A DNA stretch of 63,373 nucleotides, counting the filler, from Rhizaria sp. SCN 62-66 (taxonomy: Eukaryota), in NCBI GenBank assembly GCA_001724265.1. It is 10 parts of 10 records of this genome, joined end to end, with 100 filler letters (N's around TTAATTAATTAA, not from the genome) between each part and the next. Parts side by side here need not be neighbours in the genome. Positions count along the whole stretch, not along the records: positions 1 to 5,044 come from MEDY01000646.1; positions 5,145 to 11,963 come from MEDY01000647.1; positions 12,064 to 17,709 come from MEDY01000648.1; positions 17,810 to 25,443 come from MEDY01000649.1; positions 25,544 to 32,339 come from MEDY01000650.1; positions 32,440 to 39,201 come from MEDY01000651.1; 4 more parts are not named here. One strand, 5' to 3'. The notes below the pieces were generated by a model. That model was not told the origin of the DNA. It worked only from the letters and a program-made list of their open reading frames with translations, and ran no database searches. Shown here one piece after another: positions 1 to 63,373 of the stretch (positions within the stretch are counted from its first letter, which is position 1; each line of letters starts with the position of its first letter). The position numbers and the translations under genes were made by a program.

Positions 1-116
1 CAGGAAAACGAAGTGTGTATACACGAGAAACGCCACCTTTAAATCGCGACCGGCAAAAGCTGTCGACTGGAATTTTATGCAGAATGTCGACGGTAACATG
101 GTGTCAGCGGCAATTG

Positions 117-310
117 CCAAAGCCAAGGCTGAGCAGACTGAAGACAGTAAGTAAAGACACATGCTAATAGGGTTTCTTGTGACGCACGACATGTGAGAGA
201 GTCCCTCTATGTAAAATCTCGCGCGTCACAGTTCTTTCGACCGATCATTGATAATCAAATATATAATTTGCATATTCGTTTAGTTTAACAAATTTCATTA
301 ATAAATATTA
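117..310. repeat. Copy of a transposon terminal-repeat-like sequence with a small MITE-like insert
   Basis: gccaaggctgagcag..gacagt and gaccgat..ttgataatcaaatatat also occur at about 32139-32245, and inverted at about 31040-31165. The insert at about 178-229 has inverted ends (tgtgacgcacgacat / atctcgcgcgtcaca), and its core recurs at about 18051-18092. Confidence 0.65.
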
Positions 311-1559
311 ATGTATGAACACAATTTAATTACAAAATCAATTTCCACCACAAATTGTTTTCGATGACTACGGATATTATTGCCCCCCGTAGCTAATGAC
401 ACCTTGAACGTACTCGTACCACCAACACCGAGCGAGCTTCGGGTTGAGGTAGGACCGATATTGTTGACAGCTGTAATATTAATAAGTCTTCTTCGCCCTC
501 GCTCGGGTGATTATTGTTAAACTACTTAAGCTTACTTACAGTATTAAAAAACGGGCAGGTTCCGAAAAATCCGAGACGAGTTAGAAAAATTACAAAACGG
601 GATATCACGAGAGCTTAATATATGTTAAGTCCTGTACCGGTATTGATTTGTAATCTACAATAGTGTTGCATGTTGAATGTCTTTATCAGGCGCGCGTACG
701 CTTAATTGGGTCGTTAAAAAACCGTGAGCAAACAGACCGAGGTTGTCGCCGGCTGGTCGTCGGCCTTTGCCCAGCCCCCTCTAACTAAAATCAACGCTTG
801 TCAAGTCCGTATGTATCCCTCGGAGTTTTAATGTGGCTTTTCGAAGACGTGGTTGTTGTTTCGCTGTTAATGACGAAATAGCTTGAGTTACTGTAGAAAG
901 GCTGATGGAGCCAGGACATCTTATTAATAGTCGCGGATGGTTGAAACAAGACGGAACCGGATCGTTGCTATCTTCACGATGCCTCTGAGAGTAATATGTA
1001 GCTACAGTCGATATGCGCATGTTTTTAAGCTATAGTACTTATTTTAGTTGCTGTATGAATTAAGATATGCCTTGAACTGCTCCTCCTGATAAGAATTATT
1101 CGCTTCTCTATCTTCAGCCTGCTCTCCTTTGTCCTATGTCGAGAGAATCAGTCTTGGCATGTAGCTGTACTTAACACAAGTTCCAATTAACAGGGCAACT
1201 TCCGTATCTTAATGCATCAATCATCGCCTTAGGAAGGGGGGTTTTAGTTTGTTTCCCGGTTCATGACAGTCGCAAAAAGCGACTCGCGCGTCACTCGCAA
1301 GCTTTCCTCCATCATGACGTCGTCTATTGCAAAGCGAATTGTTCTACGCGCAGAGTGACACCAAACGTTTTCAACAGAGTTTAATCTCATGACCACCCGC
1401 ATTTACTTTCCATATTGCCCTGTTTTATTTCCGTAGCAACGTAGTTTTATCCTCAATTCGCCCCTTCAAGCTACTGACGCTCCTTTTCTCCGTTGTCTGC
1501 GTCACGACTTCGTGCGCTCTGACAGGACACGTGAACTCGCCATCTCACGCTCAAACACG

Positions 1560-4500
1560 ATGGGCGCCTTACGAACGGCAATAACAATTGCCGTGGTCTT
1601 TCTTTTGGTTGTGATCCTTGCTGTGCTCCCCAGCTCCGTCACTGCCGTAGCTGTAGCTTCCAATGACGACGCGATGGAGAACCCGTCGTCTGAACGTGTT
1701 TCTCCTGCCTCTCGCTTTGTCAATGCGCCTAACGAGAGCGCCGTTAATCAAAGCGGGCTGCTTGCGAAGCCTGCAACATTAACTGAAAATGCAATCATAA
1801 GTAAGGGCAGCAGCAACAGCAATCTCAGTGACAGTGCTCGCCCCAGTCGCAACAGGACGACAGAGGAGTTTACTCTCGCTGCACTTCAAACGGGTAGTGA
1901 TGTGCCACCATTTAGTCGACGCAATCTCCTGGTGAAGCACCAGCAGCAACAACGCAAGTTACAGCAGCATGGCAAACAAGACCGTTTTAGCACTCAAGCT
2001 GCGGCAGCCGGCTTAGTTCATGGTTACCGTGTTACCTCCGCCATCCAGTTTATTACAAGCGGCCAATCAACACTAAACAGCTACCGCTACTATATGGCAG
2101 AGAATCTAATATCGTTGCAATGCACAGGGTGCAGCAGTGTTTCCATTTATGCTGGTTGGACAATGTTTTACGATCAAGCGGTTGCATGGGGGGATGCGTG
2201 CACCTCAGCCTCGTTCGTCATGGAAGCTGACTGTGACTCGGATTCTTGCACGGACTATCCAGCAGGCTTGAAATTGACATCTTGCCCATCTACCCAGACC
2301 AACGCCAATCTTTTCTGGACGAGCGCAATATCAGGGTCATACGACGTAACGTTCAAAAAGGCGGGGTGCAACTCAGACGCGTCCTTTTCCACTGTCCACG
2401 CATCAACAGTCGCTACGAGGTACTCGATTGTTGGAGGCACTGCAATGGCAGCTTCTTCGTCGTTGGCGCAATATGGGGCGTATCAGCTTTCTGTAGCTGC
2501 CACTTCTATTGGCAGTCCTCGCAGCGGCACGGAAACCTCATTTATTCTTGAAGTGAGCATTAGGAACATCATCGAGCGAACGCTCGCATTCGTCAAGGCA
2601 GGATATGAAGCAGCTGATACGAACCCATACTACTATCGAAATGTATATAGTGACTCAATCGTTGATTTTGAAATCGACATCACCAGTAGCGTTGGGGCTC
2701 TCGTCACAAGCCTAACTTACATTGCTGTCAACCACAGCTACCTCCCGTTTGCATCGCAATTTTTGACTGAGTCGAATGAAGCTGCTATCCAATCTATTTT
2801 TCTTCTCGAGAAGCGATCCAATACCTAGTATGTATTCCGCCTTAATTTCGGTTATGCGTTCTACAAGCATGATCCGGCAAGATCCCTCACACTCCGTTTT
2901 TAGGCCACAACTATCAACGCTTTGTCAACATATTCTTCTGCATCTCTGGTTGTGTCCGCGCGGCCATCGACTTACTATACGACCGCCACAAATACTCAAG
3001 TTTGGGACTTCTTTTCATGCGGCAACTACGCCGCGAGCACACGGATCTACACTCCAGCGCAGCTTTAGTTCAAAGTTGAAGGCTTTGAGCAATCTGGCAC
3101 TTATGAATCAAACAATCTCCTCACCGCGGCCTTTACCACGTGGATTGGGGCAGGTGTAGAGTCGCTCTTTAGCAGTGTGGGTGGTGTCCGCGGTCACATT
3201 CGTTTCTGTGGCACATCGCCGGTGTTTTTCTCGTCCTCCTCCACGATTATGAACTCTGGCTGCACAACGGTCTCGTCTGCTTCTACTCACTTCATCTTTA
3301 CTTGTACCACTAGCGGTGTTCTCGGATCAGGCAAGGTTGAGCTCAACATTACAAACGTTCAGTCCCCAATGAGCTCGGGTGCTCCTTCAATTCCTGCGTA
3401 TTGCTTAATGATTCACTTAACCTCTCAAGCAACCGCGGGCGTCCCTGTGACGGTTGCGACATCACTGTCGGCGCCGATTATTGCCAAGATGAGCACCATG
3501 ACATACTCGTACGCACCAAGCGCGTTGGTTCTGGCTCCAGGGTCCTCAAACTACACTCATGCTGTTTCTACATTTGCTGGCACTTTTAGCATCGTGGTCG
3601 GCGAAGCCCTTTCCGTTGGATCAAAGCTTGTTTTGATTGCAGCAGATTCGAGTACCTTTGACTTTACTTCTGTGACTACCGCAAGTAGCACCACGTGTAC
3701 AGCTGTTGGATCAAGCACTGAGCTTACAATCACTCTAGTTCAAAACAAAGCTGTTGGGTCCACGCTTGCATGTGCTCTGGCTAATATGCGTGTTGTGTTT
3801 GCCAACACTGTTGCACGCGTGTCGATAAATGATCCTTATGTAATCAGGAAGGATATGCTAAAGATCACGTCGCCATTAATTACAACCGGCATCGCCGCAT
3901 CAAACAACCTTGTTCTTCGTGCCGGTAGTACCGCCGCCTATTGGTTTCATATGACGCCGATAGACCGCGTTCTTGTCCAGGGCTCTGTGTTAGCGACATC
4001 GCGCCTGTTACAAGTCTCCATGCGCATATACTTTTATGCCACCAACCCCAGCGCAAGCGTCATCTCTTACACGGTAACTTCTTTGTGCAGCGACATTACA
4101 ATTGTCACACCTTCCAGCTCCGTAACGCCATCGGGAGACTACCGCGTCACGGAAGGAACAGCCACGTCCATCAGGTTTGACGTCACCGCCTCGGCGCGCT
4201 ACTCGCTCGACCTCGCCTGCTTCAGCATGGGGACTATCGCACGCGCTGTCGCTGCGGCGCAAGCGGTCTCGGCCTACTCGCGCCAGCTTGACTTTGTGTT
4301 CTACCCCGTGACCGCAAGCCTCGCATCTGGAATTAGTCTTACCGCTACCACACATGAAGCTGCAATTGTTAATCTTGAGTATGAAGTTTTGGTTTATGCC
4401 CATACAGCACTCGCTGCAAACTGGGGCTTTACATTGACCATGCAAAGCGAGATTGCACTGCGAGCTGTGGTCACCACCAGCACGGCTGCTATCACGTCCT

Positions 4501-5044
4501 ACACGGCCGGCACCGGACTCACCAAGGTCACGTGCACAGTCAGCCGCACTAGCGCAACTGTGGCTGCTGTGAGCAATTGCGGCGCCATAAGCGGATCCGG
4601 CAACTACTACGCGCCCCGCGTGTTCCGTTTTGGCCCCGTGACCGCGACGTACGGCAACTATCTGGCAATGTTCAAGACTTACAGCACAGCACAAGGCGCG
4701 CTGGGCACAGTCTCTGGCGTCAGTGTACCTCAACAGAACACAGACATGTCCGATGACTCTATTTCAGCAGCAGATTCAAAACCGAGTGCTGTCGCTGCGC
4801 TTTCCTTGACACGTGTTACAGCTGCAGCTGTTTCTGGAGCCACAACAACTACGCCCACCGTTACAGGCTCATCGCGCCAAAATTATCTTGTGCGTGTATT
4901 CTTCTTTAAGCGCATATCGACTGCTACGGTTACGTACACTTACACTGCATCTTCAGGAATGACATCCAACTCGGCGGTATCTGTCGGCACTTGTTCAGGC
5001 TATGCACAGGGCAGTATTAAATGTTCGTCATCTCTTACACCCGC
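1560..5044 (+). CDS. Large secreted or surface Ser/Thr/Ala-rich protein (>1160 aa, 3' truncated), one frame with three internal TAG codons
   Basis: Hydrophobic signal peptide (MGALRTAITIAVVFLLVVILAVL). ORFs 1512-2828 and 3177-5096 are in the same frame, and the gap between them is open except for TAG at 2826, 2901 and 3066. Composition stays the same across the gap. Confidence 0.75.
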
Positions 5045-5144
5045 NNNNNNNNNNNNNNNNNNNNNNNNNNNNNNNNNNNNNNNNNNNNTTAATTAATTAA
5101 NNNNNNNNNNNNNNNNNNNNNNNNNNNNNNNNNNNNNNNNNNNN
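5045..5144. other. Artificial contig linker (N44-TTAATTAATTAA-N44), first of nine
   Basis: The same 100-nt linker occurs at 5045-5144, 11964-12063, 17710-17809, 25444-25543, 32340-32439, 39202-39301, 44571-44670, 52424-52523 and 57659-57758. Adjacency across linkers has no biological meaning. Confidence 0.98.
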
Positions 5145-5154
5145 AAAAAGAAGA

Positions 5155-5225
5155 TGCGCTGCCCGGGACTCGAACCCGGATCTAACGCTTGGGAAGCGTC
5201 AATCTTACCCCTAGACGAGCAGCGC
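5155..5225 (-). tRNA. tRNA-Gly(CCC)
   Basis: GCGCTGC/GCAGCGC acceptor stem, GACGC-TTCCCAA-GCGTT anticodon arm, TTCGAGT T-loop, followed by an oligo-T Pol III terminator. Confidence 0.95.
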
Positions 5226-6289
5226 CGTCCTTGATTTGCTCGAACAAACCTAGAGATGCACTTTTAGTGCGAATTTAATGTATACAAATAATTAACTTTT
5301 GATGTTGTTTATTCAATATTTGTATGAAATCTGTCTATATATTGGCTAGTCTTTGACTAAAACGTTATAGTTGATATGTATAAGTTTATTGCAAAATGTG
5401 CAGGCAAGTTTCTAAGTTTGAGACCTCGAGTATGGCAATATAATTGCATTCTGATGTTGTGCTGATGTCGTTACTACTAGTACTAGTAATCTTCGACGTC
5501 GTGAATGCACTCTACAACATTATATTTTGGCTCTTGGGTATTAATACATTTAGAATCGTCAACAAAAATGCCATATCTGATGTAAGTTTGTACATTTATT
5601 TGATTTGCCCAAGTATTGGTTGCAAAAAGCTTGTCCAAAGTTTGAGTAGCTTTTCAAGTGGTAGTAGTACTAGTACTAGCACTTGAGAAGCAAGTGTGAA
5701 AGAAACCGAGCTAATCTGAGGCAGCATTAAACTCTTAGGCAATTTTAAGGATGTTTAGTTGCTTTGATAATACTGTTAGGTTCTTGATATAGTTTCTGTC
5801 TTGTTTCAACTCGAGTTCACCAAAGAACTACAACTTGAAGCAGTAAAGTTTTGCGTGATCTTTTCCTACGCTTCTCCAACTGTTATAGTAATCAGTATTC
5901 AAGCCAGATTCAAGTTTATCTTCATACTCTTGCTTTTGAAGTCGTTATCTTTTCAGTATCGAGAGCGTCAGTTGCTGTTGATGTTACCACTGTCACGCAG
6001 CTTGACAACTGCTGAGACACAAGTGACAATGTTGTCAAGAGGAACATGATTTAAAACATCATTTGAGTAACACTACATAACAGCAGTGATGATTGGACCT
6101 ACAACATCTCGTGTCATGCAAGCGGAGGAGCACGAATCAAACTGCGCGAGCTCTGTATTGCGTTAAGATGCAACGCTTGAGCGAATTTACTCTGCAATCG
6201 CCAGGATCCAGGCGTTATGGGGAGCAAAAAGTAAAAGAGACGACTTCGTTGGAAGAGACAGGCAGGCGTTGGGTGGACAAAAAAAGAAG

Positions 6290-6361
6290 CTCTCTGACCG
6301 GGAATTGAACCCGGGTCTCCTCCGTGACAGGGAGGAATACTAGCCACTATACTATCAGAGA
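6290..6361 (-). tRNA. tRNA-Asp(GTC)
   Basis: TCTCTGA/TCAGAGA acceptor stem, CCTCC-CTGTCAC-GGAGG anticodon arm, T-run terminator. Confidence 0.95.
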
Positions 6362-7068
6362 TTACTGGGGTAAATGCCAAATTTTAGTATATAAATTAGT
6401 TTATATTAAAATTTATTTTTATGATATCTTGTGAATTTCGTCTGTATCGACCGAAAAAAACTTCTTATGATGAATTGACCGCTTAATTTTATGTTTCAAC
6501 AAAATTGCAGACATAACTGAAGCTGTTAACGCAAAGAGAAAGCTCGTCAAATACTGTCACGACAGTTCATCCTGTCATTTGCGCTACTGTATCACCGCAC
6601 ATCGACGACAATGTAGCTAGACACGTCATATCGTTATACCATCATTAATTATGACAATATGTTATTTAAGCCGTTTGAGCATTAAACATATCGAAGTTTT
6701 AGAGCGACTCTACTGCATTATGCTAGTTATTATTAGTACTAAAATGTTACTAGTACTAATACTACTACTAGTAGTAGTATTAATACCGTCGTGTCACCCA
6801 CGCACTGATGGTCTTGATACCAACAACAAAGACATCGATGACAGACGTGCGTTGTTCGTTGCAGCCGTCAAATGTAGGCCACAGTCACTGCGGGAGGTCA
6901 CTGCTGCAAAATCTGCAACAAAAGCTGAACCTCCGTAAGTCTTGTACTGTCGCGCGTCCTGGGTTTATGTAACCGAGCATCATCAGCAAGGCCGGGGCAA
7001 AAAGATAAGCGGTCGCGGCCACGTTTGTTTGCGTGTGCGTTGGGGAAGGAAGACTGAACCAAAAAAAA

Positions 7069-7141
7069 TTCCCACTACGGGACTTGAACCCGTGTCTCAG
7101 CAGTGAGAGTGCCGTATACTAACCACCTATACTAAATGGGA
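7069..7141 (-). tRNA. tRNA-Glu(CTC)
   Basis: TCCCATT/AGTGGGA acceptor stem, CGGCA-CTCTCAC-TGCTG anticodon arm, T8 terminator. Confidence 0.93.
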
Positions 7142-7226
7142 TGCTTGTTGTACAAAGAGGACCAGCCTGGAGCAGAGCAAAGGGCAAGGGCGTGAGGGAA
7201 AGCGATAACGTGGAGGAAAAAAAAAG

Positions 7227-7298
7227 TGCGCTATCCGTGAATCGAACACGGCTCTAATCGTTGGCAACGATCAATCATAACCACTAGACCAATAGCGC
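7227..7298 (-). tRNA. tRNA-Gly(GCC)
   Basis: GCGCTAT/ATAGCGC acceptor stem, GATCG-TTGCCAA-CGATT anticodon arm, TTCGATT T-loop, T9 terminator. Confidence 0.93.
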
Positions 7299-7890
7299 CA
7301 CATAAACAGACGAATCTGCTCAATTAGATGTCTGTTTTTGTCAAATCTAATATTTAAATACTATTAAAATTGTTTCTTTAAACGCAAATATCTCTCTGTA
7401 ACTATGTTCCACGGTCAAATTAATGCTACTATAATGACAATTACATGTGATTAATAATACTTTTGGTTTTTCTCTTGTAACTCTTAGGTACTCGGAAACG
7501 CATGTACTAGTACTAGTACTAGTAAGTTTGACTATCCGAAGATTTGCTCACAATAGACTGCTGTGTCCAAATTAAAAGACTGTATTTGTTCTCCATCATA
7601 ACGCAAATGCTTATTTTCTTTAGTTTTCTTGTGTTTTTTTCAGCATCAGAGCGCATGACATCAATCTCAGAATCCACCTTCCCCAGTCGCGTGTTGTTTA
7701 ACAACATAGCATCAAACTCACTTACTCTGACTCATGACGTTTCATTGATTTGACATTGCAGTTGAGTCGACTCACAAGTCGCAATTCAGAGTTAGCACAG
7801 CAAAGGATGACGTTACCACTTGTTGTGCAGGTTAGTGAGCCTGTTGCTAGAGTGCGTTGGCACCAAGTACATGCTTAGAGCAGAGGTGAC

Positions 7891-8181
7891 TTAGTTGTTG
7901 CGACGGTTGGACTGGTTGCGGTCCTGCGACGACTGGTTGCGGTCCTGCGAAGACTGGTTACGGTTCTGAGACTGTTGCGAGCGACCCGCCTGTGCCTGCT
8001 GCTCGTTCTGCTGCTGCTGGCTCTGGGAAGACTTGAGGTTGCTCTGCGCCTGCTGCTGCTGGCGGGAGGACGAGGACTGCTGCTGCTCGTTGCGGTCGCT
8101 GCGCTCGTTGCTGCGGTTCTGAGCGCGGTCGCGGTCGGAAGACTGGTTCTGGTTCTGGTTATTGCGAGGAGCCTGCGACAT
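7891..8181 (-). CDS. Small Q/N/S/R-rich disordered (hydrophilin or prion-like) protein, 96 aa
   Basis: ACC-ATG start and strong GC3 codon bias (CAG, AAC, TCG, CGC) inside an AT-richer spacer. Internal NQSSQDR repeats. Composition changes sharply at the TAA stop. Confidence 0.6.
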   Translation of the reverse strand: MSQAPRNNQNQNQSSDRDRAQNRSNERSDRNEQQQSSSSRQQQQAQSNLKSSQSQQQQNEQQAQAGRSQQSQNRNQSSQDRNQSSQDRNQSNRRNN

Positions 8182-9896
8182 GGTCTTGTGGGGTGCTGTT
8201 TAAGTCAAAGTAGAGCAAGAAAGGCAAAATGAACAATTTGTGAGCTGAGGAAAGTATGTAACAACTTGAATTAGTCAAAAAAAGCACTTAAAACAAGGAT
8301 TATTAATGCATAGCGCCAAAAAATAGCAAGTTTCCAAAGTCGTAGATCACATCTGACACGGCGGAATCAACGTCAAAAAGATCAAGTAGAATTAGGACAC
8401 AAAAACAAGCAAGTCAAAGAGTTTCCTCAAAAGAATAGACTTGTGTTCGTGTCTAGCGTCAAAAGAAATAAGATTAAGACTTAGACACGATTAGGAAATG
8501 CGAAATCACATGTTTGAAGTAAACGTGCAAATCTTCCCTCGCCCACCGCCACCGCGGAAGCCGCCTGTGACGTCAGTCAGTGAACAGCCCAGACTCACAG
8601 TGACTGTGAGCATATTGCTTAAACTAGCATATTTCGATCGTTAAAGTGTGTTTTCTGTTATCAACACACTTGAAATAAATTGTTTTGACTATTCTTGTTT
8701 CTACTTTGCGATTTAAGTGTTGCTTCCTGAAGTTGTCTTTCGTGTTGCTAACACTCTTTGAAGCAGTGAACGTGCTTGCAAAGCTGAATTTGCAATGATA
8801 TACTTTTTTTCTGGGAGCAAAACTAGAAATCAATTGTAAACTGTGATATTACATTATAAATCTAAACGTTCACCCAAATCTCGCATGTCTTATTGATAAA
8901 CAGCAACAACAAAAACCCCTATATTCAATATTGTGCATAATTATAAAACCTATTGCTTCAGAGCGATACTCTGTCCTACAAGTTTATACTCTAAGTTTCA
9001 AACAAATTTTATATCATTCTATTTTAAATGGAATTTCATTTCAATATATTTCACTTTCCATGTTGCATATCTTGTTGAACGTACAAGATCTTCTGGTCTC
9101 ACATCACGACAATGATTTACAAGAGTATAACCACTCAAGATAAAGATATTTACTTATAAAACTCAAGTATCCGCTTGGTAGTCTGCCTCTGTTTTTTATA
9201 TGTGCGCGCAATAAACTTTGGAATCAGAACAAGAGCGTTACAGATATCATTTGAGTGTTACTCCTTAACTCTCGTTGACAATCAAGATCTGTCTGTGCTT
9301 TCACGCTCCTTCTTGACAACAACTCTGAAGATATATTACTGTGCACATAGAGAGATATTGTGCGCGTCTTTTGTTTTAACATGGCAGCTGTTCGTGTATG
9401 TTGTGTCGTAAGCCATTGTGCAAGGCACGTCGAGCTGCGTACTAGTACCTCGTCGAAGTGGAGTTCCTGATGACTAAAGTTTTACAGACTGAAAGGCGCC
9501 TCTCTCTGCTGTTCAAGTTATCTGGGACTTTCTTTTTATGTCAAAGGTGTCCATAGACTCACAGCTGTTGTCGATGACTCCGTCGTCGTCGACATCAGCG
9601 TAAGTTCCTTTAGCCTCAGTAGCCGCGCAAGGGTGACAGGCTCACAACACAGTTGCTTGTGTGAGCCAGTCCTCGCCCGTGAAGCCCGTTTTGCACTTGC
9701 ACTATATCAGATGAGATCATGTCAGATCATGCTAGCCTTCGCAATTGCTCATGACGTTAGCAAAGAGTTTCACGTGACAAACGCGTTGATGTGTTGTGTC
9801 TAAACTGTAATACGCTTTGATCCCTATTATATAAAAGTTTTTGTTCAAGTTGACACACAGCGACGTGTAAGTACCCCCTTACAGTGTCTATGTACA

Positions 9897-9969
9897 TCCC
9901 ATTTAGTATAGGTGGTTAGTATACGGCACTCTCACTGCTGAGACACGGGTTCAAGTCCCGTAGTGGGAA
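9897..9969 (+). tRNA. tRNA-Glu(CTC)
   Basis: Inverted copy of 7069-7141, followed by a T-run. Confidence 0.93.
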
Positions 9970-10466
9970 TTTTTTTATGCACGGGTCCAATCAGGCCTTC
10001 CGTGCAGCGCGCGCTCACCACCCAGCGCAGCCCGCTTGCTGTGTTGGGCCATCAACGCTTCCTTTTTGCTCTCTCTGCTGCGTGCCGTGCCTGTACGCCT
10101 TTGCTGTGCACCTTACGCGCGCGGGCACAGCTGCTGACGTGCTCGTGCGCTCCGCAGCTCGTGACTTGTGCCTGCACTGGTCTTCCTTGTTGCAAGATGT
10201 CCAGCAGCATAATCATTCAGCACAACAGAGCAACGTGTCTTTCAAGGCGATGTCTGTCAGCACCAGGTGACGTCAAGGAGTTGAGCGTGATATTAATGCT
10301 GTGATCTTGTTTGTGAGTAATATCGCAGAGCATGATGTGGCGACATAAAAAGTTGGCATAATGCAGTGAGTCAGCTTGAAACTTCGATGTGTGGCATAAT
10401 CAAACAGCCTGAGCAACATATCGCGGAACTTGACTTCGGAATTGCGTCACAGCGCTGGCATCGCGA

Positions 10467-10533
10467 CTAGTACTACTAGTAGTACTACGTAGTACTAGTA
10501 CTGCTACTCGTACTACTGGTAGTACTAGTAGTA
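10467..10533. repeat. Palindromic (TAGTAC/ACTAGT)n microsatellite, one of several in the tRNA spacers
   Basis: Similar tracts at about 5473-5488, 5662-5681, 6735-6783, 7505-7524 and 11642-11680. Confidence 0.8.
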
Positions 10534-10741
10534 TCGCATTCATTGAGCTCTAGCTTGAAGATTAATATGTCAACGTCAGGCCATAATCTATATGATGAAT
10601 TGTAACACAAAAATACAATATTAATAATATATTACGAAATTTGCGTTGTCAGATTCCCAACTCACCGTCACGAGATATTTTAAAAAAAATAATTCAATGC
10701 AAGATATCTTATATATTAAATTTTGTCCGTTACTCCAGTAA

Positions 10742-10813
10742 TCTCTGATAGTATAGTGGCTAGTATTCCTCCCTGTCACGGAGGAGACCCGGGTTCAATT
10801 CCCGGTCAGAGAG
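10742..10813 (+). tRNA. tRNA-Asp(GTC)
   Basis: Inverted copy of 6290-6361. Confidence 0.95.
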
Positions 10814-11882
10814 CTCTTATTTTTGCACCTTACGCGGCCCGAACACACAAGTACACGCGCTGTTATTCTCGCCCTCGCGAACTTTTTTTTGCTCATCGAT
10901 GCGCTCTCGGTGTTAAGCTGGTTCACTAACTTTTTGCGCATCGCATAAGCAACAAGATGTCGGTTCGCTGTTGCTTGTGACTGTGTGACACTGTTGCAGG
11001 CTCTCAGCACTGTTAGCTTGATGTCCTGATGCTATCTCGCGTAACAAGAATTGTGTGACTAAGGCATCAATGCTACGACACGCAATTCGTCGAACAGTTG
11101 CTGTCATGAATCCTAGTTTGCTGGAGAGTGCGACAGCAAAGAATGACAGTTGCTCGTTGCTGCACTCACTGTCACTCATGACTGAGTAGACGGAATTTCA
11201 GCAGTCGACAGTGACGAGAACGAGTCAAACGACTCCGAATCGTGCCTGAAGAGTCGGAATGTACTTTAGTAAGTCAAAAGGTTCGATGAGGATAAGGATG
11301 TTGATGAAAGCGCAACAAATAACCACAGAAACGTGAGAAATATCGAGCAGCGTTGGGTAAATGAGCTGTGACCGTTAAAGTGGCGTGATACTGTTAAGTT
11401 GGTTTGATGTCAATGACCATATAGTGAGTTTCCAACTCAATTTCGTCCGACGAAATTGTGCAACCTGAAAAGTTGCACAAAATCTTGACAAGATTTTTGC
11501 AATGGATCCTCAGGTGAAACACGTGAGATGTTAATATAAGACAGTCTATGTGCTATTATAAATAATTTCAAGCAAATCAACACACAAAAACGAGACTTCA
11601 TAGTTATACTAGTAACAGCCCTACAGCAAACCCAAAGTGAAAGTACTGTACTAGTAGTAGTATTAATACTAGTAATAGTTGAGGTTTCAAACTAAGCGTA
11701 TTTGCAAAAAAGTTTAAAAGAGTAGAAAAAAATGCAATAACCTGTATTATCAGCCGTTAAAAAGACCCTATACGCTGTTTGTGCAATGAAAACAGTTTCG
11801 TTTTAAACGTATTTTAAACAGTATTATATAGTAAATTCGCCTTATCAGTGCATCTCTGGTTTGCTCGAGCAAATCAAGGACG

Positions 11883-11953
11883 GCGCTGCTCGTCTAGGGG
11901 TAAGATTGACGCTTCCCAAGCGTTAGATCCGGGTTCGAGTCCCGGGCAGCGCA
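11883..11953 (+). tRNA. tRNA-Gly(CCC)
   Basis: Inverted copy of 5155-5225, ending in TCTTCTTTTT at the contig end. Confidence 0.95.
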
Positions 11954-12998
11954 TCTTCTTTTTNNNNNNNNNNNNNNNNNNNNNNNNNNNNNNNNNNNNN
12001 NNNNNNNTTAATTAATTAANNNNNNNNNNNNNNNNNNNNNNNNNNNNNNNNNNNNNNNNNNNNCTTCTTACGTGTTGCCTCCGCATCCCCAGTCTTTATC
12101 AGCTCCTCAAAGATAGCAACTTTGAGCCACCAGACCATGTAGGAACCTCTGCGGACCGGGACTCCCGAAGGAGCATCCTTGTGACGGGTACTTAAGTTCA
12201 ACCTTTTGTCCTCTGACATCTAGTCATCAGGTGAAAATGCGATATAGAGAGTTGATGTTTTGACCTGAAGTTTAGAGGGAGGTTTGATGGGGCTAATCTA
12301 CGCGTATACTGCAAGAAACACAATAATAATTTAAAAAACTTGTTTTAAACTACGCATAAATTACAATTCATACAGTTAAATTTACATTGACGGCTATTTC
12401 ATGTGGTAATCCAGTGATGTTTATTGGGGATGGGGAGTCTGGCCGAGTGCCGCCACACCACAAACATGTGGGGGAAGAGGCTCAATCGGCCCACCAATTT
12501 GTGACCCCCCTGTTAAGGTCAGAAACAGACGTTGCCTCAGGACTATGTGAATAGGGGGAATGGAAGGGTCTGCACATATCCGCATATGTGCGGAAACGTT
12601 GCGTCGTGATATTATTCTCCTTCATTTGGATATCGCGTAGAATCTGCGGCTAACTTCCTCGTAAACGTATGAGCCAGCACCACTCACAGTTCGGCCTAAC
12701 TTCTCGTTCGTCGAAAGTCATAGTCCGCACTATCAGAAAAGTGCACGTAGCGGACAATGGCAACGCTAGATTAACAAATGAACGACTTATTTTGTAGACT
12801 TACTAGTTGTTTACGTATTCTTCAACGTCATATCCGACAACTACGCTCATTCCTTCCTGCTTCCCTTTTTATTCTTAAACTTTCCAGAAGGTTCCTTGAC
12901 GCCGGTTTTGCCACAATGTTACGCTCAAAGCTGCTATCCGCTGTGCTGCAGTCGTCTGCTAGCAAAGGGCTAGTACGTGGCCTTGCCGCACACATGCC

Positions 12999-15900
12999 AT
13001 GCACATTCCGAGCCCCCATTTCGGCTCGGTCGACACCCACCGTCGGGCGTCTGCCGTCGCCGTCGACGATTCTTCCGCTCCAAGCCTTCCTCTCCTCACC
13101 TCCAAGTCCCTTCCCATGGCAGACCTCCTTACTTCCTCGACGGTCCTTCCCGCGCTGGCTCGGTCCGCTGGGAATGATGAGTTTTCGGCCGACGCTGTCG
13201 ATGCCTCGGACCTCACTCCAGGCAACTTCGTGCTCGGATCTGTTCGTCCAGCCTACGACCGTGAGACGCGGTGCGACGGCAGTCTCACCGCCAACTGCAA
13301 CTGTACGTCCGCGTGCCCCTGCAGCGCTTGCCGCTACTCCCGCACAATCAGCCCTCTCCGCTTTCCCAACGACTACGGCTCTGTTGGCGGCAGCGACAGG
13401 GCGTGGGCCGCGGTGCCGCCCCACCTGCACTGGGCGCGACAGGTGCGGCAGCAACTGGTCCGCTCGCTGGTATGGTCGCAGTCGCAGCAGACACAGACTG
13501 CATTGCCTGTGGTCGGCGCCGTCGCACGGGCGTTCAGCACAGGTAGGGGCGCCGCAGCGGACGAAATAGTGATTACTGGTGCCGCCGCGCAATTAGCCGG
13601 GATTTAGCTTGATATCATGCTCTTTAAAGATGACCTAGCTGAAGCCAACACGACTCTGCGCCAAGTCAGGTCGCAGCGCCGGCGTCTCCCCATGGCTGAA
13701 CGCAAGAACCTTGATCCCGAAGTGGCGGAGGCTGAACTAGCCGTGGCTGTCGCTCAAGCTCAGCTCGATAAGGCTAAGGCTGCGTTGGCGAAGGAAAAGG
13801 CTGAGCAGCAGATGATTGAGCGTAAGGCTGCAATCAAGGAGGCGGAGATGGTGCTGGCTGGTGCTACGGAGGCATCGCGTCATGGTCAGATCGTTTCCGC
13901 CAGGGCACCATACGACGTTGGGTCTCTCTCTTGTGCTGAAGCTGAACAATCTGTGTTGAAAGCTCAAGCCGAGCATCGTGTTGCTCAAGCTGAGTTTAAC
14001 CTGATGTCTGCTGATTTTGAGGTTGAAGTTGCTCGCCTCGATCGCGCGGAGGCTCGTGTAGCGTATCATTTGGCGGAGCAAGCCCAAAAGGCTGTGTCCC
14101 ACCAAGCCAGAGACGATGTCGCACATGCTTCTAAGCTCAATGATGCCGCGTCTAGGTTCGCGACGGCTGAACGCAAAGTCGAGAATGCGATTGCGAACCG
14201 CAATGCCCCATTTCAGGAGTTTCAGGTCGCTTCTCTCGAGCGTGACCTAATGTCAGCTCAAGCTGCGCGCGATAGCCTACAACGGAGGGTGCTCTTCAAT
14301 GATCATCTCGCAAACAAGAAGGCGGCACAGATTCAGCTGGAGCAAGCGGAGATTCATGTCGCAAATGTGGAAAACAAGCTCCGGAGGCATGTGCCTTTCT
14401 TGGGTGACGCGATGACACCGATGGGTAAGGCTGATGCTGCAATCCAAGCCAATTTCGCTGCGTTCCTCGAAGCCCATGCTTCAATGAAGTGGGACGAGGT
14501 TAAGTCTGATTTCTTCCATACTCTCGCCGCTCCAATGCTTCTTGACAAACCCAATACCAAAGCGAGCTTTCCTTTTGGTGGCAAAGGTCACCCGACTACT
14601 CAAAGCCTTTCTTTATTAATGTTGCGCAAGTCACATACTAATTTGTACAATCTTCTGTTGTCTCAGCTGTGCGCACGTAAGGCAAAGTAGTATGGGCTTG
14701 CGAACACATGTTTAGTTCGCGGCCCGCCTGGTACTGGCAAGACTGTGATGCTCAACTTGCTTTGGTACGTTGCACGTTTTGACCTCAGGATGGACGTACT
14801 TTGTCATCATGCAGGCGACGGGGTCTATTTGTACGCGCACAACAGCGACACGGTAATGAAGCTGCAGCCAGACGATGCTAAGGACTGGTTACGCAAGGAG
14901 AACACTGTGTACCTCTTTGATCCTAACGAGGCTAATACTCTGCCTCTTTACCATGAGAGCTATATCGCGACAAGTGTGATTGCAACATCTCCTGATGTAC
15001 GACATTATATGAACATCAGCAAAGGGGTTGGCTCGTATTCCAAAGACGCAAATGTTATTGATCTGTGGTCTTATGCGTGGACGTATGAAGAGATCGACGA
15101 AGGACTTCGCCTCTTGGGCAAGAAGCCTTTGAAGGAGTTACCTGAAGTTGATAAAGTAGTCAAACTGTTTGCTGGGAGCTTTCGTGTCGCCTTGAAAGCT
15201 GAACATGCCAGTGATTTTAAAAACCGTGCATCTGGAGTTTCCACTTTCCTGGGAGCAGAACAAGCTTTGGAGCAAGTGATGAGCAGTGTTGATCAACGCG
15301 TTTTCGACCAGCTGCGGTATGTTAATACTCGGGAGGGTTTAGCTGACAAAATGTATTCAGGTGATGCTAGTTTTTTCAAGCTTTCGCATTACATCGTTAC
15401 GAGCAGGACTGATCCCAAAATGCCAGAACCCAAGACGGCGCTTCCGCAGTGGATCGACAAGTGTAAGGTAGCAACAACTAAGCAGGACATAGAGAAGATG
15501 ACAGCAGAAATGCTTGTTAATGCCAAATATCTCAGTAGTTGTGGCCTTGAATGGACAAGCGATGAGGCTGCGGAGGCTTTCTTTAAGCGCCTTTGCGAGT
15601 TTGGATACTTTAGCCAACTGCTCAATCTTATTTTTGTGCTTCCAGGTAGCACCAAGGGGGGTATCTTTGAGGCTTTGCTGCTTCGGATGGAACATCCGGA
15701 ACCGTATGTACTTCGGGACGCGTCCAACAAAGTTACTCGCCCGCCTATCAATATGTCATACTTGCGCCGCTATCCAGAGAGCCAAAAGCTCCGCAACATC
15801 AATGTGACAACTTTCGAAGGTAACGACGCACCATATCTGCTTGTTGCAGACTCACTGCACAACCTTCAATCCTCTTCTGGTGATGTACGTGAGGACGCAG

Positions 15901-16418
15901 ATCCTGCTGCCCTTGCGCGTTTAACCTGGCGTCTTGATGCATTGTCCCAAAATCATCCTGACTTTGATTCATACTTGATTGATCATCCCCATGGGTTTAT
16001 CAAGAACACTAGCCCTGGTGAGAAAATCAAGAAGCCCCGCCTCGTTCTATTCCAATTCACAATCGGCAAGGAGCATTCTTTTTTCCCTGGGCGCGTTTTC
16101 CGAAAGGTTCAAGAGTTCAAGCGCTCGTTGGGGAAGACACTGGGATTGCCAAAGGGCGACGAGATCGACGTCGATATTGTTTTCATGTCGACACATGCAT
16201 ACGTTAAGCTCGAAGTTTCAAAAAGGGAGAAGGTTTTGACGGAGTAGCAAATCAACAAAGGTGTGGAGGGTGTGACACAGGATGACATTGAAAAAGGAAT
16301 GAAGCTGCCTCTGTACTTCATTCATTTGGACGGAACTAAAGGAGTTGCAACGGATGCTAAAAAAGTTGCAACGAATACGAATAATGAGCAAGCCATTGCG
16401 TCAAGTATTTCTCGGTAA
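12999..16418 (+). CDS. Crinkler/RHS-type protein: coiled coil + P-loop NTPase + PD-(D/E)xK-like nuclease; start uncertain; three internal TAG codons
   Basis: ORFs 12999-13607, 13617-14690 and 14745-16247 are all in one frame, separated by TAG. Reading through TAG 14688 gives LMLRKSHTNLY...CLVRGPPGTGKT (Walker A). The C-terminal NHPDFD...LFQFTIGKEH resembles CR-REase motifs. The frame continues past TAG 16245 to TAA at 16416-16418. Confidence 0.7.
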
Positions 16419-19400
16419 TCACCTGCATGCTTTTATCGAACGTTATTAATGTCATGTTTGCAACGACAATTATTATTAATAATACAAGAACCAACAACAA
16501 GACCTAATTTCCAATTAGTACGGTCGATTGTACAGATAATGGTCGAATATTCAGAGATAATGGTGGATTTTTGTATTTTCAGACTTAAAAATGTCGATCT
16601 CAATCAAACGATTATAATTAATTATGAAACTATTTTTATTTATACATGTATCGCAGAAACCTCGGTATATACACTTTTGGTGAATATAAAACTGTCTTTT
16701 GATTGTGTCGCTTTTGAAATGTGAATTTCTGTATTTAAGGGTTACTCAAAGAATGGCCTTTGAGTTCGGAAAGCTGTGACAGAGAACCAAGACACACAGT
16801 GGCTTCAAGTCTTCGTCAAAACATAGCAAAAGTGCTCCGTACTATCAGCCGCAGAGTTTACAGTAACAGGCTGACCGTCGTAGCGAATCTTGGGCACCAT
16901 ATCAATGCGCAACACAAGTGCGCATGTTGCGGCATGACACACAATACCAAACAGTTATCTATTCACATGTGATATAACCGTTCAATACCCTACACATTTG
17001 AACGAAAAAAGCTATGGGCAACACACAAAGCCGTTAAAATTCCATTAAGGGGCTCCATGTAGATAAACAGGGCGTTGTGTAGATGTTCGATACAAGCGAA
17101 TGACAATCTACATTATGATGAATGAAAGATAAAATTATAATTTTACGATCGAATCCGCTTGATCATTTGCACGCGTGATAATGGATAATACCGTTATCAT
17201 GCGGTTGTTTTTGGGGGCTGTTCCTGTTGCTGTTCTGTGTGTTGGTCATCAAAATATGTTTGTTTTTGCGCGGTTAGAGACGCCCCGTTTTTTTCTGTTT
17301 TTTTTTTCTTTTTTATTCACCAATTGATAGCCATACATTAGTTATGTTTGCAAATGAACATATTTGATACCAAGACACAACATAAAGTAGCAATATCTGC
17401 TCAACTCACGTGAGATGAGCTTTCGCTAGCTTGTTGCTGGTGTTTCAAAATAATTAGGTCGAAGTGTGTCGCTTCCAGCATGAAATAATCGTCAATCGAT
17501 TTGTCCCAATATGTTTTAACAGAAACATAAACCTATACATGTATTGTGTTTGATTAATTCTACGTTGAAACTCATTGTATTTGTCCTGGAGTCGTTCGAG
17601 TGGTCACCGGAACTCTTGGAAAGTACAAACTTAATTTTTATTTCCCTTCAATACAGTCTTCGATATACAGCATAATTGAGCATATTCCTTGGTATCCTTA
17701 CATATAAACNNNNNNNNNNNNNNNNNNNNNNNNNNNNNNNNNNNNNNNNNNNNTTAATTAATTAANNNNNNNNNNNNNNNNNNNNNNNNNNNNNNNNNNN
17801 NNNNNNNNNTCGAATTATATGTATTTAAATGCTTATCATTTACACAAGAAACACCACTTTTGAACACAGAAACACCACCTTTGGACACAGCGAGGGGAAT
17901 ACACCGTTTGGCCGTCTTCGTCACCGTCTCACATGCTTTTTTATGTAAAATGTCGTGCGTCACAAATCCTTCTGTGTGTGTTCACAGAAAACACCACCCT
18001 AATTAAGGGAGCTTGGGAGGTCGTTGGGTGCCGTTTCTCTGTGGATTTCCTGTGAGAGAGTCCCTTTATGTAAAATCTCGCGCGTAACAGTTTTGTGGGT
18101 CAAAATTGTGATGTCAAACAAACAAGTACATACAATCAGCTTCACAAGTCGCATTTAAGTTGATTGAATCATTAACGGTAATATACCTCCCAGAGTAGTG
18201 TTGTCACGCACTTTAACGTGACGGCAGCGTACTTGCGGCTGCTGTTCAGCAAGGGCATATCGGTTGCTGTTAAAGACCTTAAAATACCGGACACTCGCAA
18301 TTTCATCAACAGCCGCACACACCGCTGCATTAGCGACAGTGCAGCAGCGGGCGGCGCACCATGGACCGACAGCGGGGGGAGCGAGAGCGCAGACAGCAAT
18401 CATGCGCCGGGCCTCGTTATCCGCGCAGTTATCAACCCGGGTGTCGCTGGGGGCAAGCAACGCGAAAATTCGTGTTGCTCAAGTTCCGCCGCAACGTAAG
18501 CGTTAAAAGCCTTCGTCCAGCCGTCCGCAAAACACGGGGCAAAGCGCGTAACGTCATTCCCAGCCTAGATGAGCTCAAGGCGGTACTGGAGCGTATTATC
18601 GGTAAAGATCTTGCTACAGTCGGGGGATGCTTGAATGATCAACAATTTGCGCATTACGGGGCTACTTTGGCTGCCACCGAGAGTGCGACTCGCGGCCATC
18701 AACGTCGAAAACCTCCCGGCGCAAAGAGTTGTCGTGGTAGTGTCTGACAAAGCGACTCGCTAGCACGTTCTAGCCCCGCGCGCGCTGCTCCCGCGTTGGG
18801 CCAGTCTTAGCGCAGGTAATCAGCCGGCGCAGCAACCGCAGCACTTGCGCCACAGTGTCGCTGCCAACCGTTTGTTGACGCCGTCGCGGGCGAGTTTGAG
18901 GCTCTTGGTCATGACCAAGAGTAAAAAGCATGGTCCGAAGTGACACGCTGCAATACACGAACAGAAACACACGATAGATAGACATATGAAAAACACCGAA
19001 CTAAAAGAAAGATAGGAAACCAGATCAAAAATACCATATTAACGTATTTTTCCTGAACTGATGATTTATATGCTAGACTTTACGATCACATGGAAGCCAG
19101 ACGACGCGTCGCAGCTGTTGCGACAGTGTCTTCTGCGACAACAATCGAAGTACTAAAACAACACGAAGCATGTGGCTAGCAACGCATATATGCAATCTAA
19201 CCCAAAACACACGAAGGGCGCAACATAGTGCGCTCAAGCCCTGTCTGAGGAGTCTGAAATGACCAGGAGCACATGGAGAACTGAGACTTTGCACACATTC
19301 AAGACTATGTACAGTACTAATTGAGGCCTTCACGATTAAAAAATAAAGAGTATCAAATTTCATTTACTCCGCCATATATGTGGCGGATTATTCAACTTAA

Positions 19401-22400
19401 AGTCGTCATTAGTGTTGCGCTAGACCCTGTTTACCTCCTAGAGAATCCTTGTTGAGTTGGACTACGCGCGCCGCGACCCCCTTCGGCGGTCACACTGTGC
19501 GCGCGGCAGCGCGCTCTGTAACCAAGTTTATGTTTGTATTTTGCGTCGATGGCCGTGCGTACCTTGCATTTCGTGCTCTGATGCGCGTGTTGGCGCGCGT
19601 GCCGCGCTGCCAGTCGGTGGCGCACGACCTGTGCGTAGCTTCCGCGCGCCGCCGTCGGCCCCCTTCGCGCCGCGCCGTTCTTCCCCACCCCCGTAACACT
19701 CTCGCGCCGACTTTGCGCTATTTTTATTATCCATCTCTCTCTCTCTCTCAGTGCGGCCGCCGCCGGCGCCCTCGCACTTTGTCACTGCTGACACTACACT
19801 GAGCGCACCTCTGCTTCTCTGTTTGTCTCTTTCCTATGACGTGCTGCTCATGTCGCTCTCAGCACGCGCTCTGCTTCCCTTTATTACGCGTTTCATTTCT
19901 GCGCCGCGCGCGTGTTTGACTTTTGCGTTTGTGTTTGCGTCTCCGCCGTCGGACCCCGCCCCGGGTCGGTACAATGGCGGTCACGGTCCCGCATCCGTGA
20001 CTTAGTCCTATAATGAGTGCCGACGAGGCGGGTGCGGCTTTGCCGCGCTCGCTTCGGGCGTGGTGTGTTTCCAGTTCTGTAAATCCCTGTTAGGTCTTTT
20101 TGACTGTCCGGCTTTTTCCTCCTCTCTTCGTCCTCAAGTCGGCCGGGGCTGGACTTGTAGAAGCGGCACTTAGTTCGTTTTTTTGCGCCGTCTTCTTATT
20201 CATAACTGAATACGTTACTGCCTTAACAGTTCAAAAGGTGACAAACTTGCTGAAACGTACCGCCTCATAATGTCCTCATTAAGTAAGCTTCTAAAGTTGG
20301 CGTCCTTTTGATCGACACTCACCAGTATAATATGTCATCTGCTCGCCCTTCCGGCTCTCAGGTATGCAAGCATGTTTCAATTATCATTCTGTGTAATAGA
20401 AATCATTCTTTTTGATCGACACTCACAAGTATATTATCTGCTCGCTCCTCCGGCTATCAGCCCCTTGCCTCTACCCTCATTTTGACCAATGGTGACTGAC
20501 TATTTGGTCCCGTCTTAATTGGCAACGCTCGGTCTGCGGACCGGGAAACCGCGCCCAAATCGAGGCGCGCTCGCACCCGAAATCTTCATGAACATGATTG
20601 AATAGGGCGCAGATATCTGTGATTTTTCCGTCAATTGACACTAAAACTGCATTATTTTAGTAATGTTTGAAAATATAATATCTTTATAATTTTCTTTACG
20701 TATATGTTTAACCCTGTCATCCAGCGCTCCGAGAAAGTGGTGGTCAGTTCACAGGAAGTGCAGGCGCCGTCGGCGCCAGCGGCGTGAGATGATCATCATA
20801 ATGGATGTACGGTGCACTGGAAGGTCAAAGCCTATGTGCAAAACGTGGCAACAACCGGCTTTTGCGTGCTTGTAAGCGCATTTATGCCTAAAATCTGGGT
20901 GGCAGGCAAGTGGACCATTGGACACCAACGTAATCATTTGTCATCGGAACAAATATCATGCTTCGTAGTTTCAACTTCTGGCATTATGTGTATATTGTGT
21001 TTAATGTGAGTTAAGATTGAATATGTGTTCTTGGGTTAGCGATTTGACATTAGTAAGATGGTGAAATCGTTATCAGTAGCGGGCGCCACGAGGCGCTGTT
21101 TCACGATTCTCTCACCGGGCACCAAGGTTCTGATCAGGGCCATTTCACAAATCAATTAAAAATACGTGTTCTATTAATGTCATCACATTTCGTCCAGTAG
21201 ATCTCATATTTTCACTCACAAGTACTAATACTGTGATTTTCGGCTCGTTTTAAATCCGTGTTTTGACACCAGCCACCACTGCCTCTTTGGCCCACCTCGG
21301 GTCATTGTGGCCGGCGCTGGCGTCATATGATTGACTTTCGTCACAAAATTCTGTGTTTAAGCACAAGCTGAGACAATAATTGATTTTTCACTATTTATTG
21401 ATCAAATGGTGTGCTTACCTGCTCTATCGTCCCAGACTGAGCATACTGCGCTTCGCAGCCTCATGAAGCCTTGCAGCCACCGCGTCCAAAACATCAAGGA
21501 CGACGCGGCAACGCGCGATATTGCAGTGGTAACGCAAGATCAGTGCGTGTTAATTACAACGCGCAGTACTTTTGGTCTTCAAGAGCTCGGCATTGTCTTC
21601 ACCAGACCCGAGCCATCGGTCGGCCCCAGTAACAGGTTTGGCCAGGGGCTGGCGTCACCACCCAGAGCAATGCTGACGGCCTCGCGAATCACTTTGACAG
21701 TGAAACATTGATATTTATTGCCAGTAATCCTCCAGGTGTTGGTATGATTGCTTTGTTTCGCAATATCAGCGCTCAAGGCATCGATGCCCAGTCAACTGCG
21801 GTCTGTTACACCGGCGTTAGGTGGTTTTTACTTGTATCACCGACTATAGATGACACGAGTAAACAATTGTGTATGTATTTAATATTGATAATGAATAATA
21901 AGCTGTTTTATCGACTTTAGTTGATCGATCACCTTACTTTATGCAACCAGCAGCTCCAACCCAGTCTCAGACAAGGAGGTTACGGTCAGTAAGCTCAGAT
22001 CATCGTCATTCTTGTGACTTATGTTGACATATGTGCAAGTTCCTCGGAAATAATTAACTATCAATAATATGTATGTTATTAATGCGGTTTTAACATTGAT
22101 TTGTACGATCTTGCGTAATATTAGCACATGCATGTTGTGATAATGTCATTTCGCGCCATTGACTGTGGCAGTTACTGGGGCTTCACTAGCCGCGGGCTCA
22201 TCATCATCGCACCTCTAAATCAAAAGTTTGACACTGATGAAAAGGTTAACATGTACTGTGTGCGCAACGCTGGTTTTCTGCGTCTTCTACCATACCTCCG
22301 CTCCGCTATGGGCCCTTTAGCCCGGCCGGCCGTGTCAACCCCTACCCACATCAGCTCATCCTTATGGTCAATATCTCACAATGATGTGAAAAATGTGGTT

Positions 22401-22618
22401 GGGGCTGTTTGATAGCATGATTATGAATAATCAGTGGGATGCATTGCTTAGTACAACCATTCAGACCTCGATTCATCATGAGGGTCACACTCAGACTTGG
22501 CTGGCAAGGGGTGAATCCAGGTCAGAATGCGATTCTGAGTACTACCTTTCAGTGGTGATTTACGTTACTCTGAGAAATCCCCTGATCAGAAGACCACCAA
22601 ATGCTTGGTAGGTCAAAT

Positions 22619-23465
22619 ATGCACAGCTATCAATATATTAACTTTAACAGCAGCGCCACTGTCAACCAAGACTGTGCGGCAAACGTTAGCTCCAATGGCA
22701 CCATCATTGAATGGGTGGTCATGCTGAGGTGCAGATTGTTAGGGCCTCAGCGCCTTTGCTGGGTTTGCCGTTGGGCAATAAGAAGCATTTTGTAGGCTGC
22801 CATGTCGGCGTCGTGGGTGCTACAAAGGAATTCCAGGAGAAGCTGATCGATTTCTTCACGGTTGATGATTACTATAGCCCACAAGCCGTTTGCAATGCGT
22901 TCAACGCTGCGATGGTATCCACATGTGCTGCTGCGACCCCGGTCGTGCTTCCTGCTGACGTGCCTGTGCTGTCAGTGAGCGCCTCGGGTCTGTCGCTAGC
23001 TATGACGACTGCGTTTACGACAGCTGGCTGGCGAGTGGGCTTCAACGACATCAGCTATGCAGTGCTAGGAGCTGGATGGAACACTCGGTCGAACATTCGA
23101 CCGGCTGAACTGCTGCAATATGTGCTAAGCGATGGTGCCACTGGTTTACAAAACTTCTCCACGTTGGGTAGCCTGTATATGAACAAAGAAATCGTTATCA
23201 CCAGCGGCACCATTCCCATTGTCGGTGAGGTCAACAGTGGCAACACCGCAAGCTACAACCTTTGTGTGTTGACCGAGTATGACGTCTCGGCTGTCAACTT
23301 TCGACAGAACGTCGTGGTGATCCCTCAAACTGAGCGTTGGGCAGCCCGCAGGCAGATCTCAGCGTTAAAGTGTATGCACGTGATGCTTTCGGGCAGTTGA
23401 CGCCGCAGAGGATGCTGCCTGGCACGCATTTCTCATTGAAACTTTGTGTTCGCTATTATGAGTAA
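22619..23465 (+). pseudogene. Virophage-type minor capsid (penton) protein with two frameshifts
   Basis: Penton-like motifs VQIVRASAP-LP, YYS...FNAA, QNFST...IVITS-TIPIVGE and VLTEYD. The N-terminus (MHSYQYINF, 22619) and the C-terminus (ADLSVKVYARDAFGQL...FSLKLCVRYYE-TAA) lie in other frames, with shifts near 22710 and 23340. Confidence 0.7.
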
Positions 23466-23485
23466 GCACATAGTTTTCCACACAC

Positions 23486-24093
23486 ATGGGATCTAAAAAT
23501 AGTAAGGCAAGCACGGACAACGACACAACGACATTCGGTTGATGCGTCGTATGAAAAACGATGCCAACTTCCTTACAGACCTGTTGAGTCGACCTAAGTC
23601 TGATGTAACACGCATTGCCAAGGAGGTGATCGTGGCTGACGCCAACAATCTCGTTGCATCATTGGTTAACAAGCGTGACAAGTTAATGGCACAGCGCGAT
23701 AAGTATAACGCTTTGAAGGCGAACCCAAAGAGTGCATATGCAAAGCTACCTTGTGGACAGCGTGGGGCTATAACTAAGAAGATCAATGCAGAGATTTAAA
23801 AAATCAACGCTGAGATTAAAGAGAAGAATGTGTCGCTAGAAGATATCGCCGATGTTGAGAAAGCGAGTGAGGTTGACACCGATGAGATCGGGGAATTCCT
23901 CACAAAGTATTCAGCACCTGCACCCGCTACACCGACATGCGCTCTAGCACCTGCACCATCTATCGCACCTGCCCCAGCCCCTGCACCATCTACACCTCCT
24001 CCTGCCCCAGCCCCTGCACCCACTACCGCATCTGCCATACCTGCAACTCCGCCACCCCGTGTGAATGCCGTTCGAGTTAATCCTGCGATTTAA
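23486..24093 (+). pseudogene. Small disrupted gene between penton and MCP (MGxxxSK start, basic helix, PA-rich tail)
   Basis: MGSKNSK start, a frameshift near 23540, then ORFs 23539-23799 and 23830-24093 in one frame, separated by a TAA inside a KINAEI duplication. Confidence 0.45.
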
Positions 24094-24207
24094 ACTCATG
24101 GTGATGGTGATATGAACAACATCATGGTAGGTGGTAATTGACATATAACAATTACAATTACATTCACATTTTTGTCATAGCTCTATTGACAAAGTGTAAA
24201 CTTTCCC

Positions 24208-25443
24208 ATGGCAGATACATCCAATATTGATTATACGCCTTCGTGGCCCGTGTGCAGCATCATCCATCCTAAATCTGAGATTCCCGTTGAGTTCGGTGTG
24301 ATCAACAGTGACTACAAGGTTGCCGTCTCACAGAGTGGCACCTCGATTCAGAACGCTGTGTTCAACTTCAGCGTTAGCAAACAGAATGTGTTGTCGCAGG
24401 CCGTGTATGTCAAGATCCCCATCGAGTATAGCTTCAGGTTTACCGCTGGTGGCACCGTCCGTGACCTTGACGGCCATAACAACTGGTGTTAGGCCAATCT
24501 GGCGCCTCTGCGGGCTATTAGTTGTTGTGCAGTGACTATCGGTGGTCGCACGTTTGACCGCGATACTGCTACTCTGGCCGGGCTATGTGCCCACCTGTAT
24601 CCCACCGACGTGCCTATCCTGTCGGGTATCTTCCCCCTGCCCGATTAGACCGCTAGCCTTGATAGCACCCCGGCAACGAATTACAAGTTGGCTCCGTTTG
24701 GTAGTCCTCTCAACACGGCTTACGAGTTTTCGCAGGCACGCAAGAGTTCACTTGATAAGGTCACCTACTACACGGCTGCTGCTCCTAACACCGTGCATAC
24801 TGGCGCCCTTGTGAACGGCACCGTGTATATTTGTCGAATCCGTGGTAACTGGGACTTCCCGCTGCCGTTTAATATGTTTTCACCGGTTGGCGGGCCGGGC
24901 ATTGTTGGAAGTGGCAGTGTCGTCGTCGATCTTACCTTTAATCAGCGCTGGTTGGATTGCATTAAGTTCCGCAATAATACTGTTCTCGACACTTACGCTG
25001 ACGGAGATCTAACAGTTAGTTTTACAAGCCCACCGTCGTTGACTTATTGCATCCACCATTTATATGATGCTGTTTGTGAGTCTAGCATGTCCAAGACCCA
25101 GGTTTATCCGATGTCAAACTATATCAACCGACGTGATGCTGTCACCCTGTTGGAGGCTGGGGCTAGTAAGGACATCTTCACTTCAAGCACGTCTGTGAAC
25201 ACCATTCCAAAGAAGATTATCATTAGCGCTCCACGAGTGGCTGTGAGTGGTGACACTAATATGCAGCGTATGCCTACCGGCAATAGCTATGCACCTATCA
25301 GCGGCCTCACCGTGTCGCTGGGCGGTCAAAACGTGTTCTCCTCGCTTGATTCCGCGTCTCTTTGGCGTCTGAGTGCCAAGAATGGATCATCGCAAACGCT
25401 GGCTAGCTTTTTGAAGGGCGGGTCGGTCATTCTATCGCTTGAG
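24208..25443 (+). CDS. Virophage-type double jelly-roll major capsid protein (3' truncated), two internal TAG codons
   Basis: One frame, open except TAG at 24490 and 24646. Motif order matches Sputnik-like MCPs as I recall them: FNF..S.QNVLSQAVYVKIP, APL.AI....VTIGG, P.LTY...YP, TIPKKI, ISGLTVSL.GQNVFSS.....LW.LS.KNG..QT...F..G.VI.LE. Confidence 0.8.
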
Positions 25444-25543
25444 NNNNNNNNNNNNNNNNNNNNNNNNNNNNNNNNNNNNNNNNNNNNTTAATTAATTAAN
25501 NNNNNNNNNNNNNNNNNNNNNNNNNNNNNNNNNNNNNNNNNNN

Positions 25544-28500
25544 GCGGATTGCGTTGAATTTCGGGGCAGTTTGTTGTAGGGCACTTGACAAAGGAGGTGT
25601 TGTTTTTGAGCAAGTAGGCGTCGCGCGCCCACCGCAGCATGGCGACAAACTCGCCGTCGCCAAAGTCAGCGATCGGAATGCTGCGCAGCGGCAGCTTCTC
25701 CCCGCACTTGGGAGCGCAGCACTGGCAGCCGTCCCGCTTAAGTTGCACGATGACGTCGGGCAGGCAGTCGCGGCATGCCACGTGGGAGCACGCGGCCGAG
25801 GCCATGCCCATGTTGTGGCGAAAGACGTCATCGCCGCAGTAGGTCATGCACGCATTGCCTGCGAGAGTCGCAGCCTTTTCGTAAAGCATGTTGCGACCTT
25901 CAAGTGCAGACTTAAGATCGTCACCGCTCTTTTTGGATCCTGAAATAAGATAAACGTTGCTTTGCGCGTTACTGGGCGCAATTTTACAGTGGATGTGCAC
26001 AACACCACTGGCCTTCATCAGCTCCTCGACGTGGGCTGCGTTCACAGTGCCCTTGAGCTCGATGCGGTTGTCGATCCACGCGTAGCGGGAAAATTCATCC
26101 GCAAGCTTTTGAATATCTGCGCGCAACGCATTGCAGCTTGCAGCACTGCCGTAAATGTCAATGGAGTTTGTTGTGCTGTTTAATCCAGCCCACGCCGATA
26201 GCCGAGACGTGAACTTATCCTGGCTGTCGTGTTTCCTTTTCTTCTCAAACTTAGTCTTAGCCAACTCAGCCGCGGCCCTCTTGCTGCGGTGTGTCGTGAA
26301 GAGCTTGCCCAGACGACTCATGCCAGTGGGGCCAGTAAGACGGGCAAACACGTCGACGAGCACACCGGTGTCGGGCCGCTTAAAGGGCTCGATGCGGTGA
26401 GACACAAAAAAAAGCTCGTTATCGACATACTTCTTTGCTATGTCGATCACAGAGTCCTCGCCGGCAATGTTGATGGTGTACCTCGTGCCGTTGTTGACAG
26501 AGGGCATAATCTTGCATTCAGCGCCCTTTGTGATAACCCGTAGCTCAGACATGATCTCCCCACCCATCGACTTGCCCGCATTGGCAGGCATGACAATCTG
26601 CAGCAGCCCGCAGCAGCGCTGCTCGAGGCTGCACCCGAACAGACTGGCGTCGCTCATGTTGCCCCCGGGGAGATCGCCCATAATGTAGGCGTACTGGCGC
26701 GACGTGTGGCGGTTGACGGCTGTTGCGAGCTTGATGATGTTTTGCTGCGCAAACGCGCGCGGCAGCTCGAACTCCCCCGTCGCCCGCCAGCTCACCTCAA
26801 CGACGTTTTTAGTAAACACGGCTTTAACGCCGTGCACGTCTTCCGCAATTGCCACCGCGTTCGGCTCCGTTTTCGCGAACGCAACCGCGCCGCGGAGCGC
26901 AGGCTTCTCGCTTAGCAAGTGGTGCACCTCCTCCGCGGCGACGCGCGAGACGCAGATCATCGTCACCGTCACTTTCTTCGGGTTGTTGGTGTCGCGCGTA
27001 AATGAGATGCTCGGCGCCAATTTGCTGTGGCCACCAGGAAGAAAGGCGGCACAAAACGCCTCATCATCCTCGAACTCGTCCCGTCCAGGCGCGCATTCAA
27101 CAGACACAGTCACCGTTGCAGTTTCGCCGTAGCACAGGATGTCGCGGACTTCCAGACCGGCGCCGCAGAGCAGAGAGACGTTGCCGGCAAAACTGAACTG
27201 ACGCACCTCGGTAAGCGTGCGCCTGCGTACATCCTCGCGCAACTGCTTGAATGCAAACAGCGCCTCAGCCGCCAGGTTGTCAGCCTCGGGCGCGCGCAGC
27301 AGGACGCCCGACGCGTCGAGCACGATCGTGCAGCGATACTTGCGCTCGAAGCGCTCGCACGCGGTGTTAGTGGGAAATATCGCGTCCACCTCGCCGGGGT
27401 TTAGCGTGTAGAGCTTGCTGCGCATGGTCTTGTTGTCGCGCATAGCAACGCACTTGCGGTAAAACTCAGTGTTGTGCTCTGAAATCCAATCCAGCTTGAT
27501 GGGCACCGGCGGCGTCGTGATAATCGATTGGCCATGGGACGAGTGCGCGGACACGTACACCGCCCACTCGCTCAGCTCGCGGATAACCGCGGCCGACTCG
27601 CGGCGCCAGTTGACCAGGATCTTGCCGCTGCTAACGCTGGTATAGTACGCGTGCCTGTTCACGTCCATCGTGATGTCGTTGTTGATGATGCGGATGGCGT
27701 GTAAAGTACCCCGCGGCCACGCAGCAGAACACGTCCTCGTCGCTGATGTTGTCCTTGCCGACCGCGCCGCGCCCGCCCAGCGGATACCGCTGGGCAAACC
27801 TAGTGATCATGTGCTCGATCCAGTTCTGCGCCAGCTTAAAGTACTCCTCCGACAGCCGCGACTCCCTGGTCACGGCGATGCGCTCCCGCTGCGAGGCCGC
27901 GGCGAGCCAGCCCAGAATAAAGCGCACGCACACATCGACGCGCACCGAGCCCTTCTTGTTTGTCTTCTGAGGCGCCGCCGTCGTGTCACCAGAAGCGTCG
28001 ACTCTCTTGTCGTCGCCCGATACTTCGGCAATGAAGCCGGGACTGGAGATGTGGACGTAATGCAGTGCGGCGGCGACGACAACGCCGAACTTGAGGCACT
28101 TGTGCTTGGCGCCCTTAGCAATGACCAGCGTGAGCTCGATGGGGCACCCCGTGTCGACGCTCATCCTGCCCATCTGCGTCGCCTTGTGCGTCTTCCTGTC
28201 AAGGGCGCCCAGGTTGACCAGGTCCTCCATCGCGTGCCGAACCGACTCCTCCGGCGGCGGGTCGAACCATTTAAAGTCGCGCGGGCTATGGCCCAGTGAC
28301 GCCAAGCAGAGCACCGTTGTCTGCAGCGGCTGGCACTGCACCGCGGCGACGTTGGCCTTGTCAAAGCGCTTGAGCGCGCTTTTGCTGTAGAGGCGCACGC
28401 AAAAACCGGGGCGCGTGCGGCCAGCGCGGCCCTTGCGCTGCTCGGCCGAGGCCTGCGAGATGGGCTTGAGCGACACGTGCGCAAGGTGCATCTTGGCGTT

Positions 28501-30600
28501 GAACTCGCTCGCGGAGCGCAGGCCGGGGTCGATGACCACGGTCACGCCGTCAATCGTCAGCGACGTCTCGGCAAACTCGGTCGCCAAATACACAATGAAC
28601 TCGTTGTTTTTGTTTTTTTCGCGCTGCTCCTGCGCCAGCTTGTACGCCACCTTGCCTTTGCCTTTGCCCCGGCTGCCAGACCACTTATTAGCTCTGTCGG
28701 CGTCTTCGTTGATGGCGAAGAGGTTGTTGGCGGGCTCCAGGTGACCGTCAGCGTCGGTCATGGTTACCACCGAAAAGCGGCCATCGTTGGGCATCGCGCG
28801 CGCCATGGCGGAGTTTTCAAGCATCCGCCTCACGATGTTGACGTGGTTGTCGGTTGGCAGGAACACCAGCACGTTGCCCTTGAGCGGGCCACAGAGGTCG
28901 CCGCGCAGACACCGGTTGACTGCGGAGCAGACCGTGCCCACAAGCGTTTGCGCCGTGAATGGCGTCGCCGGCGTCTCGTACAGGACGTCGACCCAATTGC
29001 GCTGATCTTTGATGTGGACCCGGCCCACGCGCGGTGCGCCCGCGGCAGTGCCGGTGAAGTAGCGCGCGAAGGCGTCGGCGTCAATGGTGGCGGACATGAC
29101 GACGACCTTGAGGCCCATGCGCACCGCCTTGGCGGCTAACGAAAGCAGGATGTCGCTCTCGATAGTGCGCGCGTGCGCCTCGTCTAACACCAGGCAGCCT
29201 ATGGTCGCGCCGGGCACCAGCGCGCCGGGCTGCCCGAGCGCGTGGTCCGTCTTGCGCGTCACGGCTGCGCGGTAGGCGCCGATGGCGTCCATCTCGGAGG
29301 CGTAGGCGATGCGCGTGCCCGCGCCCGCGCCCGCGCAGTTGGCGCCGAGGAACGTTACGTCAGCGGAATTCTTGGCGCCCTCTATCGTGATGCAGTTGCA
29401 CTTGTGGACGGCGTCGATGTGCTCAGGCATGCGGTGCTTGAGAAGCCCGTGGACGCGGTAGCACGAGCCGTTGTAGACGTCGCGCACGTACTGGGACAAC
29501 TGCTCCGCCGCCATGCGGTGCGGCTGCGTGCACAGCACGGTCTTGCCTTGCATGCGGCCGAGCTCCGAGATGAACATGGGCACCTGCGTGCTCTTGCCGC
29601 AGCCGGGCGCGCCGGTGACGACGACGATGTCGTTGTTGCGCACGGCGTCCTCGACCTCCTTGCGGTGCCAGCGCACCGAGTGCTCCCCCAGCAGCAAACT
29701 CGCTTCGCGCCGCAGGTAGCGGATCAGGGCCTCGCCGTTCCGCTGCGCAGTGGCGGTGCGCAGACGACGGTCAAGCTCGCGCCCGTACTCGTTGAAGCAG
29801 CCCTGCAGCGCCTCCCGGTCAACGCCGCGCAGCGTGGAGCCCTCGCCGAAGTAGTTGCCGTGGACTGTGCTGCGCACGCGGTTGAGCTGCTCCAGGGCGC
29901 ACTCCACCAGCGCAGCCGTGGTGTAGCTTGCGGTCTTCGCTGCGGGCTGAGCGGAGCTGCCGTTCTTGCCAGCGCCAGCGCCAGCGCCAGCGCCAACGCC
30001 AGCGCTACTGCTATTGTTGATGTTGTTGTTGTTGTTGTTGTTGTTGAACAGCGGCGGCGGCGCAGTGTTCAGGTAAGCCCCTTGCTAGCCAGACAGTGAC
30101 AGCGCGCGCATACTGGCGGAACGCAGACTGTTACCGTGAGCACTACTGTTGGCGCTGCTGTTGTTGTTGGACTTGATTTTGCCTTGCATTGTCGTCGTCG
30201 TGTGAGCCGGCGCATTTTGAGGTACTGTCGACCTGGCGGGCGCAGCTTGAGTGTGAGCCGCGGTGGTAGGGGCGGTTCCCTGGGGGTTTCTGCTCCACTT
30301 GCCGCTGGCATCTCGCCCCTACGCACCTACATTGGCATCTGCTTTGACACCAGCTGCAAGTAAAGTGGGGGCGTCGGAAAACACACCCGCGTTGTTGTTT
30401 GCGCGAGCGCCCGGCAACGTGTTAGCTGTTCCCAGTGTTGTAGACAAGGGCTGATAGTGGCGAGGGGCGTGCGTTGCAAATGAAAGATTTGTGTGCGAAG
30501 CGGCGATGAACTTGCGAGGCTAGGGGCAACGCTGAACTTTATGCTTTGTGCAGCTAGTGTCCGCGCAATTGTCGCCATCTTTACACGACTCATCAGAGAC
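25544..30600 (-). CDS. DEAH/RHA helicase with C-terminal RING-IBR (DEAH11/12-like architecture); 3' truncated; start uncertain; one frame break near 27700
   Basis: Helicase motifs GAPGCGKSTQVP, LVLDEAH, MSAT and QRKGRAGR, plus an HA2 region. C-terminal C..C...CSH..C..C RING and FVKCP..NC IBR start. The N-terminal low-complexity extension 30519-29908 is open except TAG at 30520, 30319 and 30085. Confidence 0.8.
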
Positions 30601-31039
30601 AGGCCGTAAAGCTGGAAGCCACATCATTGTAGCTACAAGAAAAATAGGAAATAAACATGCAAAGAGACGCGACAAATAAATAGCAGATAGTAAAATAGGG
30701 GGGTATAAATAGAATAATGTTGACCACGGTAGCATAGTCCCACGACGATGCGTCGATGAAGGTGTAGTCGCCGACGGGATACTTGACCGCTGACATCGCC
30801 ATCGCCGACGGATACAAACTAAATAAAAACTAAAACAACATTTATTCAACAATACGACAGTTTTAACGATATTGACATTCAATACACTGTTATATCAGAG
30901 TCTTTTATGTGTGCTATTTTTTGGACGAAGGTGAACCATCATGGCCACCACAAACGCTTTTCACGTCACGTCAGATTCACCTTGGGCAAAAATATAGTTG
31001 TGGTTAAAATGTCCGTCGTCGCTCATACTTGATACGTCA

Positions 31040-32245
31040 ATATTTATTCATGAAATTTGTTGAGCGAAATGAATATCTATACTATACATTTTATAATACT
31101 CAATTATCGGTCTTAAAAAAACTTGGTAGTCTTAACTTACTGTCTTCTGCCTGCTCAGCCTTGGCTACACAAGTGGGAGAGGCACTGTTGGGTGCGAGCA
31201 GATGCAGAAACAGGTTGTGCAGCACGGAGCGCGTGGATGCTGGACTGGCTCATGAGCTCGTCTACGCGCGAGATGGCTGCCATGTCATCTGGGAAGCGCA
31301 CACGGCCCTCAGCAACAATGACAGCACGTCCAGCAAGAGCAAATTGCTCAAGCCTCTCTGTGAGTGATTGATCATTGAAATGCTGACCCCCAAAGTCATA
31401 GCATCGTGAGCATGCAATCCAACCTTGGTCGCCCGAGGCTTTTTCGTGATGGGAAGAGCACGCTTCTTCTGAGCAGTACGTGTTCAGCGCTGCTCCCAAG
31501 ACGCGTTATTCCGCTCATCAGCGCTGCGCGCCCTCTTTGGGGCAGCATTGTCATTTGAGTGCTCTTTCTCGTCGTCATGTAAGTCAGACGACGAAATGTC
31601 GTAATCGCTTTACGACTCAGATGTTTGCTGCGACCGACGACAGTGCCGAATCTGGAGACTCCTCGTCTGTTGCCAATTCTGGCGCGCTGCCGGGTTGGAG
31701 CGCACGTCGTACGTGCGCGACTTGTGGGCTGTTGCCAAGTTAGACGGATTTGATGGCGTTTGGCTTGTAGATAAGTGGCTTGCGTCACGAGCCTTCTTGG
31801 GTGGACAACGTTGCTTTTCACAAGACGGCCCTCGTACGAGCGGTGGTAAAGCAAAGTAATATTCAGTGGAAGCACCTCCCACCGTATAACCATGCTTTCA
31901 ACCCCATTAAGCTCGTTTTTAACGCGATTCGTCACCGCCTGCATGTCAATATTGTGTTCAAGGTTTGACGCGCTCCAGACGGCGCTGCGCTCATCATAAT
32001 CATAAAGGCGATTTTGTCAACTTCTACCAGCACAGCCTTAAGTTCATCGCTCAGGCAGCGATAGGGGAAGAGATTTTCAACGAGTACAGCTGTCACTGAA
32101 CAAGCACTTGCAGCTGGTGTCAGCGACAATTGACAGAGCCAAGGCTGAGCAGGCAGTAGACAGTGAGTTTTTTTAAGACCGATAGTTGATAATCAAATAT
32201 ATGATTCACAACATATATTCATTTAGTTCAACAAACTTTATGACC
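31040..32245. mobile_element. Decayed IS630-Tc1-mariner-like DNA transposon with long imperfect TIRs
   Basis: Inverted repeats at about 31040-31165 and 32139-32245. Plus-strand fragment 31780-31968 reads VDNVAFHK...LPPYNHAFNPIKLVF (catalytic E replaced by K). Minus-strand PHD-like remnant WIACSRC. Confidence 0.7.
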
Positions 32246-32960
32246 ATCGGTCCGTCGTAGGATGGCGCGGACCGGCCTCTGGGCCGTGGGGAGGGAGCCC
32301 AGAGGGATTTCGTTCAAGTCAAGTTGGCAACAAAATACANNNNNNNNNNNNNNNNNNNNNNNNNNNNNNNNNNNNNNNNNNNNTTAATTAATTAANNNNN
32401 NNNNNNNNNNNNNNNNNNNNNNNNNNNNNNNNNNNNNNNGGGGGGGGGTTGAGTACTATCACGCGAGTCTACTAGCTATATTTATGAACTAAACAGTGGC
32501 GGTTTCAGATAGACTGATACGCTATTTTTAATCATTGCCAATTGCGATCGCGTTCTTGACACGCCGGTACACTCGTCTTCGACGATTGTATGGTAACTTT
32601 CTTGGACATGACCCTGCGTTTCATGTCCCACATTTTCGGGGAGCAGCTCTACATTATGGCGTAGATCTCATATATTTACACCCATACTTATTTGAATCTC
32701 ATCGCGATTGCCTCACCTCAACTCCACTTGCTATTCTTTTCCCACCTCGTTTTCCCATTTCTTATATTTTTTGGACACATTTCTCTCGCGCCATCTAAAA
32801 AAATAATCAATTGTTTGTTCCTTCATACGTTGCAATTTTTTGAATCTCGCACGACTTCATCTCGATTTCCGGACATGTGTCTCCTTCCCTCGGCGAAGAG
32901 CGCCTTCTTTTGTTTCATCTATTTGCCGCCCTCACAGACCCCGTTTCGACCATATAGTCG

Positions 32961-33200
32961 ATGCAAATTTTCGCTAGGACTCTTGAAAACAAGACGATGG
33001 TTCTTGACGTCGACTCCTTGGACACCGTTAAAACTGTTAAACAGAAGATTCAGGACAAGGAGGGCATTCCCGTGGACGAGCAGCGCCTTATCTTCCAGGG
33101 CAAGCAGCTCGAGGATGACCGCACTCTTGCCGACTACAACGTTCAAAATGGATCTAATCTGAACCTTGTCCTCCGCCTGCGTGGTGGGCACTCGCAGTAA
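32961..33200 (+). CDS. Divergent monomeric ubiquitin-like protein with a 3-aa C-terminal extension
   Basis: About 52/76 identities to canonical ubiquitin by manual comparison. Ends [12 protein letters not shown]. Confidence 0.9.
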
Positions 33201-33923
33201 TGCTCCTTTGCTGCTCCCGCGCCCCGCCCGCGCCTGTATATTGATACCTTTTATCTGTGCTCAATTCCTTGCCCTCGGAGAATATTCCACAAACAACGCA
33301 TATTTCAAGTTGCTTAAATAAAAATAATACAATAAAAATAATACAAATCACGATAAAACGACTCCGCACAATTATATTGACCCATAAAGATAACTTAATT
33401 AGATCTCCACAGCGATGAAATCCCACCACTCATCTATAAACTATGCTACCCTTGCCTCTTGAGGACTGTTGGTTCCGAAAAAAAAACCGCCTCATGTGGC
33501 TGGCTGGCTGACGAGCTCCGACTCGCTCGCTGGGCGAAAGAGAAAACGTTTGTAAATCAACTTCATGGCCAAGATTATATCTGTTCTCACTACCATACCG
33601 AAATGTGTTCACCACATAACCGATGATGTGTTTCATTTTATCACTTATGCGTTCCTTCCTCTTCTAAAACATTTTTTCCCACCAGCTTCGCGCACTCTCT
33701 CGGAGCTTCACATCACCAATCCGCCAGCCCCGCCAGCCCCGCCCGTCTTCCTGCTTTACTGTTCTCCTGCGATATCTCTAATCGCGCAAAAATTTACATA
33801 TTTCAACGGCATCATTTTTTACCGCCTTGTCAACCTCTGTTCTTAAACGTCACGTGTACCGTGTGACCAATGAGCGGCAGGAACTTGCACAGTTCGCTCC
33901 CAGCGAAGCCAGAAGCGAGCTGA

Positions 33924-34751
33924 GTGCGGGGGCCTCGTCAACAGCGTGACAAGAATGCTTCGTCTGCTGACAACGTCAACAACTCTACTAGTGGCAACAA
34001 CGGCCACAACAGCTATACACCGCGTGTCACGAGGTTTTTGCCACAGGACGACGACGACTCCACAAAATAGCGCAACAACATTGTCAGCCAGTCCCGCTTC
34101 CCCAAGCCGAACACCAACATTAAGCCGAATGCTGTTGGTGCCGGCGACGCTCGTCATGGTCGCAAAAGGCTTGGCCGTCATCATAAGGCGTTGCATGACT
34201 CTGACTCGGATGACTCAGACTCAGACTCAGACTCTGGTGCTGGCGCTGCCGACTCGCAGCCTCGCTCTCGCTCTGGCGTTGGCTCGGAAATCACCGCCAC
34301 TGTAAAGCGCCCCCGCCCTGCCCCAATCACTACCGCTCGACCCGAGTCGCAAATCGTGGTGTTGGCCAGGGCAAACGTCGACCTTGCAGAGAAGAATCTC
34401 CTCGCGAGCCAGACTGCGATTACAAACGCGTCGACTATGTCGGAGATCAAACAGCTACGAAGTCTGGTCAACGTGGCTTCAGCCTAGTATGATAGGCAAA
34501 GGGCTGAGCTCCAAAAGGCCGCGACGCGTGTGGAACAACTCAAGCGTAAGTTTAGGACCGTGTTTGCTGGGTTTAAAGGTGAAGACGCATTAACCGAAAA
34601 TGTGGTGGTCCGAGATGTCACAGTTGTTTATTGCTACGCTGTTTCTAAGTATCTCCAGTCGACGGATCCGTTCATATGCTCAAATGTGGACCCCAAATCT
34701 TGCTTTGCGATCGTTGTGAGGCCTGGCCTGACAGTATTTGATCATTGGTAA
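33924..34751 (+). CDS. Hypothetical low-complexity/coiled-coil protein, two internal TAG codons, 5' end unclear
   Basis: Frame is open except TAG at 34068 and 34485 (VASA*YDRQRAELQKAA continues the helix). Joins ORFs 34191-34487 and 34530-34751 and ends in TAA. Confidence 0.45.
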
Positions 34752-34778
34752 TTTTGTGCATATTCAACGAAGGCGTGA

Positions 34779-34780
<2 letters not shown>

Positions 34781-34854
<74 letters not shown>
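34781..34854. repeat. (GT)n microsatellite
   Basis: Perfect dinucleotide tract. A second tract at about 39126-39201 ends the contig. Confidence 0.95.
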
Positions 34855-34856
<2 letters not shown>

Positions 34857-35209
34857 CTTATATGGGTGTATGGTTCTTATGCGTACCAATGTTTACGTGT
34901 AACAGCTTAGGGTCTAATGAAAACAAAACTGCATCATGTTTAATTGCATTCTGACAATCACATTTGAAACAGCACATAATCGTGAGAACTATTGGAGACA
35001 GCCGATGTTAAAAAAGGACACTGATACAATTGTTATTTGTGATTTTATGCTTGAGTGAATATATATTTTGTATTCATACGGCAATAATTATCCCGTATAC
35101 GGGCATAACGAAGGCGTTGCTACAAGGGGGCTTTGTTCTTTGTAACGACAGCAACGCTCCGTGGCCCTCCGACGACTCTATCGTATGCACTCGCATTGCG
35201 TTTTATAGC

Positions 35210-37021
35210 TCACGTGACGCGCTCGAAAGGCGCCGGCTCCTCGCTGTCGCCGATATCCGTGATGAAAAACGACGGCGGTCGCGGGCCCTCAGCGCCGCCG
35301 CCGCCGCGCACGGCACCGCCCTCCCATCCGACCTGCGGCAGAGGAGCATCATCATCATCGTCGTCATCGTCGCCGTCCACCGCGGTCGCCGCCGCCGCCG
35401 CCGAGTTGCTGCTGTTGCTGTGCAGCGCAGGGAGCGTGACGGGCGGCGGCGGCGGCGGCATGAGGCTGTCCCCCGCCGACTGCGGTCGTGAGCCGCTATC
35501 CCCGTATCCGACACCGGCGCCGGCGCCGGCGACTGCGGCGGCGAGCGCGTGTGGCGGCATGCGCGCGTTCTCGGCCAGTTTGACGCCCTTGACGCGCGCA
35601 TAGAGCCGGCGGATGACGCCCAGCCGGTCCTCCGGCGACAGGTCCGCTAGCGTCACGCGCGACGACGGCGCCAGCGGCGGCAGCAGCAGTGCTTCGCCAG
35701 ACAGCGCCCCGCCCGCGCCGCCCTGGCCCCCCCCGCTGCCGCCACGGCCGCGCGCGAGGTCGCGCATGCGGTGCTGATGCGCCGCCTTGGCCTGCTCGTA
35801 CTGCAGCCGCTGCCGCTCCGCAACCTCGGCCTTGGCGGCTTCGATGGCGTCAGTGAAGAACGTCTCCATCTCGCCGCGCGCGTCGAGCAGCACCTGCGCG
35901 TGTTTCCGCAGCGCACGCGCCTCGAGCTCCTTCCCAGCAAGTGCGCCGCGGGTCTGCTCCAGCGTGCGTTGCAGCGCCGCCACGTCCGCCGCGTGTTTCG
36001 CGGTTAGCACTGCGCGCTCGCTGTCCGCATCACGCAAAGAGACCGAAAGCGCGGTCTCGAGCGTGCGGACCTTGCCGGCGACGTCCTCGGAGTGTTTCCG
36101 CAGGCGGATGTGCTGCTTGGTAAGCTCCTCAAACCGCGCGACCTGGAGCGAGTTCTCGATCTTGAGCGCGGCCAGCTCGGCGCCAACTTTCTCGCTCGCA
36201 CGGTGCATTTGCTGTGCGACAGAGGACTGCACGCCGAGCTCCCGCGAGAGACGCGCGTTCTCAGTGCGCACGTACCGGCTCTCCAGGTCGAGCTCCTTGC
36301 CGACTTCTTCCTTGTACAGTTGCTTGGACCGCGCCAGCTTGTCCGTGGCCTCCTGCTCCAGCCGATTACGCGCGGTGACGAAACGGCGCTCGAGCTCCTC
36401 GAGCTGTGCACGGTGTTTCGCCTCGCTCTCGCGCATCGTGCGCTTCGTGAGGTCGAGCTCCGAGATCAGCGCCTCGCGGATCTCCTTGAACGCCGAGAGA
36501 TCGGCCAGCTGTACCAGGAGCTCTTTCTCGCGCGCCAGCATCGTCTGCTCTTTGGACAGGAACATGTCCTCCGCGCGGTGCAGCGTCGCCTCCAGATACG
36601 TCTTGGTGGCGGTCTTGTCAACCGATTTAGCGTCGATGAGCTCCTGCACCTGCCGCGACAGCGTCTTGTTGGCCTGCTCCTTGCGCGTAAGCTCGTCCTG
36701 GAGGAACGCCACGCGCTTCTCGGCCTCGGCCTCGGCCGCCTTAGCCGCGGCACGGAGGCGCTCGATCTCGCGCGCGAACTTGTGTGAGCGTGTGGAAACC
36801 TCTTCCAGACGCTGCTTGAGCATCTCGACGTTCTCCAAGCTCGTTGTCGCTGCAATTGTCGCCGCGGCGGCGGCCTGCGCAGCCTCGGCGGCGGCGGCAG
36901 CGGCCTTGTTCTGTAGGATCGAGCTAGAGCTGCTGCCAGCGGAGGCTTTGGCTGACGACGGGGGCGCGCCGGACGCGGTGCCAGGCGCCGGGCCGGCGGA
37001 GGCAGAGACCCGCACGCTCAT
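35210..37021 (-). CDS. BBOF1: Basal body-orientation factor 1 (CCDC176)-like coiled-coil protein
   Basis: Long coiled coil containing AQVLLDARGEMETFF..AI...K.EV and VTLADLSPEDRLGVIRRLYARVKG, which match BBOF1 C-terminal motifs. Ends in TGA. Confidence 0.75.
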   Translation of the reverse strand: MSVRVSASAGPAPGTASGAPPSSAKASAGSSSSSILQNKAAAAAAEAAQAAAAATIAATTSLENVEMLKQRLEEVSTRSHKFAREIERLRAAAKAAEAEAEKRVAFLQDELTRKEQANKTLSRQVQELIDAKSVDKTATKTYLEATLHRAEDMFLSKEQTMLAREKELLVQLADLSAFKEIREALISELDLTKRTMRESEAKHRAQLEELERRFVTARNRLEQEATDKLARSKQLYKEEVGKELDLESRYVRTENARLSRELGVQSSVAQQMHRASEKVGAELAALKIENSLQVARFEELTKQHIRLRKHSEDVAGKVRTLETALSVSLRDADSERAVLTAKHAADVAALQRTLEQTRGALAGKELEARALRKHAQVLLDARGEMETFFTDAIEAAKAEVAERQRLQYEQAKAAHQHRMRDLARGRGGSGGGQGGAGGALSGEALLLPPLAPSSRVTLADLSPEDRLGVIRRLYARVKGVKLAENARMPPHALAAAVAGAGAGVGYGDSGSRPQSAGDSLMPPPPPPVTLPALHSNSSNSAAAAATAVDGDDDDDDDDAPLPQVGWEGGAVRGGGGAEGPRPPSFFITDIGDSEEPAPFERVT

Positions 37022-37528
37022 TCAGCGCCTTGCTCTCGCTTTCGCCACAACGCACGTGACGTGGGTCTGTAGGGGGGCCTGTCTGGAGTCGAAAATAGGG
37101 AGGGTTCGAAGTGGCAAAGTTGCTCTTAACGGCCACACGAACGCCTCGAGCTCTACAGAAATAAGTATACAGATTGAAAAGGTATAAATTGATGAGCATA
37201 TGTGCAAGAAGGTTGAATTTCCTTTTTGTTTCAGATTTTCAGATCTGACGCTGTCCTACCTGGGGATTAGGGTCGAAAGATGATGCTTTGGAGAAACGAC
37301 TGCCATTTTTTTCAGAACCACCTGTCCGAGTCGAGACGTTGAACTTGATCAATGCGTCCACTTTGAGTAGTCATAAATCGATGGGGCATCTGTCAGTGCG
37401 ATTTTAGCACCGCTTGGGCGAGTTTAATCTTGGTTTAATACCTGTTATGTAATTATACTGTTACCATCTTACACCCTCACCTTTCTGCACCTGTTCTCCG
37501 AATCGCTCTTCCCCACGCAAAGACCGAC

Positions 37529-38988
37529 ATGCAGCGGTACAAGGTTGTGCTGCGGTACAACGGCATTTCCTTCTTTGGTTGGCAAAAGACAAGCACCGGG
37601 AGCCCATTGGATTCAGTTCAAGTACGTTTCTGCCTGCCAGGGCTGATCACTCTTGCGAGGTGACAGTCTTCCTCCACCTTCCTCACTTGCCTGCTCGTCC
37701 AAGCTGCTCTTTAATACTCACTTTTCCATCATATACTCTTGCTTTCCACTCGCATACAGGGCACCGTTGAGGCTGCGGCGCAGAAGCTTATGAAAGACTA
37801 CCACGTTAACGTCTACGGCTCCGGCCGCACCGACGCTGGCGTGCACGCGCTGAACCAAGTCTGTCACATCGACATCTTCCGCGGCCACCGCCGTCAGCCG
37901 CCCGACGACGCTACGCTCTCATCCCCCGGTCCTGCCGCGGCAGACGCAGAGACGGCGAAGGCGTCTGCGGCTGTGGCGACCGCGGTGGGGTTCGTTCCGC
38001 AAGTGCACTTGCACTCGCAGTCTCAGTCTCAGTCTCAGTCTCAGTCCCAGTCGCAGTCTGTGGTCGTGGCTGCGGGGCCTGCGGTGCCGCCGCCGGCCAC
38101 CGCCGCGCTCACTGCTTCAGAGACAGCGACTGTGAGTGCCTCGAGCAGCGCTGCGCTTTCGAGCGCGAGTACATCCACTACAACAACGGCGGCTGCGTCA
38201 ACGCCGTGTGCAGGCAGCAACAACAGCATCACTAACCGTGCTAGTATAATTGACCGTGCGCAACGTGACGAGCGCGCTCGCGCACGTATACACAGCAACA
38301 GCGGCGGCGGCAGCTACCAGCTTCCTGGCGCGCGCCCCGCCGTGGCGCTGGTGGAGCGCCAGGGCGAGATCTGGGCGCCTGATAGCACGGGCCGGTGGAT
38401 GGCGTCGGACTGCGAGCCCGACAGTGTGAAGCCGCCGATTGAGGGCGCAAAGCTCGTACTCGCACTTAATAACGCATTCAAAGATGTACGTTGAGATTAG
38501 ACATCGCAAAATCAAACTGTGTTGTAGTGTTATAATCGTAGTCTCATGTTATTATGAGTGTTGGTTGCGCAGATAGCACGATATTATTTATTATTATGAT
38601 TATTATTATTTTATTTTATTTTTGTGTGTGTGTGTGTTTTTAAATCTGTGCGAGCACGACACACAACGTTTTTTTCTTTCACTCACGCTGAGTGTCTTTG
38701 TTTCTTTGTTTGCTACCTGGTACACATAGCTGCTCCATAGCGACACCGCGATTGCCGCCATCGCCGCCGAGCCCGTCGCGCACAGCTTTCACGCGCGCCA
38801 TTCGGCCTACATGCGACGCTACACCTACCGCATCCACCTTGGCGGCACGCCCTGTCCGTTCGAACGCGACCGCGCGTGGTCGCTGCCAGACTCGCCTGCC
38901 GCGCTTGACTGGGCCGCCGCGGCCGACGCCGCGTCCAAGCTCATTGGGCTCCATGACTTCTCCTCGTTCCGCTCAGGATCCTGCCAAG
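37529..38988 (+). CDS. truA: tRNA pseudouridine synthase TruA family (spliced, 3' truncated)
   Basis: Exons 37529-37621, 37760-38485 and 38730-38988 joined by GT-AG introns. Motifs Y.G..F.GWQ, GSGRTDAGVHALNQV, FHAR.SA..R.Y.YRI and G.HDFSSF. Confidence 0.9.
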
Positions 38989-39136
38989 GTTCGTCTTTTA
39001 TGCAAAACGAATAACAAATCCATAATTCAACAGAATTGTCGCTTTTTGACTTTCTTTGCAGATTCTTGACTATCATCACGATTTAAGTGTTTAATTTGCT
39101 ACAACTGTTGTTGTTTTTGTTGTTTTGTGTGTGTGT

Positions 39137-39201
<65 letters not shown>

Positions 39202-39379
39202 NNNNNNNNNNNNNNNNNNNNNNNNNNNNNNNNNNNNNNNNNNNNTTAATTAATTAANNNNNNNNNNNNNNNNNNNNNNNNNNNNNNNNNNNNNNNNNNN
39301 NACGTTTCACGTGGTGAAACGCTGACAATACAGTTGCCAGGCGACAGTAAAGCTTGCGTGCTGGACGTTCCTGACAGGA

Positions 39380-42123
39380 ATGGAGCGTGCATTACTTGAC
39401 GCAGGATACCTGCTCGTCAAGCCGTCTAAATCCGGTTGCAGGACTGTGTATGTTGATGTGTCGAGCCTGGAGATTCTTCCTGGACACATCACATCGCAAG
39501 ATCTGGCGATGCTGGACAAGAAGGCGTTCGAGCCGTTCGCTCCATTTTTCTTGCGGACCTGCCCAGGAAACGTTATGACGGTGACTCCAAAGCTACCAGG
39601 CTTTCACGCATGCTCTTTGTTTAGGCCTGAGTCGCATCGCTCTGGCTACATGCTTAGTCTGCAGATCGTGAAGATCGCGTCGGCGGCGTCGCCGCCTGGC
39701 GCCGCCGGGCCAGACGAGGGACCCGAATGCGCAGGGATCGCTTGGGTGTTCAGTCTATTTGACGCGACTGACGTACGTTTGGAGTCACCTCTGCACATGG
39801 AGACCTCGCTCGACCTGGATGTGCCCTCGAAGCTGATCATGAGCATGCTTGTCCGCCACGGGGCGCTGAGCGATAAGTCGCGGATCTCGGTGCCAGAAGT
39901 GATGGGCATCCATTCGCAACTTGTCCATGACAAACTGTTTAGTGCTTGGCGCCAAGGATTCCCGCTATTTGTTTTTTCTACGCCAGCAACTGTTGGGCGC
40001 GCGCCCCAAGGCCTCCTCACGCCGACCCCCAGCCCGGTTCAAGCAGCGCAGCATTTGGGGTCATACAGGCTTATGGACAGCCCCGCGTCGCCGTCACTAA
40101 AGCGTCGGCTAGAAGTCGATGCTGACAGTGCGCTTGCTCTTTTCCATTGGCCGTTTTGGCTACTAACGCAATGACTGTGCTTTTATAGAAGTGGCCGAAG
40201 CTCGTAGGAGACTGAAATTGGACAAGCTCAACAAGAAGAGGCGTGACGATCGCGCGGCTAAGAAAAACGCGGCGCAAGCTGCCGCACCACAAGAGACGGT
40301 TGTGGCACAGGTGTGCTCCAAGATTTCGTCGCGCAATGTGGTCGTAAGCGTGGACGATTGGGTTCTCGGGGCATTGCGGGCGCCGTGCGAGTGTGGCGCT
40401 CTTCATACCACGGAAGACATTGCGGTGAAGGAGGTCGGGCTCGTGGTGGAACTCTCTTATGCGTGCAAAAGATGTCGTCAAAAGTGGTATTCAAGCTCGC
40501 AGTCCGAGCGCACAGAGACGGATGGCTACGCCCTGAACGCCGCGTTCGCCGGTATCTCCCTTCATACGGGAACCACCTTGCCGAAGGTGCAAGACGCGTT
40601 CGACCTCGTGGGGTTGAACCACTTGCTTTCTCCGAGCGTGTGCTTTGACCTAGAGAAGCGCGCGCTTTCAACTTTGAAAGGTACTTATTGTTTTATTTTC
40701 TTGTGTCTGAAGTCTGACGAAAGAGTGTCGCAGATAGTGCACGAGCGTCGATTCGCGCAGCCCGCGATCTCGCGTTTGCGGAGGTCATTGAGGCGGGCGG
40801 GACAACCCTTCCCGTGGTTTTTGACTCTTCGTGGTCCCACACCCGTTTGGCCAACGAATCGAGCGGGGAGTTCATCTACAGAAGTCCGGACGGGTCGCAA
40901 CATGTAGTGGCGCAAGGGGTCGCTTTAAAGCCAAGGTATAAGCTGCCTCTGTCGTTCTTGTGTGTTCTGATATATGACATGCCGCCAGATGGGTTACCCG
41001 CGGTGAACACCTTGAACTCGTGCGGCCCGGCAACCACGATGGCTCCTCCACCACCATGGAGCACGCCATCGTCAACATGCTGCTCGAAGACATGGAGGGC
41101 GAGTTGGCCGATAGGGGGCTTCAACTTGTTGTGTGCGTCGACGGCGATCTGAACACGAACGGTGCGCGAGTATACGTGAATAATTGTTATATTTACAACT
41201 AGTGTAGATACTTTTTCCCGCCACAGTTGCGTCGCCGAGGTGCATGCCGACGTGGCGCACAAGGTCAAGAACCTTAACAAATTCTTTGATTTACTGCCCC
41301 GCGACGACCCCGCTCGCGAGTTCAAGGACGTCACCCGCGATCTTTACGTCCTCTACCTTTTCTCTGCCATCGACGAGGGCATAAGCGAGGCCGAGCTGCG
41401 AGCGTATCTTGCGGAAGGTATGCTGCTTGACAGCCGAAATATATCAGCCTTTGCAGCGTTCTCATAATGTTTGCGGTAGGCATCGCTCTGCACCTGCAGG
41501 GCAACCACGACGGGTGCTGGCCCACGCTTTGTACGTTCCGCCGCAACGACGAGCTGGTGCTGCCGACGCCCCATCTATGCGGCAAGCCGTCGAGGGTCGT
41601 CCGAGAGGTGTCGGAGGCGATTCGGCGCGCGACCAAGTCGCCGGAAAGCCAGCGGCTCGTAACGAGCCTGCGCACCTCGCACTCGGAAAGCTTCCACCAC
41701 TCGAAGCTGTCGTACGTCAACAAGCGCACGGACTTTTGGCAGACGTACGAGGCTCGGGTGGGGCTCGCCGTTGTGGAGTACAACGACGGCCCGGCAGCGG
41801 TGCGGCGCCTCGTGCGGCGTGCGTTCGGTCTTTCGCCCGTTCTAGCGGAGTCACCCGCTACCCTGCAGCGAGATCAAGGCCGAGAGGCGCAGCGGAGAAG
41901 GAATAGGGAGCAGCGGCGGCTTGAGCAGGAAGGCGTGCGGCAGCGCCGCGACAAGGCGATGGCGGACTATGCGCCAAACGACCTTGTTGCATACGGACCT
42001 GGCGGCACGTACGACCCCGTGGATTCGGAACAGCACATGTGCGCTTGCATGATGTCTGTGGCGACGACGGCGGCAGGGCAATGCTTTGCGTGCTCGCTGA
42101 TGAGTGATGATGGAGTTCTGTGA
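39380..42123 (+). CDS. Kolobok-type (Mutator-like) DDE transposase, six exons
   Basis: Frame-restoring introns at 40128-40188, 40681-40733, 40936-40988, 41162-41207 and 41418-41479. Motifs CxCG..C..C, FDSSW, GSS..ME, DGD, H..KNL, H.QG.H..C and T..SESF..R..LA...YN.G. Confidence 0.8.
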
Positions 42124-42312
42124 ATATTCGAAAATTGCAGGTAGGATAGTACTATTGAAATGCAATACACAGTATATCAAGTAATAAAACTGAAAACAAA
42201 AATAGCGCAAGCACAACATGCAGAAAGAACCACACATAATTGCCTACATGAGACAGGGGAAGGTTGGAGAAAATGGCTTTTAGTCAAGCTTACATGGAGC
42301 AAGAAATGTACC

Positions 42313-44414
42313 TCACGGCTTGTGACAAAAAATTGACACAATTTGATCAAGCGTTGCAGACGGAGCCGGCCAATAGTCCACATGACATGCAATGCGCTTG
42401 CGGCGAATAGGCGCGGCGCCACTAACCACCTCCTCCTCCTCCTCGTCGAGCTCGTCAACGACCATATCAGGAACGACCACCTTCATCTCCACCAGTCCGC
42501 ACACCACCAGCGCGTCTAAGACGAACTCACCGAGCGTCTTGGTGAAACGCAACAATGATGTCCTCAGGTCGTGATCTGCACGGTACGTAGTCATGGACTT
42601 GAGGTTGGCGCTGACATTCTTGGCGCTGGAGCACGAGAAAACTGCAACAAGGTCGTCCTCGACGAGGCCACCACGTTCCAAGACAATGGCAAGCATCAGG
42701 CGAGCCGCCGCGGTGACATCCGTGCTTGACACGCTCTTCCCAGATGTGCAGCAGTCACAGCACTGTGCCCCGTCCACGCACAGGCTCAGCGGCTCCCGCG
42801 ACATGAAAACCTCGCGCATCCCGACCTCAAGCGCCCAGCGGCGGCAAACACACGAGCTCGAAAAAGACATCACCTCGCGGAGCTTGACGTGCGCGGGCGC
42901 TGTACGTCGGACGACCTCGTTTTGGAGCGTTTGCGCGTCGAGCAGGTCCTCTCCCATTTTGCGACGCTCCGTCTGGGCTTGCTCGCAGGCGCTTTGGCTG
43001 AAAATACTGGCCCAAATACGAACGTCCGAGGGAGCCGTGAAGAGGTGCACGGCGCCAGGCTTGCCATCGCGCCCGGCGCGGCCGCTCTGCTGCTTGAGTG
43101 CTGTGAGCGACGAGGGTGCTTGGAGGTGGATGACAAAGCGGCACTCGAGCATGTTGATTCCCATTCCGAAGGCGCTTGTCCCGACAACAACGTGCAATTC
43201 GCGCGCCACCCAAGCCTCAAGTACGCGACTACGCTCTTGGTGGGACATTCGACCGTGGTATGAGGCAGCACGAATGCCGCCTTTTGTGAGGACCGCCGCG
43301 ACGCGCTCGGCCGCGGATGGCGACACAACGTAGACGATCCCCGACTGCTCGCGGTACGTGCTCGAAATAAGCTCCACAAGCTCGGAAGCGCTTTTGGTCA
43401 TGTAGGCTGCACGTCTGGGATCGGCGCGGTACGCCAATTCGGGGCGATCCGTGTCGCCACGAATGACCAGTGGAGCCGACATGTCGAGCTGCCGTGCAAT
43501 GTCGATTGCCCTAACAAAAGAATGTCAGAAACAGACAAAAATACATAAAACTCAGCGTACTCTTCACGGGTGGCTGTGGCGGTGAGGGCTAATACCGGCG
43601 CGTCCGGGAACTCCTTCTAGGCGGGGCGAAAGTCGCCCCATTCCCGCACGCAGTGTGCCTCGTCTACTACAAAGCGCAAACGCCGCCCCGCGGCAGCCAG
43701 CTTTTTAAAGACAAGAATAACTTGGGGGTTATGAACTAGCTTTTCGGCAGAGACAAGGACGACCTTGACCGCCTCGGGGGCCAACCAAAGGCGCCTCATT
43801 GCTGCGTCAACCTCCGAGTGCGTCATCTGGCCGTGGAGCGCAATCGTCCTGATGTGGCGAGACTCCAGGTTGCGCAAAAGGTCGTCAATGAGGGCGATAA
43901 GCGGCAAGACCACGACGGTTAGGGTGCCTACTGTCATGGCTGGGATCGCAAAGAGAACTGATTTCCCGCCGCCGGTGCGAACGTCCTTCTTTCGAACGCC
44001 GCTCTCGATCAGCACCTCCGCTTGAAGACCGCGAAAATCGTCATGCTGAAAGCAAAAACGAAATTCGGCACGGTAACAGGCCAACCGGCGGGCCTCATCA
44101 GCAGAAAGGCCATCCACTCCGCCGACAGTACCTGCAAAGCCAGGCCCCTGGACGATGTTAATCTCCTCTTGACGACGCGCCAGGATCTGCGGATAACTCC
44201 ACGCGGATACGGGTACAGAAAGTCTTACAGCACCTACGTCAGCCAGACGCGCTATGCGCCCAAGGCTGCGCGCTCGCGCAATAGAATCGCTCGAGCGGCC
44301 ACCCCGCGGCCGGGCAACAACATCGAGTGGTGCAACTTTGCGGGGCCGTCCACGAGGCCGTGAATCGGATGATGGCACATCGCGGGCGCTCTGAACGGGC
44401 GGCATCGCGGTCAA
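42313..44414 (-). CDS. RecQ-family helicase (transposon cargo) with short deletions in conserved motifs
   Basis: TGGGKS, VVDEAHC..EWG.DFRP, ALTATA, YHG.M, T.AFGMGIN, Q.SGRAGRDG and a CRR..CCD.C zinc site. Intron 43511-43560. In-frame TAG at 43617 sits at an apparent deletion junction. Confidence 0.85.
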
Positions 44415-45347
44415 ACAAGGCTCTCGGGCACCAAAATGCCGTTAGAAGGGCAAACGCAAAGTGATCTCTCAGATCCCTTTCCCAATTTTTTAAAATTTTC
44501 ATTCTGATATCGACCTGATATCGACCACGGCTCATATGATTGATTGTATTGGGGTGGAGTCCACCCTTAANNNNNNNNNNNNNNNNNNNNNNNNNNNNNN
44601 NNNNNNNNNNNNNNTTAATTAATTAANNNNNNNNNNNNNNNNNNNNNNNNNNNNNNNNNNNNNNNNNNNNTTTTTTTTCCCACAGCATTGTCACAATAGA
44701 AAAATCTGTCAATTTGAGAGCAATCGGGATGAGACCAAATGTGGCAAAAAGCCCTGGAAAAGGCCAATCTGGCAAGCCCAAAAAAGGTAAAATTCCACCA
44801 CAATTAGGCCCGAAATGGACGATCACGTGACGCATGGTCGTGGTGCGCTGCGGTAATTTTGTGCAGCGTGGTGCTGGACGGCATCGAGATGGAGGCTTAC
44901 GCGCTTTTCACCATAAGAAAGAATGGAGCCAACCATAATGCATAGGGGTATTTTTAGAGAGCGGGAATCGTTTTTTGAGACTGTAGTCGACCAGATCGTC
45001 GAAAATGCCTCATCTCGAGTCGCCATTTTGTGCACGCTGTCCACGGCGCCCCGATGCTTCTGGGTGGAACTAGATACGTGCAACAGGTAGGTTTTTGACC
45101 CAAATAATGCATAGGCCTACTGGCGCGCGTTAAAAACGTCATGCGAAAAACTTTTCAGAAGGTCATCTGCGCGGATGGGGTGCGCGGTCGCTCTTTCCCG
45201 ACGATCTGGCAATCCTCTCCAAAACGTCTCAAGATCGAATGTGCAAAATCGAAATTCAAATTGCGCGCCAATCAAACGTTTGTGATTGGCTGATTAAGTG
45301 TCCATGCGTGCGATCTCCCGCCACTGCCGCCGGCGGCGCCAGGTGTC

Positions 45348-47366
45348 ATGACGAAGCTTGGCATGCCGCGCAAGCGGTCGCGCAAGAAGAAAAAAGACGA
45401 ATCTGCCAAGCGACTTCGCAAGGATGATGACCAGAGCGGTGACTCTGAGGAAGAAAGCGACAGTCCTGAAAAAGAATGGTTTCCTGCCACAGTTTCCCGC
45501 TTTGCCACCGACGCCATGAGCCGGTTCCATTCGGACGATCGCGCGATCATTGCGTTGAACACTATGTCTGAACTGTGCCAGCATAAGGGAGAGACTTTAT
45601 CGATGAGTCTGATATCTGAGATTACCTCGAACATTGTTCAGACCGGCGCAAGTACCGTTCGAAGTTGGGTTTTGCGTGCGAAAGAAAACAACGGCGTGTT
45701 CCCGGTTAGTCGTCGCGGTAAGCACAAGAAGCGCTCATGCGCTCTAGATGACGAAAATGTTGCTACCGCTCTGCGCTCGTTTGTGCATCAGAAGGCGTTG
45801 CGGCTTGGTCAGTCCAACATGCGCATTCCCATGCTGAAACAGTTCACGGACACTCTTCTCCCGCTGCTCGGCCACAAGCCGGTGTCGGAGCGCACTCTGT
45901 GCCGCTACCTGCATAAGCTTGGGTTCTCTATGCAGCGTACCGGAAAGGGTATCTTTATTGATGGACATGACCGCGCTGACGTCATTCAGCAACGACTGGA
46001 GTTTCTAGAGATAATGGAGAACGAGATTGAGCCACGCTGCAACCTCTATGTGCGTGTGAACGACGAGTGGCACCATGTGGACACGATAAGCGACGCAGCC
46101 GAGCGCTCTGCATTGCCTTTGGGTGGCCATTGGAAAATAGATCAAGGACGTATTATAGTATATTCACAAGACGAGTCTACCTTTGGCCATGACGAACAAG
46201 AGATCTGGTTCTGGGCAGACCACACCTTGGTCGACAGCTCGCGCGCCTCCAAATTCTCCAAGAAAAAGCGCAGCAGCTATTACAAGCTCATGATATCAGC
46301 ATTTGTGTGCGAGCAAAGTGGGATTCTGCGCATACCGGACGATGTTTGGAACGCTCTGCCGCTGGATAAACGCCCAAAAAAGCAGTCGTCCACTGAGATG
46401 CTTCTTGTGGGGAAAAACTACGACGGGTATTTCACAGGTGAGAAGTTCGTAGAGCAGTTAAAAAACGCAATTGACATCCACAACGTGATGTACCCCGGCT
46501 GCCAAGCCGTTTTTCTGCTCGATTGGTCGGGATGCCACCGAAAGGCCCCAGATAACGCGCTTTCAGCGTACAAGATGAACAGGAGTGCAGGCGGCAAGCA
46601 GCCCGACCAGGGTACCACCATGTGGAATGGTAGGCCGCAGGTTTTGGGCAAGCGCGGGCTCGTACAGGTGCTCGAGGAGCGAGGCGTGTCGACGGCCAAC
46701 AAGAGCCTAGATGAGTTGCGTCAGATTCTGAGTTCGCATCCCGACTTTGCGCCGCGCCCGCCCATGGCAGAGGAGGTTGTGACCGCCGCGGGCCACCGCG
46801 TGGTGTGGCTCCCCAAGTTCCACTGCGAGCTCAACCCTATCGAAATGGTGTGGAATTATTCCAAAAAGGTGTACCGGAAGATGTGCGTCGGCAACCTTCC
46901 CGGCCTGCGGCGCAGCGTCCCCATTGCACTCGAGGCTGTCAGTCTCGCCACCATTAGGCGCTACTTCCGTATGACGCGCGAGTATGCCAAGGCGTACCGG
47001 CAGATGCGCGACAGCCACCCGGATGGCAAAGTGCCTCTGCGCGACCTCACCGCAAAGCGCGCCGCCTACACCTCGCACAGGCGCGTCTTCAAGACGACGC
47101 TGGCGGAGATGCTCGGCACGAGTGGCGCAGAGGAGCTTGTGGAGGAGGTGGATGGCGCAGATGGAGGAGAGGAAGAGTGGGAGGATGCTGACGACTCGGC
47201 GCAACCCGGCACCCAGACCATGAGTCCTGAGGAGCTCAAAGAGGCGGTCGAGCGTGCGCTCGCTGCCATCAAGGAGTTGGACTCGGACGAAAGTGATGGT
47301 GAGCCAGACGTGGTGGACGAGAGCGATGACGACTATAGCGATGATGGTGATGATGAGGAGGATTGA
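45348..47366 (+). CDS. IS630-Tc1-mariner-family transposase with a long D-E spacer (about DD106E)
   Basis: HTH-like region S.RT..RYLH.LGF, plus DGH.R.DV, SQDES.F, LLDWSGCH and WLPKFHCELNPIEMVW. Intact 672-aa ORF with an acidic tail. Confidence 0.88.
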   Translation: MTKLGMPRKRSRKKKKDESAKRLRKDDDQSGDSEEESDSPEKEWFPATVSRFATDAMSRFHSDDRAIIALNTMSELCQHKGETLSMSLISEITSNIVQTGASTVRSWVLRAKENNGVFPVSRRGKHKKRSCALDDENVATALRSFVHQKALRLGQSNMRIPMLKQFTDTLLPLLGHKPVSERTLCRYLHKLGFSMQRTGKGIFIDGHDRADVIQQRLEFLEIMENEIEPRCNLYVRVNDEWHHVDTISDAAERSALPLGGHWKIDQGRIIVYSQDESTFGHDEQEIWFWADHTLVDSSRASKFSKKKRSSYYKLMISAFVCEQSGILRIPDDVWNALPLDKRPKKQSSTEMLLVGKNYDGYFTGEKFVEQLKNAIDIHNVMYPGCQAVFLLDWSGCHRKAPDNALSAYKMNRSAGGKQPDQGTTMWNGRPQVLGKRGLVQVLEERGVSTANKSLDELRQILSSHPDFAPRPPMAEEVVTAAGHRVVWLPKFHCELNPIEMVWNYSKKVYRKMCVGNLPGLRRSVPIALEAVSLATIRRYFRMTREYAKAYRQMRDSHPDGKVPLRDLTAKRAAYTSHRRVFKTTLAEMLGTSGAEELVEEVDGADGGEEEWEDADDSAQPGTQTMSPEELKEAVERALAAIKELDSDESDGEPDVVDESDDDYSDDGDDEED

Positions 47367-48247
47367 ATAGTGACGAGGAAGATTTTGAACAAGCTTAGAC
47401 AATAAATATCATAGTATCCATATATTAAGGGCTGCAGTCTACTACAAAAACATACATCATAATTCAGCAAATAGAGCTACAAACAGGTGCAAATATGAAT
47501 AACAAAACACACACGTCCGATTCTACGCTGTACGTTCGTCGGAAAAGTACGCAGACACGCGCAGCGGAACACGCGGACGAGAGAGGAAAGCTACACAGCA
47601 GAACAAAAGAGAACACAACAAATAAAAGATGTGCGTGTCATTGTTACTACGCGCGCAAAGAAACTAAAACCACAGCGAGGCGTACCATGGACTGTGCCCT
47701 CGTGTACCAAAGTCCAAAAAGTCGCGTCGACACCGGAGCACAGAGCACTCGCCACTACCACTTTCCCCACTTGCCCACAGGACTGCAATTATTTCATGAC
47801 CGTCAAAAGTATCTAGCCACACCAAAGAGTTAAAAGGCAGCCGGTCTCAAGGTACAATCGTACCTCGACAGAGCAGGTCTGCGCACACAATCGCCGACGA
47901 GAAAAGCGTCGGTTCGTGGTGCTCGAATCGACCGGCTTTCTGTGCCAGCGATGGCCCAGATTCGTCAGTTAAAACATCATACCTACACTGCACCGTCACA
48001 AAACACTCCTTATAAGGGGAGACCTACAAGCGCGCTGCCAGCTCGTTGACCCGCTCATGGCGCCTGGCGGCACGAGCGGCCAGCGAGCGGCAGCTTGGAC
48101 AAAAAACGAACAAAGCGTTGTGATTGGCTAATATTCATCAAAAATTACAAAGACGATTTCCGTGGTCCAAAGTTTGGTGTGATTTTCACCAGATTTTCCA
48201 AATTTTTGATGGGACTAGGTGGCACGCACCTATACCTATACAGTATC

Positions 48248-48340
48248 AAGAAAGTGACTTTTATATAGCTCATATTAAGAAAGTGACTTTTATATGGCTC
48301 ATATTAAGAAACATACTTTTATATGTCTCATATTTCATAA
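48248..48340. repeat. About 29-bp tandem repeat x3
   Basis: aagaaagtgacttttatatagctcatatt unit, repeated with variation. Confidence 0.8.
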
Positions 48341-48397
48341 AGTGACATAAAATGATACATTTTTCATCCTTTTTATTCTTATTATACATTTCCTTTC

Positions 48398-50199
48398 TTA
48401 TTCGTTAACGTTAACGACGTTCTGCACCTCTGCCAAACTCTTCAGCACGTACGTCGGCCTATACGCAAACCTCCCCAAATCCTCAATCTTTGTAATCCCG
48501 CTCAGCACCAGCGCCGTATCCATCCCCGCCTCCAGCCCACCCACAATATCCGTGTCCATCCTATCCCCAATCATAAGACACTCGCTCGAGTGCGCGTGCA
48601 GTTTCATCGCCGCCGTCCGAAACATGAGCGCGTTCGGTTTACCCACAAAATAAGCGTTTTTGCCGGTGGCGCGCTCGATGGGGGCCACGAGGGCAGCGCA
48701 GGCTGGGGTGAAACCGAATGTGGCGTTGTCGACGCTGTCGCAGTTTGTGCCAATGAGGCGCGCGCCGCGCATGACGAAATTGACTGCGCGCTCAATCATA
48801 TCAAAGTTGTAGCCACGTGTTTCGCCGACGACCACGTAATCAGGGTCGACGTCGGCGCCAGTTAGAGTAAGGCCGGCGTCGGTGAGCGCCGATCGAAGTC
48901 CATTGTCGCCGATGACGTAAGCAGTTCCATTGGGTGTTTGGCTCGATAGAAACATGGCGGTGGAAATGGCAGAGGTGTGAAAGACGTCGGGGGGGACGTC
49001 GAGGCCGAGTCGCTTTAGTTTGGCTTGGATTTCGAGGGGTGTGCGTGCAGAGGAATTGGTTAAAAATAGATATTGTTTGTTGGAGGAGGTGACCCAGTCG
49101 AGGAATTCGCGCGTGCCGGGGAGGAGGCGGTCGCCGTGGTAGACGACGCCGTCCATGTCGATGATGAAGCAGCGTTTTTCTAGGATGCCTTCGGGGCCGC
49201 GAAGTAGTCGGGCGCGAGAGGCTAGAGGAAGGGAAAGTGAATAAAGTATAGTAAAAATGGATATTAAATAGGAACGGACCGTGCTGGACGGCGTCGTCGA
49301 GGAGGGTTTCGGTGTGGCGGCGGTTTCCGCCGTCATAGGCGTCGGCATAGTAGAACTAAAGGGGAGGGAAAGGGGAGGAAAAGTGGTTAAAATAAGGGAA
49401 ATTGGGGGTAAAATGAGGGAAATTGGGGCAGAAATGACGCAAAAATGATGGAAATTGGACCAAAAAAACCGAAATTGAACCAGAAATGAACCAAAATGAA
49501 CCAAAAATGACAAAAAATGAACCAAAATGAAACAATTGTTCAATTGTTCAATTTCAGAAAATAACCACGTACCTTTACGCGGTTCATTGTAGAGGTGAGC
49601 TGCTCGAGGTTTCCGAATGCGGGGAGGTGCGACACATTTTCTTTCAGGAATTCTGGTCCGATCTTGAACGGCAGGTACTTGTCGTGCTTTTTCAGGATCT
49701 TGATCACCGCCGTGTAGTTTAGCAGCGCATAGTTCCTCAGCGCGTTCATTTCGACGTAGAGCTTGACGATGTTGGCCTGCTCGGCCTTGCGATTGCTGCT
49801 CTCTTCAAACTCGGTCGTCGGGCTGCCGCTCGTGTCGATGAGCAGCTCGGCCTTGTGGGTGAGCTGGCGCTCCTGGCTGCGGTAAAAAGAGTTGACCTTG
49901 TCGACTTCGGCCTTGAGGCGTGAAAGAAGCGTGCGACCGGCGGCGTAATCGGCCTCGCCTTTGCCTTGCGCGCCTGCAGCACAGGATTAGACCAAGAGGG
50001 AATCAGATGCTGCGCACCTTCGGCTTCGATGGCCGCGCTCACATCCTTGATCTTTTTCTTGAGCACGTTGTATGAGAGGTACTGGTCCGACCAGTCGGGG
50101 TTAAGCGACGTCAGCAGCGTGGACCCTAGCGGATCCCAGGTCAGCCACGATGCCGCATGGAACCAGAAAAAAAAAGGCGGGAAACGCACCAAACCGCAT
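48398..50199 (-). CDS. SPX domain fused to HAD-IIA (NagD-like) phosphatase, 472 aa, five exons
   Basis: Exons 50199-50190, 50125-50018, 49973-49573, 49355-49280 and 49221-48398 total 1419 nt, all GT-AG and phase-consistent. SPX motifs MRFG..PDW..QYL.Y..LKK, E..KVN.FY and LNYTA..KILKKHDK. HAD motifs DMDGV, LTN.S, GKP and GDRMDTDI. Confidence 0.85.
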
Positions 50200-50853
50200 G
50201 CTGGGATGCCAAAGGAGACTGGACGACGCGGAGCGAGCTAGCAGGCGGGCACGCGCAAGCATGCACGGGGGAACGCGAGGGTTCCGTGCAAAGGCGCGAG
50301 GTACGCGCGGGCCTCCCTGGCTGATCGAAAGAGTGGCGTTGGGAGTGGTGTGACAGGCCACTCCTCCACACGAGACTGGACAGGAACGTGCAAACTGGCG
50401 TGCAAATCGAGCACGTGTCTGGTTGACTGGACGAAAGCCAAAATGGACTTTGGCGGGATAGAGAGCCGTGAAAGAAGGTACAATACATGCATTCACACAA
50501 TAGAGAGAGGTATTTGTGCTGCGAGAGTCATATTTAGTTTTGCGTGGTTGATTCCTGATCGCGGGACCAGATGCATGCCAGAGATCACGAAAAGATGTGT
50601 ACCAATGTACTATGTAAAATCGAATGTTGAAACTAATTTTTTTCGTGATACTAGCATAGAAACGTAGCAATAGTATGTACGTTTCAAATAATTATACTTG
50701 TCTCTTTTGCACAGCAGCTCCAAATATTTCATCTCTACCACCACATCCCCACTATCCGCCACTATCCAACATGCATGATGACGTCACATAGTGACGTCAC
50801 ATCTCGAAAGTTTCGGTCTTTCCCTCTTTGCCGCCCACGCGTATCTCTGCGCC

Positions 50854-52423
50854 ATGGCGTCCAACTACGAGGAGGATGAGTCTGCCGAGGCCGTCGAGAT
50901 CCCCGGCCTCTACCAGCACGACTACGACGGGGACGGTACGCCATTCTCTCTAATTGTGTCGCTATTTTTCCTTTTTTCTTTGTATATTGATCACACTCCT
51001 TTCCGCCGGCAGATCTCGATGAGGCCGCCCCCACGACGCTCGACGTGAACCGCCTTGATCCCGCCGTCCGGGCGTTCCTTGTGCAGTTCCGCCAGAGCAT
51101 TGTTGACCAGAATGTCGCCGACATTCAGGCCGTCTACGAGGGCACGTTTAACAAGCTCACTGAGCGTTTCTTTGAAAAGACCCCTTGGCCCGCCTGGGAG
51201 GTCGTGGCGCCCGTCGTGGAGCAGGATGGCGTCTTTAGCTACCTCTACAAGGAGCTCTACTACCGCCACGTGTACTACAAGCTGAAGCCGACGCTGGACC
51301 ATCGCTTCAAGTCGTTTGAGAACTATTGCGACCTTTTCCGTTACATTCTCCGTGCGTCTTTCCTCCCTCTCTTTTCATCGGGATCCCATGCTCATTGGCG
51401 TGTTGCAGAATCCGATTCTCAGAATGCGGCGCCCGTTCCCCTCGAGCTCCCCCCCCACTGGCTCTGGGACATTATCGACGAGTTCATTTACCAGTTCCAG
51501 ACTTTCTGCCAGTTCCGCGCCAATCTCGAAGACCGGACTGATGCCGAGATCGAGATGCTCAAGGAGAAGCCCGCCATGTGGAACGTGCACAGCGTGCTCA
51601 ACATTCTCCACTCGCTCATTGAAAAGTCGCAAATCCAGGAGCAGCTGATTGCCATGCGCAATGGCACTGACGTGGCGTGCGCATCATCCTTTTTGCTTTT
51701 TCTGCCGACACTGACTGTGCGATGATGATGCTAGTGAGGCGGCAGGTGAATTTGGCTCGCGTCAGTTGTATAAGATGCTTGGTTTCTTCTCTATCATTGG
51801 TCTGTTGCGCATCCACTGCCAGCTGGGCGACTACTACCTGGCGCTCAAGGTCGTGGAGAACATTGAGCTCACCAAGAAGAGCTCGCTCATGCGCGTCACA
51901 GCGTGCTACGTGTCGGCGTACTATTACGTCAGCTTTGCGTACGTGATGATGAGGCGCTACAAGGACGCCATCGGGACGCTCTCGCACATCCTCGTGTTCA
52001 TCTCGCGTACCAAGCAGTTCCACGCGCGCTCGTACCAATACGAAATGGTACGAAGAAAATCAGGATTATTGTTGAATATGTTGGATGTTTATTGTATATA
52101 TTTTGCTGTGTTTTTGTGAATGTTTATATTGTTTTTATGTTGATTTTCGTTATTTTCATGTCATTCTGTGACCTTTTTTTGGTTTTTTTCCGTACATTTT
52201 CTGTTCTTTTTCTGTACTTTTCCTTACTTTTCCTTACTTCCCTGTACTAACAATCCTCTAGTTGATGAAGCAGAATGACCAGATGTACTCTCTCCTCGCC
52301 ATCTGCGTCTCCCTTTCCCCCCAAAAGCTTGACGAGCACGTCGAGAACGCCCTGCGCGACAAGTGCGGCAAGAACCTCGAAAAAGTCCTTCAAGGCTCTG
52401 ACGAGTCCATCTTTGAGGAGTGG
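50854..52423 (+). CDS. EIF3L: Eukaryotic translation initiation factor 3 subunit L (spliced, 3' truncated)
   Basis: LYKELYYRHVY, NYC.LF, LELP..WLWDIIDEFIYQFQ.F and LYKMLG.FS.IGLLR.H..LGDY motifs across several GT-AG introns. Confidence 0.93.
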
Positions 52424-52523
52424 NNNNNNNNNNNNNNNNNNNNNNNNNNNNNNNNNNNNNNNNNNNNTTAATTAATTAANNNNNNNNNNNNNNNNNNNNN
52501 NNNNNNNNNNNNNNNNNNNNNNN

Positions 52524-53693
52524 GTCTTTTTGCGCCACGAGACGCAAGTCGACTTTGAGTGGGCACTTCAGTGCTTTCGTCAAGTGCTAGGCGTGCACGA
52601 GCCGTTGGTCTTTGTGACCGACAAGGACATGGCGTTGATGGGGGCCCTGCGCGCCGTGATGCCGGACACGGCGCACATGCTGTGCATTTGGCACATCAAC
52701 AAGAATGTGCTCTCCCACCACAAGACCCTGACGAGCCAGTTCTTGGCACTCGGCGTGTCGGAGGCTGCTGCGTTCAACTTTATGACTGACTATGCCGCGT
52801 TGGTGCGCGCGACGACGGAGCAGGTGTACGAGGAGAAGCTCGCGGAGATGAGAGCAAGGGGGGGCCAGGTTTACCAGGCAACCCTGCGCTACGTCGAAGC
52901 TGAGTGGCTTCCTCATCGCGAGAAGTTCGTGAGAGCGTGGACTTCCCGCAATCGCCATTTCAATAACGCTGCTTCGTCCCGCGCCGAGGGCATGAACAAT
53001 GTTGTGAAGGGAGCGCTTGGCCGTCGCCAAGGGTCCATTGCGACGGTGGGGGCCGCTCTTCTCCACGTGATGGCCGACGAGTGGAGAGTGCTGCAGCAAA
53101 CCATTGCATCCGATTCGATTCGGGCGCCTGGTTTTGCGACGCAGGCTCAGAACATTATCCTCTTCAGAATGGTATGCATGACTTCCGTATTACTATTGTA
53201 TACTAAAACAAAACGAGTATAGATTGTGTACCGCGTTTCCCAGTATGCGCTGATTATCATCTACAATGAACTCAGGAAGCTGCGCTCACAGCGCAACCTG
53301 CCGGCGTGCACAGGATCGATTAGCGCTATCTTTGGTTTACCGTGCGCGCACCGCATCGCCGGTTTCATCGCGACGAGCTCGCCGATCCCGCTCGAGGCCG
53401 TCAGCCGCCAGTGGCATCTCCAGCTGGCCAACGAGCAACTTGAGGGGCCCATTCGTGAGCCCGCCGTCTTGCGCGCAAGAGGCCGCCCGCCGAGTACGGC
53501 GCGCAACGCCTCGCTGTTTGAGATTGTCGACGCCATCGCTGCGGCTCCCGCTGCGCCTCCCGCTACGCCCGCCGCTGCTCCGGTTGCTCGCCGTCCGCGC
53601 GCCATCACATGCAGTCTATGCCGTGCGACTGGCCACAACGCCCGCGGCTGCCCACAGCGGGCGTCAAGTTCCTCTGCGCCCCCTTCATCCTAG
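52524..53693 (+). CDS. MULE (Mutator) transposase, C-terminal part
   Basis: VTDKD.AL..A, LC.WH..KN, S.AEG.N, GLPC.H and zinc knuckle CSLC..GHN...C. Intron 53172-53222. Apparent stop is TAG. Confidence 0.88.
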
Positions 53694-53951
53694 AAAGCAG
53701 ATCGACGGTTAGCATGGATTTTTATCACCCTTTCTTGCCTGCTACCGCCCAACCATCCTTTCAAACGTGACTCTATCTTCCCCCTTTATATGTCCTCCAC
53801 CTTTATATGTCCTCCACGCGTACTGTTATCCTCCTTACTATACTGTATGGCACAGCCCAGTTAAAATGAACCTTTACTGTTTCTCCCAGCTTCCACTGCC
53901 CCTGGCAGCAGCGCAAAACAAATTTTATTGGATCTGGATCGACTTCGATCT

Positions 53952-54000
53952 GGATTGATTCTCATTTTAGACAAGTACTTTTCTCATTTTAGACCTACCC
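53952..54000. mobile_element. Probable MULE terminal inverted repeat
   Basis: ggattgattctcattttagacaagtacttttctcattttagacctaccc lies downstream of the transposase. A near-identical copy is at 58588-58636 on the next contig. Confidence 0.65.
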
Positions 54001-54977
54001 TTTGGTGTATAAAACTACGATGTTTGAGGTATTATTAGGGTTAATAATGGGTATTGGATATGCAAAGAATAGCGATCCTAGTGTGCGGGCGGGCGACAAT
54101 CTGTCACATTGATTGAACATTGTGCATAAGCCGCTCACTCGGCCCCCATCCCACGCCTACAATGGCACAATTTATTCAAAAGTTACCAATGCCATTGTCA
54201 GTTACAAAATGATGTTCCTGATCACGCGTCGGCTGCATCACGATCAGCGCTGCATCCGGGCAGCATCACGATCATGCTGCGATCATAAAGAGACACTAGT
54301 TAAGAACTCGTAGCCAAATAAAAAACCCCATATCAACAGGCTGTTATTTTGGCCGGATCTTGCCTACAATATGGTGGCGTTCCGTCCAGATCCCACTTTG
54401 TTCCTTCACTGGCCACGTCGTAAAAAGTTGTGTGCAACCGGTTGCACTCTCTGATCCGATCTGATTTCTGCCTGATTTTGTCTGATCAAGACGACTTATC
54501 TGCACCCTCTCGCGTTTAACGAGCTGCAGAGCGGCCCTAAGCCATGCCAACTTGTCACACAAGTGGCCATATATGTTTCCTCACTTGTATACACACTGCT
54601 ATCACGAGTTGGTTTATTAAGCAGTTCAATCACCCACGCGAGCTTTTTTGGTTCGACATCTGTTGTACACGGTGGTTACCACGCGCTACCTAATTGCAAA
54701 GCGGTGACGTGAATGGATACATGGGCATTATGGATGTTGATGCTATTGTTTGTACTATGCAACAAAATATAAAATAAGTATTATGATAATTCCAAAGGGG
54801 GGGTGTATTAATAAACGTGGTGGCCTAGCCACCAAGCTAAGTACTTGCGACCATCGATGAACGCCATTCGTTACTCACCAAACCAATAAAAATAGTGCGG
54901 TAGGAAATTAAAAACAATTAGCCAATTTCTTCAAAAACAAAAAAATACTGATACTGAATATTGACAAGACATAGAAA

Positions 54978-57658
54978 TCACGGTGCGTTGCTCGCAGAGA
55001 GTAAAGGCAAACTAACCATCTGCGCCTCAACTAAATCGCTATTTAAAATATCGCTTGTCGAAACGCTCGAAAGTTGCACTTCCCGCAGGGTTCTCAGACC
55101 CACCTTTTGGAGGCGGCTCACAATGTCCTCCACCAGTTTGATGTCAAGCATAGATTGGTGGCGTCGAATGCCAGTGATAGACCCAAGCGCTTCCCGCAAT
55201 TCCTTGCGTGCGGTAAATGCAGCAGAACCCGCGCTCCGGTCTGGAATGCGAACGTGGACATTTTTAACACCCGGGGAAAAAGGCACACCAGATGGATCAA
55301 TCGAGAAGAACACTGGGATAATGAGCGGATACGACACGTCATATATCTCAAGCCCGCGTAGTCGAAGAATTTCCAATACCCGTTGTATCTCGGCATTCAT
55401 CGGACCTTCCATGGCGCTCTTCCAACGATTCCGACGTTCTGCAAAGATCGCTGCTTCGCGACAGCACCATTTGCTTTTGAAATATTCCTCCGACAACACC
55501 ATCACGCAAATCGGCGCAGTCAAGCATAGTGTATCCATCATGGCGGTCGCATCGTATCCTGCCTGCAAATCTTCCTCGTCCAGGAAGGCACGAAAGCCTG
55601 CCGCGCGCAGTAAAACACTCAAATGGGACGCAAAAATACCTTTCTGCTCGCCCGCATGTCTTATAAACACATCACACTCCCCACGCATCGAGATTGCAGG
55701 ATCCAGCAACCCTGCGCCCTCAAGCACCACGCGCCAATTACAATTATGGGTACAGACATATCTGGAATCTATAAATACCTAAATGAACAAATGCTCCAAT
55801 GGCGACGCAAGCGTACCTTTCGTATGTTTACTGGGCGTGGCACCCTGAAAAATAGCCAATTCATCCAACTGAGTACGCTCGATATCTCGACGGAGGAGCC
55901 AATCATCGCACGGTACCGTGGCCGTTCCGTCCTCATTCATGTAAATAGCACGCGGTTTGTCATCGTCATCCCACTTTTCTAGCTTACTGCAAGACTGTAG
56001 GATTTCATCATAGGCAATTCCCGGGTAACCCTCCAGGCAGCGACGCACAGTGTCACTGATGAGTACCAATAGGTCCACCGCATGCTGCCGCCCGAACTTG
56101 GAGCCACGAACGTGAATCAACAGCCGCTGTCTTTCCACCTTCGGGCGTCCCTCGATGCCGGGAAACTCTGCTTTCGTGGCATGAATGCGGGCGTAGGTTT
56201 GCTGATGCTTCTTGGAATACATGATGGCCATGTTCTTCCATGGCACAAGATGTGACACCTTACCTGACAGCATTGCTGCAAGCACACCAAGCATCTCTTG
56301 AGGAAGAACATCCATGTCAAAGCCATATGCGAGCTCCAAGTCGATGGCGTGCGACATCGCCGGCCACAATGACTCAAGTTCCGCCTCAAATTCCGGGAGA
56401 AAATCAGGAAATACCAGCATCTCATCGTCATTCTCCTTTGCAAAGCATACGAGAAGACCCTTCAGGTTGGTAATCATGTCATCAAACAAGTCCTCCAGAT
56501 CTGAGCACGAATCCGACCATATTATCCTCAAATCCGTGACTGAAATTTCACCATTCTGAAAAAAATCTTTGTGTTCCGGACGGAAAAGCTCACCGAGCAC
56601 ACGCTGAGTCAAAAACGTCGGCTGTAGAATCACGTGATCCAGACCATCAATATAAATGACGCGGCCCCAGGAACTCAGTCGACACAACGCAATACGAAAA
56701 TCTTTATCATTAATCGATTCATGAACTGAAGACAGATCTATAATGCGAATAAGCAAAGAAGCACCGTATAAGGAACAGCATACCATATAATTCCTTCAAC
56801 GAAACCATAGGATCCTTACAATCTTCTATCGCCTCAAGCACGGCAGCATGTTCCTTGCTCATCAGGACAGGCACATCAGAAACAGCGAGGAGACGATCAT
56901 TCAGATTCTTGACCAAGTCCGAAACAAAACAGCGTGTAAGCTTAGCGGGTTTCTTATCGGTAGCCTCCGAGTGGTCAAACCGCACCGCGTCCAATGTCGA
57001 CGCGCTCATTTCGAAATGTTCCCAATCGTAACCAAGCATAGACATTTCAATACACTTTCGGACTTCTTTCTCACGAAACGCCAATTCAATGCCGACCGAT
57101 ACACCTTCCGCATCCAAATGTGTCCCCACGACATAAATGAATGTGCGCCGTTTCACTTCTTCCTCGAGATCTTCCGCCTTCGGAAGATGCGCTTTGAGGG
57201 TCCGCAGCCAATACATCAAATACATGCGAATATCCTCGTGCCTCTTGCTCGCATCATAAACCACCATGTACACTGATTGGTCGTGCAGAAAAGATGCCTG
57301 ACTGCCCACAAAATGACGATTATTTCCCAAATAGGCACGCTGTCCAGCGAAATTCCATGCAGAAACTTGGACACCATCAATATATTGCGTTCGTATATCA
57401 ATGCCATGCGTGCGATGCGGCAATGGCTTCTTGACAACAGCAGTCGCATTGGCAGCAGCAGCATTAGCATCAGCTGCATTGACAGCTTCGGCGGCGCATG
57501 TTTCAACAATTTCGCGAAGCATGTCATGCCACCGCTTGGCCTCCTGCTCAGTGCTAAAAGTGACATTTGTATCGCCAATCCACATCGATTTGCCTTGCAG
57601 CGATAGCGACAGCTCTGCATCCAAAGTAAACGTGGGATTCAACCACCCTTGCAATTGC
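54978..57658 (-). CDS. Roco-family protein: PH-like insert, Roc GTPase, COR and C-terminal TIR domain (5' truncated)
   Basis: G2 THGIDI, G3 WNFAGQ, G4 VGTHLD; COR V.L.P.FL; TIR CDVFI.H..., AFLD...L..G, VLS..YF.SKWC.RE. Introns 56783-56738 and 55816-55769 join the three ORFs in frame. Confidence 0.82.
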
Positions 57659-58824
57659 NNNNNNNNNNNNNNNNNNNNNNNNNNNNNNNNNNNNNNNNNN
57701 NNTTAATTAATTAANNNNNNNNNNNNNNNNNNNNNNNNNNNNNNNNNNNNNNNNNNNNAATTTTCGGATTTCCCTGAGGGCACACCCAATCGCGTAATCA
57801 CTGCGAATACAGTACTGTAGTACATTTGAAAATTTGAAATTAAACTCAGCTTCGCTCTCTTCGCAGAGAAAAATGTCCATAAGGAGGGGTGCGGTTCTTT
57901 CAATTTTATTGCCTCCAGCCACATATAGACACTATCCACTTAAATACGCACTGAGATCGTGGGAACACTGAACAAATTGTCTAAAAACAACGAAATCGTA
58001 TCACAACAATCAAACAGGGACAGACCAACCTCTTAACTACATCGTGGCTAATCCACTTGTGGCACTAACTGTGTCATAGTCAACCTGCCACCACTTCACC
58101 AAGTCGCGATATATATCCTTTTTCGGCCTCTGCGATTTCTTTTTATAAATAAGGAACTGACAAACTGCGAGCTCGGCAACCATGACGAGGACTTCGATGT
58201 GAGTGCGGAATCCAGTCCAACTGGGATTTCTTTTTGACTTCCAGTTTTGCCGTTGCGAGGGCTCGGCAACGAGATGCTGATTCCACAAGCAGTTCCACAA
58301 AAAGGGTCTTCTCGTATTCAAGATCATCCGGATTTGGTTGAGTGTCTGTCAGGTCAAGGTAGCGGATACGTTCCTGTAGTAGGGCTTCGAGACAAGCGAC
58401 ATAATCTTGGTGCAAAAATTTCTCTCCTTCCTTTAAACCAGAAGCCCACACACAATCGTCAGATGGACCTATAATGATGTCCTTTGAGAGTTTAGGAAGC
58501 CATCGTTTAGTTGCGTCCTTGTACTGGATTCTCAGTGTCCATTTACTTCGAAAATCAATTTTCATCGTGCAAAATCCAATAATCAATGGATTGATTCTTA
58601 TTTTAGACAAGTACTTTTCTCATTTTAGACCCACCCTACCAGTAATGGTCAAGAACTCCTCGCGAACTCTCGCCAAATGATCAAAATCGCGCGAAAATCA
58701 AAACAGATTTGAACCAGATTTGAACACATTATTTTTTGTGCATCCAGCATCGGCACTCTATACAAGCCATTAGTCACTAATATCCTTAATACATGGGCCA
58801 CTGTGCGGTCTTAAAGTCCCCGAA

Positions 58825-59928
58825 TCAAACCGGCAGAACGGCATCGTAGTGGTCCATCCTGACGCCGCGGCCATAGCAGCAGATGCGTCCGCCGACACGT
58901 ACATGGTTCACCGGATCTTCGCGGATGGTCCGACCATTTACCTCAAAGCATGCCAGGTTGAAGCGCTGCATGAGGGTGATCGCCGCAAAGTCGAGCAGAC
59001 GGCTGTCCCAGCGCCCGCTCATGCGTAGACGCCTGGCAGCGTGGCTCGCCGCCTCCTGGCGCAGCTTGGTTTGGTCCGTCGCATCGATCGTCGGGTCGTG
59101 CAACGTAAAGTCGTGCGTGATAAGCGTGACCATGGTGTCGTGAAAGAGATCGTCCGCTGCATGGCCTGTTACACGCGCGACTGCCGCAAAGAGGCAAAAT
59201 CCGTCCGCGGGCACCGGTTCCCGCCGCAGGCACCGGGAGGCAAGGTAGGCGTCGAGTCGAATGATCTCATAGTGCGCCTCCTCAATCTCTTCCAACTTGA
59301 AGGGACCTTTGCAGAGGCAACCTCCACATAGGGCATACGCATCCCGAGTGAGCGGAAGCCCATACCCCGCGCACGACCAGTGAAAGGCGTTATGGCAACC
59401 AGGCGCGCTGCAGCACCTCACATCGCCCAACCGAGCAGAGTCAAAGCGCTTGCACGCGCACCGAGGAGCACCCCGTCGCGCCTTTGAAAGCTGTGGTGCG
59501 CTGTCACCGCCGGCGTCCTCTCGATCGTCGTCATCCGACGCGTCGGCCCGCTCCAAGTCGGCAACAAGGCTGTTAAGACGATCTGTCTCTGCTTGAAGGC
59601 GCGCAACGCTAGCGCGCGCGTTCTCCAGTTGCTTCCGACTCTCGCTCAGCTGAATCTGCAATGCTTCGTGCGCTGCGTCCAGATGCATGCGCGCGCGGTG
59701 GGCGTCCAGGCGCTCGCGGCGAGCAAAGCGCTGGCCGCAAACAGGGCAGGCAAACGATTTCGTGGATTCGTGCTGCTCGCGCACATGGCGCTCGAGTCCA
59801 TAGCTGTTTTTGAACGTCCTGTGACACTCCGCGCAGATGTGAGTGCCTGCAAAGTGGCTGCGCAGGTGCCGAGCGTAGGAATTGATGGAAAAGCTCCTGC
59901 CGCAATCGGGACATGTTTTCGTCGACAT
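58825..59928 (-). CDS. C2H2 zinc fingers x3 + PHD finger + OTU-like deubiquitinase
   Basis: Three C-x2-C...H...H fingers, C.C...C....C...FHW.C PHD, and OTU motifs VPADGFCLF.AV and HYDAV. The likely start is MSTKTCPDC. Confidence 0.8.
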   Translation of the reverse strand: MSTKTCPDCGRSFSINSYARHLRSHFAGTHICAECHRTFKNSYGLERHVREQHESTKSFACPVCGQRFARRERLDAHRARMHLDAAHEALQIQLSESRKQLENARASVARLQAETDRLNSLVADLERADASDDDDREDAGGDSAPQLSKARRGAPRCACKRFDSARLGDVRCCSAPGCHNAFHWSCAGYGLPLTRDAYALCGGCLCKGPFKLEEIEEAHYEIIRLDAYLASRCLRREPVPADGFCLFAAVARVTGHAADDLFHDTMVTLITHDFTLHDPTIDATDQTKLRQEAASHAARRLRMSGRWDSRLLDFAAITLMQRFNLACFEVNGRTIREDPVNHVRVGGRICCYGRGVRMDHYDAVLPV

Positions 59929-59983
59929 ATGAAACTTCCAGAACTTTCCGCGCCCCCCGGAGGCGACACGCACGTCAAATCGC

Positions 59984-61174
59984 ATGCGATTTATATACCT
60001 TACGTACTGTAGTCAGGATGGGTCGGGATGGGGTGGGGGAGAGTCCCAGTATGTCGAAGATGTCCGACGGCGAGCGCTTGAGCACTTGAGGAAGTTTGGC
60101 ATTTCTCAAAAGCTCCTTGCCGCCGACATTGCCTACTCGGACGCCATGGTTTCTCTGTGGCTCCGGAGCCGAAGCGACAGCGTGCGCGTTGCGAAGAGGG
60201 TGAACGACTGGCTGGAGGGTCAGGTTTCTCTGACCTCGCTCCAGTCGGCTGCGCACGCCCCCGCCATTGTGGAGGCCACAAAAACAGTGTCACTTTTGCA
60301 TGCCCTCGAGTCCGGCTCGCGCCGGATCGACGAGTTGTCACGCTCGTTCGAGGCTCTCGGAGTCGGCGACGTCGAGAAGCTGCCGGAAGTGCTGCACGAG
60401 GAGTTCAATAAAATCGGTACACTCCAATGCTTCCTCGTTCTGACTATTCTAACTTATACGGACTAGATTTCGACGAGCGCATGGCCGAAAACCAGCGTAT
60501 CGTGCGCATCAACAAAGAGGCCTTCCTGCGCGATCGGGAGCGGTTGGTGCCGCCTGTGCGCCCGGGCGAGTACGTCTGGTTTGCAGACGGCAAGCTGGGC
60601 GCGCGCTCGATGGAGAAGCAAGAGCTTCTATCAAGCCTCATTCTTCTCGACTCCTCCGGCGGCTACCTTCATCACGAGCCGGACGGCGCGCCTCCCACGT
60701 CGACCGACCCGTCTCTTGAGCATCTGATGCGCTCCGTCGGCGAGGCGTGCCGCCATCTTGGAAACCGCGATGACGGCACGGCAGCTTTGATCGTCATGGC
60801 GAGTGTGCGAGGAGGAGGAACGCCTTTTGCCTTCAAGGAACGAACGAGCGTCCCTAGGGTAGTTTGACCTATTTATCGTTCTGCAGGTGGACACTGGATC
60901 CCCGGTGACTCTCGTTCCCAAGCAATACCTTGCGTTCCTTGTCCCCGCGACCGTTTCGCCGCGCTATACCGGCTACAATGAGGTGGCCTCCGACCCGAGG
61001 GACACGGACATCCTGCACCTGGGGTCGATATGTGTAAACGGCCTTGCGCCTCGTGGGTTAGCAACTATTATTTTGCGTCGAGATGAGTATCCGTATGGCT
61101 TGCTTGGATTGGACTTTTTGCAGCTTGCGGCTCTTCACTCGGTCCTTAAAGCTGCCGATGTTCGCGAACCATAA
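59984..61174 (+). CDS. Cro-like HTH + retropepsin-type aspartic protease (spliced, start uncertain)
   Basis: GISQKLLAADIAYSDAMVSLWL HTH; intron 60417-60466; last exon VDTGSP.T...LLGLDFL after the acceptor at 60886. Confidence 0.65.
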
Positions 61175-62371
61175 CTCTCATCCCATGTCTTTCGCTTGTG
61201 TTTTCGTGTCTCAGTCATCCAGACTGTCCGTCTCCACCTCCCATGCCTGTAAATGCAAGCAGCACAGTCCTTCCTCCGTCGTCCTCCCTCCGTCCCTCCT
61301 TCCCTTCTCAAAAGGGATTCTATGGATATATTATTATTGCTTTTTGAAGAGGAAAGAGAGAAGTACTAAATAGAAAGAGAGAAATGATGAAAGTTTGGAA
61401 GTGGAACGAAATCTGATAAGTTCCCATAGAGTTGGTTCCGAGAGGACTTTTGAGAAATCAATCCACCACTTCCACCACTCCATCACTACTAAAAATTAGT
61501 GAAATGTGGAAAAGTGCGCAAAGCATATCATTGGATGGCAGCACTGGCGTGCTTCCGCAGAAAGAGAACTCGTGCGCCCTTCGGGCTTCGAGGTTTGCGC
61601 GCTTCGGGCTCTGGGGCATGTGGCCGTTGGGCGAGCTTGTCGAGCTCATCCCTTCAGTGGCTCCAGCCTTGCAGGCTTATGCATGATAACACGCGCGCCC
61701 TTCGGGCTTCGAGAGTATGCGCGCTTGGGGGGTCTTGCAGTTTGCAACAGGACGGCAGTTACAAGGCTGCGGCATACTGTAATATCACGTGCACGGGTTC
61801 ATATGGAGGAGCATACGTGTGGCAGAGCTGATTTGATGTGTCACCCTTTCATTTGATCTTTAGTTTGCAGTTTAGTTTGCAGTTTCTTGCATGAAGCAAT
61901 GGCGTCATTCTTACGTGTGGCCAGAGGAGACCAAGCCACGCGTCGGAGCCCAGGTCAAACCTGGCTCTTCTCTGTGTTTCATTGGTCAGTGTAGAATTGT
62001 TATCCATATTTGATAGGAGTATATATATTGGCAACAATAAAGTCGCTTTTCCCCTGTGTCACAAGGTAGTTTTTCCGTGAACCCCCCCCGTTATTATGTG
62101 TATTTGTGCACTCGAGGGAGACCTCGCGAGGCTCAACCTTAAACGGGGGGGGGCGGTGCGATGCTTTAGCATTTGATTGGTGGGGCGGTGGACGGCTGGG
62201 CCACTCACAGGGCCCGTCTTCAATCGTAGCCAAGATTTAGCGAAATTAGAAAGCAAACAGCCACTTACAATCAAGAGGAAAAGAAGACTCGCCGACGCCC
62301 TGCACAGTCAACCCGACTTCATGAGAAAGGGGCCTTACATGCACAACCCACCCAATACACGACGATATTAT

Positions 62372-63145
62372 CTACGGGTTTAGCCACCTTTCGAGAGACT
62401 CAACCGTTCTGGTGTAGATGAGTCTGATGAGATCCTCCGTACTCAGCGGTTTACAAACAGTTGAGTGGTCGGTGTCCGTCGCAACGGCATCATGCTGAGG
62501 CAAAGCCATGTCGGCTGATTCGCGAGGAACTATGATGGCACTGACAAAAGTGGTAACCTTCAAGGGTTCCTTCTCGTAGAATGAGACTGATCCAACGTTA
62601 AGCGCGACGAAAGCATCCTGAAGCTCCTTCAGGTTCATGTTGAAAGCCTCGAGGGTGTCAATTGCCGGTGTATGACGCCCAATGCGGAAGTATTTCACCC
62701 AATCCGCCAGATCGGAGCCCATATGCGGCGTGCCATAAAAAACGACACCACGTACACTCTCGAGCAGGCAAGCTGCATACGTAGCCAATTCCGGATTGGT
62801 GGTCTCGCGTGCGACCTCGCGCGCGTGCACGAGAGCCGCCTTAATTACAAGTCCTCCCATGGAATGGCCCAAGAATACCACGGGACGACCATTAGAGCCA
62901 ATGCGATGCACATGAAGCTCTGCAAAAAAATTCTTCGCTCTTTCCTTCAGACACATCCTAGCGGGTTGACCTTGCCAAAAAGACATGTCATTCGGGTAAC
63001 CGTATGTGTATACGGCGGCATGGCGAAAGCTCAGTGGTATCCAATCGCGAGGCCACATAATCGTACTCGCACAGTGGAATACCACATAATTATTCCATGC
63101 TGGGCTGTAGCACACATTGAACAAGGGCTGGTCAGTGCTCCTCAA
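62372..63145 (-). CDS. SERAC1/PGAP1-like alpha/beta hydrolase (5' part unresolved)
   Basis: WPRDW.P, RP.VF.GHSMGGLVIK, GVVFYGTPH.GS, FYE, IVP.ESA and DH..VCK. Confidence 0.82.
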   Translation of the reverse strand: MRSTDQPLFNVCYSPAWNNYVVFHCASTIMWPRDWIPLSFRHAAVYTYGYPNDMSFWQGQPARMCLKERAKNFFAELHVHRIGSNGRPVVFLGHSMGGLVIKAALVHAREVARETTNPELATYAACLLESVRGVVFYGTPHMGSDLADWVKYFRIGRHTPAIDTLEAFNMNLKELQDAFVALNVGSVSFYEKEPLKVTTFVSAIIVPRESADMALPQHDAVATDTDHSTVCKPLSTEDLIRLIYTRTVESLERWLNP

Positions 63146-63159
63146 GTGAAGGATCAGGA

Positions 63160-63225
63160 TCAGGGTCAGGGTCAGGGTCAGGGTCAGGGTCAGGGTCAGG
63201 GTCAGGGTCAGGGTCAGGGTCAGGG
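63160..63225. repeat. (TCAGGG)11 hexamer repeat
   Basis: Perfect tandem hexamer with degenerate flanks. It reads (PD)n on the minus strand. Confidence 0.9.
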
Positions 63226-63373
63226 TCGGGGACAGGGGCAGAATCAGGGCCTGAGTTTAGGGTGCACCAACGACCATGGATGCTGCGACTGGCCAGGCAC
63301 TTTCGCGAGAGGTACGGGGTGGCACGGATGATGCGAACAATGCCTCCCATGGAATGTCACCCATTAGCTTACC

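Follow-up and report, generated by a model that had tools for sequence, protein, structure and literature searches.

Loss of the stop meaning of UAG alone is a rare genetic-code variant. The nuclear code of the fornicate Iotanema spirale is described as reading UAG as glutamine, with UAA and UGA as stops, and that of the rhizarian exLh (Sainouroidea) as reading UAG as leucine, with the same two terminators (PMC5304391). Metagenome-derived genomes of phyllopharyngean ciliates use UAG for leucine or glutamine and UAA as the preferred stop (PMC11687900). Metagenome bins of giant viruses, some of them from activated sludge and other anthropogenic habitats, are reported to fit single-stop codes in which TAG encodes glutamine ('code 15') or tyrosine ('code 129') (PMC13524828), and code 15, with TAG as glutamine, is also used by crAss-like and other phages (PMC9523058).

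We analysed a window of 63,373 nucleotides from Rhizaria sp. SCN 62-66 (GCA_001724265.1), composed of 10 short contigs separated by spacers of the form N44 + TTAATTAATTAA + N44. Five genes, on contigs 1, 3, 4, 5 and 6, contain TAG triplets, and we consider it probable that UAG is a sense codon here and that UAA and UGA have remained stops. As far as the code of I. spirale is described, the window shares with it UAG alone as a sense codon, UAA as a terminator, and Q, H and E opposite some TAGs, but it differs in having spliceosomal introns, about 50% G+C, integrated virophage-like DNA and one hydrophobic TAG column. Uncoupled reassignment of UAG is common to the window and the code outlined for exLh, and the residues opposite one capsid TAG are hydrophobic or aromatic, L among them; however, Q (in close variants) and H and E (in distant homologues) at other TAGs do not favour Leu. 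The ciliate genomes, in the account available, likewise show UAG-only reassignment in metagenome-derived DNA, and our contigs also use TAA as a stop. In contrast, the G+C of our contigs (42–58%, with stretches of up to 66%), their GTAYGT-type intron donors and their multi-gene organization with dispersed repeats are, in our judgement, unlike macronuclear DNA, and TGA is the commonest stop.

The giant-virus bins resemble the window in TAG-only recoding; by its features the helicase of contig 5 falls closest to helicase clusters of Nucleocytoviricota, and TAGs also stand in a capsid gene of virophage type. Unlike what is described for those bins, the window also carries cellular genes that contain introns, a gene for a basal-body protein, arrays of tRNAs and transposases, and the code is therefore most simply that of the host. 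The passages of that study concerned with codes hold no site-level evidence. A capsid gene with in-frame TAGs also recalls phage code 15 as presented, but those phages are viruses of bacteria with their own suppressor tRNAs, and the genes studied here are of eukaryotic type, with introns and a poly(A) RNA run. The five TAG-bearing genes are as follows.

1560..5044, plus strand: contig 1 gene, S/T/A-rich, with a signal-peptide-like start, running off the contig end; TAGs 2826, 2901 and 3066
13617..16418, plus strand: contig 3 gene for a coiled coil and P-loop NTPase, of a multi-copy family; in-frame TAGs 14688 and 16245, TAA end 16416
24208..25443, plus strand: contig 4 major capsid protein gene, virophage-type, cut by the contig end; in-frame TAGs 24490 and 24646
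25546..30627, minus strand: contig 5 DEAH-type helicase gene with a long C-terminal part and a Cys-rich end; TAGs 30520-30522, 30319-30321 and 30085-30087
33924..34751, plus strand: contig 6 frame of low complexity with a coiled coil; TAGs 34068 and 34485, TAA end 34749

All 13 TAGs of the original prediction were found at their positions, the three of contig 5 appearing as CTA on the plus strand and so as TAG on the minus strand. Reading TAG as sense gave 21 frames of at least 300 codons, the longest of 1228, 1172 and 1142 codons, with long pieces of 463|24|54|658, 214|360|518|56 and 124|66|77|817 codons. Reading TAA as sense gave 17 such frames (longest 817), and TGA gave 37 (longest 1073), each of these being one long frame with short extensions. 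Fusion of long pieces is seen with TAG as sense only; neither TAA nor TGA gives anything similar. TAG was the rarest stop trinucleotide in eight of the ten contigs, contigs 1–6 among them. In the five genes, six coding stretches totalling 4471 codons held 12 TAGs and no in-frame TAA or TGA; TAG alone breaks these genes. The expected TAG share of random nonsense changes is 0.50–0.52, which gives p ~3e-4 for 12 of 12 and ~4e-3 for 8 sites alone; a CpA-to-TpA (RIP-like) model raises the p of 12 of 12 to ~4e-3. CAA was about as frequent as CAG (65 vs 76) and exceeded it in contigs 1 and 3, so that C-to-T changes at Gln codons should also yield TAA, as the prediction had argued for decaying genes.

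At six supported gene ends in contigs 1–6, TAA was found three times, TGA three times and TAG never. Two ends proposed earlier, TAA 16416 and TGA 35210, proved good, but the TAAs at 7891, 23463 and 33198 end frames with no more than 4, 43 and 80 open codons. A hydrolase frame in contig 10 may truly terminate at TAG 62374. The triplet is rare, at ~2–3 per 1000 codons, and lies mainly in weakly constrained segments, as would be expected of a freed codon entering genes by mutation. None occurred in the ~735-codon helicase core, the 714-codon C-terminal part of the helicase or the pseudouridine synthase exons.

Comparison with homologues strongly supports TAGs 14688 and 16245 of contig 3 as in-frame coding triplets. 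The distant homologues P0126 (30% identical) and P0161 (34%) continue through TAG 14688; when aligned by eye, the region is gap-free against P0161 from the LLSQL block to the Walker A block, and both homologues have H opposite the TAG. The Walker A motif, GPPGTGKT, lies between this TAG and the next ATG and is thus obtainable by read-through alone, in agreement with the prediction that read-through restores it. The gene call of a relative, P0160 (75% identical), stops one residue before TAG 14688, and that of P0158 (76%, 496 aa), which has the same start Met, one residue before TAG 16245; the stop codons of both are inferred from these ends. Their reading frames are otherwise intact. In a neutral simulation to 76% identity, which modelled substitutions and ignored indels, 5.7 new stops arose on average, and one run out of 300 left the 499-codon frame without any. 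The sequence downstream of the TAGs is under purifying selection in the host and in the 75–76% identical relative. The tail past TAG 16245 aligns to P0126, and codon-position GC drops beyond TAA 16416. In a third relative, contig L001, the frame is open to the contig start once one TAG is taken as sense, and it ends in TAA; that TAG sits in a conserved block, KASKAKLDKTS[TAG]FDIAYAAAKA, gapless against P0161, opposite E.

Variants and RNA of this family were also available. A variant contig (run X2, record 10; 14471-14752) is 96% identical, and its 11 differences are all listed away from TAG 14688, which is therefore kept. The gene has many variant contigs of 90–95% identity and flanks at very high depth, and the differences in run X2 (C>T 24, T>C 22, A>G 20, G>A 15) are symmetric, leaving no signature of one-way hypermutation. 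A contig of the poly(A) RNA run X6 covers 16244-16415 with TAG 16245 unchanged, and this run, unlike the DNA runs, has no depth over the 3' flank (16789-17544). No splice joint over any contig 3 TAG was reported among the thinly covering RNA contigs (depth 2–4; contigs, not reads).

Introns bear on the remaining TAG of contig 3, for which a pseudouridine synthase gene served as a control.

13605..13607, plus strand: TAG 13605, probable 3' splice site or 5' UTR
37520..39010, plus strand: pseudouridine synthase gene (Pfam PseudoU_synth_1) with spliceosomal introns

The control gene has exons in differing frames, a GTACGT donor and an acceptor ending ...CACATAG before a conserved block, which we take to be the family pattern of pseudouridine synthases. 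The host therefore has introns, and their acceptor can be TAG. An intron-like insert of 51 nt, GTATGC...TAG, is also present at 53170-53222. TAG 13605 lies four codons upstream of the first ATG (13617), at which the recorded gene call P0159 starts; the shared LDKAKA block is preceded by 36 residues in P0161 and, with a start at ATG 13617, by 45 (hand count). GTAGGG (13543) and GATTTAG (13607) span 65 nt, and an intron at 13543-13607 would link an ATG-started frame, 12778-13542, to position 13608. The earlier caveat that 13605 could be a splice acceptor fits, and this TAG is probably not a coding codon.

The virophage-like element of contig 4 was examined together with the gene next to its capsid gene.

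23506..24093, plus strand: gene upstream of the capsid gene; in-frame TAA 23797, TAA end 24091

The capsid gene matches Pfam MCP_V20_C (E 9e-10); its predicted model (pLDDT 66.7) has the Sputnik capsid protein 3j26_A as top PDB match (E 1e-12), followed by mavirus. It is colinear with 8–9 homologues over both TAGs, with no intron, in line with the claim that read-through gives a continuous capsid protein. The homologues have F, Y, W, M, M, F, L and W opposite the first TAG and V, T, T, R, T, W, P, F and L opposite the second. The close variants P0146 and P0147 carry Q at the second TAG, but also a 43-nt deletion; the element is multi-copy and partly decayed. In the upstream gene, TAA 23797 (aag aag atc aat gca gag att TAA aaa atc aac gct gag att aaa) is flanked by two copies of KINAEI that differ at third codon positions, stands opposite K of the second unit and is followed by 97 open codons without Met. 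The caveat raised over this TAA stands.

The frame of contig 1 (1359-5042) is open save for TAG, in pieces of 463|24|54|658 codons. Its gene has no Pfam family and no internal repeat, and a recorded gene call of 438 aa in 3 contigs corresponds to its first piece. A GTATGT donor-like site begins at the G of TAG 2826, and a TTTTTAG ends at 2903, a 76-nt distance that breaks the frame; from donor GTATTC at 2832 to the same end is 72 nt, in frame, and TAG 2901 could be the acceptor of such an intron. With P0006 and P0007 the helicase core shares 45% and 43% identity. Near 27700 a frameshift changes the frame at AAGYFT|HA, and P0127, in the other frame, carries the homology on. No ATG lies between TAG 30087 and the core, the upstream ATGs being at 30189 and 30111. 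GC3 is 0.87–1.0 in the core, 0.63–0.8 over TAG 30087 and 0.5–0.6 at the two upstream TAGs; with the signal of the gene lost there, 30319 and 30520 are doubtful as codons. Long same-frame flanks, the codon-position GC signal and the absence of a downstream ATG give moderate support to 2826, 3066 and 30085 as coding. The contig 6 frame (48|138|87 codons) has no Pfam family with E <0.01, and its codon-position GC falls after the TAA. In summary of the sites, the 13 predicted positions are right, but 13605 is probably non-coding and 2901, 30319 and 30520 are doubtful.

The TAG-bearing genes might be dead or dying copies in an organism with the standard code, hit by TAG-biased mutation (CAG deamination, or G-to-A change in TGG), which we think unlikely. 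The contig 3 and capsid genes are indeed multi-copy, with the 90–95% variants, high-depth flanks and capsid deletion noted above, and the helicase is frameshifted, but that single frameshift stands against 12 nonsense codons in 4471 codons. TAA 23797 lies within a gene of the capsid element, Q in a close capsid variant is one C/T difference from TAG, and W or Y opposite the first capsid TAG in some homologues would allow an origin from TGG or TAY; however, 12 of 12 stops being TAG is improbable under neutral and RIP-like spectra alike, and the X2 differences are symmetric. Conserved cores free of TAGs would also fit decay, yet relatives 24–25% diverged in protein share the same two frame ends with frames intact, a result that neutral drift reached in 1/300 runs, and the Walker A motif beyond TAG 14688 is conserved against homologues of 30–34% identity.

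Two further readings keep UAG out of the standing sense vocabulary. UAG might still be a stop, with programmed, context-dependent read-through of these genes or a meaning that varies by position, a reading to which we give little credence. The in-frame TAGs are few and lie in variable linkers, and the family of the contig 3 gene may represent a mobile element, a class known for the use of read-through; against this, the TAGs occur in five unrelated genes, each on a different contig. TATG follows three TAGs (2826, 14688 and 34485), but the 13 downstream contexts have no common motif. The possible TAG terminator of contig 10 would also suit it, although contig 10, tied by shared repeats to contig 9 only, may be from another organism; at the six supported gene ends of contigs 1–6, TAG was never found. 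Less plausible again is that the TAGs lie in short in-frame introns or UTRs, or are edited to UGG or CAG, leaving a UAG-free mature mRNA. Short TAG-ending introns are present (the 53170-53222 insert and the pseudouridine synthase acceptor), TAG 13605 and perhaps 2901 fit, and GTATG donor-like motifs overlap three TAGs; UAG-to-UGG editing has a fungal precedent, in the sexual stages of some filamentous fungi. Gap-free or colinear alignments nevertheless leave introns no room at 14688 (P0161, by eye), the L001 TAG or both capsid TAGs, and candidate introns at 2826-2903, at 14676-14714 and in contig 5 either disrupt the reading frame or remove conserved residues. The RNA contig is unchanged at TAG 16245, and no joint spans the contig 3 TAGs, at thin coverage.

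Our preferred reading is that UAG is translated; what the alignments show is that TAGs occur in frame within coding sequence colinear with homologues. The original prediction of UAG as glutamine is supported for translated UAG with UAA and UGA as stops, on the strength of the contig 3 homologues, the relatives' frame ends, L001, the lack of TAA and TGA in 4471 codons and the six gene ends, but not for glutamine or the count of 13. Residues opposite TAGs are Q, H, E, hydrophobic or mixed, and the contexts quoted for Gln are silent on the amino acid; a polar, Gln- or Glu-like residue would fit three of five aligned columns, which does not settle the matter. Host ribosomes would read UAG as an amino acid by full reassignment or very efficient suppression. 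The residue may be inserted by a tRNA with a CUA anticodon, or by a near-cognate tRNA together with an eRF1 blind to UAG. Integrated genes of mobile or viral origin, such as the capsid and helicase genes, may then have drifted into using the extra sense codon of their host. The window holds no eRF1 gene and, as noted earlier, no tRNA(CUA) by ARAGORN or Rfam, the anticodon CTA being absent from the tRNA genes of contig 2.

The best explanation of the source is a flagellated, intron-bearing eukaryote from wastewater or bioreactor communities. Repeats are common to contigs 1, 4 and 5 and to contigs 9 and 10 and link no others, and the bin may, on this pattern, be a mixture of organisms. Contig 2 carries a tRNA array.

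5155..11953, no strand assigned: seven tRNA genes of contig 2, Gly-CCC, Asp-GTC, Glu-CTC, Gly-GCC, Glu-CTC, Asp-GTC and Gly-CCC

ARAGORN detected seven of these genes and Rfam six. They are arranged in mirror-image order, with which the inverted repeats of the contig agree.

All 13 in-frame TAG codons that the original prediction had placed in five genes were found in the DNA, at 2826, 2901 and 3066 on contig 1, 13605, 14688 and 16245 on contig 3, 24490 and 24646 on contig 4, 30085, 30319 and 30520 on the minus strand of contig 5, and 34068 and 34485 on contig 6. Reading TAG as a sense codon gave frames of 1228, 1172 and 1142 codons that were each joined from long pieces, whereas the same treatment of TAA or TGA gave just short extensions on single long frames. 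This frame-joining pattern is not due to chance. TAG was the rarest stop trinucleotide in eight of the ten contigs, and six coding stretches from five genes (4471 codons) contained 12 in-frame TAG codons but neither a TAA nor a TGA. One exception was the TAA at 23797, in the capsid element of contig 4. Random nonsense changes would be expected, from the codon content of these stretches, to give TAG about half of the time, and the occurrence of TAG in 12 of 12 cases therefore has a probability of ∼3e-4 (∼4e-3 for the eight better-supported sites alone). Supported gene ends on contigs 1-6 were TAA at 16416, 24091 and 34749, and TGA at 23398, at 35210 and for a 206-codon frame at 31399. None of these six was a TAG, an outcome with a chance of about one in six if the usual share of TAG is about a quarter. 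Genes on contigs 7-10 ended mainly in TGA, and on contig 10 the end of one hydrolase frame may be TAG 62374 or a TAA 41 codons further on.

The gene on contig 3 codes for a protein with a coiled coil ahead of a P-loop NTPase. Distant relatives of its product, P0126 (30% identity) and P0161 (34%), are both single unbroken proteins that aligned across TAG 14688, and the alignment of this stretch with P0161, made by eye, was gapless. The Walker A motif GPPGTGKT, which was predicted to be restored by read-through, is conserved and sits between TAG 14688 and the next ATG, and can therefore be translated only by read-through. A search for shorter proteins identified two close relatives, P0158 and P0160, with 75-76% identity. 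The last residue of P0160 is the residue just before TAG 14688, while P0158 (496 aa) starts at the Met of the downstream gene call of the window and ends just before TAG 16245. The ends of these protein records, compared at the protein level, thus match both TAGs, indicating that the interruptions are conserved in position and that the frames between them have stayed intact at 24-25% protein divergence. When a 499-codon piece was allowed to diverge neutrally to 76% identity in a simulation that ignored indels, a mean of 5.7 new stops arose, and one of 300 runs had none. These results argue that the sequence downstream of the contig 3 TAGs is under purifying selection, and would thus be translated.

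The tail following TAG 16245 still aligned with P0126, and the G+C content by codon position was coding-like after this TAG and collapsed past TAA 16416. A variant contig with 96% identity showed 11 differences, all at other positions, and therefore retains TAG 14688. An assembled contig from the poly(A) RNA run X6 (16244-16415, depth 2-4) carried TAG 16245 unchanged; the cover of this run reaches neither the candidate intron (13543-13607) nor TAG 14688. No joints at the TAGs were reported in the comparison of runs, which was made for contig 3 only and with partial cover by X6. A scan of metagenomes with the contig 3 family yielded a single locus from 437 pattern matches, namely L001, the contig encoding P0126. 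With TAG read as sense, the frame of L001 is open back to the start of the contig; its sole TAG lies in KASKAKLDKTS[TAG]FDIAYAAAKA, which aligned without gaps to P0161. The other 810 codons of the frame are unbroken, and TAA closes the gene. This TAA is followed directly by a (CA)n microsatellite (L001 2478-2510).

Since the organism has introns, every TAG needed to be checked individually. The caution that TAG 13605 might be a splice acceptor was well placed, as it closes a 65-nt GTAGGG...TTTAG segment whose removal would join the ATG-started frame 12778-13542 to 13608. This TAG also lies four codons upstream of the first ATG (13617), the start of the gene call on record, and is probably not coding. 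TAG 2901 could be the end of a 72-nt in-frame intron, and is doubtful as an interruption. Inspection of the local sequence revealed no frame-keeping GT...AG pair that would remove TAG 2826 or TAG 3066. No candidate intron over 2826, 3066, 14688, 16245 or the TAGs of contig 5 was accepted, because the GT...AG pairs were 15-29 nt long, broke the frame or deleted conserved residues. Of the 13 proposed interruptions, 14688 and the two capsid sites lie in coding sequence that is colinear with homologues, as does the site in L001. How an acceptor TAG can mimic an in-frame stop is illustrated by contig 9, where a 51-nt GTATGC...TAG insert (53170-53222, TAG at 53220) inside a MULE transposase frame is likely to be an in-frame mini-intron. 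Public gene calls at the loci studied here are fragments that halt at the TAGs. Of 10 gene calls guessed for the window and looked up exactly, one was on record, the first piece (438 aa) of the gene on contig 1, without variants, and comparison of the contig 1 protein with itself showed no internal repeat from which the residues opposite its TAGs could be read.

The contig 4 frame matched Pfam PF22031 (V20 C-terminal domain, E 9e-10). A structural model of the protein (pLDDT 66.7) had as its best Foldseek match the Sputnik capsid 3j26_A (E 1e-12, TM 0.69), followed by mavirus 6g44 (E 4e-10). The gene is thus predicted to encode a virophage or polinton-like virus major capsid protein with a double jelly-roll fold. 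No relatives of this protein were found in viral contigs, with 0 of 10 pattern matches for the protein and 0 of 35 for a four-sequence alignment, and PHROGs held no usable match for the genes of the element, the best (E 0.006) being a coiled-coil hit to a tape-measure family. As had been predicted, the protein is continuous through TAGs 24490 and 24646, being colinear with 8-9 homologues, which leaves no intron there. Public gene calls contain a family of near-identical capsid copies, and two close variants, P0146 and P0147, have a 43-nt frameshifting deletion with TAG 24490 kept (their N-terminus being read against the window DNA). The in-frame TAA at 23797, raised earlier as a caveat, is indeed present in the gene adjoining the capsid gene. 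It lies (region 23776-23820) between two KINAEI repeats that differ at third codon positions only, takes the place of an AAA (Lys) in the second repeat, and is followed by 97 open codons, none of them for Met. Either a nonsense change or a second stop that is translated could explain it. The near-identical copies, the 43-nt deletion and this TAA suggest that the capsid element may be partly decaying. The capsid gene is weaker evidence on the code than the contig 3 gene.

Third-position G+C in the helicase gene of contig 5 (minus strand) was 0.87-1.0, and remained at 0.63-0.8 across TAG 30087 back to ∼30240, where ATG 30189 lies. Because this signal persists and no ATG occurs between TAG 30087 and the helicase core, TAG 30087 probably lies inside the gene. 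The G+C signal vanishes at the two TAGs upstream of it; their region is weakly similar to the N-terminus of the homologue P0007 (E 0.012), a hint that it may be coding nonetheless. The helicase part was nearest to giant-virus HrpA-like helicase clusters in an Atlas feature search, a type of search that yielded nothing usable on taxonomy. The last 700 residues (25546-27689, minus strand) end in a Cys-rich segment, CRDCLP...CCAPKCGEKLP, that has no Pfam match and resembles a zinc finger of the RING or RBR type. A shift of frame was seen at AAGYFT/HA (27690-27710, minus strand) in an ACAC run, corresponding to a 2-nt loss or 1-nt gain relative to homologues. A genuine lesion, an error of assembly or a difference between copies could each account for it; the 714 codons downstream of it are intact.

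The amino acid inserted at UAG was less clear. Glutamine had been proposed from the contexts of the TAGs, but these contexts carry no weight, and the five aligned TAG columns disagree on the residue. The column of TAG 24646 has Q in P0146 and P0147, and V, T, T, R, T, W, P, F and L in nine distant homologues. TAG 14688 is matched by H in both homologues, the TAG of L001 by E in P0161 and, by alignment, also in the window, and TAG 24490, at a predicted strand end, by F, Y, W, M, M, F, L and W. Gln is also one transition away from TAG. A Gln- or Glu-like residue fits three of the five columns, and we lean towards such a residue.

Could the TAGs have arisen without any change in the code? If the genes were simply decaying, as pseudogenes or endogenous viral elements, all three stops and frameshifts should have accumulated, but a single frameshift accompanies the 12 TAGs in the 4471 codons that lack TAA and TGA. 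Together with the constraint on contig 3 this contradicts plain decay, whose mixture of lesions is seen in part, and in the capsid element only. As was argued originally for C-to-T decay, a process converting CpA to TpA should have made TAA as well, because CAA is about as frequent as CAG (65 vs 76). Differences among variant copies are symmetric and not one-directional. Splicing is excluded at the best sites, where the alignments leave no intron. RNA editing may correct the TAGs in mRNA, although the sole RNA contig over a TAG, of depth 2-4, is unedited. Programmed or ambiguous read-through is possible, and differs from reassignment mainly in degree.

The window comprises ten contigs of 5.0-7.8 kb each with N spacers between them; the spacers (N44 + TTAATTAATTAA + N44) occur at 5045-5144 and at eight further places, so that the window is not one molecule. 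The G+C content ranged from 42% to 58% per contig and from 37% to 66% in 2-kb stretches. Short dispersed repeats are common to contigs 1, 4 and 5, and separately to contigs 9 and 10, with no other links between contigs; the ten may come from more than one organism. Contig 3 was present in bioreactor, wastewater and activated-sludge runs of several studies, including a poly(A) metatranscriptome. Its ends (12064-13006 and 17356-17709) had 10-60 times the depth of the middle in DNA runs, and other copies part ways at 13006; the ends are high-copy repeats beside a lower-copy gene family. The DNA is eukaryotic, as seen from a pseudouridine synthase gene split by introns with GTACGT donors, MULE and DDE transposases, TIR and Roc domains, and the following features:

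5155-11953: palindromic-looking tRNA array on contig 2, with Gly-CCC, Asp-GTC, Glu-CTC and Gly-GCC, then Glu-CTC, Asp-GTC and Gly-CCC, in mirror order
35213-37021, minus strand: DUF4515 / basal-body-orientation family protein, 603 aa, coiled coil, by family placement

The inverted repeats beside the tRNA genes of contig 2 are 85-100% identical, hence the resemblance to a palindromic array. None of the seven tRNA genes of the window has the UAG-reading anticodon CUA. The basal-body family protein points to a host with flagella or cilia, and the organism is therefore probably flagellated.

Taken together, we consider it reasonably probable that UAG is translated in this organism. The prediction of UAG as sense with UAA and UGA as stops is favoured by the conserved in-frame TAGs, the constraint and the lack of internal TAA and TGA; the possible TAG terminator at 62374 and the disagreement over the residue are points against it. 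UAA and UAG are described as almost always reassigned together, with UAG alone becoming sense in few lineages (PMC5304391, PMC11687900). Those described are Iotanema, with UAG as Gln, and a sainouroid rhizarian, with UAG as Leu (PMC5304391), and several phyllopharyngean ciliates (PMC11687900); the organism studied here is a probable addition to these rare codes. In our judgement its features are not ciliate-like. Proposals of single-stop codes also exist for giant-virus bins, some of them from anthropogenic habitats (PMC13524828). We found no report of a wastewater or activated-sludge protist with a UAG-only code in the main texts of the open-access literature. We tentatively propose that a flagellated protist lineage, so far unrecognised and living in engineered wastewater systems, may have freed UAG alone independently. 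Other metagenomes would contain two or more diverged relatives of it, and its integrated virophage-like and giant-virus-like genes may already use UAG as sense.

If this is true, the code of the host would serve as a marker of its viruses and mobile elements as well as a barrier to them. Another independent case would make it possible to test how eRF1 and tRNAs separate UAA from UAG, and would reveal whether mobile elements and viruses track the code of their host. It would also reveal the way in which genes take up a freed codon; here, TAG lies mainly in weakly constrained segments. The habitat is easily sampled, and relatives at several distances add to its value. In practice, gene calling with the standard code fragments the genes of this organism.

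A RecQ-like helicase on contig 7 (42316-44441, minus strand) has its DEAD and Helicase_C parts in different frames, a split that could reflect an intron, a frameshift or decay. Its DEAD part contains a single TAG (43619), located between motifs II and III; the segment there is shorter than is usual for RecQ. Dinucleotide repeats are frequent in the window, and include (GT)n at 39100-39201 and a repeat on contig 10 that encodes TLTLTL.

Follow-up and report, generated by a model that had tools for sequence, protein, structure and literature searches.

Virophage genes that have become part of protist nuclear genomes are known from the provirophages of Bigelowiella natans and from the Mavirus-like EMALEs of Cafeteria; both of these hosts use the standard genetic code, and many of the elements are complete, with an integrase and terminal repeats. 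The locus considered here is similar to these endogenous virophages in that several diverged copies of a capsid gene, some of them broken, appear to reside in a protist nuclear genome, and it differs from them in consisting of a capsid fragment only and in having a host that seems to read UAG as sense. In Sputnik, we take the gene order to be V18/19 followed by V20, which would be the same as the order of penton and major capsid protein (MCP) genes here. The MCP of our locus matches V20 over nearly its full length, and the ORF upstream of it matches V18/19 by predicted structure. Unlike in Sputnik, a small Ala/Pro-rich ORF is placed between the two, the penton gene is spread over three reading frames, the MCP gene contains two in-frame TAG codons, and the other Sputnik genes are absent.

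Reassignment of UAG alone is described for the rhizarian exLh (to Leu) and Iotanema spirale (to Gln) (PMC5304391) and for phyllopharyngean ciliates (to Leu or Gln) (PMC11687900). The sequences studied here share with those lineages the presence of in-frame TAG without in-frame TAA or TGA, and termination at TAA and TGA; they differ in that neither Leu nor Gln is a clean match for the residues found opposite TAG, Tyr being the best fit over five sites. A hint that some virophages exist in hosts with reassigned stop codons comes from Paez-Espino et al. (2019; PMC6905037), who describe an ochre-suppressor tRNA in virophages from metagenomes. This tRNA is virophage-borne and serves UAA, whereas here UAG occurs within a capsid gene, on a contig that carries no tRNA. 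It was the nearest case in full-text literature searches, which turned up no paper on in-frame stop codons in the capsid gene of a virophage.

Results

The window, that is, the whole stretch of DNA that was analysed (63,373 nucleotides, filler included, from Rhizaria sp. SCN 62-66), is made of ten contigs with N spacers between them. The capsid genes are on the contig at 17810-25443, and directly after 25443 the window sequence continues with the spacer N44-TTAATTAATTAA-N44. The features of this contig are as follows.

17810-18089, no strand: dispersed repeat of high copy number, forming the left contig end (repeat comparison and contig depth)
18090-19339, no strand: seemingly unique flank with no recognisable gene (no Pfam family in any frame; exact contigs)
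19340-20104, no strand: G+C-rich repeated stretch (summed depth 250-550 in run X1, from variant contigs; no Pfam family)
20303-20460, plus strand: direct repeat with a unit length of about 59 nt, present twice, at 20303-20361 and 20407-20460 (81% alike; repeat comparison)
20615-22618, no strand: short ORFs without recognisable homology, with indel variants (no family at E <= 0.01)
22619-22712, plus strand: possible N-terminal penton piece in another frame than the main ORF, with ATG at 22619 (three-frame translation)
22711-23400, plus strand: main penton-like ORF of 229 aa, putatively of the Sputnik V18/19 minor capsid type (Atlas structure match)
23334-23465, plus strand: probable C-terminal penton piece in the third frame, ending in TAA 23463-23465 (three-frame translation)
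23539-24093, plus strand: small gene or genes with an Ala/Pro-rich tail and an in-frame TAA at 23797-23799 (ORF reading; no family)
24208-25443, plus strand: 5' part (412 codons) of the major capsid protein gene, truncated where the contig ends (Pfam PF22031 and profile match)
24490-24492, plus strand: first in-frame TAG (codon 95; ORF reading; also in metagenome contig L001)
24646-24648, plus strand: second in-frame TAG (codon 147; ORF reading; also in L001)

An earlier sequence-only reading had placed a penton-like gene, a small gene and an MCP gene in this order from 20700 onwards. The order stands, and the penton-like part shrinks to 22619-23465. Between 20700 and 22600 nothing matched any family in the Pfam-type search or, for the ORF 21406-21708, in the Atlas. 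The stretch 20615-22618 exists in more variant copies than do the capsid genes (depth 70-577 in run X1), with joints in this run at 22349/22434, 22519/22525 and 22524/22552.

By its profile matches, the ORF at 24208-25443 is a Sputnik-V20-type MCP of the double jelly-roll family. It scores 38.7 bits against Pfam PF22031 (MCP_V20_C), for which the cut-off is 27, and a profile of nine sequences matches Sputnik V20 (3j26) at positions 12-473 with E 1.4e-26 and, more distantly, the Mavirus MCP (6g45) with E 6.4e-09. Together with the structural match of the penton described below, these results bear out the earlier identification of virophage-type capsid genes. Relatives of the MCP number 23 among 1.84 billion representatives; the full-length ones are 578-620 aa long, and pairwise identity to the nearest ones is 22-45%. 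The ORF halts at 25443 with the end of the contig, where there is no stop codon. Other copies supply about 149 more residues, the C-terminus being taken from the protein P0002, and the resulting gene of about 561 codons has no further stop or frame break besides the two TAGs. No relatives were present in IMG/VR (queries A1, P0008 and P0009) or in the prokaryote genome collection (queries A1 and A4), a PHROGs search gave nothing useful, and the one metagenome scan returned a single related contig, L001, of 1609 nt.

The 229-aa ORF upstream has no sequence match in Pfam or PDB. Its model in the ESM Atlas aligns to one cluster with a TM score of 0.69 over 222 residues, and 91% of the members of this cluster carry PF21507 (V18-19); in predicted structure, the ORF thus matches a V18/19-type penton. 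A fold computed without an alignment, with a pLDDT of 30.4, was discarded. Reading the penton gene in full involves two frame changes, from frame 2 (22619 to about 22712) to frame 1 (22711-23400) and from there to frame 0 (23334-23465). Programmed frameshifting was considered and set aside, as inspection by eye found neither break to have a slippery heptamer. Seven contigs have the identical 229-aa protein on record; with the penton gene spread over three frames, the family as seen is therefore not a working virus. The small gene is interrupted by its TAA and may therefore be two ORFs (23539-23799 and 23830-24093), neither with a family match.

Other virophage parts that might be expected of a more complete element were not found: the 70 ORF pieces of the contig and the long ORFs elsewhere in the window include no packaging ATPase (FtsK/HerA-type) and no cysteine protease, and the contig has no integrase and no terminal inverted repeats. 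The region to the right of the MCP gene is missing, so the ATPase and protease genes may lie off the contig.

The MCP gene is open only if both TAGs are read through, as the sequence-only reading had stated; the standard code yields two ORFs instead, one of 94 aa and one of 267 aa, separated by a short piece. Both TAGs are also present in L001, which comes from a second data set. The first TAG is found in all three sequence forms seen that cover its site; in one of them, a variant with a deletion, it is implied, because the start of the protein P0006 is the +2 frame reading of the same stretch. At the second, the variants P0006 and P0007 have Gln, and the deleted variant, otherwise near-identical, has a Gln codon. 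Sharing of TAG positions among copies, which had been raised as a question, holds for the first TAG in every form that covers its site and for the second in only some forms: the first would have been in place before the known copies diverged, and the second was gained or lost within the family. None of the copies seen is a TAG-free form of this capsid lineage. The second TAG and the Gln codon possibly differ by one C-to-T change, and a nonsense mutation would look alike.

The expectation that the TAGs would align with Gln was not borne out. At the first TAG the relatives have F, Y, F, W, W and M and Sputnik has F, with L also occurring, and Gln is found in 0 of 12 homologs. The column of the second is variable in distant homologs, with Gln in 1 of 13; among near-identical sequences, the deleted variant has Gln here. 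In P0009, a relative with 33% identity, the protein starts at the same column as the calls that begin after the second TAG, which hints, from the position of the start, that a second lineage also has an in-frame stop. In runs X1 and X3, contigs end at 24488-24490, and this was considered as a sign of a variant at the first TAG; a branch of the assembly graph at a 43-nt deletion 30 nt further on fits these ends better.

As had been claimed earlier, other contigs also need TAG as sense. With TAG as sense, the largest ORF grows from 657 to 1227 on contig 1, from 518 to 1172 on contig 3, from 817 to 1142 on contig 5 and from 338 to 605 on contig 9; with TAA as sense the same four remain at 657, 518, 817 and 338, and with TGA as sense they are 657, 518, 1072 and 373. 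Nine ORFs on the other contigs contain the 18 TAGs listed. In a RecQ-like gene with a 50-nt GT..AG intron, an exon TAG is aligned to a conserved Tyr, and P0035, a paralog with 76% identity to the contig-3 protein, ends exactly at TAG 1116 of the latter, a site at which the aligned residues are His (five), Arg (one) and Gln (one). Since long ORFs elsewhere in the window become continuous only if TAG counts as sense, the host seems to be UAG-recoded, with UAG as sense and UAA and UGA as stops in its nuclear code, to judge from about 60 kb. Of the window ORFs, 14 are followed by a stop, which is TAA or TGA in all 14 and TAG in none, a count that is partly built in, as only TAA and TGA were used as stops to delimit the ORFs. 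Seven ORFs free of TAG have the same length under the standard code, and thus none of them ends at TAG.

As to the amino acid that UAG might specify, five aligned sites do not agree on one residue. In the summed residue scores, Tyr is the best-scoring (+7.15, against -4.76 for Gln), followed by Leu and then Gln, the worst of the three main candidates on these alignments. The four TAGs of a DEAH helicase ORF all fall in regions that have no alignment to helicases of solved structure, two DDE transposase ORFs are too dissimilar for alignment, the contig-1 protein has no internal repeats, and the contig-3 protein has no sequence match in the PDB. No tRNA with anticodon CUA is among the seven tRNA genes of the window, all of which are on contig 2. 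The host sequence has about 50% G+C, transposase genes and the 50-nt intron, and the window holds no giant-virus gene.

A repeat shared with contig 1, noticed before, is present: 192-233 on contig 1 and 18051-18092 have 42 nt at 95% identity, and a 24-nt motif occurs at 17941-17964, at 18066-18089 and, on contig 1, at 207-230, three matches in the window versus none in each of 100 shuffles. Summed contig depth in run X1 reaches up to 2979 at 17810-18089 versus about 42 for the next unique stretch, and behind 18089 between 8 and 11 contigs diverge in runs X1, X3 and X4. A host-type dispersed repeat and a seemingly unique flank are on the same contig as the capsid genes; the junction between host and element was not located. 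In X1 an exact flank contig spans 18061-19611 with a depth of 42.6, and in X3 one spans 18062-19611 with a depth of 5.8; exact contigs of the capsid part have depths of 24.9 and 3.4, giving a ratio of about 1.7 in both runs. With respect to linkage to the host, coverage thus gives no separation between flank and capsid part; the depths are per-contig sums, which the tool itself calls poor measures, and serve as a weak measure only. The path from flank to capsid genes crosses repeated stretches, by which an assembler could be misled.

Further copies, broken ones included, were found. The capsid protein cluster has six members of at least two sequence types, and metagenomes from bioreactors and wastewater have several near-identical copies. 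In runs X1 and X3, 43 nt of the capsid gene are skipped at a joint (24517 to 24561), which fits the frame change of P0006; this deletion breaks the frame. L001 is identical to the window contig over 1430 nt and then shows six differences within the last 58 nt compared, in our reading of the alignment four synonymous and two replacement, and the window contig breaks where such variants diverge. Three runs from two studies contain 77-81% of the contig's sampled words; runs X4-X9, with 6-18%, were left out of consideration for habitat. A poly(A) RNA library of activated sludge (run X8) has pieces of the penton, small ORF and capsid gene that are 90-95% alike. As 16 of its 18 contigs are less than 99% alike and the flank is covered too, we do not claim transcription.

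Discussion

We consider it probable that the contig carries a decayed Sputnik-like virophage capsid module in the nuclear genome of a UAG-recoded wastewater protist and that its TAGs are sense codons. The module, made up of a penton of the V18/19 type, a small ORF and a double jelly-roll MCP of the V20 type, would lie, in part decayed, within the nuclear DNA of a protist from bioreactors and wastewater that is not in culture, in which UAG would be read as an amino acid and UAA or UGA as stops. Since a virophage message would be translated by host ribosomes, both capsid TAGs would then be ordinary sense codons and the protein would not be truncated. Several copies, a deleted variant and the high-copy repeat at the left end indicate an integrated, decaying copy, as the sequence-only reading had suggested from the shared repeat and the broken penton; the broken penton is recorded on seven contigs. 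We infer that the module is integrated in the host genome, that the TAGs date from a time when the capsid gene was under selection, and that the capsid protein is made now or was made in the past. Selection on the capsid gene is favoured by its roughly 561 codons free of other stops and frame breaks and by the four synonymous versus two replacement differences from L001. Adaptation of the virus to the host code and silent drift after integration could not be told apart.

Alternatively, a virophage lineage might still be alive in the recoded host together with a giant virus, with UAG as a normal codon and the copy in the window being a decayed one. The age of the first TAG relative to the divergence of the copies, the small number of differences with the synonymous ones in excess, the start column of P0009 and the related RNA pieces from activated sludge would all be in line with this possibility, which we regard as open to serious consideration though unlikely. 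Against it, neither an intact penton nor any gene for replication or packaging turned up, searches of IMG/VR gave no relatives, the window has no giant-virus gene, and the RNA library includes the flank and may, as the tool warns, contain DNA. A more specific form, in which the host reads UAG as Tyr or another non-Gln residue with UAA and UGA as stops, and in which a virophage and a giant virus replicate there with UAG-bearing capsid genes under purifying selection, appears doubtful; a code of this kind was not found in the literature searched. If it were true, the UAG-bearing virophage and its giant virus would be confined to hosts with that code.

It is improbable, in our view, that the capsid gene is a dead pseudogene in which both TAGs arose simply as nonsense mutations and resemble those of the host genes by coincidence. 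The neighbouring penton is indeed broken, a deleted capsid variant exists, and the codons concerned are close to TAG, the second site being Gln in the other variant and the column of the first having W, Y or L, codons one step from TAG. Yet TAG cannot act as a nonsense codon if the host reads it as sense, the capsid ORF is free of TAA, TGA and frame breaks over its full reconstructed length, in contrast to the two breaks within the roughly 280 codons of the penton, and the first TAG is kept in the three forms seen that cover its site. Least probable, we think, is that capsid genes of a free virophage or another organism were wrongly assembled at repeats onto host-like sequence, or share no more than a bin with it: between the flank and the capsid genes lie repeats at depths of 250-577, a 95%-like capsid variant in X4 has depth 24.8 versus 6.3 for a flank variant, and TAGs would be expected in a UAG-sense host whether the genes are integrated or not, but free virophages are gene-dense and no long ORF is present in the 4.8 kb to the left of the penton, seven contigs have the broken penton, the bulk of the contig recurs in the three runs, and the depth ratio of flank to capsid part is the same in X1 and X3.

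Returning to the decayed capsid module in a UAG-recoded host, the claim is at present a lead rather than a result, as it depends on one cut contig with a broken penton and on about 60 kb of host sequence. Few eukaryotes are known in which UAG alone is reassigned, and the aligned sites here fit Gln or Leu poorly. Virophages and giant viruses depend on host ribosomes, so that any change in the code of a host should tie these viruses to it. In-frame UAG in the capsid gene of a virophage would show this tie directly in the sequence, and would point to a system of giant virus and virophage in an uncultured, recoded protist.

The capsid gene set

The capsid genes lie on the fourth (17810-25443) of ten contigs of 5.0-7.8 kb each, which, with N44-TTAATTAATTAA-N44 spacers between them, make up the 63,373-base window.

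Features of the capsid gene set
22619-~22712, coding-looking piece in another frame, beside the 229-aa ORF
22711-23400, penton-like ORF of 229 aa, main frame
23334-23465, coding-looking piece in a third frame, beside the 229-aa ORF, with a TAA end
23539-24093, small Ala/Pro-rich ORF upstream of the major capsid protein (MCP) ORF, single frame, in-frame TAA at 23797
24208-25443, plus strand, MCP ORF, open solely with TAG 24490-24492 (codon 95, TAG#1) and TAG 24646-24648 (codon 147, TAG#2) as sense

Position 25443 is the end of the contig, not of the MCP ORF. The sequence-only reading had the MCP open only if both TAGs are sense, and the ORF bears this out; the penton-like gene, small gene and MCP are likewise present. 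Its start for the element at 20700 is too far left, because 20700-22600 gave no family match.

The MCP ORF matches Pfam MCP_V20_C with 38.7 bits against a curated cut-off of 27, and a nine-sequence MCP profile matches the solved Sputnik V20 capsid protein (E 1.4e-26, positions 12-473) and the Mavirus MCP (E 6.4e-09), confirming the virophage-type assignment made from the sequence. A HMMER search of 1.84 billion representatives at E <= 0.001, with a two-row profile of the window MCP and its database copy P0002, recovered 23 proteins, and the nine-sequence profile was drawn from this set. One full-length relative, P0008, is a stop-free protein of 578 aa (E 1.6e-139, 45% identity). Two other copies, P0002 and P0004, add ~149 residues past the contig end and finish with the same ..SRIL C-terminus as distant relatives; the entire gene thus has ~561 codons and, apart from the two TAGs, no lesion.

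The penton fared less well. The 229-aa ORF had no sequence match in Pfam, PHROGs or PDB, and its single-sequence fold reached a pLDDT of 30. It is present letter-identical in the ESM Atlas, where its model aligned over 222 residues (TM 0.69) with one cluster, 91% of whose members carry PF21507 (Sputnik V18/19, penton). We take the ORF to be part of a putative penton gene split over three frames, the structure match being a lead and not proof. Because the identical 229-aa ORF is recorded for 7 contigs, the frame breaks are shared and are not sequencing errors. With 0 breaks in ~561 codons against 2 in ~280, the capsid gene is better preserved than the penton.

The in-frame TAA of the small ORF (23797-23799, in the gap between penton and MCP) falls inside a short duplicated ..INAEI.. 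stretch, which makes the ORF a pair of small genes or else a single gene split by duplication. In other copies from three runs, a 29-nt stretch with a (TACG)n-like run at its end replaces 84 nt (22350-22433) within 22349-22552, and 5- and 27-nt indels occur directly upstream of the penton.

Host genetic code

Genes of eukaryotic type are present on the other contigs: C2H2 zinc fingers, MULE and DDE transposases, a DEAH helicase, TIR and Roc domains, a ubiquitin-family domain, SPX and a RecQ-like helicase. On contigs 1, 3, 5 and 9 the largest ORF lengthens most when TAG is read as sense.

Largest ORF (aa) under four codes
Contig 1: standard 657; TAG sense 1227; TAA sense 657; TGA sense 657
Contig 3: standard 518; TAG sense 1172; TAA sense 518; TGA sense 518
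Contig 5: standard 817; TAG sense 1142; TAA sense 817; TGA sense 1072
Contig 9: standard 338; TAG sense 605; TAA sense 338; TGA sense 373

Features of the RecQ-like gene
43619-43617, minus strand, in-exon TAG
43560-43511, minus strand, 50-nt GT..AG intron

Across this intron two exons join into a continuous RecQ-like reading, and the gene looks intact. P0035, a paralog 76% identical to the contig-3 protein, ends exactly at the position of that protein's TAG 1116; a conserved TAG, read as a stop by the gene caller, would produce this. Seven TAG-free long ORFs have equal lengths under the standard code and with TAG as sense, so none of them ends at a TAG. No tRNA-CUA was found within the window. 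Most likely, the organism reads UAG as sense, for which PMC5304391 and PMC11687900 describe precedent in a few protists.

The 1172-codon ORF of contig 3 (12900-16415) opens with a coiled coil, contains a P-loop (GPPGTGKT) and had no Pfam or PDB match. Among 5.8 billion proteins its small family numbers 9, some of them from contigs 121 and 203 kb long, and the ORF may be a lineage-specific, multi-copy host gene. On the minus strand of contig 9, a Roc-domain ORF (56722-57657) overlaps a TIR-domain ORF (54981-56795) in a different frame, perhaps the two parts of a single Roc-TIR gene, separated by an intron or a change of frame. Contig 2 (5145-11963) is in its entirety a large imperfect palindrome with complementary ends (140 nt at 94%, 106 nt exact) and mirrored tRNA genes (minus: Gly-CCC, Asp-GTC, Glu-CTC, Gly-GCC; plus: Glu-CTC, Asp-GTC, Gly-CCC). 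Either the tRNA array is genuinely inverted or the assembly folded back on itself.

TAG positions among copies

A word-indexed search of 5.8 billion proteins gave one cluster only for the capsid protein, with six members on contigs of up to 10.6 kb. P0002 and P0004 begin with a TTG directly past TAG#2, as would be expected of a standard-code gene caller if a TAG stands there. P0006 and P0007 read ..PLPDQTASLD.., with a true Gln codon at that site; the eleven residues with which they begin come from the +2 frame, read from window 24486 on, and a jump follows. A joint skipping 43 nt (24517 to 24561) in sequencing runs X1 and X3 confirms this form, and because its out-of-frame start passes through ..GTGTTAGGC.., the 43-nt-deleted variant has TAG#1 too. 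On whether copies share the TAGs, a question raised by the sequence-only reading, TAG#1 is common to the three forms that cover its site, and TAG#2 is absent from the deleted variant.

L001, a JGI metagenome contig of 1609 nt, matches the window exactly over 1430 nt, both TAGs included, and differs at 6 positions within the last 58 nt, where the window agrees with the other variant; the window contig thus breaks at a junction of variants. The differences are 4 synonymous and 2 replacement, a small hint of purifying selection. P0009, a 33%-identical relative, shares its starting column in the alignment with the calls beginning past TAG#2, a hint that a second lineage may also have an in-frame stop.

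Candidate amino acids for TAG

Residues aligned to in-frame TAGs
MCP TAG#1: F, Y, F, W, W, M in six homologs with an HMM match over the N-terminus; F in Sputnik; M, F, L, L, L, P in six more distant homologs
MCP TAG#2: V, T, W, L, T, R, F, T, N, V, Q, A, T in 13 distant homologs; Gln in a near-identical variant
RecQ-like gene TAG: Tyr of the DFRxxY motif in three printed alignments, all Bloom syndrome protein
Contig-3 protein TAG 597: H, H, H, R, H, H, Q
Contig-3 protein TAG 1116: L in the sole homolog reaching the site, in a poorly aligned linker

For the MCP sites 14 of the 23 HMMER hits were aligned, omitting P0002 and P0010 (near-identical or the window's own) and seven whose matched stretches seemingly do not bear on the TAGs. 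Per-site mean BLOSUM62 scores, summed over five informative sites, were +7.15 for Tyr, much of it contributed by the RecQ site, +2.27 for Phe, +1.48 for His, +0.29 for Leu and -4.76 for Gln, which stands at TAG#1 in 0 of 12 homologs. Five sites are too few to settle the amino acid, but they do count against the Gln assumed in the sequence-only reading.

Probable integration

The first 280 nt of the fourth contig are a dispersed repeat. The repeat said to be common to contig 1 is real: 42 nt of the left end are 95% identical to that contig, and a 24-nt motif has 3 matches in the window, one of them on contig 1 and two on the fourth contig, against 0 in 100 shuffles. Right behind 18089, 8-11 contigs split off in three runs, and summed depth at the left-end repeat is up to 70x that of the next stretch (depths being per-contig sums). 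Of the contig's sampled words, 77-81% are present in three runs of bioreactor and wastewater metagenomes, which belong to two studies. For exact contigs of the flank and of the penton-to-MCP part, X1 gives depths (per-contig sums) of 42.6 and 24.9; in X3 the values are 5.8 and 3.4, at an unchanged ratio. The 4.8 kb left of the penton hold no long ORF, unlike a free virophage, which is gene-dense.

Against integration, or limiting the case for it, the capsid part occurs in run X4 as a 95%-like variant at four times the depth of the flank variant, the route from flank to capsid genes runs across repeated stretches, and depths summed per contig are a weak measure. Searches for the integrase, packaging ATPase, protease and terminal repeats (TIRs) that might accompany the element found none on any of the ten contigs. 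On balance, the virophage fragment is probably integrated.

Another family of short repeats is common to contig 1 (99-319) and two places on contig 5 (31029-31166 and 32115-32241), at 77-92% identity; contig 5 is the one with the DEAH helicase ORF that has in-frame TAGs. A 51-nt stretch, 96% identical between contig 9 (53951-54001) and contig 10 (58587-58637), is a further dispersed repeat linking window contigs.

Implications

An integrated virophage copy would be translated, if at all, on host ribosomes, and its TAGs would therefore be decoded in the same way as any host TAG. Pieces 90-95% like the module are present in a poly(A) RNA library; flank pieces are likewise, and the match is not taken as a sign of expression. 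TAG#1 predates the divergence of the copies, and this, together with the preserved capsid gene, fits a scenario in which the TAGs arose in a working gene, whether in the virus or soon after integration, and favours neither of the two.

In full-text literature searches, no paper describing in-frame stop codons in a virophage capsid gene came up. The nearest published item (PMC6905037) is a virophage with an ochre-suppressor tRNA, and PMC11502894 and PMC12220804 concern code checks on phages or host genomes, not virophages. As a decayed, probably endogenous virophage fragment, the element itself is ordinary; the new aspect is its setting in a wastewater protist that is most likely UAG-recoded.
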